Made by a program: the position numbers and the translations under genes. This document shows positions 1 to 64,000 of a DNA stretch of 64,000 nt, one piece after another. Source of the DNA: Dudresnaya verticillata (Eukaryota); NCBI GenBank assembly GCA_977862235.1, contig OZ374565.1, positions 2,232,001 to 2,296,000 of the forward strand, in the 5' to 3' direction. The notes below the pieces were generated by a model. It searched no databases, was not told the DNA's origin, and saw nothing but the letters and a program-made list of their open reading frames with translations. The stretch's first letter is position 1. Each line of letters begins with the position of its first letter.

Positions 1-1
1 T

Positions 2-754
2 CTTAGCAGGGCCAACATTGCGCCAAGGAGCACGGATGCCGGAATATTTCGCATTGGGGTAGGCTCGTATACCAAAGGTCAGTACTGCCATTCAGTATCT
101 AGTGTTGGATCTCTATGTAATAGGAATATTGTCTCAGAGAATCAGAAGAAACCATTTAATTCCAACGGCAGGCTTGACTATCGTACCATCAAAACACTAG
201 CACATGAGCTGGGTCACTTTTTCGGAGTATGCCCGAACAGCAACGCACATTGTTTGAATCTCCACACTCAGAATGAGATTCCGGATGTGATGGTATGGAA
301 TGGGGGTCCGGCAATCAACGCGAGGCCCCAAGGAGTGTTTAAGAAATTCCTAACAGCTTGCACTCCGCTGTACAAAGACTTGTTGTGCAAAAGGGTGAAG
401 AACGCAGCAGCTGCTTGCGGCAAGCACGTTCGACCTCTGAGCATCGCCGGAAAATACGTAAATAACAAGTATGGTGCTAATGCCAACGATTGGCATTTTG
501 TAACAATCACTGAAGTGGACGTGAACACGTACAAGTGGACAAACCGCGCCGGGGTTTCATGGAACTTGATTCGTGCTAGACGTAACCCGAATCTGTTCCA
601 TACCACTCGTCAGCAACCCGGATACCAGATCGCGCGTGCCGTGTCGATCATATCAAACGGCGCTAAGATTGTGACTGGGATCTTCGGACCGTCCAATGAG
701 TTGTATTCAGTGAGGTCCAGGTTACGCCGTTCCGATGCGGTATTTTCTGCGTAG
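2..754 (+). CDS. Metzincin (reprolysin/M12B-like) zinc metalloprotease, C-terminal part; 5' end outside window
   Basis: The frame is open from base 2 to the stop at 754, in frame with the 254..754 ORF. It contains TLAHELGHFFG (HExxHxxG zinc-binding motif, first His codon at 203) followed by a Met-turn-like PDVM. Confidence 0.7.
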   Translation, partial: LSRANIAPRSTDAGIFRIGVGSYTKGQYCHSVSSVGSLCNRNIVSENQKKPFNSNGRLDYRTIKTLAHELGHFFGVCPNSNAHCLNLHTQNEIPDVMVWNGGPAINARPQGVFKKFLTACTPLYKDLLCKRVKNAAAACGKHVRPLSIAGKYVNNKYGANANDWHFVTITEVDVNTYKWTNRAGVSWNLIRARRNPNLFHTTRQQPGYQIARAVSIISNGAKIVTGIFGPSNELYSVRSRLRRSDAVFSA

Positions 755-2923
755 CGAGAAGTGTATGCGCTCTACTTGGCCTTGGCCAACATTGTGTAAC
801 AGAAGGCGCGTAAGCCATCCATCGGAGGGCTTTCATCTGCACAGGTTACCAAGACGAACTATGGGCAGGCCGCCATGCATGTAGTTTACGAGGAGCTGAT
901 GCTTATACGGCTCGGCGGTCAGATTGTTACGGCAATGAAATAGGGATGGGTACTCGGTGACGATGCAGTAAGAGGAGTAAATTATTCATATTTTTCCAGG
1001 AGGCCTGAACGAGAGGAAATTGATGCACTGCAAGTAACAAGTAACACAGCTGTTACTAACAAGGAGCTGCAGGTATTTACCCATACATGTTAAACACAAT
1101 CGCGGCTAAAATTTTGGATATGATCAGGAGACGACGAAAGCATACATCGATGGGCAAAAAGCGGTGGTGTACTGGAGGGGGAATATCGCCAAACTTTTGC
1201 GCCGAGGAAGTCGGCGATCATTTGCACTCTGGAATCCATTCCGGCGAGTACAACTCTCTGCATCACAATGCCTCACGGATAGGATAGTTGTGGTGTCGTA
1301 TTTTTGCCCCTCTCGCGTTGTAAGAGTGACCAAACAATGCTGCAATGAGTCGAGGACTGACTAATGATAAGGAGTATGGAAACAATTGATCTGAATACTT
1401 TTCTACTTTCAAGAGTAGTTTGCGAGCGGGAGTGACGGCATCGCTAGATACAGTGCTACTATTGGTCGAATGCGGAAATTGATCTTTCCACCCGAAAGAT
1501 CACCCAACGGCAATAGTAATGTTACTGCCGGTTTGCCATACGCGTCAGGAGGGGCCGAAGCGGAGGCAATCTGCGTTGTCTGTATGGGAAGTTTTGCGGA
1601 GGAGGACAGAGAGGGAGCAGAGCATGAGAAGAGGTAAGGAATGTCCCGATGTAAAAATCTGTGCGATCGCTCTGTACTGTCAACGGATGGCAGCGCTAGC
1701 GTGTGGGTCAATAGCAAAACTTCCATCTGGGGACCCGCTTTGCTCCGGGGCTGCTGGGCCGGGAGGGTCGGTCAATGCTAAGATATGGCAGTTGGTTATT
1801 AAAAAGAGGAATTCCTTTTCTGGTTTTCGAGTTTGGCCTGCAAAGGATCTGACATGACAAAATAAGGCCTACAAAAAAGAATCGAAGAGTTTATAAACCG
1901 GGTTGCCCGAGAGTACCCGAGAGCCGACCGTGTGACGCATTACAAGCAGTATTGCAGATATTTGCAGTACTCTTGGGAAAGAGGTACCTTCGAAGGTAAC
2001 AAACAGCACAGGCCAATTAAAGTGAATCGCAGGAAAACACAAAGAGAAAAAAACATGAGAGAGAGGAGTAAGCGAGCGGAAAAGCTTTTCCAAAAGGTCG
2101 CAGCTTGAGATTAAATGAAGAGCGGCGTGGCGTGGTGCTCTCGTGTGTGCACCGGCCTCACACAAGCAATTAGACCCAGACCAGACTGCTAAAAGAATGG
2201 GTTGCAGTAATGAAGACTTGTTACGCTGCAAAATATCTGTCGCGGTCGCGGGAGTGTGGTGCCAAACGCGATATTGCTGAAACGCCACCACACTTGCGCG
2301 CGGCCAGCGCCATCAGACAATCGGGAAACTTTTGCGCGCTACGACGAATACTGAAGCGAAGCGAAAAGTTGGGAATCATGCACCATTTGGAGTTTTGAGT
2401 CGTGCTTGTGTGTTTGATCATCTGCACACATGCACACACACAAAGTCTCTTGCCATTTGCGTGAATTGTGAGCATGTGTGTCGCGCGGCGGCAGGTGAGG
2501 TTGGAGCCCGTGGCTTACCGCCATGATGGGTCTTTCTGTGGGTCTTCATGTGAGAAGCGGCTGGCGATATGCATATCGATGTGTGCACAAGATGCAGAAG
2601 CGATGTGATGGTAGTGTTGTGCATATAAACAGTCTCAGCACAGATGTGCATCCCGATTTGGTCTCATTTTCGGTGTCTCCCGCTATTTTGGTTTTGGGAG
2701 TGCACAAAATATCTCGAGCAGCAAAACGAGTAGTGTTCAGCGCAGGTCGCTATCGTTCTACTATGCAGCTAGTCGCGGCGACCTGGGAGGTGCTTTTGTT
2801 CGACTCTTATACCGCTCATGATGAACTGCAAAAGATAGCTAGAGCTTTGGTAGGTGAAAAAAGAGACCACGCACACGACATCACACAACATCACGTTGCA
2901 AACAGAAGACCGGACCAGGAAAC

Positions 2924-3718
2924 ATGTCTCGACTACCATTGCTTTTGCTGCGGCTGCGGCTGCTATTACTACTACCGATGGCTGCGCTCGGCGTACGGTC
3001 GCACTCCTGGCAGGCAGCAGCAGCCGCAGCAGCAGACGCAGCAGCACTGACGGTGGACCAAAGCACAGCGCGCGTTGCGCTGCGCGTGGCGTCGACATGC
3101 GAGTCGATCGTGATGCCGGCGACGCTGTGCCCCAACTGCCGCATGTTTCCGTACAACGCCCGCGGGCGGTTCCCGGACCAGCGCTTCATGTACGACATCG
3201 ACGACGCGGCGTGCCGGGCCGGTTTGCGCGACTATGTGCGGCTCAACCCGTGCGACACGCAGCGGCGGGACCACGTGAGCGACCTGTCGGACGCGCTCAA
3301 CCGCAAGCGCATCGGCATCTTCATGTACTCGGTGTGCGAGCAGTGCTGCGACTGCATCCCGATCGGCAGCCGCGTGCGCGAGTTTGGCGAGAGGAGGAGG
3401 AAGAAGACGCTGAGTCGCGTGACGCGAGGCTACTGCCCGATGCACGCGCACTTTGATCTGTGCTGGGTGTGGCCCAAGGTGCGCAGTGTTGTGCGGGAGG
3501 GGCAGAAGAGGGACTTTGGGCGCGCCATGGTGTGTCCGCTGTTGAAAAAGTGGCATGCGGCGGGCGGCTTGGAAGGGTGGGGGAGGAGCAATCGCATGAG
3601 GGGCTTGGATCGCGCTATCAAGCGCTTTTTGTGGCAGTTTAAGACGAATGCGCGGTGTGAGGATGAGCGCGTTTGGAAGGAATGCGTCGGGCTCGAGGTT
3701 GCGCAGAGGCGGCTGTGA
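2924..3718 (+). CDS. Hypothetical secreted Cys-rich protein (264 aa)
   Basis: ATG start, Leu-rich signal-peptide-like N-terminus (MSRLPLLLLRLRLLLLLPMAALG), many spaced Cys (e.g. CEQCCDC), GC-rich third positions. Convergent with the aquaporin gene. Confidence 0.7.
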   Translation: MSRLPLLLLRLRLLLLLPMAALGVRSHSWQAAAAAAADAAALTVDQSTARVALRVASTCESIVMPATLCPNCRMFPYNARGRFPDQRFMYDIDDAACRAGLRDYVRLNPCDTQRRDHVSDLSDALNRKRIGIFMYSVCEQCCDCIPIGSRVREFGERRRKKTLSRVTRGYCPMHAHFDLCWVWPKVRSVVREGQKRDFGRAMVCPLLKKWHAAGGLEGWGRSNRMRGLDRAIKRFLWQFKTNARCEDERVWKECVGLEVAQRRL

Positions 3719-3797
3719 TTATCAATATCTGTAAAAACACAACACAACGGCGGCGAAAGGTTGCAACAAGTCAAAGAGCCATCAAACAAACATTTCG

Positions 3798-4517
3798 CTA
3801 AGTGCTGGCGCTCGGCAGCAGCGAGCGAGCCTCCTCGACCAGGCCGTGGGCCTCATCGCCAAAGTGCGCAAACTCTTCCGGGTCGACAAGGTAGAAGACC
3901 GCGGCGCCGAGCAGCGCGCCGACCAGCTGCGCCAGCACCAGCCACAGCATGTACGGCAGCTTCCAAAAGTGCTTGACCAGGCCGAGCCCCAGCGTGACCG
4001 CCGGGTTGAACGCCGCGCCGGAGATGCGGCCCACCGTGGCGCCGCCCGCAAACACCACAAAGCCGATGGCCACGCCGTAGTAGCTGTTGTTCGCGGCCTT
4101 GGAGCTGGTGGCGGTCGCCAGCACGACCAGACACAGCAGCGCGGTGAAGACCAGCTCGGCCAGAAAGGCCTGCAGCAGGCCGAAGCCGTCGCCCAGCGCG
4201 AGCGCGTGCAGGTTGCCGGCGATCAGCCCGCCCACCAGCGCGCCCAGCGCGGCGCCGGCCAGCTGGAACACCCAGTACGTCAGCAGGTCCTGCAGCGACA
4301 GCGCGCCGCGCGCAAACACGGCCAGCGACACGGACGGGTTGTAGTGCGCGCCGGAGATCGGGTAGCCGGCGTAGATGGCGGCCGTGAGCGCCAGCGCGGC
4401 GGCGATGGGCGACTGCGGCGTGCCGAACGACAGCTGCACGGTGAGGACCAGCACGAAGGCGCCGGTTAGCTCCATGACGGCCTTGGAGAACTTTGCGCGG
4501 AACTCTTCGAGGGCCAT
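3798..4517 (-). CDS. Aquaporin / MIP family channel (239 aa)
   Basis: About six hydrophobic helices. Contains ELTGAF, ISGAHYNPSVS, AELVFT and ISGAAFNPAVT, i.e. both NPA-type boxes. Confidence 0.95.
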   Translation of the reverse strand: MALEEFRAKFSKAVMELTGAFVLVLTVQLSFGTPQSPIAAALALTAAIYAGYPISGAHYNPSVSLAVFARGALSLQDLLTYWVFQLAGAALGALVGGLIAGNLHALALGDGFGLLQAFLAELVFTALLCLVVLATATSSKAANNSYYGVAIGFVVFAGGATVGRISGAAFNPAVTLGLGLVKHFWKLPYMLWLVLAQLVGALLGAAVFYLVDPEEFAHFGDEAHGLVEEARSLLPSAST

Positions 4518-4640
4518 GGTTGGGGTTGGGGTTGGGGGTTGGGGTGTGTGGGTGGGGTGTGTGGGTGGGGTGTGTGGGTGGGGTGTGTCGGTGGGGTGTG
4601 GGTAAGCGAAGGGTGCGGGTAAGCGAAGGGTGCGGGTGTG
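4518..4640 (+). repeat. G/T-rich low-complexity tract (GGGGTT / GGGTGT units, plus 2x GGGTAAGCGAAGGGTGC) immediately upstream of the aquaporin ATG
   Basis: Direct reading: ggttggggttggggttgggggttggggtgtgtgggtggggtgtgtggg... Confidence 0.8.
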
Positions 4641-4889
4641 GATGGATAGCAGAGGGTGGAGGGCTGCGTCGGGCGCGAGCGGCGTTGTGAACGGTACCTA
4701 CAGATGTGGGTAGGGTATTTGAGCGTGTCCTTCACTGCATCTCACTGCAGCAGTGTGGAAGCAGCGCGGCGGCAGATTGCCCGAATCGGATTGATCGTAT
4801 GTGGCGCGCAGAGTGATCAACACATTATCGATCAACACAAAGACAAAACGCCTCAAGCCGCCAATGACGCGCGCGCGCGCTTGCGAGAT

Positions 4890-4927
4890 TCAACGTCGCT
4901 CCAACGTCGCTCCAACGTCGCTCCAAC
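4890..4927 (+). repeat. 11-bp tandem repeat (TCCAACGTCGC, ~3.5 copies) in the divergent intergenic region
   Basis: ttcaacgtcgc tccaacgtcgc tccaacgtcgc tccaacg. Confidence 0.8.
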
Positions 4928-5083
4928 GGCAACGCCGCGTGCCGCGCGCTGTGCGTCAGCGTCCGCTCCGACCACCGCGCCGTCAGCCGCTGTAATGCCG
5001 GCAACGAGGCCGCGCGCTCCTTTCTGTTCCCGCCGCCGCGCCGCGCCGCGCCGCGTCGCGCCCCCCCACCGCGCCCACCCGCC

Positions 5084-7120
5084 ATGTCCGCCGCGCGCCC
5101 GCCGCCGCGCGCGCCCGCCGCAGCAGACCGCGACCACGCCGACGCCGACGCCGACGCCGACGAGCAGCCCTCCGCGCCGCCGTCCAAGCCGCCGCCGCCG
5201 CCATCCCCGCCGCCGCCGCCATCCCCGCGCGCGCCCCCGCGCGCCGCCTCCTCCGCGTGGGCGCGCGTGCGCGACGCAGTCGACCGCGTGTCGCGCTCGC
5301 CGCCGGGCGCGGCGCAGCGCCTGTACAAGGCGGCCGTGCTGGACGCGACGGCGCGGCGCGCGGAGCCGCCGCCGCCGGCCGCCGTGCGGCTCGTGGTGGC
5401 GGCCGTGCGCGCCGGCGGGAACACGGCCGACCGCCGCACGCCCGTGGGCGCCGTGCTGCCGCTGCTGCGCGCGCGCATGCGCGCGCAGCCGCCCACGGTC
5501 GCGCTCAAGGCCGCCACCACGCTGCACGCGGTCTTCCGCGCCGGCAACGTGCGCTTTGTCGCGTTTCTCGCCGCGCACCCGGCCGACATGTTTGACGCGC
5601 GCGCGCCGGACCTCCGCCGCGACGCCGCGCCGCCCGCGCCGCTCGAACAGCAACAGCAACAACAACACCACCACGCCGCGTTTGCGCCCGCGTACGCGGC
5701 ATATCTCAAGCACTGGCTGGCCGCGCGCGCGCGCGCCGCCTTCCCGCCCGCGCACGAGCCTACAACATCCGCCGCAACATCCGCCGCAACATCCGCCGCC
5801 GCAACATCCGCCGCGGCATCCGCCGCGGCCGCGCGCTTTGCGTCGTCGTCGGTCGAAGACCTGCTGCGCGCAGTGCCGCACGTCGTGGCGCTGCTCGACG
5901 TCACGGCCGAGCTGCCGCTGACCGCGCGCATCCAAGCGTGCCCGGTGGCGCGCCCGGCGCTGCAGATGCTGCTGCACGACCACATGCACATCCACATTGC
6001 GCTGCAGGCCGCGGCGGAGCGGCTCGCCGGGCTCTTCTTCTCGCTGCCGCCCGAGCACGCCGTCCCGGCGCACGCGCTGTACACGCGCATCGTGCTCGCG
6101 TGCGGCCGCGTGCGCGCAAACGTCGACGTGCTGCGCGCCGTCGACCCGCGCTGCACCGTCGCCTCGCTCGCCGTCGCGCCCGACCTCGCGCACGAGATGC
6201 ACCGCTACATTGCCGACGGCTGCGAGCACGACGTGCAGCACGACGCGGCCGTGGCCGTGCGCCGCGCCACGGCCGCCGCGGCGCAAGGCGCGGCCACCGA
6301 CCGTCAGGTGGCCGACGTGGTGCGGTGGAACAACAGCAACGAGTCTGCGAGCGCCGCAATGCTGCACGAGCTGCGCGCCGCGCTGGGCGCGCCCGACTGG
6401 CGCGTCGTGGCCAAAGCGCAGGTGCTCTTCTGGCACCTGCTGCAGGGCGCCAGCGCCGAGGTGGCCGGGCAGCTGTCGGCGGACGCGGAGCGCGTGTTTG
6501 GCCACGCGTTTCTGCGCTTTGTCAGCGACGAGGACGGGGCCGTGGCGCACGCGCCGCTCATCCTGTGGTTTGGCGAGTTTCTCAAGGTGCGCGCCGGCGC
6601 GCTCTACTCGGGGCTGCTCGCGCTCGAGACGAGCCGCGAGCGCGCGGCCGCGCGCATGCCGGTAGACGACGCGGAAAAGCTGCTGGCGGCGCTGCCGCGC
6701 GGCCTGGACGTGCTGGACCGGCTGCAGCGCTTTTACGTGGGCGAGGACATTGCCGCGACGTCGGCGATTGCGCAGGCCGTGTACGACCTTGTGACGCGCG
6801 ACGTGCGCGCGGTGTTTGCGGCCGTCGTGCGCAAGACCAACGACCTGGTGGCGTGCTTTTTCGAGCTCGAGCCGGACAGCGGGCGCGCGGCGCTCGCGGT
6901 GTACGAGCGGTTTGTGCGCATGGTGGAGGCGGCGCGCGGCGACGGCGGCATGTTTGATAGGGCCAAGACGGTGACACGCGGGTGGCGGCGGCCCGAGGAG
7001 GTTGTGGTTACGACCGACGTGCTCGGCGACATGCGCATGTATCTGGAGGTGGGCGCGGCGGCGGCGGCGGTGCAAGAGGAGGAGGAAGAAGATGAGGACC
7101 GCATTGAAAAGGCGTTGTGA
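5084..7120 (+). CDS. ANTH/ENTH-domain (AP180/CALM-like clathrin assembly) protein with two ANTH-like units (678 aa)
   Basis: Unit 1: KAAVLDAT...PP, VALKAATTLHAVFRAG, FAPAYAAYL, FFSLPPEHA..A..LY. Unit 2: DWRVVAKAQVLFWHLLQ, FFELEPDSGRAALAVYERF. Both match ANTH consensus segments. Confidence 0.8.
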   Translation: MSAARPPPRAPAAADRDHADADADADEQPSAPPSKPPPPPSPPPPPSPRAPPRAASSAWARVRDAVDRVSRSPPGAAQRLYKAAVLDATARRAEPPPPAAVRLVVAAVRAGGNTADRRTPVGAVLPLLRARMRAQPPTVALKAATTLHAVFRAGNVRFVAFLAAHPADMFDARAPDLRRDAAPPAPLEQQQQQQHHHAAFAPAYAAYLKHWLAARARAAFPPAHEPTTSAATSAATSAAATSAAASAAAARFASSSVEDLLRAVPHVVALLDVTAELPLTARIQACPVARPALQMLLHDHMHIHIALQAAAERLAGLFFSLPPEHAVPAHALYTRIVLACGRVRANVDVLRAVDPRCTVASLAVAPDLAHEMHRYIADGCEHDVQHDAAVAVRRATAAAAQGAATDRQVADVVRWNNSNESASAAMLHELRAALGAPDWRVVAKAQVLFWHLLQGASAEVAGQLSADAERVFGHAFLRFVSDEDGAVAHAPLILWFGEFLKVRAGALYSGLLALETSRERAAARMPVDDAEKLLAALPRGLDVLDRLQRFYVGEDIAATSAIAQAVYDLVTRDVRAVFAAVVRKTNDLVACFFELEPDSGRAALAVYERFVRMVEAARGDGGMFDRAKTVTRGWRRPEEVVVTTDVLGDMRMYLEVGAAAAAVQEEEEEDEDRIEKAL

Positions 7121-7166
7121 GTGTGTGTAAGATATATATAAGAAGATAATATTGTTTGCGAGGCGC

Positions 7167-7223
7167 AAGCGCGAGGGCGTCCGTCGCTCGGCTCAAGCGC
7201 GAGGGCGTCCGTCGCTCGGCTCG
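7167..7223 (+). repeat. ~28-bp direct tandem duplication (AAGCGCGAGGGCGTCCGTCGCTCGGCTC x2)
   Basis: Read directly between the two ANTH genes. Confidence 0.8.
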
Positions 7224-7981
7224 GAGGAGACCAACGTTGGCGTTCTCGGAGGAGGAAAGCCGGCACAGCGGCTGCAAGTTGTGAAGCAGCAAGCACATAG
7301 CGAGTTAGACGAAAGAAAGGTGGACGGGACAGCACCCACAGCGCGCACAGCGCCCACAGCACCTCTCCAGAGTTGGCGGCCCCTCCTCGAGCAATTGCGC
7401 AAAGCTGCATCTCGCAGCGTGTGGATGGTGCCCGCGCTTGATTCAGCCGCAGCTGCTCGCGCATTGCTTCGCTCTCGTTGCGCGCAGGAATGCACGCGGC
7501 CTCGTCGGTGCCGAAGCGCGCTTCTGCATCGGTGCGCGGAAGACGTGGCCGACTCGATTGGGCGCTATTTCGGGCGCAGCGGAACGAAGCCTCGCGCCGC
7601 GCGAAACGCCGCAGTCGCCCTCGCGCCGCGCCGCCAATCGCTGCCTCGACGCCGCCGCGGACAGCGCCCCCTTCGCGCGCACAGCGATGCATCGCCAATG
7701 CTCCGCGTCGGTCGCCACCGCGCCCCCCGCGGCAACCCCGTCGCCACCAACCGCCTCCTCCGCGCCCGCGCGCCCGCGCCTTCTTCAGTCAACACCCGCC
7801 GCGCCCGCCGCCGCGCATCGCCGTGCCGCGCCCGCCGCGTCAATCCCCACCGCCACCGCCACCACCGCCACCGCCGCCACCGTCGCCGCCCGCCGCCCGC
7901 CCCCCGCCGACATGCCGCCGCTCCCCCGCGCAGAGTGCTGCACCACCGCGCAAGCGCTACGCGCCCGCGCCGACGCCACCC

Positions 7982-8025
<44 letters not shown>
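7982..8025 (+). repeat. (GCC)n microsatellite
   Basis: About 14 consecutive GCC units. (CCGCAG)n at ~8341-8384 and (CAG)n at ~8922-8951 lie nearby. Confidence 0.9.
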
Positions 8026-8027
<2 letters not shown>

Positions 8028-8175
8028 GCCGCGCTCGCCGCGCGCCGCATCCTCCGCCGCCGCCGCCGCCAGCCTGCGCGAGCCGCGCACGGTGCGCCTG
8101 CGCGCGCGCGCGACGCGGACGTACCCGAGCGCGCCGCAGCCGCCGCAGCCGCCGCCGCCGCCGCCGCGCGCGGCA

Positions 8176-8921
8176 ATGCCGCCCAACACGTCCGCGCCGT
8201 CGCTGGCGCTGCTGGCGTCGCCGCTGCAGCTGGCCGCGCCGGCGCCGCACCTGGCCGCGTCGCCGCGCGCGCGCCGCCGCGCCGCGCCTTTCGCGCGCGT
8301 GCCGTCCGCGCCCGCGCCGCGCTCGCGCGGCCGCGCGGAGCCGCAGCCGCAGCCGCAGCCGCAGCCGCAGCCGCAGCCGCAGCCGCGCCAGCCCGCCGAG
8401 CAGCAGCAGCGCGACCGCGTCGACGCCCGCGACCACCCCGACCCGCCGCACTCCTCGTCCTCGTCCACCTACGTCACCGCCCTGTCCCACCCGCCCGACC
8501 CCGCACGTCCGCCGACCGCTGCAGACTCCGACCCGGATACAGACAGCGGCAGCGACCGCGACGCCGCGCCCGTGCCGGCCATGCAACCCGGCAACCCCGA
8601 CGCGCCCACGCCGTCGTCAGCCACGCCCTGGGACGCCGTCGCGCCGCGCGCGCGCGCACCGGCCGTCGCAGCCGCGGCGGCTGCCGCGCGCGTCTCGTCG
8701 GCCGCGCACCGCCTCTCGCAGCTGGACCGCGTCGCGCCCGCCTCGCCAGCACACCAGCCGCCGCTCATCGCCATGTCGTCCGCCAGCTCGGCCGACTCGG
8801 CGCGCCACGCCCACATGTCCCCGCGCCGCGTGTCGCAGTTCCACGTGCGCCACGTCTCCCCCTGCGCAGTCCCGCGCGCGTCCGCGGCCTACCTCGTGCG
8901 CGTGGGCGCGCGCCCGCCGCT

Positions 8922-8953
<32 letters not shown>

Positions 8954-10200
8954 CGCACGCCCAGTTGCACGCGCAGGCGCAGGCGCAGATGCAGGCGCAC
9001 CGCACCAAGGACCGCACCACCGACGCCTTCCGCCGCCTCAAGGACCGCTTGAACAAGACCGGTAGGAACAAGTGGAGCGTCTTCTGCATCAACGCCACCA
9101 GCCGCGACCGCCGCCAGCCCCCGCACCAGCCGTGTGTTCGCCTCATCATTGCAGGCCTGCAGGAGGGCGGAGACCCCAAGGACCGCGAGACGCCTGTCGG
9201 CGCCATTCTGCACCAGCTGCGCGGCCGCCTCGAGGCCTCACACTGGGTCGTCGCGCTCAAAGCAGAGATCATCTTTCATACCATCTTCCGTGTCGGCAAC
9301 CACTGGTTTGTCGAGTACATTGCCGACGGCTGGCAGCACATGTTCGACAAGCACTCGTTTGACGATTTCTCGGAAGGCGGCCCGTGCCACACGCCTTTCA
9401 TCCGCACCTACGCCGCGTATCTTCGCGCGTGGCTCACCATGCGTGCCGTCATCAAATGCTCGCCGTCCCAAGATCCACGGAATCCGGAAGCTTCGGTCAT
9501 GCGACGCTTCGACGAGGCCGATGCGGACAAGCTGCTCACCGCGACGCCAGTCCTGCTCAACACTATCGACAAGATCCGTGGCCTCAGAATGGGCGCCGGT
9601 ATTTTGGATTCCGTTGTGGCGAGACCAGCTCTCATACTTGTGCTGCATGACTTGAAGAGTCTGATGACGTCGTTAAGCAGCGCCGTCTCCAGACTAGGTG
9701 ACCTCTTCTTCCAACTGTCAAACGAAGATGCAGTCTGTGCCCTTGATCTATACTCACGGTCTCTCAAGACGTTTCGAGACATTCGTCCCGTCGTCGACAA
9801 GCTCATGACGATATATGCTGGTTGCGACATCCCAAAACCAACTTTCCCGGAATCTCTTGAAACAAGAATGAAAGCATACGTTGCAAATGGCTTGAAACAG
9901 GCAACATCTGAGACAGCGGAGGACGAGCTGGATGACGATGACTTTGTGAACATTGATACATGCTCGGATGAGTCGATTCGCAGTCTCAGCTTTTCAACTT
10001 CGCCATCGGAAGGAAGAACGACAGTCTGTAGCCCGCCAAAGCCTCCACATAGCCCTACACCGTTTCCCTGTAATAACGGACCTGTTGCTATTCCTGCAGT
10101 TGGTGATATGTATCGCGGTTTCCGCGGGCGAAAGCTGGAAGGGTATTGGATCCAAGGCGAGCGAACGGCAGGTGTTGAAAGCAACGCTTACGCTTGGTGA
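8176..10200 (+). CDS. ANTH-domain clathrin assembly protein with long low-complexity N-terminus (start uncertain; in-frame ATGs further upstream, e.g. 7687)
   Basis: CINATSRD..PP, HWVVALKAEIIFHTIFRVG, FIRTYAAYL, FFQLSNEDAVCALDLYSR. The N-terminus has (PQ)n and polyQ tracts. Paralogous to 5084..7120. Confidence 0.8.
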
Positions 10201-12998
10201 ACGGGGATGCCAATGACTATCCATCTGCATAGGGAGCATCTAGTTGGCAACTTTGGCCGGTATTCGTTTGTGCCCTGGACAGCAAACAACAATTCTTCAT
10301 GTATATCTCTCTTATCGTATTGGGCTTGTGTAAAGTTGTATTCCTCTTGCCTTCAAACTTTGTGCATACCGTTTTCAACAGGCATGTTGCAACCAAATGC
10401 TTTGTTTTTTCTCTTATGGTGAAGCAACACCGGTCAGGTGCGATGGGCTGCCCATCTTGGGCAGTCATCCCGACGGTACTCCTTGCGCTGCAGATCGGAC
10501 TTTCTCTGCTCTCTGCTTGCTTACGCGACACTACTTGAATAGATTCACAGTAACGATCGCAAGACGCTGCTACAGTCTAAATGGCTTGTCGTAGCCCGCC
10601 GATAGCTGACGAGGTCACACCAAGTCGTCACTCTCTGGACAAGTAAACCGAAATGGAGCAGGGATGGCATTAGAAGCTCTTGAAATTCTAAGCCACACCA
10701 TCCTGTATAACCATGGCGTTTATCAGATCACAGTGTTTGGTGTTGGCAGACCCTCAGGTAGGATGCCTAGATGCCCTGTGACGAAGTTTCGTGTCTCCTG
10801 AAGACATTCCAGAGCACCTTTTCATTCTTCTGCTGCCCGGCAAGAAGCAAAATTGTATTCCCGGGAGCACCTTGCTCCGAGCAAGCACCTGTCTATTTAT
10901 TCTGGTTGTTGTTCTTGGCCTCGGTTGACATCAGCCTGATGCCAACAACAGCTGCTTTTTGGATTCAAATATTCACCTCTCCCCCGTCAAGATTTACTAT
11001 GTCTGAAACTGTTTTGTACTGATTCTCTTCTATTCCAAGCAAAGTCACTTTTATTGCCTAATTTAACTTGCGCGTTGCGTGCTCAAAAATATGGGTCTGA
11101 GTATCATTCTGAGTGAGCTGCCGAATGCAGGGCATAAATCAAATTATGACTCTATTGATGCTTGTTTGCTGCTCTTGGTATCCCCCCATGTCGTGACTCC
11201 ACAACGTGCCTCATCATCACTTGTCTCATGAGGCTCTCATACAAGAGGAACAGTCTCGGCTTCACCTGGATATGATGCTAACCCGTGGAAGTACTGACGA
11301 GCAGAAAAAGAGATATAGCTATGGGTTCAGTCGCAATACTAGAATAATGTTCATGGAGTTAGATATTAGTCTTTTGCATCTCCGGCATTGACCTACGGGT
11401 GCCTATTGGTATCGGGTAACGGTGAAAGTATTTAAGCTGCCCTTGATAACAATAATGGGCTCTTTGAGATCTTCGATCAGCATCAACATATATCCCAACA
11501 TGCATACAAATCTCTCTTGGATTGTAGGAAAATTGGTGTACGTTTTGGAGTAAGAGACCTGTCGACAGCACTTAAAGCTTCAGTGGCCTTTCTTTGAGCA
11601 ACAGTTAAACCAAATTGGGCGCTGTATGTATGCAACAAATGATATCGAGCGCATATGCATATCTCAATGATGAGAGTTGGGTGAATATCTCTGCCGCCCG
11701 AACACATATTATTAAGAAAAACCCCCGGGCAGGCCATGTTACGACTCGTAACTTACGAGCGCTCAGCGCACTCTTCGAGGTACTATAAAATCCTTCCTGT
11801 GTGACGCATATTATTCCCTATATCCGCAGTTTGGGAAACCAGTGCTATTCGTGTATACCGTAGAACAAGTGCAATATCATTAGACGATGTTTAGACAGAT
11901 GGATGAGAGGGAAACAATTTGCATTTGCGTTTTCCGACAATAAATGTCAGAGAGGGAAAAGGACCGAGTTGAGTCTCAGCAATGCGGCAGTGGCTTCCCC
12001 TTGACTTCGGAACGCCCTAGCCACCAGCGGACACTTGCGGTTGCTTGTGCCAACCAAACCGCTCAATACCGGCGCGGGGGAATCGTTTTTGCTGATTTTG
12101 TGCTTTTGTGCGGCTGTTCCTTTTTGGGGCAATTGCGTTTTGCAATCAGTTTTGGCACTCTCCATCATGGGCATCTTCTCCTCCAGCAAGGCTATTCATC
12201 CGCTCTCTTTTTCCAGTGCAGCTGCAATTATGAGTGAAGAGGGACACAAGTAACGCAACCTTATAGCTTCAGCTTCATTTGGTGACTCTCGAAGCTGGCG
12301 AGACTAGACGCCGAGAGTAATCACTATGCAAAGTCGGTTTTGATCTACACATCACCGCCTCTACAAGACACTCCGCAACAGATCTAAAGTTGGGTTGCTT
12401 TTCAAGCTTTGAAAGCTTCTCACCCTGATGCGTACGCACATGCCTCCACTCTCAATTAATAAAGCCCACGGCGAGCAGAAGTTGCGTAATCGAGGCAAAT
12501 GCAGTAGTTGCACATTTATCATCGTTAGCATTGCTAGAGGCTGTGTCCATCACAGCAGTGCCAGTATTCGACATATGTGACGCGACTCTGAAATAAACTG
12601 GACATTGCTACCGTGTGGCTCTAAGTCTCAGGAGCAGTCACAAGCATTCACGTCAACTATTGTTAGCAGCAATGCTGTCAAGTGGCATATGCACCACGAC
12701 TACGGCATACACCCTGCCATTACGTCCTTACTTCCGTCAAACCAAGTTTCAATGTCTTCTATGGTCGAAGGGCCTACCAAATGTTGACCACGCCAGCTTG
12801 TAATCACAAGCTCTTGTTTTTGCGCCTTACAACTCTAAATCTATCCCGCAACACGCAACAATGAAGTTCTTCCAACGCGACGTGTAGAATAACCCAACAC
12901 ATTATTTCTATATAGAATGCTTAGCACCTCCATGAGCTCTGATATTCTCGTCATCAAAAAAAATCTACTCCCCACTTCATTGACGGCGGCCGTGGAAA

Positions 12999-14723
12999 AT
13001 GTTGAAACACCTTCTCCGAACATTATTGCTCTCACTGGTTGCTGTTCTTGTCTTTGCAAAATCCTCTCCGAATCCATTGGAACGCAGGGACAAACTCGTC
13101 CTCCGCATTCCTGTGGTACGCTCCTCAAACTCGTCTGTAATCTCCAATGTCTGCTCCACAGCATCCTCCGCCCTAGACCAACTTTGCTCTCGCAAAATTA
13201 ACATCCCTATTGGGGCCACGGTCGAAACCGAGAAGAAGTGCACCCCGATCCCATGCTGCAGCTACCCATGTGACCAGAAGAAGTGCACGAACAACGTTTG
13301 TACATGGCGCTGCCCGTCGCAGTGTGTGAGCAAGTGCTGTGATTACAAGTGCAGTAGCTGGCTGGGACGCTGTTATGGTTGCCGTGCCGACAAGTGTGGC
13401 GAAATCTGTATCCCTTGCTCCGGAGCATCCAAGCAACACTGTGGCGAAACATGTATAGATGTTCCTTGCACGGGATGCGTCCCTGGTAAATGTGGATCGG
13501 CATGTGTAATTGTGCCAGTTGCTCTCAAGATTCAGTACAAAACGGTCACTCCGTGCGATCTAATCCCGGCGACCTTGGTGGAGACGGCAATCAAGACGTG
13601 CCCATGCTTGACGCTGCTGAAAAACTTTTTGGTGATCCCGCGAGGTACCGGACCATACTTCATTGCGCTCGCCGAAGTAGTAGAGTGCATAGTACAAAAG
13701 GGATTCAGTGTCGACTCCAATGAGGACGAAGTTGTGGCCTCCTTGGACGACGGAGATGATCATGTCATTCTTGCCCCAGACATCGGACTGAAGCTATATG
13801 CAAGCACTGCTGGTGCTGCCATCGGGTGTGCGGCCGCTGGGACTTGTGATTCTATTGCATATATTTATCTGGACTACTTCAAGAAAGTAGGTACAACAAT
13901 AGGCGACGGTATTCTGGATTTCGTCAATGATTTCTTCATCGGACGAGTCACGAATATGGTTGAGAAGCAGTATCAGGACCTGTCATTGTCCATCAAGGAG
14001 TTGCCAGGCAAAGTAACACTAGCAATAGACGAGTGCTCTGAATCTCTACCCGCAGCGGTGATTAAGGAAGGAGTAGCAGCTCTTGAAAGCTTCCAAGATG
14101 ATTTTACCCAAATCGTTACTAGAGCAGAAGAATTCAAGGCGAAGACTACAGGGTTTGTGGCTGGATTCAAAGACATTTTGGATCTACTGGGCAAAGACTA
14201 CGAGGATCACGTGTTAGACCTACTCACGAAAGGAACTGTACCAAACCTATCTGACTCTGTTGAATTTATCAAGGACGCTCGTGAGCTCAAGGATCATGTA
14301 GATGCTTTTGGGGCCCTGCTATCTGATGTGAAGACTGGTTTTAGCAACGTTGAGAGGTTTGGCGCTGCCGTGGACAACGTCATAGACGCTCTGTCGATGA
14401 GCCAGGAAGTGTGCAAGGAAAAGGTGCTTAAGCCCTTTCAGGATATCCTGTCCATCAAGAACGAAGCACAGAGTGCACTAGGAAGTCTGATGAAGATCGA
14501 GGTAGGTGAGAATACTATTGTTGGTGGGTTTGCTACTTACCAGAACACGATTGATATTTCAGTCGATCTACCTTGTTCGAAGACTTCAAAGAAGTCGTTT
14601 TCGATTTCTGGGTTGAGCGGTGTGAGTTTGCCTTACCCTGAGTTTTACGCTTGCTCGTATGGAACCACAGTGAAGTTTAATGAGCACATCCCGTATCTTC
14701 GACTGAAGAACCTCAAGTTGTAG
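12999..14723 (+). CDS. Hypothetical secreted protein with Cys-rich N-terminal domain and helical C-terminal region (574 aa)
   Basis: Long ATG-initiated ORF with a signal peptide (MLKHLLRTLLLSLVAVLVFA), a dense Cys cluster at about aa 75-170, and an amphipathic helical C-terminal half. Confidence 0.85.
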   Translation: MLKHLLRTLLLSLVAVLVFAKSSPNPLERRDKLVLRIPVVRSSNSSVISNVCSTASSALDQLCSRKINIPIGATVETEKKCTPIPCCSYPCDQKKCTNNVCTWRCPSQCVSKCCDYKCSSWLGRCYGCRADKCGEICIPCSGASKQHCGETCIDVPCTGCVPGKCGSACVIVPVALKIQYKTVTPCDLIPATLVETAIKTCPCLTLLKNFLVIPRGTGPYFIALAEVVECIVQKGFSVDSNEDEVVASLDDGDDHVILAPDIGLKLYASTAGAAIGCAAAGTCDSIAYIYLDYFKKVGTTIGDGILDFVNDFFIGRVTNMVEKQYQDLSLSIKELPGKVTLAIDECSESLPAAVIKEGVAALESFQDDFTQIVTRAEEFKAKTTGFVAGFKDILDLLGKDYEDHVLDLLTKGTVPNLSDSVEFIKDARELKDHVDAFGALLSDVKTGFSNVERFGAAVDNVIDALSMSQEVCKEKVLKPFQDILSIKNEAQSALGSLMKIEVGENTIVGGFATYQNTIDISVDLPCSKTSKKSFSISGLSGVSLPYPEFYACSYGTTVKFNEHIPYLRLKNLKL

Positions 14724-16522
14724 CTCAGTGTGAATGTCTGAACATACAGAAACCGAAAAATGCAACTGCGTTCGCACTGATCGATATTACACCTATTTGA
14801 ATGCACTATTCGTATCCTTGACTCTGCAGTCCAGAGATTTAGACGTTGTCTGCTTGCAGTGTTTCAACTTTAAACTACCTGCGGAGGTATAATATTACTT
14901 CGCGCTGTTCATTTAATATTGTATTGCTTCGTGTCTAATACTCCAGCACTGGTTTGAACCACTTGTGCAAAAATCCTCCTCTCTTTGTTAGAACCCAAAC
15001 CCTCTCACTTTGTTCGCTTGTTTATTTGTTCCTTGCTATTGACTCAGTGTAGCAGACGCCGGGCTGGTAAGACCAACATCAAGAAAACGCGTAGAGTTTT
15101 CCCCAGTAATCCGTTTCAAAGAGGAAGGAATTCGCCCCCAATCAGTTGAGTAATTCTACGAGACTGAAGAGAGATAGAGAGATATATTCACCTCGTACAC
15201 TCGCCATTTATCTCATGTGTCCACTACTCAAGTTAACTCCTTGTCATAAAAAGAAACCACAGAGCGCCTTCACAAGCATGACGTCAATTTTGTTTTTGAC
15301 TATTCGCTATTTTCGAGGTACGGTCTGGCAGTGATGGGCTGCTGTCCGATGGGGGGGGGGCGGAAATCAGAGAAGCTCCAAGGAAATGTCGAAGGGTGAC
15401 CCGATGTTGGGATTTAAGGATGTGTTTGGAGCCCATCCCAGCTTTGCACAAAACATGAAAGAACCACACGTGTAGCAAAAAGTGAACGGCTATGGGCGGA
15501 AGTCCTCTCTCACAGAATTTAAGGCAGCATTAGTGCTTCATTGGTAGTGGTGAAGCCGCAAAGAGCACTCAGATTGTTTGACAAGTTTCGAACAGCAAAG
15601 TCCGCTCAGTAAGACGCAAGCATGGTCAGTAGGGCGAGAAGGTGAGCCAGCAAACAAGTACCGTTTGGGAGAAACAGTTCTGCGAAATGCGCATCGCAGC
15701 GCGCTTACTCTGGATACAGGCCCAAAGCGAGCTATTCAGCCGAGGATCCTTAGCAGCTGTGAAGTAGAGGAAGACGAGACGTGGGATCTGCTATGCATTA
15801 ATTCCCTCGCAAGATTAAAAATCTAAACGACGACGATTGATATTCAGAGAAGTACGATGTGAGACTTGGCAGCTAATCTTTGTGAAGAGGGCGTCATGTT
15901 CTGGAGAGGAAGGAGACGGTACCACGGCGAGCAGCAATGAACAGATTGCGCACATCTTTCGGCAGGACTCTGCCCTCGTCACATCTATAGGAGAGACATC
16001 CTCTCCACCCAACATGTTTCACAACACTTGCAAGTCATGCAGCAGTATCCAGCAGCTAGCGCTGATTGCCTGCTATTGCAACCCTTTGTGTCATACAAAA
16101 CAAGCGAAGTAAGGCGGGGATGAGAAGGATGAGCTTCTTGGCGGTAGAAGATGTGCCCTTTCGAACAGCCGTGAAACTGGCTATGCGCTGAAATAAAAAA
16201 GGACTGAGTCTGCAACAAGTCATCGCCCCATGTTAGCTTCCACAGAGTTTTGTTGCAGGCATTAGTGCATCAGGGTTTGTCTCGCAAGTAATTAAATCAT
16301 GAAATCAATGAGTAGCGTGTATCCTTCAGAAGGGTATCTCCTGACTCACTGCGCCCTTCCATCTTGCTACCCAGCGAGTCAGTTCAGGCATGATAAAAGG
16401 CACTGCCGGCGATTGCTGCTCTACTGTTACGACGAAAATGTCTCAGCAACGCAAGAATTGTCTCTGCTTCCCCACTCACCATTCTATATCGACACACCAC
16501 CCCTTCCCATCTACTCCCTGCG

Positions 16523-17383
16523 ATGCCGGGTCGTTTGCCAAGAAGCGAGGTAGTCTGCTTCAAGAAACATCGGCTGAGGTACAACGAGTGGTCATGCTTC
16601 AGTCCGCCAGTAGAGACTGCCCGAGTTGAAAACTACAGCGGAATCGCAGTGTATCGCATCCGTGCCCACTGCTTTGGCTGGTTCGCCAACATAAAAGAAC
16701 TGGACAAGACTGCATATTTCGTAGTGACATCTGAACACAGAATGTTCACCTATGGCGGCAGCCGCACAGTGAAATCTGTTCGCACTGGAGAGGTTTTAGA
16801 CACTACGTTTGCCACATTTCGGAAGACAGGTAAGCAGGTTCAGACACCCACTGGAATCAAGAACTTGTACGCTTTTGTCAACCTTGGGCCAGTGCCAATG
16901 GCGTTTGGAGACAGACTGATCGATGGCTCAAAAGGGTCGGAGATGGCAGTGCCGATTTGCCAGGCGGCAGAGTGGGGTGAGTACGATGGACAGTACGCCG
17001 CGTTTGGTCATGAGATTCTTGTTGCGGTGCACGAGACAATTGTCGACAATGAGGCTATGTTTGGGTTGAATTTGCATCTAGCCGCCCAAATTGAGCGAAT
17101 GCACTTTCCTCGGCGTTGGCATCCCCGGTTCATTACGAGGTCTTTCAAAAAGCTTGAGCAGAGAAAGCTGACAATTAAAAACATCAAGGAAGCATACGGA
17201 CCGCTGGTGGAGGCCTATTTGGAAAGCGATGAAGCTCGTGCCTTGATACGGCCAATACATTCCGATGACCTGATGGAAATTGCAGCAAAGATGCACGCAA
17301 CACGCCAGGATCGAAGAGATGGTTGCGTGTCCGCCTTAATATCAGCTGTCGTTAGTGTGGCCTGTATCTTCATCCCGATTTAA
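16523..17383 (+). CDS. Hypothetical protein, possibly a degenerate class III nucleotide-cyclase-like fold with a C-terminal hydrophobic anchor; true start unclear
   Basis: 286-codon ORF with protein-like composition. FANIKELD, FGDRLI and VAVHE...MFGLNLHLAAQIE resemble cyclase motifs by eye. Hydrophobic C-terminal tail. Confidence 0.55.
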   Translation: MPGRLPRSEVVCFKKHRLRYNEWSCFSPPVETARVENYSGIAVYRIRAHCFGWFANIKELDKTAYFVVTSEHRMFTYGGSRTVKSVRTGEVLDTTFATFRKTGKQVQTPTGIKNLYAFVNLGPVPMAFGDRLIDGSKGSEMAVPICQAAEWGEYDGQYAAFGHEILVAVHETIVDNEAMFGLNLHLAAQIERMHFPRRWHPRFITRSFKKLEQRKLTIKNIKEAYGPLVEAYLESDEARALIRPIHSDDLMEIAAKMHATRQDRRDGCVSALISAVVSVACIFIPI

Positions 17384-20300
17384 GTGTCATGTACATCCTT
17401 GTATCGGAATGAAACTGGTGCAGAAATGGAATTGGGGACTCTACCCTGTCCGATGTATGACGGGTGCTGGTTAACAGAAAGACAGTCCGCCAATTATCGC
17501 GACGCGTCAGGATACGGCCATGCATGTTGAAGGAATGAGAACACACTAAGGAACCCATGGCGAAAGTTAAACAATTCTGCCGCGTGCGGGAGCCATTCGA
17601 CGATGTGTTGAGCCGTGGGGAGATGATGTTTCATTTGATGTTGTTAACTTGGCTAATCCTCACACCTCTCATTGCGATAGTCGAGAGGCGTTCTACTTCG
17701 TTTACATAAGTTGTTCTTGCTACAGCCGCAATACGTTCTTCTCGTCTCGAGACGAGTCTCGGGCATTAAATGGCAGTAGACATTTCGATATGAGCAAGAG
17801 AAAACGGGGATTGTGGTCGCACATTCTTCAAGAGGGGCAACTGTTATGTTGCTTCTCTCTAGGGTATGAGGATAATCGTATCATATCCCAGGCTATAACC
17901 TGCCCTTGCCCTTGCGTGAACCATGTGATCTGATAACAACTATTGCTCTTTTCAAAACGATGCAGCCGGGAGGAAGTTCACTGTTACAAGACCGTTTGTT
18001 TTATTCAAACCCAAACTTGTTATTTATCCTACGCTAGCTCCGTATTTTGGCGTTATGGGTGAATCGCCTTCCCTCTTAGTTTTGCTGATCTCGTGAATAA
18101 AATTCCGCTTCTCTCTCTTAGTTCATGTGACAGTGCCAAAGCTCTGAAGCCGATGCGGTTCGTAAGTATCTGGTTGGAGGCGAAGAAGGGAACTGAAGGC
18201 TGCTTGGAGCATACGGTTCTTCCCACCGTTGTATGAATATGTTATCAGTATGGAAAGATTTGTATTAGGGCCATTTCTAAGAAGCCTGCTGCAGACTTGA
18301 ATAATATTGTATGCAGCAAACGTGGAAACGTTTCAACGTTTTTTTGCATTGCGGCGGTCACGGATCTCCGCACTGTACGTTACTGTAATGTTTTTCGATT
18401 CGAAGCTTTGACCTGACCTGTTCTGCTCTGCAACTGCCACTGCGCCGGCATCACACCTGCCCACCTTCCCACCGACTGTGCCTCGCCGCGTAAAGCCCAG
18501 CTGCAACTTCCTATGTCGCCATCCTACCTGCATCGCAGCGGAGATTCCTTCCGGCTCGAGCGCTTCCGAACATACCCAGCCGACATCGCTACACAGCAAC
18601 CGCGTTAGTGGAAGATCATTCCCAGGTAACCAGCGTCTGCATCGAAACTTTCTTCGCTTGCTGCTTCCCCAATTGCCCCGCAGTTGCTGCATAGCTTGCC
18701 TGCGCTTTTCCCGCATGTGGAAGCACATCTGTTCCTCCTAGGCACTTTCGAAGCTCTACCACCGCCGCATGCCACATCGCACGGTGTTTCAACTCAACAT
18801 TGAACCGTGAGCGTTTTCATCGGTTTTGATGACCGCACTCCACTTTGCTCGTACAGGCGGGGATTGAACGTTGGGTTTTCAAGTAGAGCGCGTCTGCGGA
18901 CACGTGCTCCACCTTCTGAAGGCGATTCCAGATTGGCATCAATGTACCTGAGCCCGTGCGTTGCTCTCGGCGTTACTCAAACCGTGTTCTTCGATCCCGT
19001 CAAACAAGAACGCCTCACTCGGTTCGATACTGCATTACCTTTCTTCCTTCGCCAGGAGGCGGTTGTGTGGGATGCTAGCGCGCTTTCGCATCGTAACTAG
19101 AGCCGTTGAAACCGGAAGCGATGCTTGGTCGCGCGGCACGGAACCAGGGCTAGCTTCGCTTTCTGGCGCCACAGTTCGTTTGCGAAACTCGCGTGGGGCG
19201 TGAATACCGTCGCGACAAGACCTACAGGATCTTTGCCAGCTCATTCACTTCTAATAAGTAAACCGCGTTGCAAGGGGACCAGACTGTTACCAGTAATATG
19301 TTCAACACCGCCAGTGCGGTAGCTATAAGAAACATTCTACAAACCGCTGCCGAGCTGTGATGTGTCAGATGCCTGTGATGGTTGTGATGGTCCATCACTG
19401 ATGGATGGCTACTGTCGGGCAATATCTCCGTTATGGCTTGTGGGAGTAGCGTCATGATGCCAGCTCGCTGCTATAGCACTCTAACAAGTGAGTTCATAAG
19501 ATGACGATGCAGGGCTTTACGAGTTCATAAGCGACCATCAACGGTGCAGCGAGGACCTGTTGCCAAACATGAGGCATTGGCCACTCCTGCGCGACTGTAG
19601 AATTCACGTGCAGACTGGTCTGCAGTCGGAAGCCCACTGCAGGGACACAACGGTGGGACCCCATTACCCTCACGACCCAGGTGTATCAATCTCCATCATG
19701 CGAGTCTGTTTGGTCTTTTGTACGCTAGTCGTTCGGATGGTTGCAAGTCCTGTTTTCATTATTGTACGCTGCCTTTTACATCGCAGGTTTTAGGACCTAG
19801 ACTGGGTGCATCCAGTCGACTGTTGACCAAGTACAGGCTCAAGAAAAGCTGGGATCTGCCAGCTGGCTATGATTTGCCAAGAAAGTCCCACTACCCACGC
19901 CTCCAGCTCTGTTTCTACATTTTTCGTTCTCAATGGTGGTAAGATTGTCGAGAAAATATCTCACGCCAATCGTGACGGCTCTGTTGCATCCATTATTGCA
20001 GAAATGCTTCACACTTGTGCGAGGCCTCCTTGCCTTACTGATGACCGTCACTCCGTGACGCAAGGGGTGAGGGTTCGTTGTGAATCTCCCAGAAAGATAA
20101 TCATAGACACGATGTATTACATATGCAGCTACTACAAATGTATGTGAAATCCCCAGGCGATGATCAACTGGAAGGTTAATAAAGGTACCGTGTCCCAAAG
20201 GGGCTTTTGCGGCTAATCTTCAAACGCATTAAACGCATCGCTTGGGTTGGGCCAGGCGCCCAAAATCTCGTTTATATTCGTAACGTAAATTAAAGAAACG

Positions 20301-21130
20301 CCCGAGGGGGCATATTGCGTAGGCTCCACGAGTAGGGAGCGTCGCGGCGCAACACCAAGCAAGCCAGCCATGGAGGTCGCGCGTAGCAACTTTTTGTTTG
20401 CGTGTGCGTGCTGGAAGTCTACCTCTGACAGAGGGAGTTCAATATAGACGGATGGCTGCTTTTAAAGGGGCTAACGGCGAGGCTACTCTAGGTCTCATGA
20501 AACGAGGTGTGATTCGACGCCAGCACTTGCATCCGTTTCGTGCTGGTAGTTAGACCCTTTCCCAGGGTTGCTTTTTAGATTGTATACACTGTATGAGCAG
20601 CATGTCACGCTCAACTCCAGATCGCACTCGAGATACCCTCACATACAGTACGACATACGAACGGGGCAGGGCAAATTGTAACACAAATCTGTCTCTTCGA
20701 CAAGAAGATCTTTGATCGGTATATTCCACATGCACCAAGCCTCGCATAGCTCACAAAAGTCGACCAGGCTGGAAGCAAAGCCAATCATATGCACGGAGAA
20801 AAGCTGCTTCTACGAAGTTGCACAACAAATGCTGGTCTACTGCAACATCGACAAACCGTGCCAGTCGTTTTCTGCCCCTACTGACCAAGTGATACAATAA
20901 CGGCACGGAAGTACTTGCGGGAGCAACTGCAATCTCTATGGAAGCAAAGCGGTTCACCATGAAACAATAGAACTTGCTATGCGACAGGTATCCAAAAACG
21001 CACAGAATCGTAGGACAACCCTGACTTTATCAAATCCTGAAGCTCGTTTGTCAAAGCTACCTCGACTGGTGCGGGCACGAAAGGGAATGGGAAACAACTG
21101 TATCGTCTAGCATTCAGCAAGCAAGCATGG

Positions 21131-22969
21131 CTAGCAATTGCAACACTGTTTTTGACCAGCCATACGCCGCGCCTTGACTTTCTCAATGCATGTCGTTACA
21201 GCAGACCTCGACCTTCTCCCTGGCTTCTCAATCTCATTGCTAATAGCGTGGAACAAGATATTTGTGCTCATCCTCATGTCCGATATAGGAGCACCTTCTC
21301 CAATTCCATGGTAGTTGATAGGGGGGCCAAGATCCGGTGCCATCAGTGGTCCAACCCCTAGCAAGAAAACGTAACCTTTCGCGTCAGTACCACCGCCGAT
21401 GGCATACCTCGGGGGCCTGAAGCCTCGAACAGCTTCATAGGCTGCTTCTACTTTCTGGAAACTCTCATTGCTGTCAGGAATTCGAATATCCGGAGCAAAC
21501 ATCGTCTTGGTTAAGAAGCTCACCTCCGGCATTCCCCGGTTCTGTTTGTTGAAGTCATTCACCAGCGTTTTGAACACTCCCTGAAATATGCTGTTCTTTC
21601 CTTCCAGAAACCCCTCCGTGAACCCGTCCCATTGTTTCTCGTGGTGCGGGATAGCGTACCGAATGTCAACTTCTAGAGTTAGTACGTTTTCTTCGTCTCT
21701 GGAAACTTTGGTGACAGCATATGTCGTACCATTGCCACCCTCCACGAACACTTCATCAAACCCAACCAGTGCCTCGTGAGGTTCCCCAAAAACATAGGTG
21801 CCCCACATCCATTTAACGAACGAAACTAGGCTTCCCTCAGCATTTGTCCCTAGTTGTCCAGTAGCAACAAGTCCGGCCAGGAAGTTCGCTAGTGATACCA
21901 GCGGATTCGCCCCTTCCTCACGATTCTGTTCAGGAGCGGACCCGTGCTGTGCCCCTGCTACTTCCGTTCGCAATGTCACTGCGGTTACTTGTCCTCCCTC
22001 CGTGCTTGAGGTAGACGTGAGACTGGCCGGAATGTACTTCGGATCATCAAAGGCATGGTGTTGATACAAATCATCCACAGCAGCAGAGAACTCTGCTAGC
22101 GCATCGGGATCCCCGTTCACAACAGCCTCAGCCCAGTCTGGGATCGTATTTGCAGAATTATTCGGGGACGTCACAAGGGAGCCGATGAAAAGGGGTCCAG
22201 AAGGATCAACATCAGGAACCTGAAACTTTGGGCGTTCACAACCCTTTTCAGCGCGCACGCACCATTGGGCATCGTAAACGATTCCGAAGTCCGGCTTCTT
22301 TGTCGTAGGGTCTTCTAAGTAGTGCGGAGTAGACATGGCGGTTTCCTCCGATGTGTCGAAAAGCATCTCAACTTGGGTGTTGTGGAGAAACGTGGAGTCC
22401 TGATACTTCATCGCAAGAGCTCTGGCAGCAATAAAAGCCGAGGCTGCAGGTCCCTTATCATCTATGCATCCCCTTCCTACTAGGAATTCTTGAGGTGAAG
22501 CAGTACTGCCCGGGGCATCGTAGTCTCGCTCCTCTTTGCTTGGCACAAACGGTCCCCAATTGTCGCCTTCGTTTGCTGGAACGGTATCAAGGTGACAGAT
22601 AATGGCCAGTTTGTTTTCAGCCTTAGGAGAACCAAAACGGAATCCGAAGACCCAGTAGTCCGAAGCACGACATTCTTCATCAGAAGGGCTAGTGGTGGAG
22701 ATCAAGTCTTCTGATTCTATCGGTTCTATAGCACCCTCCTTAACCTTTGCACACCATTGAAACCCAGTGAACTGCGCTTTTTCAGTGAGGTGTTGGTTGA
22801 AGTCCTTGGCTCGTTTGTTGAGAAACTCTCGGATATGGATCAAGCGGTTGTTGACGTCTGTATTTGGGATACTTGGATCCCGATATGTCTGAATTTTGCA
22901 CATCTCGGTGGTCTCTGACACCCAAAGGGAGTTGAACAAGTCCTCCGGACTTTTCTGACTAACGGCCAT
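21131..22969 (-). CDS. M20 family metallopeptidase (PepV/dipeptidase-like), probable start MAVSQK
   Basis: HLDTVP, GRGCIDDKGP, TSEE, YD, QHGSAPE..GAN, IGGGTDAK and NYHGIGE are the M20 metal-binding and catalytic motifs, in order. Confidence 0.9.
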   Translation of the reverse strand: MAVSQKSPEDLFNSLWVSETTEMCKIQTYRDPSIPNTDVNNRLIHIREFLNKRAKDFNQHLTEKAQFTGFQWCAKVKEGAIEPIESEDLISTTSPSDEECRASDYWVFGFRFGSPKAENKLAIICHLDTVPANEGDNWGPFVPSKEERDYDAPGSTASPQEFLVGRGCIDDKGPAASAFIAARALAMKYQDSTFLHNTQVEMLFDTSEETAMSTPHYLEDPTTKKPDFGIVYDAQWCVRAEKGCERPKFQVPDVDPSGPLFIGSLVTSPNNSANTIPDWAEAVVNGDPDALAEFSAAVDDLYQHHAFDDPKYIPASLTSTSSTEGGQVTAVTLRTEVAGAQHGSAPEQNREEGANPLVSLANFLAGLVATGQLGTNAEGSLVSFVKWMWGTYVFGEPHEALVGFDEVFVEGGNGTTYAVTKVSRDEENVLTLEVDIRYAIPHHEKQWDGFTEGFLEGKNSIFQGVFKTLVNDFNKQNRGMPEVSFLTKTMFAPDIRIPDSNESFQKVEAAYEAVRGFRPPRYAIGGGTDAKGYVFLLGVGPLMAPDLGPPINYHGIGEGAPISDMRMSTNILFHAISNEIEKPGRRSRSAVTTCIEKVKARRMAGQKQCCNC

Positions 22970-25900
22970 TCTGCAGGAGAAGCTTAAGGAAACAAAACGA
23001 TAGTGGGACTGTTGCAGTTCAACTGAAATATGGTGCTCACATTGGAGCTCCACCGCCCTGGCAAGCAAAGCCGCTTTTATAGCAAACTTTGGCGACTCCA
23101 TGCAATGACTGGATTGGGACAAGGGCACTCTCGGGCTGTGTCCCAGAGAGAATCAGTACATGTACCTTCTGCGGTCTGCTTCAACAGCAACATGAATGCA
23201 AGCTTCTGTAAGCACGCTGTCACGCTGCAAAGGTTTGCAATCCGGGGAATAGATGTAAATAAGGCGATATCGGATTATCGAAGTTTCGGCCGTGCCTAGC
23301 GACGTAGCCGACACGTTGAGCAGCCGAGGCACTGCTGGGGCAGAATAGCACAAAAAAGGCTACTGGTCAGCATTCGAGAACTGTTGAAGCAAAGCGAGAG
23401 CGGACTGGTAAACGAAGTGTTTGCAAAGGCTGTTTTTAAGCGCAATTGGAAAATAATGACAATGGAGTTCCCATGCACACCGGTCTGTATGCCGGACCAG
23501 GCGAACTCCCCGGACGACGCATGGCGATCCCCAGGAGGTGAAGTAAACTTGCCCGCATTCTCTACATCAGGTTCAGAACTCTGATTCTACTACAGATCTG
23601 TATTCTTGAGGCGCCCTTTCGAATTATCTGTGTGTTTACCATAAAGGTCCCCATCTCTCTCTTCGGAATACAAAGTATTTTGTATGCCCTAGCATTGCAA
23701 TCCTCATCAGACTATAGGACTCCATGAACGTCACAAGAAATCGCACGACCGCCGGGTTTGTGGGAGCCTTGGCATGGAATTATCCATGCCCAATATTCCA
23801 TCATCATAGGGCTATGGTGATGGAGTGTACCCCTATGGCCATGGATTATAGAGCTCATTGGCACTGGGTTTGAACTTGAGTCCAACTCATCGCATCTTTG
23901 ATGACCGTGAAGAAAGGGCTTCAACAGCCTCTGAAAAGCTACTACTATTACTCTTCGTATTTTGTCCCTTGCCCTGCAATGTGTCGCCCTCAGCGTCAAT
24001 CGGTACTGCCTATCTTCCCCTACCAGAAAAGCTCTTCTGAGTGACTCCGCTTCAGCTCCCTTATGGAGCGGTTTTAGTCTTCATGAAAGGTTTTTCTTTC
24101 TCTCTCCGATAACCTAAAGTGTATGATAACTGGCAAGTACACGTAATAAGTACACGTAACATAGCATTGCGTGACCCCCTTTGCTGTCTCCAGATCCAGA
24201 TCCAGATCCCGACTATACAACTCTGTGCCTCTGTGAAGTTGATCACCTCTCCAGTGTTGGGTAGAAATGTCATGCAAAGAGCGAATGTGGCTCGGTTGAG
24301 CCCAGGCAATCCTGAAACACGAATATAGTGATGGTAGACTGTTACTGTTTCGGTTAACATTTACTGTTTGTTTACAAGTGAACGGGGATGGGGAGGGAAC
24401 TTGGCCCCGTTGTCGCCGTATCCTCTCATCCTTTTTCATATTACTTAAAGAAGGTCACCTCGCCTGCCTCTCGAAAATGACACACTCTATGTCGACTTTC
24501 CTGTCCTCTTAACGGAGTCTATTCTTCCATAGACTATGGTCCTTTCCGGTGGCTATTTTCAGCTTGATCACTGCTTTGCTACAGATGCTTCAAGCTGAAC
24601 AAGCAGGTCTTGCGGATCATCTTGGAACACTTAGTTCCGCTCTCCGAGACTCGTCCTGTCTTCCAGTGTAAGTCTACCTTTTACTGTTCGTCTGCATGCT
24701 CCTTTAGATAATATAACCTTTTCGGAAACGAAACCAAACTACCGCTGGACCTGTTGTACCGCGTGTTTTGAGCGAAGTGAAACACCGAAGCGCAAGTACC
24801 TCAATAAAAACGTAACACAGTTCACTACTTTCGACTTTGCGGAAGCACTGCAGCAAAACACTGTTAAAGCAGACACGAACTTCGCTAATCTGCTGGAGAA
24901 TACTGGGTTCAGGTAGGTAACTCTAGTGCCGGAAAAGAGTGGGATATCGATACACTTTTCTGGAGCTCTACGGGGTGCATCCGTGCACCATCGGGTTCGG
25001 GGCACTTACGGATTAGCTGCAATTAACCGGAGGTGACCAAAGCTTCAAGCCTTTGTAAATCGATACCCGCATAAAGAGAGCCACTCTCGTACGCGAAGAT
25101 GGTTAAAGAAAGAAAGAAAAAGAGCGGAAAGAAAGAAGGAGAGGGTGGAGGGGGCTAGGTCACTGCGCACATGGGAGTTCACCCTCATCTGTGCTGAAGC
25201 CCGCGGGCTGCCTTTATTTTGGTCAAAAGCAATCTGTTCCTGGAATGTGTGGCAGCATCCTACTTATGCAATAGAAGCGGTCATGGTAAGACCACTAAGG
25301 CTATTATAGCTAGAACAATTCAATCTTATCGCAGTAGGGAGCATTTCCATTCTGAGATTGGTGCATCATGTATTGTTGGGTATGGCGATACAGTGACAAG
25401 TAAGGCACCACTCAACTTACCTACTGTACTATTTGACTGATGTAAGATAGAAGATGAGTACTATTAGAGAAAGTAAACATAAATGCCTATATCGGCAAGC
25501 ACAAGAGCAAAAAAGAGTACAGGTGTCACAACTCCAAGTATCAGCAGGTGTGCTCATTATCGAACCGAATTCAATATCTGTTAGCTGCGCCGCTCAGATC
25601 GTACAGTCCTCGCTATTTCGCGGCCTGCGTCGGCCAGCAACGGTGGACAAAGGGTTTAGAGAAGTTATAGGACACTCTCTCGTAGGTTTTGAATAAATGG
25701 TAGATCTCTTCACTATGTCCGTGATCAGATGCCTAGTTTATCAGAGGCACTACTCTCTGCCTCTATTTATACCCAGCTAGCTAATACTAGGGATACTCTA
25801 TTACACTTACCATTTCCTTAACAGCTGCGCATACACGATACTCAGATGATCTCTTGTATGACAAGGATACAATAACTGCTTCTATCAATTTCCACTTGGA

Positions 25901-26999
25901 TGCTTCAGCAGGGAAGCAAGTGTATACAATTGTAACATATATCCTGTATGTCAAACAACTAATAGAGTTGTATTGCAACATTGTTCACAAGGGTTGCATT
26001 GTACAAACAATCCCAGCAAAATTTCCATCGCATAGATACGTTTGTCCAGGCACTGCATTGCTGCAGAGAGTCGGTTCGCACTGTGCAGAGTACAGCATTG
26101 CCTATAATGGCAGGGTCCGAGAACAGGCAGTAATCTTTCCCGACAGGATCCCTTCCTGGGACTGCACCTGTTGCACAGCCCAACGTTCCCGTGGTCGGGA
26201 GTACCCCCAGGCTAGCGGTGCCGCTCGGGTGTTATACTGCCCATACTCACAAGGACGTAGAACCCTTGCATACTTATAGAGTTCGAGCTCTACAGTCAAT
26301 CAAAATAATTCTTCAAGCTTCCCGCAGTATTAAGAAAAACCCAGCCAAGGAACAAGCTGAACCACAACTGTAGAGCTGTTCCGCATGGAGGTCAAACCGG
26401 TAGGACATCAATAGATGTAATAATAATAGAACATCACTAATATTAATAATCAGGTTTACTTGTGCACATAGTCGAGCGGGTCGAAGTAAACAGCTAGCTT
26501 TCAATGTGAGTATAATCGTCGTACCCAATGGTTGTAGCTTCAGTAAAGTTCCATGTCGAACAGGTCGAGGTTATCGCGTCTATTGCGCATCATATTCGTA
26601 GATCATGGTACGTTCTTCGGTACTTCTTGGTACGTTCTTCTGCGCAGAGCAGTTCATTCTCGTCTGCCCTTCTAGTATATTATATACTAAATATCACAGT
26701 TGTTGCAATACTAATTATTGTGTTACTATACAGTTGTTGGTCATACCAGAACATCTAGCGATCTCATACAGATAGCGGTGGATTGCAATACTAGAGTAGG
26801 CTACAGCTGTGTGTCTCGGTACTCGGATAGAACTCCATTGGGGATGTACAATCAGAAGCAGCCGTAGCAATGCAGTTGTCTATAATACACAACTAAGCCC
26901 CGCCAACGAATTTGTGGAGCCAGCAATAATTGGATAGCATGAGAACTTTCTTCAGAAGAGCGGCGGGTGCTTTAGCAAGCGCCAGGTCTCCTGGGGACT

Positions 27000-27290
27000 A
27001 CATGTTCAAGAGAGGGGGGACCTTTATGTATGCAGAATCCAGAAAGGGACGCTAGTTCGCCTCAGAGGCTAAAGGAACAAGGGAGAGGGCAAGCCGGCGG
27101 CAGTTGATAGCTAAAGATTGACAGCGAAGTAAATGAGGGATATAACGGACAGTGAGTGCATGACTTTCATCCGGCGGGTTACTGCCCCGGTAGTCGGCCG
27201 CGTAGAATCCAATAGTTCGAAGGACCTGGCGAACGCCGGGGCCCACAGTACCATAGGTATCAAAGCTGATGGCAAAGAAGTCCATTCCTC
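27000..27290 (-). pseudogene. Degenerate 3' fragment of an RLE-type (CRE-like) non-LTR retrotransposon
   Basis: FFAISFDTYGTVG...QSLAINCRRL resembles the post-endonuclease C-terminus (P..M/F.T.GG) and the neighbouring fragments. Boundaries approximate. Confidence 0.5.
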
Positions 27291-27479
27291 CACCGTCCGT
27301 AAGAGAGAAGGGAGGATGAACGCGGCTAATTGCAGAGGATTGATAGCGAAGCTAGCAGATGAGAAAGAAAGCAAAATCGCGCAGTTCACGCCTATTTTCT
27401 AGCTGGATTGCTCCCATGATGCTCAACGGCATAGCAATATTTTCCCAAATGACTTTCTCAACGCTAGGGTCAAGGGCGA

Positions 27480-27785
27480 AGTAGGTATTCGTAACTAGAA
27501 ATAACGGAGATGGAGACCTTTATGCATAGGAAAGACTACAGCCCCGTAAGGGGGCTTATCTAAAACTCATCTCAAAGGCGACGGTCGAAGAGTAAGCGGC
27601 GGTTAACAGCCACCGCGACAGATTGAAGTACAAGAGAGGTGAGGTGGGTGAGAAGAGATAGTTTCTCAGATATCGGCGAAGTACCCTTCATAGTAGCTAG
27701 GAAATTCGCCACGCGCTGAGCGCCTCGATCGAACCCAGAATCAATGGCACCACAGATGTCCATCACCATAGGATGGAGATCTATC
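27480..27785 (-). pseudogene. Degenerate 3' fragment of an RLE-type non-LTR retrotransposon
   Basis: MVMDICGAIDSGFDRGAQRVANFLATMKGTSPISEKLSLL...VAVAVNRR aligns by eye with MVIDIYGHTGAGFDIGAQVFANFLAEKKGTCPLAEKHALL...VAVIVNHRR in ORF 38237..38785. Confidence 0.65.
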
Positions 27786-28399
27786 CGGTTGGTAGTAGAA
27801 ATAACAAAAATAAACTCTGTGGTTCGACTTATTTGTGTTGCGTTAGTGATGATTCAATTTTAATGGGATGTTTAAAGGTGGTCCTACGCCGGCGACATGG
27901 GCCCATTAGCAGACACACCAGCCCTGAGGGCCAAGTAGCGTTACTTGATATCGTTACAGAGCACACGACAGGGGATGTCACTGGAACGGGGAGTGAGAGG
28001 AGGGGGGCGAAGGGGACCAGGGGGCCGGGAAAGCAGTCGCGCAGAGATGGCGAATGGTACGGATCGTGGTCGAGATAGCAGCAAGATCAGCAGTGGTCGG
28101 GTTGGCCTTTGACAATTTGGGCAGGGCCGGTGAATGGGAGCGGAGGGTCGCGCGGTGTTATGGGCTTTGCGGTGGGATAGGGAAGGTTCAAAGATGCCAA
28201 CGGATGGCCAGGAGCCGATCTTTACAGTCAGAGAGGAGTAGCGCAGAAGGCAAGGCGTTGGGGCGTGGCACAGGAGAGGGGCAGCAACCCGCAAGCGCAA
28301 CTTTCCACTCATTATGGTTGTCCACAACAGCTTCAGCTTGGGGGAGCGGTTGTTGCAATGCATGTTGGAGGGAAGGGGTAGGGGCTTTGGGGAGGGCCT

Positions 28400-29050
28400 G
28401 TAGTTGTAGTGTCTTCTGGGCCTGCCACGATGCACGGGAGCCGGGTGTCCTTGTCAGCCGACACAGAGATACGACTAGTTTGTTCTGCAGTGTCCGCTGT
28501 CACAGTCCCGGGCTTTCCATCTGGAAAAGAGCGCGGAGCTTTCGCAGGCGTGTTAGAGGCATCCGCGGCGACCGCTGTGAGGTGATGACGCTGAAGAAGT
28601 CCGCGTCCAATTCATCGATAGCTCGCAGGACTTCTCCAGTGTAGGGTACAAGTGCGCCTCCATGTTCGTAGAGGGGGCGAATGACTGTGTTGTACATGAA
28701 ATTTACAGCTTTCGGTGTCATCTGCGCTGAAAGGAATCCCATGAAGTGGCCCTGCGACGGCGAGAACAATAGGTTTGCAAGCACAAAATAACGGGACCGT
28801 ACGATTTCTCAAGCCGAAAATCGAAACAGACTTCGTAAAGAACAAACCGAGCTCTGTTCGCTCATAGCGTTGGCGCAGGTCGGCTCGATATGCCGGCGGC
28901 CGGGAAGCGGTCTGTCATACAGAGAGAGCACAGAGAGAATGAAACTTCATGTACAAAAGCTGAACAGGGATGCCCCCCTGGAGCTACAGGGGGGTAAGCG
29001 CAAACGAATAGACGGCGGTTGATGGCTAAAGAAGACTGTCTCACGAAGCG
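28400..29050 (-). pseudogene. Non-LTR retrotransposon relics (post-RT region plus another 3'-end fragment)
   Basis: FMYNTVIRPLYEHG resembles the LINE post-RT motif (LY...IRP.LEY). QSSLAINRRL at ~29010-29040 matches the C-terminus of the neighbouring fragments. Confidence 0.5.
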
Positions 29051-29437
29051 CTCGGCGGCCACATATTTTCAACCTTGTGCTGCCATGACTCCCTCGCCAT
29101 GACTCTCCTCTTCTCGAGTGCTGTCTTCGCCATCTCGACTGCTGTCTTCTCCGCTATCAGAATGAGACAATTGTGATGGTAAACTTTTAATGGCTGTTTT
29201 AGGTGGCCCCACTCGGGCAACTTCACTCACCGAAGATTAATCGCAGCTACAGTAACCAATAAGAGCCCCACCTTAAAAAATCCATTATAATTGAATCATC
29301 AATAAGAGCCCCACTGGTGCACTGTATTGCGCACTCCGGAGTCGCTCAGCATAGTTTGTATCGCTCTCAACCTTTCCGGACAATACTGAAGTTTGCAGCT
29401 CTCTTACCCTTTACGGACAATACAGTTCCATATCGTA

Positions 29438-29646
29438 CAGTGGTGGAAATAAGTATAGGGCACCCCCCTAAAAGTAGAAGCTCCGGACAGTAGAGACAGA
29501 AGCGAATATTAAGGGGAGTGTTCTTGGCGTTGTTTGGCCCGCGCAAAACGAATCAGAAGCCCGTTTTAAAAAAGCTTCAATAGTTCTTGAGATATTCAAG
29601 AACGCGCCAATATGGGGTGGAAGTGCCTATAAGGCCCTTCCGCTTC
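29438..29646 (+). repeat. Left terminal inverted repeat of the Tc1-like element
   Basis: Reverse complement of 30800-31008; the mismatches I saw are at the inner end. Confidence 0.9.
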
Positions 29647-29674
29647 AGGCTCGACTACAACTACTAAACGAGGT

Positions 29675-30674
29675 TTAATACTTCGTTTTCAGGCCCTTGC
29701 GACACAGCAATTCGATACAGCGATTTTGCATCGACCCAACGAGGTTTCTAATAATTGTATCGGGAATTGCATCCCATTCCTTAAAAGATTACATCCAACA
29801 GCTCATTCACGTTGTTAAACTGCCTCGCATTGCGGTAAACGCGACGCGCCAGGAATGCCCAGAGATTCTCTATGGGGTTCAGGTCCGGTGACTTGGCCGG
29901 CCAGTCCGTAACAGTTATATTCTCCTCATTAAACCATTCTTTAACAGCATGAGCAGTGTGAATGCTAGCTCCATCCTGTTGAAACGTCCAGCTCGTACCC
30001 ATTTCCTTTTCTGCAAACGGCAACAGATAGTCCTCCAGCGTCTTCTTATATGTAACCGCGGTCTGTGCTCCTTCCAAGACAGCCAACTCGCACTTCTTGG
30101 TGCATGCAAAAGCCCCCCAAATCATCACTGAGTCACCTCCGTTCTGCCGCTTTGAAAATATTCGCTTTTCTCTTCTAAGGTCGTGCCAATAGAACGTGAA
30201 ACCATCCGGGCTGTCCAAATTGAACTTCTTCTCATCACTCCATACCACGTCGTTCCAATCGCAGAGGTTCCATGTCACTTTGTCTTTAGCCCAGTTGATA
30301 CGGGCATTGATGTGCCGTGGCAGCATCATTGGACAGGGCATCATCTTCGTGTACTGAAGATTGGGGGCAGCATTCAGGACTTTGCGAGCTCGCCGCGCGC
30401 TCACAGTCAAGGAAAGGGACTGGCGCAATGCGTTGGAGCCCAGGACTCCTTTCGAGGTCTCTCGAAGGAGGTGGCGTTTACCTGCATATGTCAGCTTTAG
30501 AGGCCTTCCCTTGCGATTAGCTTTTCCGTACGCGTTGGGATTGCGGAGATAGTTCTGTATGACGGTTCTGCTGCGAACAAGCTCCTGAGCAATCGCGACT
30601 TGGGACCACCTTGCCTTGTGGAAGGCGCTTATCTTGGCTTTTTCTTGTTCGGTTAACAACCGACCGTGAGGCAT
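29675..30674 (-). pseudogene. Tc1/Tc3-type transposase with a 1-nt frameshift near the C-terminus (ORF as read: 29781..30674)
   Basis: HTH N-terminus, WSDEKKFNLD, FQQDGA-34 aa-SPDLNPIE (DD34E). Removing one T from the T4 run at ~29783-29786 restores KEWDAIPDTIIRNLVGSMQNRCIELLCRKGLKTKY*, a typical Tc1 C-terminus. Confidence 0.85.
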
Positions 30675-30799
30675 AGTTGTGTCGTTGATGGAGCGTTTTT
30701 GGAAGTTGCCGGACTGCTCGCGCCTTGCCCTCTGCCCCCGCAGTCCGTTTGCAGGACGCAGACGTGGTTGCTGTTTCTGTTTCCCGCCAGTATAGACGG

Positions 30800-31008
30800 G
30801 AAGTGAAAGTGCCTTATAGGCACTTCCACCCCATATTGGCGCGTTCTTGAATATCTCAAGAACTATTGAAGCTTTTTTAAAACGGGCTTCTGATTCGTTT
30901 TGCGCGGGCCAAACAACGCCAAGAACACTCCCCTTAATATTCGCTTCTGTCTCTACTGTCCGGAGCTTCTACTTTTAGGGGGGTGCCCTATACTTATTTC
31001 CACCACTG
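30800..31008 (-). repeat. Right terminal inverted repeat of the Tc1-like element
   Basis: Reverse complement of 29438-29646. Confidence 0.9.
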
Positions 31009-31465
31009 GTAGTCTTAGTCTACAGTACTCCAGCCCGTTCGGGACTTGCAACCGTAGCAAGTTGGAGCATTATTGCATGGTTAGTCATGGGCTTCGTATT
31101 AGCGGTAGATCAACGCCAAGATGGCAAGGCATGGATGGTCCCGGCCCCAGGGGACATGCCCTCGTCACGATTCCATCCACATATACACGTCTGTGTACTT
31201 TTCCGGAGGAAAGCTGGCGAGCTGCAGACAAGGGGAAGCTTGGCTTTACCCGAGTTACATGCTGCGTGCAGGGCCAAGCAAAGAAACTGGAAGCAACACT
31301 TTTATTCATCTCTTGTGCTCCAAAACTGCAACATTACGCAATGCTGTGTTACGCTTATTTATGCGTTTCTCGATTGCTCCTATGTATATACCTCTCTGTC
31401 CGCTGCTCGGCGTAGCCGTCTTCACAAAATGCAAATACTTTCAACACAACCCCTCGCTGTTCAAA

Positions 31466-33001
31466 ATGAACTTCCGGTTAGACGACATCTGTTTCGCTCT
31501 TCCTCTCCTGCTATCATTGTTGTGGGTATGTCACGTTGTCAAGGACTACTTTGTCTTCCGCAGCATTCCAGGCCCGTCTATTCTTGAATACCTTCCGGGT
31601 GGAATACTACATCCTATCGTCAAGGACTTGGGCGCTTTTACACGCACCCTCCACTCCGTCGCCCGCAAGTATGGAAGAACCTTTCAAATTCGTTTGGGCC
31701 CCAACCGAGTAATCTTCACCTCAGACCCGGCCGACATGTTGCAGATTCTTCAACGCGATGCTGATTTTCCGCGTTCCGATCTTCTCCTCAGCGTTTTCAA
31801 TTTAGTCGTTCCTGGCGGCCTGTTCACCATGACTCCTGCTCAGCATGACAACGCCAGGCGAGTATTACGCCACAACTTTAATCACTCAACCCTACACTTA
31901 TTCGAAGCAACGGTGAAAAATGCTGTGGCAGAGCTGTGCGACTCTCTGCAAACCATTTTAGATAAGGCCCCACCGGGAGGCCGGTCAGATGTCGTGGATA
32001 TATCTGCCCTTCTCGGCCTAACAACTTTTCGGATACTAATGGGAATCGGTTTCGGTGCTGAAATGGACCACAAGCAACTTGAGGAGAGGATAGCCTTATC
32101 ATCATGTCTAGACGGTTTTGTTAAGGAAATCATGGACGAATATATTATGCACCCGTTGCGGCGATTCTCCTCAAAGTTTGGAGCGAGGAAGCGGCTGTTT
32201 GTGAGCAAGCAAATCATTGATAATGTATGTCAAGGCTTTATCAGAGCAAGGCTGACGGAGACGGCAGAAGAATCACAGGCTCGCTCTCCAGATCTTCTCG
32301 ACGCAATACTATCTATTAGTAAGGGGGACATGACGTTGGCCACCTCCCTCGTAGTCGAATTTTCTCTCGCCGGACACATTACAACCAACCAGACTTTAGC
32401 TTGGGCTGTTTACGAGATCTGCTGCAACCCCAAAGTTGACCAATTGTTAGCGAGTGCAGTCTCTGCCCGTTTCGGAAACCGCCCGCTGGACCAGCCTTTA
32501 TCTCTACAGGACGTTCGAGAGCTTCCTTACGTGAACAAGGTGTGGAAGGAAACTCTTCGTATACATTCATCTGCAGCTTCAACAATCAAACAGACCACCA
32601 GACCGTTGACTTTACGCGGAAGTCGGACAAAGATTCCAAAAGGGACGATGGTGATGACGTTTAATAGCTGGTCACACCTGGACCCCAAAATATGGCACGA
32701 TCCTTTGGAGTTTGATCCAGAACGATGGGGACATGGAGCTTCTCGAGGGGAAGGTGACAGGGTTCCTCCAGGAACTTACTTGCCGTTTGGCATCGGATCT
32801 CGAGCTTGTGCTGGCAGTTTCCTTGCGGGGTATGAGGGCGCCCTCACCCTGGCCGAACTATATCGCAGGTTTAAATTCAACCTAGCTTATGAGAAAAGTG
32901 AAGTAGAGGGCGTAACTGCCTTTGCCGAGATTGCAAGATCAGCCTCTATGAAGGGAGGAGAACTTGACAGCGGTGTTCGTGTTAGGATGGAGAAGCGGTA
33001 A
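31466..33001 (+). CDS. Cytochrome P450 (probable start MNFRLDD, ~511 aa)
   Basis: N-terminal membrane anchor, PGP hinge, I-helix AGHITT, KETLR (ExxR), FDPERW and heme motif PFGIGSRACAG. Confidence 0.95.
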   Translation: MNFRLDDICFALPLLLSLLWVCHVVKDYFVFRSIPGPSILEYLPGGILHPIVKDLGAFTRTLHSVARKYGRTFQIRLGPNRVIFTSDPADMLQILQRDADFPRSDLLLSVFNLVVPGGLFTMTPAQHDNARRVLRHNFNHSTLHLFEATVKNAVAELCDSLQTILDKAPPGGRSDVVDISALLGLTTFRILMGIGFGAEMDHKQLEERIALSSCLDGFVKEIMDEYIMHPLRRFSSKFGARKRLFVSKQIIDNVCQGFIRARLTETAEESQARSPDLLDAILSISKGDMTLATSLVVEFSLAGHITTNQTLAWAVYEICCNPKVDQLLASAVSARFGNRPLDQPLSLQDVRELPYVNKVWKETLRIHSSAASTIKQTTRPLTLRGSRTKIPKGTMVMTFNSWSHLDPKIWHDPLEFDPERWGHGASRGEGDRVPPGTYLPFGIGSRACAGSFLAGYEGALTLAELYRRFKFNLAYEKSEVEGVTAFAEIARSASMKGGELDSGVRVRMEKR

Positions 33002-33528
33002 TACATAAAGTCATTATGTGGCGTGTCAAATTTCTTTGTGAGATCACGCATGCATTAAAGACAAAGGCATTTTAACAGTACCAGGGACACAAGCAGTGTT
33101 TGCAAGGACGATCTGGCTCAGTATTCGTAACTGGTAGTTAGACCCTTTCCCAGGGTTGCTTCTTAGATTAAAATAAAGGTTGTGCTCTTTTCGTAACGAC
33201 AGCGTACGCTTGACAAACACCATTCGAACTCATGTTTCTGAATATTTAATCTTTCCTATATATAAACGTCCCCATCTCCTGAAGAGTTATCACGTTCAAG
33301 TGTTTCTTTAAGCCAGCAACGGAAAATTATGTCATCTAGACTGTAGAGTTCTGCTAATGCTGCATATACTGTGTCGTCCTGGCTCCCATTCTATTCGTTA
33401 GTCTGTGATTGAATGTTTGGGAAGAGGATAAGTGGTAGCAACATTAGCAATGGCGCGGTATCCGGTTGTATCAGGTTTATGTTGTAACAAACATGGAGAA
33501 CAATCAACTTCAGTACCAGACAGGTAGG

Positions 33529-33868
33529 TAAACGTCACTTTACGAAAGCATGAAGCTAGAGCATCCCTACTAGATACTCTTAATCACTACATAGGAGGCA
33601 AATCTGCAGGAGTCAAGCGGCGACGATTGACGCTGACGGCGACAAACTGCGTAACAAACGAGACAAGACGATTCAAGAGAGCATGTTTCTCAGCAAGCGG
33701 GCAAGTGCCTTTCTTTTCTGCAAGAAAGTTGGCGAAGACATGAGCACCGATGTCGAAGACAGCACCGGTGCGCCCATATATATCAATGACCATGGAGTGC
33801 AGCTCGATGTCACATTGATCACAAACAGCGCGGTAATAGTTACGTTTCACCCTTTCGCGGGCAAGGAT
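33529..33868 (-). pseudogene. 3' fragment (RLE C-terminus plus 3' UTR) of an older non-LTR family; inverted relative to 38503-38843
   Basis: RERVKRNYYRAVCDQCDIELHSMVIDIYG...VNRRRLTPADLPPM is nearly identical to ORF 38237..38785. DNA similarity extends through the UTR. Confidence 0.75.
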
Positions 33869-35171
33869 GGCCTGACCAGCGACGCGACCGGTTCTGCCCG
33901 GCAATGAATTGGTAGGTAACAGAAAAATATATATTGCCCGTCTCATCTTGTATGTGTGAAAAGGAAATGTTGCCTTTATTGTAAAGTCGCACTTCTTTCA
34001 GAGATGAGTAATGCTAGGAAAGTGCCGTATGGGCAAAGTGTGCAAAGGTCTGCATGACCAGAAAGGACGGTAACTTGAATGGTGAAAGCCAGAAGAAGAA
34101 TGAAATGGGTGTGGGTGGGCGGGAGAAAGGACGGAACTTGTCTGATTTTGGCATGGGCTGATACTCGAAGCGTCCATATATACGCTTAGAATACTACTAT
34201 AGTGTTGACGTAGAGCACTGCCAGGGTTGAGCTAGTTCAATCGATCCGATAGGCTTATCGGATGCTATCCTCCGATGTGTAGCAAAGTACAATATGAATA
34301 TCGTCGATATTTGCACAGGTGGATCCTTTGTAGGACGCTCGGTAGGACTCTCTATTCCCCAGAGTACCTTTTCATTCCGATACAAGGCTGTACATGACAC
34401 GAAAAGGAAATGAGCATTTATTGTTTTATTGGTTTATTTATTCATTTATTGGTATAACACCGCACTGCACTTCTTTCAAACATGAGCAGTACTAAAGCAG
34501 GATATTTTGATCTGAGCCCAAGAAGGCCAGCATGACTAAGGAAAGAACTGTTACTTGATCTATACGCTACGAACGGGAAGTAGGGGATGGGTCGACGGTG
34601 TAGGAAAGAATGAAAGTTTGGGAGGAACAGTCTGTAGCGTTCAGAGTGAAGAGTGCATATAAGTACATGTAAATAGAGTTCGTCAACTCAAAGCTAGCAT
34701 CACTGTGGGGGTTTGTTTCCAAACCATAAACCTTTATGTAAAGGTCCACTTCTTCATCATGAGTTTCCAGTGTAGCACATCTGCTTTCTTCGTTATGCGT
34801 CTCACGATAGAACTTCCGAATGAAGGGCACTGCATTGCTCTGCGTCGATAGAAGTTTGAGTAAGATCCTTTCCTACTCTTCGGGTAGATCCAATCCCCCT
34901 TCGTCAAGGCAGCAAGCATTGATGATACACTACCAGTCAGCGAACAAATCGTTTCTTTCCACCTCAACAAACACGCACTGTTGCCTCGCAGCGCTGCGCA
35001 GAAAGAGAGAAGAAAGTGCGATTTAAATCACACAGTCAGTGTATGCATGGTTGTCACTCTACATTGGAAAGTAAACAACGTTGTTTGTTTATCAGTGCCC
35101 ACTCCTTTTGTTGTTCCTCATCAAAAAACGCATCTACCGTTCTGATCTCCTTTGCCCTACACTCTCTGCTA

Positions 35172-37979
35172 TCCCTATCCACCTCATTAGCACCAGTAGT
35201 TACGCAGTGTGTTTGCCAATAGGCCTTTGACGCCGAGGCGAATACACTCTAAATCGTGCTGAGTAAACTTTATCATCGCTGTCCACTGCAGTTCCGCACG
35301 CATGTTTGGCACGCTGCCATATGCGTGATCTTTCAAGCGAATCGCGCCTGAGATCTGGACCACTAGAGTGAAGCTCATCTAGGCCTGCCCGGCTCCTCTT
35401 CAGCAGTTCTATTAGATGTACGCGTTACTGCCAGAATAACCCTACTGCCAGTCCCCTTTTTGACATATATGGGCACCATGCAACCATTTGCAAAGCTTGG
35501 GAAGGTGCAATTTTCCGCCACGATCAACTAAGCCACAGGCCAACAGACTTCTTCCGCACCATCGCCCGTCAACACGGTATCCGCATTGATCTCGAGCGGC
35601 ACTTTAGCTACATCGACGAACTCGGTAGTGTTAACGCTTCAACAACATCCTCACATTCCATTACGTAGGTGCGCAGTGGCGGTGTCGCTGGAACAGAGCA
35701 AAATTTGTTGCGATGGTAACTCTGGCCTTCATTTGCTATCGTATTGTAATGTATCATAATTATGCAACCTCAACATTTACTTTTTCTTTCTAATGTAAAG
35801 TGTGCCCACAAAAGGACTTCAAATGTAGTTCTAAGAAGGAGGGACTTGCAGTGTAGTGTCAAAGCGCTGACGATGGTAGAATTCAATGCATAAGTACCCA
35901 GCATGAAATGCAGCACAAGTCGAGTGCGTTAAAACAAAAAGTGTCGTCAAACGACTTGTTACTGCTGAATTCCAACAGCTCAGAAACACTCTCTGTTGAG
36001 TTTCTCGATATCCAGACTTGACAAGTATTCGCATTGTACTTAAATGCTCACCGGGTCCAAGTTGTACTCCATGTCTCCGTCTCTGATCCATCCTCCCTTC
36101 GTCGTAGAGCCGCTGTTGCAGTTCGTGACATACACCGCAGCATTAGTTAGATCTGAATTACTGTATTGCTTTGCAGAACTGCCGTGGTTAATGATCAGTA
36201 TCCTAATGCCCACTCCATTCTCTCCGGTGCTGATAGTGGTTGAAAATTGGTTGTGTCGTCCGGGTTGTACCCAAACCACATTGGTGGTGCCCACGTAGTG
36301 GCCAATGGCATCCCGTAATTTGGAATCAGAGATTGAGGTTCCGCTTGATCCGCAACGATCTGCAATAGTAACGGTCCCCATTGTGGTGAACGCAACAACC
36401 GCCAACATCGTTCCAAAGTATTTTTTCGAAGGGTGCTCCATATTGCCAAGGAAATATGCTTTGACTTGAACTTCGTGCTTGGCCCTTTACTGTTCCCATC
36501 TAACCACTTCAAAGATGCTGTATTTATACTAGTAAGTGAAATGTACATTGACCAAGTTGGGAGCTCTGAAGGACAAGCACGGCATTCATGTTATTCAATG
36601 CGCATAGTCACTGAGGATGGTGCACCGGATACAAGTATGCGCTGTGTTGTGTGTAGGATGGATTGCTGTCGACCAGTCTATCCAGGGGCTGGGGACGATG
36701 TTCCACTTTACCGCTTTCGTGTCACCTAGAGTTCTAGAGGGGGAAGATGTTTAAAATGTTTAGAATGCAGTGCTCGGCGTGAGCGTATTGTGATCTGTGA
36801 CCGTGCAAGCACCTTGCTTTCCAACTCAATACAATGTCTCGTGTCTGCGTTACAAAGCACTTTGCTGCCGAAAACGCTGCAGCTGGGCTGCCCGTTTGTG
36901 AGCTGGCTATTGATTTTACCTGAGAGTTTGAATCATACTGTACCCGGTCCTTTAAGGCGCGTTCACCGGCCGTCATAAATCGGCTGAATTTTTGCATACG
37001 CCACTTCGTATTGCATCGCTACGCCGTCACCAACATCACCAACATGACGCTATCGACGACATTCGCCACCTTGGCTACAGCGCTGTTACCAATCTCCGAC
37101 CACCATCCGTTACTTCTTACCCCTACACGTGGTGTGTTAGCTCATAGGCCCCCGCTGCCGGAGCAGACGCACTCTACACGAGTTCGAGTAAAAGTATACT
37201 ACAGTATCACCAACATCTGTAGGATTGTTTATCTTATTGCATCGTCTTCCACAATTCACATTCCAGCGTAGTTGTTCCCAGTAGCGTAGGGGCATCACTG
37301 GAACAATTCTCCACTTCCACATGCAGCTTGTCTAACGTGCCGCTCCGTCCCGAGGCCTGGAGCGCATACTTGCGGCAACCGCACAGAAAACCAGCGCGAT
37401 CATCGCATTATCTAACGTGTGCTTACGGCTTCCTAGCACGGAAATCATGTTTGCGCCTCGAACAAGGTGCTACCGATTTATCTGGACGTGTAGAGCTCGA
37501 AGGCTGGGGGCAGGATGTCCCGTGCTTAAAAGGATGCGCTTTCTGAGGGTTGCTGAACCGCTCAGATCCGATCACCAGGCTACCGTTGGTAGTGCTTAAA
37601 GGTGCCGTGTGCTTCATGAAGACTGTCATAGATGCTGGCCAGGCAATGTGAATGGGGCACAAGATGGTCTTTTGCGGATTGGGCGTTTGCACGAGTTTCT
37701 GCTGCCTTGAAGGCACCCCGAAGGGTAAATTACCATCGCGAACACAGCGTACCAGCCCTGCCCAAAGTCGTCTCAATTCCGCATAGCTGGCCGGGAAATC
37801 GAGGTTGTCCAGAGCGCCCGGTATCTCGGCGTGGAGCTCATCAGTCGCGGCATTGATTCCCAAGCTATGATCAACCGAGCAAAGACCGCAAAGCAAGTTG
37901 TCACCATGTTGGCCAACGCTGGCCATCGCAAACCCCGAATGCCCCCCCACCCCGAGCAGCAAGATTTGTTTATCAAACG
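35172..37979 (+). repeat. Segmental duplication copy A (~2.8 kb)
   Basis: Essentially identical to 39012-41818 (offset 3840). ORF translations match; a 1-nt difference occurs in a C-run near the end. Confidence 0.95.
36040..36441 (-). CDS. Small secreted protein (133 aa), copy 1
   Basis: ATG start, signal-peptide-like MLAVVAFTTMGTVTIA, two Cys, C-terminal C...KGGW segment, protein-like composition. Confidence 0.6.
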   Translation of the reverse strand: MEHPSKKYFGTMLAVVAFTTMGTVTIADRCGSSGTSISDSKLRDAIGHYVGTTNVVWVQPGRHNQFSTTISTGENGVGIRILIINHGSSAKQYSNSDLTNAAVYVTNCNSGSTTKGGWIRDGDMEYNLDPVSI

Positions 37980-38843
37980 ATTGTCGGTCGTATTGTTTAG
38001 TACGCCCTGGCGCTGGCCACCCTCAAGCCAGACCTGGAATCTATGTTGGACAGCGTACAGGCTATATTTTTCCGGACTGCTATCGGGCAACGAACACCGT
38101 ACATGCCTCCTATTAGGTTTCGTAAATTGCGAGCCCTCTTTCAAATCCCTAACCACTCACATTGGCATCAGCAGCTCCAACATGCTCTAGCCTACTGCGT
38201 CCGACAACTCTCCCGTAGCACCGATGCCGAAGTGTCTTGGGCAGCTTCATCGATGCTCTCCGCTGGCAACGTTTTGGCGACACCTGGCTTGCTGGGAGCA
38301 ATCCTCTACCCACCATCACGGCGCCAACTTCGTCATGCTCAGATTACAGCCTGGTAAACCTGGCGCCTTGCGTTTGTCGGCACGGGGCCGGCCCCTGTAT
38401 ACGCCCGGACCTACTTCGCACCTGTCATAGAACTGCCGTTAAAGTCATAGCCGTGCCCCTGCCATCGTATGCTGGCATTACGTTGGCATTTAGGGACATT
38501 CCCTATCCCTCCCGCGAGAGGGCGAAACGTAACTATTACCGCGCTGTTTGTGATCAATATGACATCGAGCTGCACCCGATGGTCATTGATATATATGGGC
38601 ACACCGGTGCTGGCTTCGACATCGGCGCTCAAGTCTTCGCCAACTTTCTTGCCGAAAAGAAAGGCACTTGCCCGCTTGCTGAGAAACATGCTCTCTTGAA
38701 TCGTCTTGTCTCGTTTGTTACGCAGTTTGTCGCCGTCATCGTCAATCATCGCCGCTTGACTCCTGCAGATTTGCCTCCTATGTAGTGGTTAAGAGTATCC
38801 AGTAGGGATACTATAACTTCATGATTTCGTAAAGTGACGTTTG
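36990..38843 (+). pseudogene. Degenerate RLE-type non-LTR retrotransposon relic (5' boundary approximate)
   Basis: Broken frames with RVAEPLR (cf. IAVGETIRR) and an RLE C-terminus RERAKRNYY...LHPMVIDIYG. The 5' part is duplicated at ~40830-41818. Confidence 0.6.
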
Positions 38844-39011
38844 CCCTCTAGTCAGGCCGCTGCGCGCCGCATCGCAACACCAGCTCCTACGACCGATTTT
38901 GGGCCTTCTTTGTCCACCCAAACCCACCTCTCTCCACACACTCACACGTATTGCACAAACCATCGATCAGATCTGCCGTTCTGGTCTCCTTCGCCCTACG
39001 CTCTCTGCTCC

Positions 39012-41818
39012 TCCCTATCCACCTCATTAGCACCAGTAGTTACGCAGTGTGTTTGCCAATAGGCCTTTGACGCCGAGGCGAATACACTCTAAATCGTGCT
39101 GAGTAAACTTTATCATCGCTGTCCACTGCAGTTCCGCACGCATGTTTGGCACGCTGCCATATGCGTGATCTTTCAAGCGAATCGCGCCTGAGATCTGGAC
39201 CACTAGAGTGAAGCTCATCTAGGCCTGCCCGGCTCCTCTTCAGCAGTTCTATTAGATGTACGCGTTACTGCCAGAATAACCCTACTGCCAGTCCCCTTTT
39301 TGACATATATGGGCACCATGCAACCATTTGCAAAGCTTGGGAAGGTGCAATTTTCCGCCACGATCAACTAAGCCACAGGCCAACAGACTTCTTCCGCACC
39401 ATCGCCCGTCAACACGGTATCCGCATTGATCTCGAGCGGCACTTTAGCTACATCGACGAACTCGGTAGTGTTAACGCTTCAACAACATCCTCACATTCCA
39501 TTACGTAGGTGCGCAGTGGCGGTGTCGCTGGAACAGAGCAAAATTTGTTGCGATGGTAACTCTGGCCTTCATTTGCTATCGTATTGTAATGTATCATAAT
39601 TATGCAACCTCAACATTTACTTTTTCTTTCTAATGTAAAGTGTGCCCACAAAAGGACTTCAAATGTAGTTCTAAGAAGGAGGGACTTGCAGTGTAGTGTC
39701 AAAGCGCTGACGATGGTAGAATTCAATGCATAAGTACCCAGCATGAAATGCAGCACAAGTCGAGTGCGTTAAAACAAAAAGTGTCGTCAAACGACTTGTT
39801 ACTGCTGAATTCCAACAGCTCAGAAACACTCTCTGTTGAGTTTCTCGATATCCAGACTTGACAAGTATTCGCATTGTACTTAAATGCTCACCGGGTCCAA
39901 GTTGTACTCCATGTCTCCGTCTCTGATCCATCCTCCCTTCGTCGTAGAGCCGCTGTTGCAGTTCGTGACATACACCGCAGCATTAGTTAGATCTGAATTA
40001 CTGTATTGCTTTGCAGAACTGCCGTGGTTAATGATCAGTATCCTAATGCCCACTCCATTCTCTCCGGTGCTGATAGTGGTTGAAAATTGGTTGTGTCGTC
40101 CGGGTTGTACCCAAACCACATTGGTGGTGCCCACGTAGTGGCCAATGGCATCCCGTAATTTGGAATCAGAGATTGAGGTTCCGCTTGATCCGCAACGATC
40201 TGCAATAGTAACGGTCCCCATTGTGGTGAACGCAACAACCGCCAACATCGTTCCAAAGTATTTTTTCGAAGGGTGCTCCATATTGCCAAGGAAATATGCT
40301 TTGACTTGAACTTCGTGCTTGGCCCTTTACTGTTCCCATCTAACCACTTCAAAGATGCTGTATTTATACTAGTAAGTGAAATGTACATTGACCAAGTTGG
40401 GAGCTCTGAAGGACAAGCACGGCATTCATGTTATTCAATGCGCATAGTCACTGAGGATGGTGCACCGGATACAAGTATGCGCTGTGTTGTGTGTAGGATG
40501 GATTGCTGTCGACCAGTCTATCCAGGGGCTGGGGACGATGTTCCACTTTACCGCTTTCGTGTCACCTAGAGTTCTAGAGGGGGAAGATGTTTAAAATGTT
40601 TAGAATGCAGTGCTCGGCGTGAGCGTATTGTGATCTGTGACCGTGCAAGCACCTTGCTTTCCAACTCAATACAATGTCTCGTGTCTGCGTTACAAAGCAC
40701 TTTGCTGCCGAAAACGCTGCAGCTGGGCTGCCCGTTTGTGAGCTGGCTATTGATTTTACCTGAGAGTTTGAATCATACTGTACCCGGTCCTTTAAGGCGC
40801 GTTCACCGGCCGTCATAAATCGGCTGAATTTTTGCATACGCCACTTCGTATTGCATCGCTACGCCGTCACCAACATCACCAACATGACGCTATCGACGAC
40901 ATTCGCCACCTTGGCTACAGCGCTGTTACCAATCTCCGACCACCATCCGTTACTTCTTACCCCTACACGTGGTGTGTTAGCTCATAGGCCCCCGCTGCCG
41001 GAGCAGACGCACTCTACACGAGTTCGAGTAAAAGTATACTACAGTATCACCAACATCTGTAGGATTGTTTATCTTATTGCATCGTCTTCCACAATTCACA
41101 TTCCAGCGTAGTTGTTCCCAGTAGCGTAGGGGCATCACTGGAACAATTCTCCACTTCCACATGCAGCTTGTCTAACGTGCCGCTCCGTCCCGAGGCCTGG
41201 AGCGCATACTTGCGGCAACCGCACAGAAAACCAGCGCGATCATCGCATTATCTAACGTGTGCTTACGGCTTCCTAGCACGGAAATCATGTTTGCGCCTCG
41301 AACAAGGTGCTACCGATTTATCTGGACGTGTAGAGCTCGAAGGCTGGGGGCAGGATGTCCCGTGCTTAAAAGGATGCGCTTTCTGAGGGTTGCTGAACCG
41401 CTCAGATCCGATCACCAGGCTACCGTTGGTAGTGCTTAAAGGTGCCGTGTGCTTCATGAAGACTGTCATAGATGCTGGCCAGGCAATGTGAATGGGGCAC
41501 AAGATGGTCTTTTGCGGATTGGGCGTTTGCACGAGTTTCTGCTGCCTTGAAGGCACCCCGAAGGGTAAATTACCATCGCGAACACAGCGTACCAGCCCTG
41601 CCCAAAGTCGTCTCAATTCCGCATAGCTGGCCGGGAAATCGAGGTTGTCCAGAGCGCCCGGTATCTCGGCGTGGAGCTCATCAGTCGCGGCATTGATTCC
41701 CAAGCTATGATCAACCGAGCAAAGACCGCAAAGCAAGTTGTCACCATGTTGGCCAACGCTGGCCATCGCAAACCCCGAATGCCCCCCACCCCGAGCAGCA
41801 AGATTTGTTTATCAAACG
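39012..41818 (+). repeat. Segmental duplication copy B (~2.8 kb)
   Basis: Essentially identical to 35172-37979. Ends abruptly at ...TTATCAAACG inside a retroelement relic. Confidence 0.95.
39880..40281 (-). CDS. Small secreted protein (133 aa), identical copy 2
   Basis: Translation identical to 36040..36441. Confidence 0.6.
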   Translation of the reverse strand: MEHPSKKYFGTMLAVVAFTTMGTVTIADRCGSSGTSISDSKLRDAIGHYVGTTNVVWVQPGRHNQFSTTISTGENGVGIRILIINHGSSAKQYSNSDLTNAAVYVTNCNSGSTTKGGWIRDGDMEYNLDPVSI

Positions 41819-42130
41819 TTTGGCACGCCTTCTGGTCCACCCAAACCCACCTCTCAGAACGTCCATGAGCTGGTTGACTGTATTTATATTGAATCCTGCG
41901 TTTAGAGTAAATGGTATACGGTTATGGGTCATTACTTTAATGCTCCACGTGTACACTACAGTCGGATGGACATTGGACGCAGGAGTCTTTAGTCGATGAC
42001 GGGGAGTGCAGTTGATGGCGCATTTAAATAGGGGTACGGCGGGAACAGCAAGCACATTCGGCCATACTACGCAGACATGCTCCGTATCCCATCCCGAACT
42101 GCGAAGATAAGTCTCGTCAGGCTGGTTTAG

Positions 42131-45100
42131 TACTGAGGTGAGTTCAACTTTATAACAGGTGATCATATTCTAATATTTTTCGACGTACAATCTACTCTAG
42201 TATCACACCAAAGTTAAACCCCAACTCAAGACAACTTGCACATCTACACCTCCTGTTGGATCCCTTCCATCAGGCACTTGACGTTGTTCTGCACCAGTCG
42301 CGCCGCGTGCCTGTGGAACAGAGCCGCTCGCGAAACACCGCGAGTTACCATGGCCCGAGAAGCCACGGTATCCGCCAACTCTTGCATATACTTGTGCGCC
42401 TCCGGGTGCCAGCCACCTAGTGTGGTCATCGGCACCGGCACAAGTCTTGCCCCCGGTCCGGCAGCCTGGATGAAGCCACGGTAAGTCCGCACCTTGTCAG
42501 CGTGGGCGTTCTTCAGCGTCCCTTGCGGGTTTGTTATGCAGCTGAGAATGCGTTGTTCTGACGACAGTGGATGACTGATTGTGACGTCCAGGTAGTCCGT
42601 TCCTCCTTCTGTTCCAAGCGCCTTGATGTCCGGCCGATCCAGGTGAGCCCCCACAGGGCGGGGCTCCACAGTCGGGGTGCGTGTCGCACGTTTCAGATCC
42701 GAAGCCAGCAGACGAACCTGAGAGTCGTGGCGCCACGACCGAGGAGATCCGCTGTTCCGCATGCCGTTCGGACAAATCAGCAGATGGTCGCCGTGAACAT
42801 CCATCATCTTCTTGCACCCGGCCCGAGGACACTCCGTGTCGGGTTCCAGCAGTGGAATCCGACAGTAGAATCGAAGCCATACGCGGTAGTCCCGATCCGC
42901 AATGTACGTCTTCATGCCTGGTGCCGGCTGGCACTTGAGCCAGTCCTTGGCGCCCGGCGCGCCAAGGGAAGCTCGGAAAGCTTGCGTCCGCCTGTCCCCG
43001 AGCGGCAGCTCGGCTTGCACTTTCTTCAGTACCAACCGCGTCAAGTCCCTCTGGCGTGGGCACTCGTCGCTGTCGATCTTCTCCAGGTCCAGAGCATCCT
43101 CACTATGGCACTTGGCGCTCCAGTCTTCGTGCGCTTCTACTGCAAAAGGATCGTCAGAAAGAGCAGTGTTCACAGAAGCGGGTAAGATAGAACGCAGTAA
43201 GTTGCGGGTCAGTGAAAGGGACGCCAAAAACGCGCTCGAGTTCATGTCGCCAGCTCCCGAAATACCGATACCGAAGCTGGGCTCTTTCGTGCGCAGGGGA
43301 AGCTGAAGTTCGCGGAAGGTGTCCCTCGGTAGGACTCCTCCCACGAGCTTGCGCATGCAAGCCTCAATCTTCTGGTCGAAGAGCTCGGCGCCCTTCGCCG
43401 TGGCGGATGATGGAACTACTCGCAGCAGGTAGTTCAGCCGGCAGACTCCGGCACAGTTGCGGAGTAGAGTTATGGCCACGTGTAGGTCTTCGAGTCCCGA
43501 AATTGCGTCCAGCAGGGGCTGGATGGACTCGACATGGCCCTTCACGCTCTCCTCCATGTAGTTCTGCGTTCCAATCGGAGCCTGAAGTACTGTAGTGCCT
43601 TCTCCGTAGCTCTGCCCAAGATCCGACGGGTATGCAGCGCAGTCTTCTGGGTCGGGTGCAGTAGGCCACCAAACAGTACACTTGTCCATGCGCAGGTGGA
43701 AGCCGTAGCCGTTAGCTTCCTCGGAGTCAAAGAAGGACAGAACCTTCCTGAGTACGGCGTGTTTCGCCACGATGACGCCGTCGTCCAGGTAGAACAGTGA
43801 CAGCAGCAAGTTGTTTGCTGCCTCCGCTTGCTGATTGCGGCCCGAGCGCCGCAGGTCGGCGGTGAGTTCCTTCAACTGTTTGATCAGTGCCTGCAGCACC
43901 AAAGCAAACAGTAACGGCCCGAGCGGGTCACCTTGCTGTACACCAGTGACACTCCGCAGTAGAGTGTCACCCATCCACAGGTGCGGGCCCTCAGAGTCAT
44001 AACAGAATCTGACCCACGGTAGTAGTTCAGGCATATGTCGGCGGACCTCCTTCATGAATGCTTTGCGGCTGACAAGGTTGAAGGCATTCTTCAAGTCCAC
44101 TTGTAGCAACCCGTAGGACTTGTCATGGCCGTGAGACTTCTGCAGCTTCCGGACCGCGTGTACAATCGCTTCTGTGCCGCCCGAGGTTGCGACCCCGAGC
44201 TGAAGCGGTTCGAGGTATGCCTTGGCCTTGGGAGCGACTCTGGTCATGAGCATAGAGCTCACGAGTCGTCGGATTGTCTCTCCTACAGCAATGGGGCGGA
44301 CACCGCCGGTGCGCTTCTTCAGAGCCGTGAGAGGAGCGCTGGCAATCCAAGGCGACAGCTCCGCAGGTCCTGCGCCGCTGGCCAGCACGTTGACCATTTT
44401 GGTGAGCCCGCCAAGCAGGCCCGTGTGCTCGTGAGTGGTCGGGACTGAGAGCAGTTCCTGCAGATGCGTCGGTGATAGTCCTGTGCCCCCCGAGGCCGAA
44501 GCCCGGGGGAACTTGGCCACTGCTTTTCGTACTTCGTCGGCTGTGAAAGGCACAAAGTCAGGCATGGTCGGCAGCGGTTCGGACTGGTCAAGCTCGTGGT
44601 CCGCGTCGGTTTGCGGTACGGACTGTGGGTGCTTGTCCTTCATGGACTGTATCACAGAGTCTGTGGCTGGCGCGATTCCATCAGAGTCTAGAGCTGCTGC
44701 TGCCTTACTGTAGGCGCCCTCCTTTGCGAGGCGAAGGGCTCGTGAGGCGTTGATACGGCGTTGCTCTTCTGCGGAAGGCGCAGTCTGCTCACGGAATGTC
44801 GAGCCCTTCAAGGCCTCCTGCCATAGGGCGTCGTAATCCTTGAGTCCCCAGCGGCGGATTCGATCGCGGAAGGTGCCGATCGAGGACGCAGAGGTTGACG
44901 CGCCGGCCCTTGCACTCGCCGCGGGAGGATTGGACAAGACGGCTGCTGGAAAAAGCAGGAATGCAGTGAGCTCTTTGGTGGCTTCCTGAGAGTTGTTTGC
45001 GTTCGTAAAAGCCCATACCGTCTTGGACAGTGCGTCGCGCACCTCTGCGCGGACGCGAGACGGTATATGTGTGACCATAGGGATATGCGAGCGACAGATA

Positions 45101-46793
45101 TCTTCGACCGCCGGCAGAAGCTGCCCTCCTGGACCCCGCGCAGCGTGTCGGGTTTGCGCAGTTGGTACCACTTGAGTAGCTGGTACCGGTGCAGGAGGCG
45201 GCTCCTGGCTGTCCGGGATTCGTCGCGGGGCTGGCAGGATATCGTCCGCCGGCTCGCCGTCCTCGGGTTGCGTCTCCGTGACCGCGTCCAGAGCAGGAGT
45301 CTGTGATGGCGCGGCTACAGTTTCTTCACGGCTCGGTGTCGTCAATTGGTTGGACGGGACGTGGGAGAACGCCGGAGTGCGAGTGGCGGGACATGCGCTG
45401 CAATTCTTGTACCGCATACTGTACATGCCTTCACTGTTCATGCGGGAGCTACAGTGGGTAGGCATGTACTTGTTGTGAGTCACACAGTACCATACTCCAT
45501 AGTCCAGGAGCTGCTGCTTGAGAGGCTCGATGTCGGTCCTCGTCGGTGGTCCTCGCCTGCCAGGAACATGCATCTTCCGCAGGTGCATGAGTAGCGCTTC
45601 TACAGTAGGCAGTGAGGACGACTGGCAGCCCAGAGGACAGCTGGTACTGTTTGTCGGGCGGTGTTTTGCCGAAGGCATAAAGCATGGAGAGAGCCATACC
45701 TTCGGCATGTCGGGGTGCTGCTGACCAATCATGGTTACAGCGCTGGGTAAGGTACCTGTAAAGGTCCTCTACAGTAGGTTCCCTCGGGGCACAGACCTCC
45801 TAACCGGGACGCAAGCCTGTCGTCCGTCGTCAGTCTGTTCGGGACACCTCCAGAGGGTGCTACAGGTGGCCTTGCTGCGAGATGAAGGCCTCTTCGCAGC
45901 GTAGGGCGTGAGATTGCGCAATTTGCGCACGAGCTCGCGCAAAAGGGCGCACGTGTTAGCGTTCGCGCGTAGACTTATCGGACGTTCCCTTCCCTGCCGC
46001 AGCTGAGAAGAGTCTCTTCACTGCGGTCCTGTAACGCGCGGTACTTCTCGTTTGCACAAGCTCTCAATGGGGTCGCAGAACCACCGTTTACCTGTGAGTG
46101 CCCACAGGATTTTTGGCCTCCCCCGAAGGTTCGCTGGCAGGACGTTCGCTCGATCTTAGAAGGGGTGGTTTCAAAACAGGATCCACCAGGCTTAAGCCAC
46201 GTTACCCCAACTTCGACGTTGCTTGGCACGTTTCTGCGATGAGCTTGTGGGTCACGAGCCGCCTACCACTCAAGGTCGAGGGTCTTTGGCGATTCCCACA
46301 CTTGTAGGTCTCTCGGCACTTCCCGAAGGAAGATTTTACAGGACAAGCCTGGCCTTTACCAATCTGTCAGTTGAAGGGTGTGAAACCCCTCTGTCGACAG
46401 TCCACGGCAGCCTAGACAGAGTCTAGGCTGTGCCGGGTACAAGCAAAACGCGTACAGGGCCAGGGAAAGAAAGATAAGTCAGTGGGGCCCGGGCAAATTT
46501 CAAGGTGAGGGATCACCTTAAAAGTAAGCGCAAAATAGGAAACGCGTGACCGTCGGCGACGACGGCGGCGGCGACGGCGGCGACGACGACGGCGTCGCGG
46601 CGCAGATCGACGGCGCAAAAAGAGACAAAAGTAGACCGCGCTCGCCCGCCGTCAAAGGTGAAGGGCTGAAAAACCCCGCACCGACGCGCCGTCGCGCGCT
46701 CGAACAGGCGGCACCGCCGCCGAAAAGATCGGTGCAGAACTTGTTGAGATATCCGCGAAACAAAATTTTCGGCAGATCGCGAGGGAGTCGGAG
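42131..46793 (-). mobile_element. CRE-clade non-LTR retrotransposon, array unit 1 (full length, ~4.66 kb)
   Basis: About 1.06-kb 5' UTR, single RT-RLE ORF, ~110-nt 3' UTR ending in ...CTCACCTCAGTA. No poly(A). Confidence 0.95.
42244..45732 (-). CDS. CRE-type retrotransposon protein: C2H2 Zn finger, reverse transcriptase, CCHC knuckle, restriction-like endonuclease (1162 aa)
   Basis: Zn finger CPLGC...HLRKMH. RT motifs RPIAVGE, QLGV, VDLKNAFN, GVQQGDPLGPLLF, YLDD. Knuckle CPRAGC...HLLIC. Endonuclease motifs RHD, RPDI...YLDVTISHP, KVRTY, GGW. Confidence 0.97.
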   Translation of the reverse strand: MIGQQHPDMPKVWLSPCFMPSAKHRPTNSTSCPLGCQSSSLPTVEALLMHLRKMHVPGRRGPPTRTDIEPLKQQLLDYGVWYCVTHNKYMPTHCSSRMNSEGMYSMRYKNCSACPATRTPAFSHVPSNQLTTPSREETVAAPSQTPALDAVTETQPEDGEPADDILPAPRRIPDSQEPPPAPVPATQVVPTAQTRHAARGPGGQLLPAVEDICRSHIPMVTHIPSRVRAEVRDALSKTVWAFTNANNSQEATKELTAFLLFPAAVLSNPPAASARAGASTSASSIGTFRDRIRRWGLKDYDALWQEALKGSTFREQTAPSAEEQRRINASRALRLAKEGAYSKAAAALDSDGIAPATDSVIQSMKDKHPQSVPQTDADHELDQSEPLPTMPDFVPFTADEVRKAVAKFPRASASGGTGLSPTHLQELLSVPTTHEHTGLLGGLTKMVNVLASGAGPAELSPWIASAPLTALKKRTGGVRPIAVGETIRRLVSSMLMTRVAPKAKAYLEPLQLGVATSGGTEAIVHAVRKLQKSHGHDKSYGLLQVDLKNAFNLVSRKAFMKEVRRHMPELLPWVRFCYDSEGPHLWMGDTLLRSVTGVQQGDPLGPLLFALVLQALIKQLKELTADLRRSGRNQQAEAANNLLLSLFYLDDGVIVAKHAVLRKVLSFFDSEEANGYGFHLRMDKCTVWWPTAPDPEDCAAYPSDLGQSYGEGTTVLQAPIGTQNYMEESVKGHVESIQPLLDAISGLEDLHVAITLLRNCAGVCRLNYLLRVVPSSATAKGAELFDQKIEACMRKLVGGVLPRDTFRELQLPLRTKEPSFGIGISGAGDMNSSAFLASLSLTRNLLRSILPASVNTALSDDPFAVEAHEDWSAKCHSEDALDLEKIDSDECPRQRDLTRLVLKKVQAELPLGDRRTQAFRASLGAPGAKDWLKCQPAPGMKTYIADRDYRVWLRFYCRIPLLEPDTECPRAGCKKMMDVHGDHLLICPNGMRNSGSPRSWRHDSQVRLLASDLKRATRTPTVEPRPVGAHLDRPDIKALGTEGGTDYLDVTISHPLSSEQRILSCITNPQGTLKNAHADKVRTYRGFIQAAGPGARLVPVPMTTLGGWHPEAHKYMQELADTVASRAMVTRGVSRAALFHRHAARLVQNNVKCLMEGIQQEV

Positions 46794-49700
46794 TACTGAG
46801 GTCTGAGGTGAGTTCAACTTTATAACAGGTGATCATATTCTAATATTTGTCGACGTACAATCTACTGTAGTATCACAACAAAGTTAAACCCCAACTCAAA
46901 ACAACTTGCACATCTACACCTCCTGTTGGATCCCTTCCATCAGGCACTTGACGTTGTTCTGCACCAGTCGCGCCGCGTGCCTGTGGAATAGAGCCGCTCG
47001 CGAAACACCGCGAGTTACCATGGCCCGAGAAGCCACAGTATCCGCCAACTCTTGCATGTACTTGTGCGCCTCCGGGTGCCAGCCACCTAGTGTGGTCATC
47101 GGCACCGGCACAAGTCTTGCCCCCGGTCCGGCAGCCTGGATGAAGCCACGGTAAGTCCGCACCTTGTCAGCGTGGGCGTTCTTCAGCGTCCCTTGCGGGT
47201 TTGTTATGCAGCTGAGAATGCGTTGTTCTGACGACAGTGGATGACTGATTGTGACGTCCAGGTAGTCCGTTCCTCCTTCTGTTCCAAGCGCCTTGATGTC
47301 CGGCCGATCCAGGTGAGCCCCCACAGGGCGGGGCTCCACAATCGGGGTGCGTGTCGCACGTTTCAGATCCGAAGCCAGCAGACGAACCTGAGAGTCGTGG
47401 CGCCACGACCGAGGAGATCCGCTGTTCCGCATGCCGTTCGGACAAATCAGCAGATGGTCGCCGTGAACATCCATCATCTTCTTGCACCCGGCCCGAGGAC
47501 ACTCCGTGTCGGGTTCCAGCAGTGGAATCCGACAGTAGAATCGAAGCCATACGCGGTAGTCCCGATCCGCAATGTACGTCTTCATGCCTGGTGCCGGCTG
47601 GCACTTGAGCCAGTCCTTGGCGCCCGGCGCGCCAAGGGAAGCTCGGAAAGCTTGCGTCCGCCTGTCCCCGAGCGGCAGCTCGGCTTGCACTTTCTTCAGT
47701 ACCAACCGCGTCAAGTCCCTCTGGCGTGGGCACTCGTCGCTGTCGATCTTCTCCAGGTCCAGAGCATCCTCACTATGGCACTTGGCGCTCCAGTCTTCGT
47801 GCGCTTCTACTGCAAAAGGATCGTCAGAAAGAGCAGTGTTCACAGAAGCGGGTAAGATAGAACGCAGTAAGTTGCGGGTCAGTGAAAGGGACGCCAAAAA
47901 CGCGCTCGAGTTCATGTCGCCAGCTCCCGAAATACCGATACCGAAGCTGGGCTCTTTCGTGCGCAGGGGAAGCTGAAGTTCGCGGAAGGTGTCCCTCGGT
48001 AGGACTCCTCCCACGAGCTTGCGCATGCAAGCCTCAATCTTCTGGTCGAAGAGCTCGGCGCCCTTCGCCGTGGCGGATGATGGAACTACTCGCAGCAGGT
48101 AGTTCAGCCGGCAGACTCCGGCACAGTTGCGGAGTAGAGTGATGGCCACGTGTAGGTCTTCTAGTCCCGAAATTGCGTCCAGCAGGGGCTGGATGGACTC
48201 GACATGGCCATTCACGCTCTCCTCCATGTAGTTCTGCGTTCCAATCGGAGCCTGAAGTACTGTAGTGCCTTCTCCGTAGCTCTGCCCAAGATCCGATGGG
48301 TAGGCAGCGCAGTCTTCTGGGTCGGGTGCAGTAGGCCACCAAACAGTACACTTGTCCATGCGCAGGTGGAAGCCATAGCCCTTAGCTTCCTCGGAGTCAA
48401 AGAAGGACAGAACCTTCCTGAGTACGGCGTGTTTCGCCACGATGACGCCGTCGTCCAGGTAGAACAGTGACAGCAGCAAGTTGTTCGCCCCCTCCGCTTG
48501 CTGATTGCGGCCCGAGCGCCGCAGGTCGGCGGTGAGTTCCTTCAACTGTTTGGTCAGTGCCTGCAGCACCAAAGCAAACAGTAACGGCCCGAGCGGGTCA
48601 CCTTGCTGTACACCAGTGACACTCCGCAGTAGAGTGTCACCCATCCACAGGTGCGGGCCCTCAGAGTCATAACAGAATCTGACCCACGGTAGTAGTTCAG
48701 GCATATGTCGGCGGACCTCCTTCATGAATGCTTTGCGGCTGACAAGGTTGAAGGCATTCTTCAAGTCCACTTGTAGCAACCCGTAGGACTTGTCATGGCC
48801 GTGAGACTTCTGCAGCTTCCGGACCGCGTGTACAATCGCTTCTGTGCCGCCCGAGGTTGCGACCCCGAGCTGAAGCGGTTCGAGGTATGCCTTGGCCTTG
48901 GGAGCGACTCTGGTCATGAGCATAGAGCTCACGAGTCGTCGGATTGTCTCTCCTACAGCAATGGGGCGGACACCGCCGGTGCGCTTCTTCAGAGCCGTGA
49001 GAGGAGCGCTGGCAATCCAAGGCGACAGCTCCGCAGGTCCTGCGCCGCTGGCCAGCACGTTGACCATTTTGGTGAGCCCGCCAAGCAGGCCCGTGTGCTC
49101 GTGAGTGGTCGGGACTGAGAGCAGTTCCTGCAGATGCGTCGGTGATAGTCCTGTGCCCCCCGAGGCCGAAGCCCGGGGGAACTTGGCCACTGCTTTTCGT
49201 ACTTCGTCGGCTGTGAAAGGCACAAAGTCAGGCATGGTCGGCAGCGGTTCGGACTGGTCAAGCTCGTGGTCCGCGTCGGTTTGCGGTACGGACTGTGGGT
49301 GCTTGTCCTTCATGGACTGTATCACAGAGTCTGTGGCTGGCGCGATTCCATCAGAGTCTAGAGCTGCTGCTGCCTTACTGTAGGCGCCCTCCTTTGCGAG
49401 GCGAAGGGCTCGTGAGGCGTTGATACGGCGTTGCTCTTCTGCGGAAGGCGCAGTCTGCTCACGGAATGTCGAGCCCTTCAAGGCCTCCTGCCATAGGGCG
49501 TCGTAATCCTTGAGTCCCCAGCGGCGGATTCGATCGCGGAAGGTGCCGATCGAGGACGCAGAGGTTGACGCGCCGGCCCTTGCACTCGCCGCGGGAGGAT
49601 TGGACAAGACGGCTGCTGGAAAAAGCAGGAATGCAGTGAGCTCTTTGGTGGCTTCCTGAGAGTTGTTTGCGTTCGTAAAAGCCCATACCGTCTTGGACAG

Positions 49701-51457
49701 TGCGTCGCGCACCTCTGCGCGGACGCGAGACGGTATATGTGTGACCATAGGGATATGCGAGCGACAGATATCTTCGACCGCCGGCAGAAGCTGCCCTCCT
49801 GGACCCCGCGCAGCGTGTCGGGTTTGCGCAGTTGGTACCACTTGAGTAGCTGGTACCGGTGCAGGAGGCGGCTCCTGGCTGTCCGGGATTCGTCGCGGGG
49901 CTGGCAGGATATCGTCCGCCGGCTCGCCGTCCTCGGGTTGCGTCTCCGTGACCGCGTCCAGAGCAGGAGTCTGTGATGGCGCGGCTACAGTTTCTTCACG
50001 GCTCGGTGTCGTCAATTGGTTGGACGGGACGTGGGAGAACGCCGGAGTGCGAGTGGCGGGACATGCGCTGCAATTCTTGTACCGCATACTGTACATGCCT
50101 TCACTGTTCATGCGGGAGCTACAGTGGGTAGGCATGTACTTGTTGTGAGTCACACAGTACCATACTCCATAGTCCAGGAGCTGCTGCTTGAGAGGCTCGA
50201 TGTCGGTCCTCGTCGGTGGTCCTCGCCTGCCAGGAACATGCATCTTCCGCAGGTGCATGAGTAGCGCTTCTACAGTAGGCAGTGAGGACGACTGGCAGCC
50301 CAGAGGACAGCTGGTACTGTTTGTCGGGCGGTGTTTTGCCGAAGGCATAAAGCATGGAGAGAGCCATACCTTCGGCATGTCGGGGTGCTGCTGACCAATC
50401 ATGGTTACAGCGCTGGGTAAGGTACCTGTAAAGGTCCTCTACAGTAGGTTCCCTCGGGGCACAGACCTCCTAACCGGGACGCAAGCCTGTCGTCCGTCGT
50501 CAGTCTGTTCGGGACACCTCCAGAGGGTGCTACAGGTGGCCTTGCTGCGAGATGAAGGCCTCTTCGCAGCGTAGGGCGTGAGATTGCGCAATTTGCGCAC
50601 GAGCTCGCGCAAAAGGGCGCACGTGTTAGCGTTCGCGCGTAGACTTATCGGACGTTCCCTTCCCTGCCGCAGCTGAGAAGAGTCTCTTCACTGCGGTCCT
50701 GTAACGCGCGGTACTTCTCGTTTGCACAAGCTCTCAATGGGGTCGCAGAACCACCGTTTACCTGTGAGTGCCCACAGGATTTTTGGCCTCCCCCGAAGGT
50801 TCGCTGGCAGGACGTTCGCTCGATCTTAGAAGGGGTGGTTTCAAAACAGGATCCACCAGGCTTAAGCCACGTTACCCCAACTTCGACGTTGCTTGGCACG
50901 TTTCTGCGATGAGCTTGTGGGTCACGAGCCGCCTACCACTCAAGGTCGAGGGTCTTTGGCGATTCCCACACTTGTAGGTCTCTCGGCACTTCCCGAAGGA
51001 AGATTTTACAGGACAAGCCTGGCCTTTACCAATCTGTCAGTTGAAGGGTGTGAAACCCCTCTGTCGACAGTCCACGGCAGCCTAGACAGAGTCTAGGCTG
51101 TGCCGGGTACAAGCAAAACGCGTACAGGGCCAGGGAAAGAAAGATAAGTCAGTGGGGCCCGGGCAAATTTCAAGGTGAGGGATCACCTTAAAAGTAAGCG
51201 CAAAATAGGAAACGCGTGACCGTCGGCGACGACGGCGGCGGCGACGGCGGCGACGACGACGGCGTCGCGGCGCAGATCGACGGCGCAAAAAGAGACAAAA
51301 GTAGACCGCGCTCGCCCGCCGTCAAAGGTGAAGGGCTGAAAAACCCCGCACCGACGCGCCGTCGCGCGCTCGAACAGGCGGCACCGCCGCCGAAAAGATC
51401 GGTGCAGAACTTGTTGAGATATCCGCGAAACAAAATTTTCGGCAGATCGCGAGGGAG
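46794..51457 (-). mobile_element. CRE-clade non-LTR retrotransposon, array unit 2
   Basis: Near-identical to unit 1, directly abutting head-to-tail. 5' end about 6 nt shorter. Confidence 0.95.
46914..50402 (-). CDS. CRE-type RT-RLE protein (1162 aa), unit 2
   Basis: Same motifs as unit 1; intact ORF. Confidence 0.97.
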   Translation of the reverse strand: MIGQQHPDMPKVWLSPCFMPSAKHRPTNSTSCPLGCQSSSLPTVEALLMHLRKMHVPGRRGPPTRTDIEPLKQQLLDYGVWYCVTHNKYMPTHCSSRMNSEGMYSMRYKNCSACPATRTPAFSHVPSNQLTTPSREETVAAPSQTPALDAVTETQPEDGEPADDILPAPRRIPDSQEPPPAPVPATQVVPTAQTRHAARGPGGQLLPAVEDICRSHIPMVTHIPSRVRAEVRDALSKTVWAFTNANNSQEATKELTAFLLFPAAVLSNPPAASARAGASTSASSIGTFRDRIRRWGLKDYDALWQEALKGSTFREQTAPSAEEQRRINASRALRLAKEGAYSKAAAALDSDGIAPATDSVIQSMKDKHPQSVPQTDADHELDQSEPLPTMPDFVPFTADEVRKAVAKFPRASASGGTGLSPTHLQELLSVPTTHEHTGLLGGLTKMVNVLASGAGPAELSPWIASAPLTALKKRTGGVRPIAVGETIRRLVSSMLMTRVAPKAKAYLEPLQLGVATSGGTEAIVHAVRKLQKSHGHDKSYGLLQVDLKNAFNLVSRKAFMKEVRRHMPELLPWVRFCYDSEGPHLWMGDTLLRSVTGVQQGDPLGPLLFALVLQALTKQLKELTADLRRSGRNQQAEGANNLLLSLFYLDDGVIVAKHAVLRKVLSFFDSEEAKGYGFHLRMDKCTVWWPTAPDPEDCAAYPSDLGQSYGEGTTVLQAPIGTQNYMEESVNGHVESIQPLLDAISGLEDLHVAITLLRNCAGVCRLNYLLRVVPSSATAKGAELFDQKIEACMRKLVGGVLPRDTFRELQLPLRTKEPSFGIGISGAGDMNSSAFLASLSLTRNLLRSILPASVNTALSDDPFAVEAHEDWSAKCHSEDALDLEKIDSDECPRQRDLTRLVLKKVQAELPLGDRRTQAFRASLGAPGAKDWLKCQPAPGMKTYIADRDYRVWLRFYCRIPLLEPDTECPRAGCKKMMDVHGDHLLICPNGMRNSGSPRSWRHDSQVRLLASDLKRATRTPIVEPRPVGAHLDRPDIKALGTEGGTDYLDVTISHPLSSEQRILSCITNPQGTLKNAHADKVRTYRGFIQAAGPGARLVPVPMTTLGGWHPEAHKYMQELADTVASRAMVTRGVSRAALFHRHAARLVQNNVKCLMEGIQQEV

Positions 51458-54400
51458 TACTGAGATCCTGAGGTCTGAGGTGAGTTCAACTTTATAACAG
51501 GTGATCATATTCTAATATTTGTCGACGTACAATCTACTGTAGTATCACAACAAAGTTAAACCCCAACTCAAAACAACTTGCACATCTACACCTCCTGTTG
51601 GATCCCTTCCATCAGGCACTTGACGTTGTTCTGCACCAGTCGCGCCGCGTGCCTGTGGAATAGAGCCGCTCGCGAAACACCGCGAGTTACCATGGCCCGA
51701 GAAGCCACAGTATCCGCCAACTCTTGCATGTACTTGTGCGCCTCCGGGTGCCAGCCACCTAGTGTGGTCATCGGCACCGGCACAAGTCTTGCCCCCGGTC
51801 CGGCAGCCTGGATGAAGCCACGGTAAGTCCGCACCTTGTCAGCGTGGGCGTTCTTCAGCGTCCCTTGCGGGTTTGTTATGCAGCTGAGAATGCGTTGTTC
51901 TGACGACAGTGGATGACTGATTGTGACGTCCAGGTAGTCCGTTCCTCCTTCTGTTCCAAGCGCCTTGATGTCCGGCCGATCCAGGTGAGCCCCCACAGGG
52001 CGGGGCTCCACAATCGGGGTGCGTGTCGCACGTTTCAGATCCGAAGCCAGCAGACGAACCTGAGAGTCGTGGCGCCACGACCGAGGAGATCCGCTGTTCC
52101 GCATGCCGTTCGGACAAATCAGCAGATGGTCGCCGTGAACATCCATCATCTTCTTGCACCCGGCCCGAGGACACTCCGTGTCGGGTTCCAGCAGTGGAAT
52201 CCGACAGTAGAATCGAAGCCATACGCGGTAGTCCCGATCCGCAATGTACGTCTTCATGCCTGGTGCCGGCTGGCACTTGAGCCAGTCCTTGGCGCCCGGC
52301 GCGCCAAGGGAAGCTCGGAAAGCTTGCGTCCGCCTGTCCCCGAGCGGCAGCTCGGCTTGCACTTTCTTCAGTACCAACCGCGTCAAGTCCCTCTGGCGTG
52401 GGCACTCGTCGCTGTCGATCTTCTCCAGGTCCAGAGCATCCTCACTATGGCACTTGGCGCTCCAGTCTTCGTGCGCTTCTACTGCAAAAGGATCGTCAGA
52501 AAGAGCAGTGTTCACAGAAGCGGGTAAGATAGAACGCAGTAAGTTGCGGGTCAGTGAAAGGGACGCCAAAAACGCGCTCGAGTTCATGTCGCCAGCTCCC
52601 GAAATACCGATACCGAAGCTGGGCTCTTTCGTGCGCAGGGGAAGCTGAAGTTCGCGGAAGGTGTCCCTCGGTAGGACTCCTCCCACGAGCTTGCGCATGC
52701 AAGCCTCAATCTTCTGGTCGAAGAGCTCGGCGCCCTTCGCCGTGGCGGATGATGGAACTACTCGCAGCAGGTAGTTCAGCCGGCAGACTCCGGCACAGTT
52801 GCGGAGTAGAGTGATGGCCACGTGTAGGTCTTCTAGTCCCGAAATTGCGTCCAGCAGGGGCTGGATGGACTCGACATGGCCATTCACGCTCTCCTCCATG
52901 TAGTTCTGCGTTCCAATCGGAGCCTGAAGTACTGTAGTGCCTTCTCCGTAGCTCTGCCCAAGATCCGATGGGTAGGCAGCGCAGTCTTCTGGGTCGGGTG
53001 CAGTAGGCCACCAAACAGTACACTTGTCCATGCGCAGGTGGAAGCCATAGCCCTTAGCTTCCTCGGAGTCAAAGAAGGACAGAACCTTCCTGAGTACGGC
53101 GTGTTTCGCCACGATGACGCCGTCGTCCAGGTAGAACAGTGACAGCAGCAAGTTGTTCGCCCCCTCCGCTTGCTGATTGCGGCCCGAGCGCCGCAGGTCG
53201 GCGGTGAGTTCCTTCAACTGTTTGGTCAGTGCCTGCAGCACCAAAGCAAACAGTAACGGCCCGAGCGGGTCACCTTGCTGTACACCAGTGACACTCCGCA
53301 GTAGAGTGTCACCCATCCACAGGTGCGGGCCCTCAGAGTCATAACAGAATCTGACCCACGGTAGTAGTTCAGGCATATGTCGGCGGACCTCCTTCATGAA
53401 TGCTTTGCGGCTGACAAGGTTGAAGGCATTCTTCAAGTCCACTTGTAGCAACCCGTAGGACTTGTCATGGCCGTGAGACTTCTGCAGCTTCCGGACCGCG
53501 TGTACAATCGCTTCTGTGCCGCCCGAGGTTGCGACCCCGAGCTGAAGCGGTTCGAGGTATGCCTTGGCCTTGGGAGCGACTCTGGTCATGAGCATAGAGC
53601 TCACGAGTCGTCGGATTGTCTCTCCTACAGCAATGGGGCGGACACCGCCGGTGCGCTTCTTCAGAGCCGTGAGAGGAGCGCTGGCAATCCAAGGCGACAG
53701 CTCCGCAGGTCCTGCGCCGCTGGCCAGCACGTTGACCATTTTGGTGAGCCCGCCAAGCAGGCCCGTGTGCTCGTGAGTGGTCGGGACTGAGAGCAGTTCC
53801 TGCAGATGCGTCGGTGATAGTCCTGTGCCCCCCGAGGCCGAAGCCCGGGGGAACTTGGCCACTGCTTTTCGTACTTCGTCGGCTGTGAAAGGCACAAAGT
53901 CAGGCATGGTCGGCAGCGGTTCGGACTGGTCAAGCTCGTGGTCCGCGTCGGTTTGCGGTACGGACTGTGGGTGCTTGTCCTTCATGGACTGTATCACAGA
54001 GTCTGTGGCTGGCGCGATTCCATCAGAGTCTAGAGCTGCTGCTGCCTTACTGTAGGCGCCCTCCTTTGCGAGGCGAAGGGCTCGTGAGGCGTTGATACGG
54101 CGTTGCTCTTCTGCGGAAGGCGCAGTCTGCTCACGGAATGTCGAGCCCTTCAAGGCCTCCTGCCATAGGGCGTCGTAATCCTTGAGTCCCCAGCGGCGGA
54201 TTCGATCGCGGAAGGTGCCGATCGAGGACGCAGAGGTTGACGCGCCGGCCCTTGCACTCGCCGCGGGAGGATTGGACAAGACGGCTGCTGGAAAAAGCAG
54301 GAATGCAGTGAGCTCTTTGGTGGCTTCCTGAGAGTTGTTTGCGTTCGTAAAAGCCCATACCGTCTTGGACAGTGCGTCGCGCACCTCTGCGCGGACGCGA

Positions 54401-56135
54401 GACGGTATATGTGTGACCATAGGGATATGCGAGCGACAGATATCTTCGACCGCCGGCAGAAGCTGCCCTCCTGGACCCCGCGCAGCGTGTCGGGTTTGCG
54501 CAGTTGGTACCACTTGAGTAGCTGGTACCGGTGCAGGAGGCGGCTCCTGGCTGTCCGGGATTCGTCGCGGGGCTGGCAGGATATCGTCCGCCGGCTCGCC
54601 GTCCTCGGGTTGCGTCTCCGTGACCGCGTCCAGAGCAGGAGTCTGTGATGGCGCGGCTACAGTTTCTTCACGGCTCGGTGTCGTCAATTGGTTGGACGGG
54701 ACGTGGGAGAACGCCGGAGTGCGAGTGGCGGGACATGCGCTGCAATTCTTGTACCGCATACTGTACATGCCTTCACTGTTCATGCGGGAGCTACAGTGGG
54801 TAGGCATGTACTTGTTGTGAGTCACACAGTACCATACTCCATAGTCCAGGAGCTGCTGCTTGAGAGGCTCGATGTCGGTCCTCGTCGGTGGTCCTCGCCT
54901 GCCAGGAACATGCATCTTCCGCAGGTGCATGAGTAGCGCTTCTACAGTAGGCAGTGAGGACGACTGGCAGCCCAGAGGACAGCTGGTACTGTTTGTCGGG
55001 CGGTGTTTTGCCGAAGGCATAAAGCATGGAGAGAGCCATACCTTCGGCATGTCGGGGTGCTGCTGACCAATCATGGTTACAGCGCTGGGTAAGGTACCTG
55101 TAAAGGTCCTCTACAGTAGGTTCCCTCGGGGCACAGACCTCCTAACCGGGACGCAAGCCTGTCGTCCGTCGTCAGTCTGTTCGGGACACCTCCAGAGGGT
55201 GCTACAGGTGGCCTTGCTGCGAGATGAAGGCCTCTTCGCAGCGTAGGGCGTGAGATTGCGCAATTTGCGCACGAGCTCGCGCAAAAGGGCGCACGTGTTA
55301 GCGTTCGCGCGTAGACTTATCGGACGTTCCCTTCCCTGCCGCAGCTGAGAAGAGTCTCTTCACTGCGGTCCTGTAACGCGCGGTACTTCTCGTTTGCACA
55401 AGCTCTCAATGGGGTCGCAGAACCACCGTTTACCTGTGAGTGCCCACAGGATTTTTGGCCTCCCCCGAAGGTTCGCTGGCAGGACGTTCGCTCGATCTTA
55501 GAAGGGGTGGTTTCAAAACAGGATCCACCAGGCTTAAGCCACGTTACCCCAACTTCGACGTTGCTTGGCACGTTTCTGCGATGAGCTTGTGGGTCACGAG
55601 CCGCCTACCACTCAAGGTCGAGGGTCTTTGGCGATTCCCACACTTGTAGGTCTCTCGGCACTTCCCGAAGGAAGATTTTACAGGACAAGCCTGGCCTTTA
55701 CCAATCTGTCAGTTGAAGGGTGTGAAACCCCTCTGTCGACAGTCCACGGCAGCCTAGACAGAGTCTAGGCTGTGCCGGGTACAAGCAAAACGCGTACAGG
55801 GCCAGGGAAAGAAAGATAAGTCAGTGGGGCCCGGGCAAATTTCAAGGTGAGGGATCACCTTAAAAGTAAGCGCAAAATAGGAAACGCGTGACCGTCGGCG
55901 ACGACGGCGGCGGCGACGGCGGCGACGACGACGGCGTCGCGGCGCAGATCGACGGCGCAAAAAGAGACAAAAGTAGACCGCGCTCGCCCGCCGTCAAAGG
56001 TGAAGGGCTGAAAAACCCCGCACCGACGCGCCGTCGCGCGCTCGAACAGGCGGCACCGCCGCCGAAAAGATCGGTGCAGAACTTGTTGAGATATCCGCGA
56101 AACAAAATTTTCGGCAGATCGCGAGGGAGTCGGAG
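51458..56135 (-). mobile_element. CRE-clade non-LTR retrotransposon, array unit 3
   Basis: Protein appears identical to unit 2, but both junctions differ. Confidence 0.95.
51586..55074 (-). CDS. CRE-type RT-RLE protein (1162 aa), unit 3
   Basis: Same motifs; intact ORF. Confidence 0.97.
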   Translation of the reverse strand: MIGQQHPDMPKVWLSPCFMPSAKHRPTNSTSCPLGCQSSSLPTVEALLMHLRKMHVPGRRGPPTRTDIEPLKQQLLDYGVWYCVTHNKYMPTHCSSRMNSEGMYSMRYKNCSACPATRTPAFSHVPSNQLTTPSREETVAAPSQTPALDAVTETQPEDGEPADDILPAPRRIPDSQEPPPAPVPATQVVPTAQTRHAARGPGGQLLPAVEDICRSHIPMVTHIPSRVRAEVRDALSKTVWAFTNANNSQEATKELTAFLLFPAAVLSNPPAASARAGASTSASSIGTFRDRIRRWGLKDYDALWQEALKGSTFREQTAPSAEEQRRINASRALRLAKEGAYSKAAAALDSDGIAPATDSVIQSMKDKHPQSVPQTDADHELDQSEPLPTMPDFVPFTADEVRKAVAKFPRASASGGTGLSPTHLQELLSVPTTHEHTGLLGGLTKMVNVLASGAGPAELSPWIASAPLTALKKRTGGVRPIAVGETIRRLVSSMLMTRVAPKAKAYLEPLQLGVATSGGTEAIVHAVRKLQKSHGHDKSYGLLQVDLKNAFNLVSRKAFMKEVRRHMPELLPWVRFCYDSEGPHLWMGDTLLRSVTGVQQGDPLGPLLFALVLQALTKQLKELTADLRRSGRNQQAEGANNLLLSLFYLDDGVIVAKHAVLRKVLSFFDSEEAKGYGFHLRMDKCTVWWPTAPDPEDCAAYPSDLGQSYGEGTTVLQAPIGTQNYMEESVNGHVESIQPLLDAISGLEDLHVAITLLRNCAGVCRLNYLLRVVPSSATAKGAELFDQKIEACMRKLVGGVLPRDTFRELQLPLRTKEPSFGIGISGAGDMNSSAFLASLSLTRNLLRSILPASVNTALSDDPFAVEAHEDWSAKCHSEDALDLEKIDSDECPRQRDLTRLVLKKVQAELPLGDRRTQAFRASLGAPGAKDWLKCQPAPGMKTYIADRDYRVWLRFYCRIPLLEPDTECPRAGCKKMMDVHGDHLLICPNGMRNSGSPRSWRHDSQVRLLASDLKRATRTPIVEPRPVGAHLDRPDIKALGTEGGTDYLDVTISHPLSSEQRILSCITNPQGTLKNAHADKVRTYRGFIQAAGPGARLVPVPMTTLGGWHPEAHKYMQELADTVASRAMVTRGVSRAALFHRHAARLVQNNVKCLMEGIQQEV

Positions 56136-59100
56136 GTCTGAGGTGAGTTCAACTTTATAACAGGGGACCATATTCTAATATTTGTCGACGTACAATCTAC
56201 TGTAGTATCACAACAAAGTTAAACCCCCAACTCAAAACAACTTGCACATCTACACCTCCTGTTGGATCCCTTCCATCAGGCACTTGACGTTGTTCTGTAC
56301 CAGTCGCGCCGCGTGCCTGTGGAATAGAGCCGCTCGCGAAACACCGCGAGTTACCATGGCCCGAGAAGCCACGGTATCCGCCAACTCTTGCATATACTTG
56401 TGCGCCTCCGGGTGCCAGCCACCTAGTGTGGTCATCGGCACCGGCACAAGCCTTGCCCCCGGTCCGGCAGCCTGGATGAAGCCACGGTAAGTCCGCACCT
56501 TGTCAGCGTGGGCGTTCTTCAGCGTCCCTTGCGGGTTTGTTATGCAGCTGAGAATGCGTTGTTCTGACGACAGTGGATGACTTATTGTGACGTCCAGGTA
56601 GTCCGTTCCTCCTTCTGTTCCAAGCGCCTTGATGTCTGGCCGATCCAGGTGAGCCCCCACCGGGCGGGGCTCCACAATCGGGGTGCGTGTCGCACGTTTC
56701 AGATCCGAAGCCAGCAGACGAACCTGAGAGTCGTGGCGCCACGACCGAGGAGAACCGCTGTTCCGCATGCCGTTCGGACAAATCAGCAGATGGTCGCCGT
56801 GAACATCCATCTTCTTCTTGCACCCGGCCCGAGGACACTCCGTGTCGGGTTCCAGCAGTGGGATCTGACAGTAGAATCGAAGCCATACGCGGTAGTCCCG
56901 ATCCGCAATGTACGTCTTCATGCCTGGTGCCGGCTGGCACTTGAGCCAGTCCTTGGCGCCCGGCACGCCAAGGGAAGCTCGGAAAGCTTGAGTCCGCCTG
57001 TCCCCGAGCGGCAGCTCGGCTTGCACTTTCTTCAGTACCAACCGCGTCAAGTCCCTCTGGCGCGGGCACTCGTCGCTGTCGATCTTCTCCAGGTCCAGGG
57101 CATCCTCACTATGGCACTTGGCGCTCCAGGCTTCGTGCGCTTCTACTGCAAAAGGATCGTCAGAAAGAGCAGTGTTCACAGAAGCGGGTAAGATAGAACG
57201 CAGTAAGTTGCGGGTCAGTGAAAGGGATGCCAAAAACGCGCTCGAGTTCATGTCTCCAGCTCCCGAAATACCGATACCGAAGCTGGGCTCTTTCGTGCGC
57301 AGGGGAAGCTGAAGTTCGCGGAAGGTGTCCCTCGGTAGGACTCCTCCCACGAGCTTGCGCGTGCAAGCCTCAATCTTCTGGTCGAAGAGCTCGGCGCCCT
57401 TTGCCGTGGCGGATGATGGAACTACTCGCAGCAGGTAGTTCAGCCGGCAGACTCCGGCACAGTTGCGGAGTAGAGTGATGGCCACGTGTAGGTCTTCTAG
57501 TCCCGAAATTGCGTCCAGCAGGGGCTGGATGGACTCGACATGGCCATTCACGCTCTCCTCCATGTAGTTCTGCGTTCCAATCGGAGCCTGAAGTACTGTA
57601 GTGCCTTCTCCGTAGCTCTGCCCAAGATCCGACGGGTAGGCAGCGCAGTCTTCTGGGTCGGGTGCAGTAGGCCACCAAACAGTACACTTGTCCATGCGCA
57701 GGTGGAAGCCATAGCCCTTAGCTTCCTCGGAGTCAAAGAAGGACAGAACCTTCCTGAGTACGGCGTGTTTCGCCACGATGACGCCGTCGTCCAGGTAGAA
57801 CAGTGACAGCAGCAAGTTGTTCGCCCCCTCCGCTTGCTGATTGCGGCCCGAGCGCCGCAGGTCGGCGGTGAGTTCCTTCAACTGTTTGATCAGTGCCTGC
57901 AGCACCAAAGCAAACAGTAACGGCCCGAGCGGGTCACCTTGCTGTACACCAGTGACACTCCGCAGTAGAGTGTCACCCATCCACAGGTGCGGGCCCTCAG
58001 AGTCATAACAGTATCTGACCCACGGTAGTAGTTCAGGCATATGTCGGCGGACCTCCTTCATGAATGCTTTGCGGCTGACAAGGTTGAAGGCATTCTTCAA
58101 GTCCACTTGTAGCAACCCGTAGGACTTGTCATGGCCGTGAGACTTCTGCAGCTTCCGGACCGCGTGTACAATGGCTTCTGTGCCGCCCGAGGTTGCGACC
58201 CCGAGCTGAAGCGGTTCGAGGTATGCCTTGGCCTTGGGAGCGACTCTGGTCATGAGCATAGAGCTCACGAGTCGTCGGATTGTCTCTCCTACAGCAATGG
58301 GGCGGACACCGCCGGTGCGCTTCTTCAGAGCCGTGAGAGGAGCGCTGGCAATCCAAGGCGACAGCTCCGCAGGTCCTGCGCCGCTGGCCAGCACGTTGAC
58401 CATTTTGGTGAGCCCGCCAAGCAGGCCCGTGTGCTCGTGAGTGGTCGGGACTGAGAGCAGTTCCTGCAGATGCGTCGGTGATAGTCCTGTTCCCCCCGAG
58501 GCCGAAGCCCGGGGGAACTTGGCCACTGCTTTTCGTACTTCGTCGGCTGTGAAAGGCACGAAGTCAGGCATGGTCGGCAGCGGTTCGGACTGGTCAAGCT
58601 CGTGGTCCGCGTCGGTTTGCGGTACGGACTGCGGGTGCTTGTCCTTCATGGACTGTATCACAGAGTCTGTGGCTGGGGCGATTCCATCAGAGTCTAGAGC
58701 TGCTGCTGCCTTACTGTAGGCGCCCTCCTTTGCAAGGCGAAGGGCTCGTGAGGCATTGATACGGCGTTGCTCTTCTGCGGAAGGCGCAGTCTGCTCACGG
58801 AATGTCGAGCCCTTCAAGGCCTCCTGCCATAGGGCGTCGTAATCCTTGAGTCCCCAGCGTCGGATTCGATCGCGGAAGGTGCCGATCGAGGACGCAGAGG
58901 TTGACGCGCTGGCCCTTGCACTCGCCGCGGGAGGATTGGACAAGACGGCTGCTGGAAAAAGCAGGAATGCAGTGAGCTCTTTGGTGGCTTCCTGAGAGTT
59001 GGTTGCGTTCGTAAAAGCCCATACCGTCTTGGACAGTGCGTCGCGCACCTCGGCGCGGACGCGAGACGGTATATGTGTGACCATAGGGATATGCGAGCGA

Positions 59101-60787
59101 CAGATGTCTTCGACCGCCGGCAGAAGCTGCCCTCCTGGACCCCGCGCAACGGGTGGGGTTTGCGCAGTTGGTACCTCTCGAGTAGCAGGTACCGGTGCAG
59201 GAGGCGGCTCCTGGCTGTCCGGGATTCGTCGCGGGGCTGGCAGGATATCGTCCGCTGGCTCGCCGTCCTCGGGTTGCGTCTCCGTGACCGCGTCCAGAGC
59301 AGGAGACTGTGATGGCGCGGCTACAGTTTCTTCACGGCTCGGTGTCGTCAATTGGTTGGACGGGACGTGGGAGAACGCCGGAGTGCGAGTAGCGGGACAT
59401 GCGCTGCAATTCTTGTACCGCATACTGTACATGCCTTCACTGTTCATGCGGGAGCTACAGTGGGTGGGCATGTACTTGTTGTGAGTCACACAGTACCATA
59501 CTCCATAGTCCAGGAGCTGCTGCTTGAGAGGCTCGATGTCGGTCCTCGTCGGTGGTCCTCGCCTGCCAGGAACATGCATCTTCCGCAGGTGCATGAGTAG
59601 CGCTTCTACAGTAGGCAGTGAGGACGACTGGCAGCCCAGAGGACAGCTGGTACTGTTTGTCGGGCGGTGTTTTGCCGAAGGCATAAAGCATGGAGAGAGC
59701 CATACCTTCGGCATGTCGGGGTGCTGCTGACCAATCATGGTTACAGCGCTGGGTAAGGTACCTGTAAAGGTCCTCTACAGTAGGTTCCCTCGGGGCACAG
59801 ACCTCCTAACCGGGACGCAAGCCTGTCGTCCGTCGTCAGTCTGTTCGGGACACCTCCAGAGGGTGCTACAGGTGGCCTTGCTGCGAGATGAGGGCCTCTT
59901 CGCAGCGTAGGGCGCGAGATCGCGCACTTTGCGCACGAGCTCGCGCAAAAGGGCGCGCGTGTTAGCGTTCGTGCGCGCAGAGTTATCGGACGTTCCCTTC
60001 CCTGCCGCAGCTGAGAAGACTCTCTTCACTGCGGTCCTGTAACGCGCGGTACTTCTCGTTTGCACAAGCTCTCAATGGGGTCGCAGAACCACCGTTTACC
60101 TGTGAGTGCCCACAGGATTTTTGGCCTCCCCCGAAGGTTCGCTGGCAGGACGTTCGCTCGATCTTAGAAGGGGTGGTTTCAAAACAGGATCCACCAGGCT
60201 TAAGCCACGTTACCCCAACTTCGACGTTGCTTGGCACGTTTCTGCGATGAGCTTGTGGGTCACGAGCCGCCTACCACTCAAGGTCGAGGGTCTTTGGCGA
60301 TTCCCACACTTGTAGGTCTCTCGGCACTTCCCGAAGGAAGATTTTACAGGACAAGCCTGGCCTTTACCAATCTGTCAGTTGAAGGGTGTGAAACCCCTCT
60401 GTCGACAGTCCACGGCAGCCTAGACAGAGTCTAGGCTGTGCCGGGTACAAGCAAAACGCGTACAGGGCCAGGGAAAGAAAGATAAGTCAGTGGGGCCCGG
60501 GCAAATTTCAAGGTGAGGGATCACCTTAAAAGTAAGCGCAAAATAGGAAACGCGTGACCGTCGGCGACGACGGCGGCGGCGACGGCGGCGACGACGACGG
60601 CGTCGCGGCGCAGATCGGCGGCGCGGAAAGAGACAAAAGTAGACCGCGCTCGCCCGCCCGCGAAGGTGAAGGGCTGAAAAACCCCGCACCGACGCGCCGT
60701 CAGGCGCTCGAACAGGCGGCACCGCCGCCGAAAAGATCGGTGCAGAACTTGTTGAGATATCCGCGAAACAAAAATTTCGGCAGATCG
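56136..60787 (-). mobile_element. CRE-clade non-LTR retrotransposon, array unit 4 (variant subfamily)
   Basis: Same structure with diagnostic substitutions. 5' end 14 nt shorter. Confidence 0.95.
56250..59738 (-). CDS. CRE-type RT-RLE protein (1162 aa), unit 4
   Basis: Same motifs; intact ORF. Confidence 0.97.
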   Translation of the reverse strand: MIGQQHPDMPKVWLSPCFMPSAKHRPTNSTSCPLGCQSSSLPTVEALLMHLRKMHVPGRRGPPTRTDIEPLKQQLLDYGVWYCVTHNKYMPTHCSSRMNSEGMYSMRYKNCSACPATRTPAFSHVPSNQLTTPSREETVAAPSQSPALDAVTETQPEDGEPADDILPAPRRIPDSQEPPPAPVPATREVPTAQTPPVARGPGGQLLPAVEDICRSHIPMVTHIPSRVRAEVRDALSKTVWAFTNATNSQEATKELTAFLLFPAAVLSNPPAASARASASTSASSIGTFRDRIRRWGLKDYDALWQEALKGSTFREQTAPSAEEQRRINASRALRLAKEGAYSKAAAALDSDGIAPATDSVIQSMKDKHPQSVPQTDADHELDQSEPLPTMPDFVPFTADEVRKAVAKFPRASASGGTGLSPTHLQELLSVPTTHEHTGLLGGLTKMVNVLASGAGPAELSPWIASAPLTALKKRTGGVRPIAVGETIRRLVSSMLMTRVAPKAKAYLEPLQLGVATSGGTEAIVHAVRKLQKSHGHDKSYGLLQVDLKNAFNLVSRKAFMKEVRRHMPELLPWVRYCYDSEGPHLWMGDTLLRSVTGVQQGDPLGPLLFALVLQALIKQLKELTADLRRSGRNQQAEGANNLLLSLFYLDDGVIVAKHAVLRKVLSFFDSEEAKGYGFHLRMDKCTVWWPTAPDPEDCAAYPSDLGQSYGEGTTVLQAPIGTQNYMEESVNGHVESIQPLLDAISGLEDLHVAITLLRNCAGVCRLNYLLRVVPSSATAKGAELFDQKIEACTRKLVGGVLPRDTFRELQLPLRTKEPSFGIGISGAGDMNSSAFLASLSLTRNLLRSILPASVNTALSDDPFAVEAHEAWSAKCHSEDALDLEKIDSDECPRQRDLTRLVLKKVQAELPLGDRRTQAFRASLGVPGAKDWLKCQPAPGMKTYIADRDYRVWLRFYCQIPLLEPDTECPRAGCKKKMDVHGDHLLICPNGMRNSGSPRSWRHDSQVRLLASDLKRATRTPIVEPRPVGAHLDRPDIKALGTEGGTDYLDVTISHPLSSEQRILSCITNPQGTLKNAHADKVRTYRGFIQAAGPGARLVPVPMTTLGGWHPEAHKYMQELADTVASRAMVTRGVSRAALFHRHAARLVQNNVKCLMEGIQQEV

Positions 60788-63700
60788 TACTGAGGTCTGA
60801 GGTGAGTTCAACTTTATAACAGGTGACCATATTCTAATATTTGTCGACGTACAATCTACTGTAGTATCACAACAAAGTTAAACCCCAACTCAAAACAACC
60901 TGCACATCTACACCTCCTGTTGGATCCCTTCCATCAGGCACTTGACGTTGTTCTGCACCAGTCGCGCCGCGTGCCTGTGGAACAGAGCCGCTCGCGAAAC
61001 ACCGCGAGTTACCATGGCCCGAGAAGCCACGGTATCCGCCAACTCTTGCATATACTTGTGCGCCTCCGGGTGCCAGCCACCTAGTGTGGTCATCGGCACC
61101 GGCACAAGCCTTGCCCCCGGTCCGGCAGCCTGGATGAAGCCACGGTAAGTCCGCACCTTGTCAGCGTGGGCGTTCTTCAGCGTCCCTTGCGGGTTTGTTA
61201 TGCAGCTGAGAATGCGTTGTTCTGACGACAGTGGATGACTGATTGTGACGTCCAGGTAGTCCGTTCCTCCTTCTGTTCCAAGCGCCTTGATGTCCGGCCG
61301 ATCCAAGTGAGCCCCCACAGGGCGGGGCTCCACAATCGGGGTGCGTGTCGCACGTTTCAGATCCGAAGCCAGCAGACGAACCTGAGAGTCGTGGCGCCAC
61401 GACCGAGGAGATCCGCTGTTCCGCATGCCGTTCGGACAAATCAGCAGATGGTCGCCGTGAACATCCATCATCTTCTTGCACCCGGCCCGAGGACACTCCG
61501 TGTCGGGTTCCAGCAGTGGAATCCGACAGTAGAATCGAAGCCATACGCGGTAGTCCCGATCCGCAATGTACGTCTTCATGCCTGGTGCCGGCTGGCACTT
61601 GAGCCAGTCCTTGGCGCCCGGCACGCCAAGGGAAGCTCGGAAAGCTTGCGTCCGCCTGTCCCCGAGCGGCAGCTCGGCTTGCACTTTCTTCAGAACCAAC
61701 CGCGTCAAGTCCCGCTGGCGCGGGCACTCGTCGCTGTCGATCTTCTCCAGGTCCAGGGCATCCTCACTATGGCACTTGGCGCTCCAGTCTTCGTGCGCTT
61801 CTACTGCAAAAGGATCGTCAGAAAGAGCAGTGTTCACAGAAGCGGGTAAGATAGAACGCAGTAAGTTGCGGGTCAGTGAAAGGGACGCCAAAAACGCGCT
61901 CGAGTTCATGTCGCCAGCTCCCGAAATACCGATTCCGAAGCTGGGCTCTTTCGTGCGCAGGGGAAGCTGAAGTTCGCGGAAGGTGTCCCTCGGTAGGACT
62001 CCTCCCACGAGCTTGCGCATGCAAGCCTCAATCTTCTGGTCGAAGAGCTCGGCGCCCTTTGCCGTGGCGGATGATGGAACTACTCGCAGCAGGTAGTTCA
62101 GCCGGCAGACTCCGGCACAGTTGCGGAGTAGAGTGATGGCCACGTGTAGGTCTTCTAGTCCCGAAATTGCGTCCAGCAGGGGCTGGATGGACTCGACATG
62201 GCCATTCACGCTCTCCTCCATGTAGTTCTGCGTTCCAATCGGAGCCTGAAGTACTGTAGTGCCTTCTCCGTAGCTCTGCCCAAGATCCGACGGGTAGGCA
62301 GCGCAGTCTTCTGGGTCGGGTGCAGTAGGCCACCAAACAGTACACTTGTCCATGCGCAGGTGGAAGCCATAGCCCTTAGCTTCCTCGGAGTCAAAGAAGG
62401 ACAGAACCTTCCTGAGTACGGCGTGTTTCGCCACGATGACGCCGTCGTCCAGGTAGAACAGTGACAGCAGCAAGTTGTTCGCCCCCTCCGCTTGCTGATT
62501 GCGGCCCGAGCGCCGCAGGTCGGCGGTGAGTTCCTTCAACTGTTTGATCAGTGCCTGCAGCACCAAAGCAAACAGTAACGGCCCGAGCGGGTCACCTTGC
62601 TGTACACCAGTGACACTCCGCAGTAGAGTGTCACCCATCCACAGGTGCGGGCCCTCAGAGTCATAACAGTATCTGACCCACGGTAGTAGTTCAGGCATAT
62701 GTCGGCGGACCTCCTTCATGAATGCTTTGCGGCTGACAAGGTTGAAGGCATTCTTCAAGTCCACTTGTAGCAACCCGTAGGACTTGTCATGGCCGTGAGA
62801 CTTCTGCAGCTTCCGGACCGCGTGTACAATGGCTTCTGTGCCGCCCGAGGTTGCGACCCCGAGCTGAAGCGGTTCGAGGTATGCCTTGGCCTTGGGAGCG
62901 ACTCTGGTCATGAGCATAGAGCTCACGAGTCGTCGGATTGTCTCTCCTACAGCAATGGGGCGGACACCGCCGGTGCGCTTCTTCAGAGCCGTGAGAGGAG
63001 CGCTGGCAATCCAAGGCGACAGCTCCGCAGGTCCTGCGCCGCTGGCCAGCACGTTGACCATTTTGGTGAGCCCGCCAAGCAGGCCCGTGTGCTCGTGAGT
63101 GGTCGGGACTGAGAGCAGTTCCTGCAGATGGGTCGGTGATAGTCCTGTTCCCCCCGAGGCCGAAGCCCGGGGGAACTTGGCCACTGCTTTTCGTACTTCG
63201 TCGGCTGTGAAAGGCACGAAGTCAGGCATGGTCGGCAGCGGTTCGGACTGGTCAAGCTCGTGGTCCGCGTCGGTTTGCGGTACGGACTGCGGGTGCTTGT
63301 CCTTCATGGACTGTATCACAGAGTCTGTGGCTGGGGCGATTCCATCAGAGTCTAGAGCTGCTGCTGCCTTACTGTAGGCGCCCTCCTTTGCAAGGCGAAG
63401 GGCTCGTGAGGCATTGATACGGCGTTGCTCTTCTGCGGAAGGCGCAGTCTGCTCACGGAATGTCGAGCCCTTCAAGGCCTCCTGCCATAGGGCGTCGTAA
63501 TCCTTGAGTCCCCAGCGTCGGATTCGATCGCGGAAGGTGCCGATCGAGGACGCAGAGGTTGACGCGCTGGCCCTTGCACTCGCGGCGGGAGGATTGGACA
63601 AGACGGCTGCTGGAAAAAGCAGGAATGCAGTGAGCTCTTTGGTGGCTTCCTGAGAGTTGGTTGCGTTCGTAAAAGCCCATACCGTCTTGGACAGTGCGTC

Positions 63701-64000
63701 GCGCACCTCGGCGCGGACGCGAGACGGTATATGTGTGACCATAGGGATATGCGAGCGACAGATGTCTTCGACCGCCGGCAGAAGCTGCCCTCCTGGACCC
63801 CGCGCAACGGGTGGGGTTTGCGCAGTTGGTACCTCTCGAGTAGCAGGTACCGGTGCAGGAGGCGGCTCCTGGCTGTCCGGGATTCGTCGCGGGGCTGGCA
63901 GGATATCGTCCGCTGGCTCGCCGTCCTCGGGTTGCGTCTCCGTGACCGCGTCCAGAGCAGGAGACTGTGATGGCGCGGCTACAGTTTCTTCACGGCTCGG
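60788..64000 (-). mobile_element. CRE-clade non-LTR retrotransposon, array unit 5 (runs off the window)
   Basis: Same 3' UTR and ORF; shares variant residues with unit 4. Confidence 0.95.
60908..64000 (-). CDS. CRE-type RT-RLE protein, unit 5 (N-terminus outside window)
   Basis: Same motifs; frame open to the window edge. Confidence 0.95.
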   Translation of the reverse strand, partial: PSREETVAAPSQSPALDAVTETQPEDGEPADDILPAPRRIPDSQEPPPAPVPATREVPTAQTPPVARGPGGQLLPAVEDICRSHIPMVTHIPSRVRAEVRDALSKTVWAFTNATNSQEATKELTAFLLFPAAVLSNPPAASARASASTSASSIGTFRDRIRRWGLKDYDALWQEALKGSTFREQTAPSAEEQRRINASRALRLAKEGAYSKAAAALDSDGIAPATDSVIQSMKDKHPQSVPQTDADHELDQSEPLPTMPDFVPFTADEVRKAVAKFPRASASGGTGLSPTHLQELLSVPTTHEHTGLLGGLTKMVNVLASGAGPAELSPWIASAPLTALKKRTGGVRPIAVGETIRRLVSSMLMTRVAPKAKAYLEPLQLGVATSGGTEAIVHAVRKLQKSHGHDKSYGLLQVDLKNAFNLVSRKAFMKEVRRHMPELLPWVRYCYDSEGPHLWMGDTLLRSVTGVQQGDPLGPLLFALVLQALIKQLKELTADLRRSGRNQQAEGANNLLLSLFYLDDGVIVAKHAVLRKVLSFFDSEEAKGYGFHLRMDKCTVWWPTAPDPEDCAAYPSDLGQSYGEGTTVLQAPIGTQNYMEESVNGHVESIQPLLDAISGLEDLHVAITLLRNCAGVCRLNYLLRVVPSSATAKGAELFDQKIEACMRKLVGGVLPRDTFRELQLPLRTKEPSFGIGISGAGDMNSSAFLASLSLTRNLLRSILPASVNTALSDDPFAVEAHEDWSAKCHSEDALDLEKIDSDECPRQRDLTRLVLKKVQAELPLGDRRTQAFRASLGVPGAKDWLKCQPAPGMKTYIADRDYRVWLRFYCRIPLLEPDTECPRAGCKKMMDVHGDHLLICPNGMRNSGSPRSWRHDSQVRLLASDLKRATRTPIVEPRPVGAHLDRPDIKALGTEGGTDYLDVTISHPLSSEQRILSCITNPQGTLKNAHADKVRTYRGFIQAAGPGARLVPVPMTTLGGWHPEAHKYMQELADTVASRAMVTRGVSRAALFHRHAARLVQNNVKCLMEGIQQEV

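What the first reader, a model, noticed from the sequence alone, without database searches (positions are those of the whole stretch)
42131..64000. Candidate retrotransposon-built telomere: polarized head-to-tail array of intact CRE-clade RT-RLE elements
Seen: at least 5 units (ORF-to-ORF spacings 4670, 4672, 4664 and 4658 bp), all on the minus strand with intact ORFs. They abut with no spacer, TSD, poly(A) or canonical TTAGGG/TTTAGGG repeat, and their 3' ends face the gene zone across a decayed, duplicated region. Established: reverse transcription primed from a chromosome 3'-OH gives exactly this polarity, as in Drosophila HeT-A/TART/TAHRE (Jockey clade). Terminal or subterminal arrays are also known for Cryptococcus Cnl1 and Magnaporthe MoTeR (telomere-repeat associated), Giardia GilM/GilT and Chlorella Zepp. 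Inference: this is a right chromosome end extended by serial addition of a CRE element, possibly replacing or supplementing telomerase in a probably red-algal genome.
Basis: partly seen in the sequence, partly recalled or inferred. Interest (0 to 1): 0.93.

Follow-up and report, generated by a model that had tools for sequence, protein, structure and literature searches.

The report
Retrotransposon stack inside a 5S gene
At least five intact copies of a jumping gene sit head-to-tail inside a broken 5S ribosomal RNA gene of what is likely a red seaweed, each copy separated by short pieces of that 5S gene, so this is likely a gene-targeting retrotransposon that re-inserts at its own site rather than a telomere.

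Summary
The array is real: five 4.66-4.67 kb units, minus strand, each with an open reverse-transcriptase/restriction-like-endonuclease frame. The array starts inside a 5S rRNA gene (Rfam RF00001 from 42054, plus strand): the first 86-89 nt of 5S abut the 3' end of unit 1. And the units do not abut cleanly: 4 of 4 internal junctions carry the 7-mer that ends the 5S fragment plus 4-19 further, mostly 5S-derived, bases, different at each junction. Units come from several selected lineages (40 of 59 variable codons synonymous). Best reading (0.72): a site-specific element, likely CRE clade, that targets 5S rDNA antisense and stacks by repeated insertion, as R1 does in 28S and Utopia in U2. A chromosome-end reading stays open (0.15) because the window ends inside unit 5 and no genome is held. 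Host likely a florideophyte red alga. Ten literature searches found no restriction-like-endonuclease element targeting 5S, but Repbase and Fell 2025 could not be read. Specificity rests on one locus.

The parts
42023..42029 (+). AT-rich TATA-like box about 25-31 nt upstream of the 5S start
   Evidence: position; role as a Pol III upstream element is inferred from general knowledge
42054..42139 (+). 5' part (nt 1-86) of a 5S rRNA gene, cut by the array; identity to a related intact 5S runs on to 42142 (nt 89)
   Evidence: Rfam RF00001 hit and alignment; loose end behind 42142 in contigs of run X1 shows how a related 5S continues; helix I does not form
42140..46791 (-). Unit 1, full length: about 104-nt 3' UTR, ORF 42244-45732, about 1.06-kb 5' UTR
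42244..45732 (-). 1162-aa ORF: N-terminal C2H2-type finger and a second Cys/His module, RT (YLDD), CCHC knuckle, RHD and PD..D..K endonuclease motifs
   Evidence: Pfam RVT_1 E 7e-16; motifs conserved in the 23-sequence alignment; R2 proteins are the top sequence and fold matches
46480..46791 (-). Structured 5'-terminal part of the 5' UTR
   Evidence: 46480-46810 folds at z -3.3, 0 of 100 shuffles as stable; no Rfam family
46792..46809 (+). Junction 1: 11-nt copy of the 5S flank plus the 7-mer
46810..51455 (-). Unit 2, full length (5' end about 6 nt shorter); ORF 46914-50402
51456..51481 (+). Junction 2: 9-nt 5S piece, 3 other bases, then the 7-mer twice
51482..56133 (-). Unit 3, full length; ORF 51586-55074; one substitution from unit 2
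56134..56144 (+). Junction 3: 4-5 nt 5S piece plus the 7-mer
56145..60786 (-). Unit 4, full length (5' end 13 nt shorter); ORF 56250-59738
60787..60803 (+). Junction 4: 10-nt copy of the 5S flank plus the 7-mer
60804..64000 (-). Unit 5, cut by the window end; ORF open from 60908 to the edge

Best explanation
Five near-identical RT-endonuclease retrotransposons are stacked antisense inside a 5S rRNA gene with 5S-derived bases at every junction, and they likely got there by repeated site-specific target-primed reverse transcription at that gene. Shown: domain content, intact frames, the 5S fragment, the junction sequences, several selected lineages. Inferred: the endonuclease nicks the 5S sense strand at about nt 86 (79-89 cannot be told apart because the element's 3' end shares bases with the target); that 3'-OH primes cDNA from the element RNA; a second nick about 7 nt away leaves the invariant 7-bp duplication; sloppy 5' joining (template jumps onto target DNA, or 5S-derived flanks carried on the RNA) adds the variable 4-19 nt. 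The duplication rebuilds the cut site, so the next copy lands in the same place. Template switching or unequal exchange likely mixed the units afterwards. Predicted: the missing 3' third of the 5S gene lies at the far end of the array, beyond the window.
For: 5S hit ends exactly where unit 1 begins; related intact 5S copies continue differently after 42142 (2 records of run X1). CTGAGGT stands at 4 of 4 internal junctions but only twice in both strands of the first 42.1 kb. The 11-mer ending the 5S fragment has 4 matches (up to 1 mismatch) in the window and all 4 are at junctions (the count alone is reached by 3 of 100 shuffles, the positions carry the weight). At 3 of 4 internal junctions the extra piece reaches into 5S bases outside the 7-mer (11, 9 and 10 nt). 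Units 2 and 3 differ by 1 base in 4663 yet have different junctions, so each join was made separately. 40 of 59 variable codons are synonymous, p 6e-12 to 1e-8 depending on transition bias: copies come from several working lineages, and all carry the same flank. Endonuclease motifs intact. Published parallels: R1 tandem arrays separated by the target duplication (PMC2718515); Utopia-1_NVit inserted in tandem in U2 genes (PMC4640811).
Against: Only one 5S locus is seen, so family-wide specificity is inferred. The 3' part of the 5S gene is not in the window, so the array is not shown to be interstitial. The two subfamily-level relatives with a readable 3' flank (L002, L032; 39-41% identity) have no 5S there, and none of 129 loci held a 5S match (47 had 300 nt or more of 3' flank); they are distant, but they show that 5S targeting is not general in the family. 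The junction pieces could also be RNA-borne 3' tails joined to a free end, which needs no target DNA at later steps. A plain duplication model does not by itself explain why the 7-mer is doubled internally and single at the 5S junction.
Confidence: 0.72

Rival explanations
1. Chromosome end: the element cut a subterminal 5S gene, the distal piece was lost, and copies were then added to the free end, so the array now is, or leads into, the telomere.
For: Polarity fits (5' ends distal). The junction pieces can be read as 3' read-through tails of the RNA joined by 1-3 nt microhomology to the previous 5' end. Gene-poor, duplicated 9 kb upstream. Telomerase activity was not detected in three red algae tested (PMC3622300 passages). 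Cnl1 arrays lie at chromosome ends (PMC12139950 passages). Giardia GilM/GilT arrays next to rDNA are a recalled parallel, not read here.
Against: No terminal feature in the window. All 4 visible 5' ends are complete to within 13 nt, where an end that erodes between additions should leave deep truncations (inference). The proximal unit is as intact as the others. The florideophyte Bostrychia has a simple repeat at 14 chromosome ends (bioRxiv 10.1101/2025.02.11.637652 passage). End addition needs no endonuclease (PMC4700185 passage), yet the endonuclease motifs are kept and the start point is a precise site in a multicopy gene.
Confidence: 0.15
2. One or two insertions into 5S, then growth mainly by RT jumping from RNA to RNA in one reaction or by unequal crossing-over, without repeated cutting of the target.
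For: Units are mosaics: unit 1 equals units 2/3 over its 5' 2.9 kb but has private variants only in its 3' 1.7 kb; unit 4 shares its 5' part with unit 5 and has private variants only in its 3' 1.2 kb. End-to-end template jumping is known for R2 RT (PMC13708176 passage).
Against: Unequal exchange copies junctions unchanged, but 4 of 4 junctions differ; PMC2718515 uses the same test, identical junctions marking amplification of one event. Still requires a 5S-directed first insertion.
Confidence: 0.1
3. Assembly artefact that stacked dispersed copies.
For: Units 2 and 3 are 99.98% identical; no read support could be obtained.
Against: Each junction has its own sequence and units carry distinct, mostly synonymous variants.
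Confidence: 0.03

Closest known systems
CRE-clade RLE retrotransposons (CRE1/SLACS in spliced-leader genes, Cnl1 and MoTeR at telomeric repeats)
   Same: Single ORF with N-terminal zinc finger, RT, CCHC knuckle and restriction-like endonuclease; insertion in a multicopy target; Cnl1 forms arrays and makes duplications of variable length (PMC12139950 passages). The RT motifs around RPIAVGE and QQGDPLGP look CRE-like (recalled, not tested).
   Different: Target here is a 5S rRNA gene; no telomeric repeat at any junction; forms its own well-supported subfamily of 27 unnamed proteins (support 0.999 in a FastTree tree of 127 RT domains).
R1 tandem arrays in Drosophila 28S rDNA (PMC2718515) and Utopia tandem insertions in U2 genes (PMC4640811)
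   Same: Works like these: head-to-tail copies inside a multicopy RNA gene, separated by target-derived bases; R1 also shows junctions with a duplication plus extra target sequence.
   Different: R1 uses an AP-type endonuclease (recalled) and 28S; Utopia is NeSL-related and targets U2. Here every internal junction has the doubled form.
Mutsu of zebrafish (PMC5340908) and Dada-5S DNA transposons (PMC8869645)
   Same: Sequence-specific insertion into 5S rRNA genes.
   Different: Mutsu has two ORFs, a poly(A) tail and target sites in the 5' half of 5S (Tx1 clade with AP endonuclease is recalled); Dada is a DNA transposon. This element has one ORF, a restriction-like endonuclease, no poly(A), and cuts at nt 79-89, in a red alga.
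Drosophila HeT-A/TART/TAHRE telomeres
   Same: Head-to-tail polarity with 5' ends pointing away from the gene zone.
   Different: Here the array starts at a defined site in a 5S gene, junctions hold target bases, 5' ends are nearly complete, and terminal position is not shown.

Membership tests
RLE-type non-LTR retrotransposon | RT domain with catalytic aspartates | tested here: met
   RVT_1 E 7e-16; YLDD conserved in alignment A1
RLE-type non-LTR retrotransposon | C-terminal CCHC knuckle, RHD and PD..D..K endonuclease motifs | tested here: met
   motifs in alignment; weak profile alignment to the same region of an R2 protein; whole-length fold match, R2 structures fill ranks 1-7
CRE clade | Single ORF with N-terminal zinc finger(s) | tested here: met
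   C-x3-C..H-x4-H at residues 32-56, shared with P0004 and P0006; that this defines CRE is recalled and it is shared with other RLE clades
CRE clade | RT groups with CRE1, SLACS, Cnl1, MoTeR in a tree | tested here: inconclusive
   no named CRE protein came back, so the tree has no reference; only 16-17% identity to R2
CRE clade | Insertion into a multicopy target sequence | tested here: met
   one locus only: 5S gene and target bases at 4 of 4 internal junctions
R2 clade | 28S rDNA target site | tested here: not met
   no LSU rRNA hit in the window
Mutsu | Two ORFs and 3' poly(A) | tested here: not met
   one ORF, no poly(A); Mutsu features from PMC5340908
Target-site tandem array (R1/Utopia type) | Copies separated by target-derived duplication | tested here: met
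Target-site tandem array (R1/Utopia type) | Rest of the target gene at the far end of the array | not testable with these tools
   window ends in unit 5; no genome; run X1 has no contig on the 5' junction
Retrotransposon telomere (HeT-A type) | Head-to-tail, 5' ends distal | tested here: met
   if the right side is distal
Retrotransposon telomere (HeT-A type) | Array reaches the chromosome end and occurs at most ends; telomerase absent | not testable with these tools
   no genome held
Retrotransposon telomere (HeT-A type) | Variably eroded 5' ends, joined without target sequence (recalled feature) | tested here: not met
   4 of 4 5' ends within 13 nt; target bases at each junction

The most novel reading that the evidence does not exclude
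A 5S-cutting retrotransposon broke a red-algal chromosome at a subterminal 5S gene and its copies now build the chromosome end, a route from a gene-targeting element to a telomere in a lineage where telomerase assays have failed.
Probability: 0.12. Interest if true: 0.92.

Novelty: new variant of a known kind. Interest (0 to 1): 0.58.

Why it matters
If the best reading holds, it adds 5S rDNA to the targets of the early-branching, restriction-like-endonuclease retrotransposons; the only 5S-specific elements found in the papers searched were Mutsu and Dada-5S of fish. It would be a separate origin of 5S targeting, at a different site, in red algae. The copies are intact and recently active, and the target is a short, readable site in a multicopy gene, so the protein is a direct candidate for biochemistry of target recognition outside R2 and for RNA-templated gene insertion at a new multicopy site. 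It also warns that a polarized array at a window or contig edge is not by itself evidence of a telomere. If the array does reach the chromosome end, it would bear on the open question of how many red algae maintain their telomeres.

Tried and rejected
No whole genome is held, so no genome-wide mapping, TERT search or look beyond 64000. Sequencing runs: one DNA run with 0.06 of the words, no RNA holder listed; laid twice, it gave only short low-depth pieces and no contig on an element-5S or element-element junction, which is no evidence either way. Related loci: none in viral contigs; 80 in metagenomes and 49 in prokaryote bins, no 5S in any by blastn/nhmmer, nor by Rfam in the 20 scanned. The 20-nt 5S flank had no match in viral contigs. 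No ribozyme or other Rfam family in the 5' UTR; 3' UTR not unusually structured (z -0.6). Rejected: the 5S piece as a SINE3 or Cassandra-like head (it is antisense to the element, occurs once, has an upstream AT-rich box); a complete chimeric 5S made of the fragment plus the 3' UTR (helix I does not form, z +1.2); the upstream decayed pieces as older members of the same array (opposite strand, best profile E 1.5); strict growth at the distal 5' end with duplications copied from the local flank (junction 4 holds 5S bases that junction 3 lacks; holds only if units were not reshuffled). No tRNA genes. Earlier scan notes: nothing for this genome or protein; one unrelated satellite note. Fell et al. 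2025 and the MoTeR paper were not held.

Full report
Observation. Self-BLAST and an alignment of the units give 98.39-99.98% identity. The protein has an RT domain (Pfam RVT_1, E 7e-16), an N-terminal C2H2-type finger, a CCHC knuckle and RHD and PD..D..K motifs conserved among 22 close relatives. The AlphaFold model (pLDDT 82) matches R2 proteins best over its whole length (ranks 1-7), as does the sequence profile. So the element is a complete RT plus restriction-like-endonuclease retrotransposon. CRE-clade membership is likely from recalled motifs but could not be tested: no named CRE protein was returned, and the tree of 127 of 130 selected RT domains only shows a distinct 27-member subfamily. 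A neighbouring peptidase gene has Gracilariales proteins as its best named relatives at about 50% identity, so the host is likely a florideophyte red alga.

The only Rfam hit in the window is a 5S rRNA gene starting at 42054 on the plus strand. The good part of the alignment ends at about 42142, and 42140 is the first base of the repeated unit. Contigs of a public run that carry related 5S genes match up to 42142 and then continue with ordinary 5S sequence instead of the element (2 records, 5-8 differences in 39-52 nt, so relatives rather than this gene). The fragment has an AT-rich box about 30 nt upstream and cannot close helix I. The 3' part of the gene is not in the window. Unit 1 is therefore inserted antisense into a 5S gene at nt 79-89.

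Junctions. Every internal junction ends in CTGAGGT, the last seven bases of the 5S fragment; the 7-mer occurs only twice in both strands of the first 42.1 kb. In front of it stands a second piece that again copies the 5S flank: 11 nt at junction 1, 9 nt plus 3 other bases plus another 7-mer at junction 2, 4-5 nt at junction 3, 10 nt at junction 4. The 5' ends of units 1-4 differ by 0, about 6, 0 and 13 nt. Units 2 and 3 differ by one base in 4663 but have different junctions. Of 59 variable codons in the stretch shared by all five ORFs, 40 are synonymous, against 25-32% expected. The units thus derive from several working lineages, were joined one at a time, and all carry the 5S flank. Variant patterns are also mosaic along units 1 and 4, so some recombination or template switching has occurred.

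Mechanism. Inferred from the anatomy and from established target-primed reverse transcription: the endonuclease nicks the 5S sense strand near nt 86, the 3'-OH primes cDNA, and a second nick about 7 nt away leaves a short duplication that rebuilds the site. The variable extra piece likely comes from imprecise 5' joining, either jumps of the RT onto target DNA or target bases carried on the RNA. If duplications are copied from the local flank, growth next to the 5S 5' part fits all junctions, which would make the proximal unit the youngest, the reverse of a telomere; strict growth at the far end fails at junction 4 versus 3 unless units were reshuffled. This order is not settled.

Comparison. 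Stage and Eickbush (PMC2718515; passages and section 13 read) describe R1 arrays at the normal 28S site, copies separated by the duplication, and junctions with a duplication plus extra target sequence. Kojima and Jurka (PMC4640811; passages) report tandem Utopia insertions in U2 genes and list CRE among mostly target-specific clades. For 5S targets I found Mutsu (PMC5340908; passages and section 9) and Dada-5S (PMC8869645; passages); a 2024 review lists Mutsu and a FISH-based Rex3 case and states that it knows no insertion within the 5S gene (PMC10946416; passages). Ten full-text searches (listings seen) showed no restriction-like-endonuclease element targeting 5S and no such array in red algae. 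Repbase entries and Fell et al. 2025 with its supplement, which surveyed CRE elements (PMC13580325 passage), could not be seen and may hold such a family.

Telomere reading. For: polarity; Cnl1 arrays at chromosome ends (PMC12139950 passages); failed telomerase assays in three red algae (PMC3622300 passages); junction pieces that could be RNA tails joined to a free end. Against: no terminal feature in view; near-complete 5' ends; a precise start in a multicopy gene; a simple telomeric repeat in the florideophyte Bostrychia (preprint passage). Passages from the Ahnfeltia preprint, the Gracilaria vermiculophylla paper, TeloBase, PMC4700185, PMC5029228 and PMC13708176 gave no red-algal case either way. 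The far end cannot be seen.

Results against my reading. The two subfamily-level relatives with a readable 3' flank (L002, L032) are not next to 5S, and 0 of 129 loci held a 5S match. Specificity therefore rests on this one locus and its four internal junctions.

Verdict. Real, recently active array; most likely a 5S-targeting RLE retrotransposon stacked at its own site (0.72); chromosome end 0.15; growth mainly by template jumping or unequal exchange 0.10; artefact 0.03. New variant of a known kind; interest 0.58.

Noticed in passing
window 42176-42180 (+): Unit 1 alone has a run of five T, 123-127 nt from the 5S start; the other four units have a G in it. It would stop a Pol III transcript from the broken 5S gene at about 5S length and limit antisense read-through. 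One base change, may be chance.
   Followed up: partly
window 46495-46520 and the same place in units 2-4: An 11-bp hairpin in the 5' UTR contains a 14-nt stretch like the 5S sequence across the insertion point. Half of the match follows from hairpin symmetry, so chance is not excluded; could be a relic junction or a target mimic.
   Followed up: partly
window 35132-37983 and 38971-41822; 33527-33861 inverted at 38511-38845: Recent duplications (99.7% and 94%) holding decayed RT-like and endonuclease-like pieces of another non-LTR family, mostly on the plus strand; read by eye, no Pfam support.
   Followed up: partly
window 29438-31008: Tc1/mariner-type transposon: 209-bp terminal inverted repeats at 98.6% and a 297-aa DDE_3 transposase ORF at 29781-30674; looks recent.
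   Followed up: no
window 3000-9100: Very GC-rich island (63-82% GC against about 48% around) with proline/alanine-rich repeats, two ANTH-domain ORFs and an aquaporin (MIP) ORF.
   Followed up: no
L002 about 6800-7500; protein P0006: Some relatives carry an N-terminal Ulp1-like protease (PF02902 on P0006; by eye in L002) that the window's element lacks.
   Followed up: no
L081-L129: 49 loci with eukaryote-type RT-endonuclease elements lie in assemblies labelled as bacterial genomes, likely host contamination of those bins.
   Followed up: no
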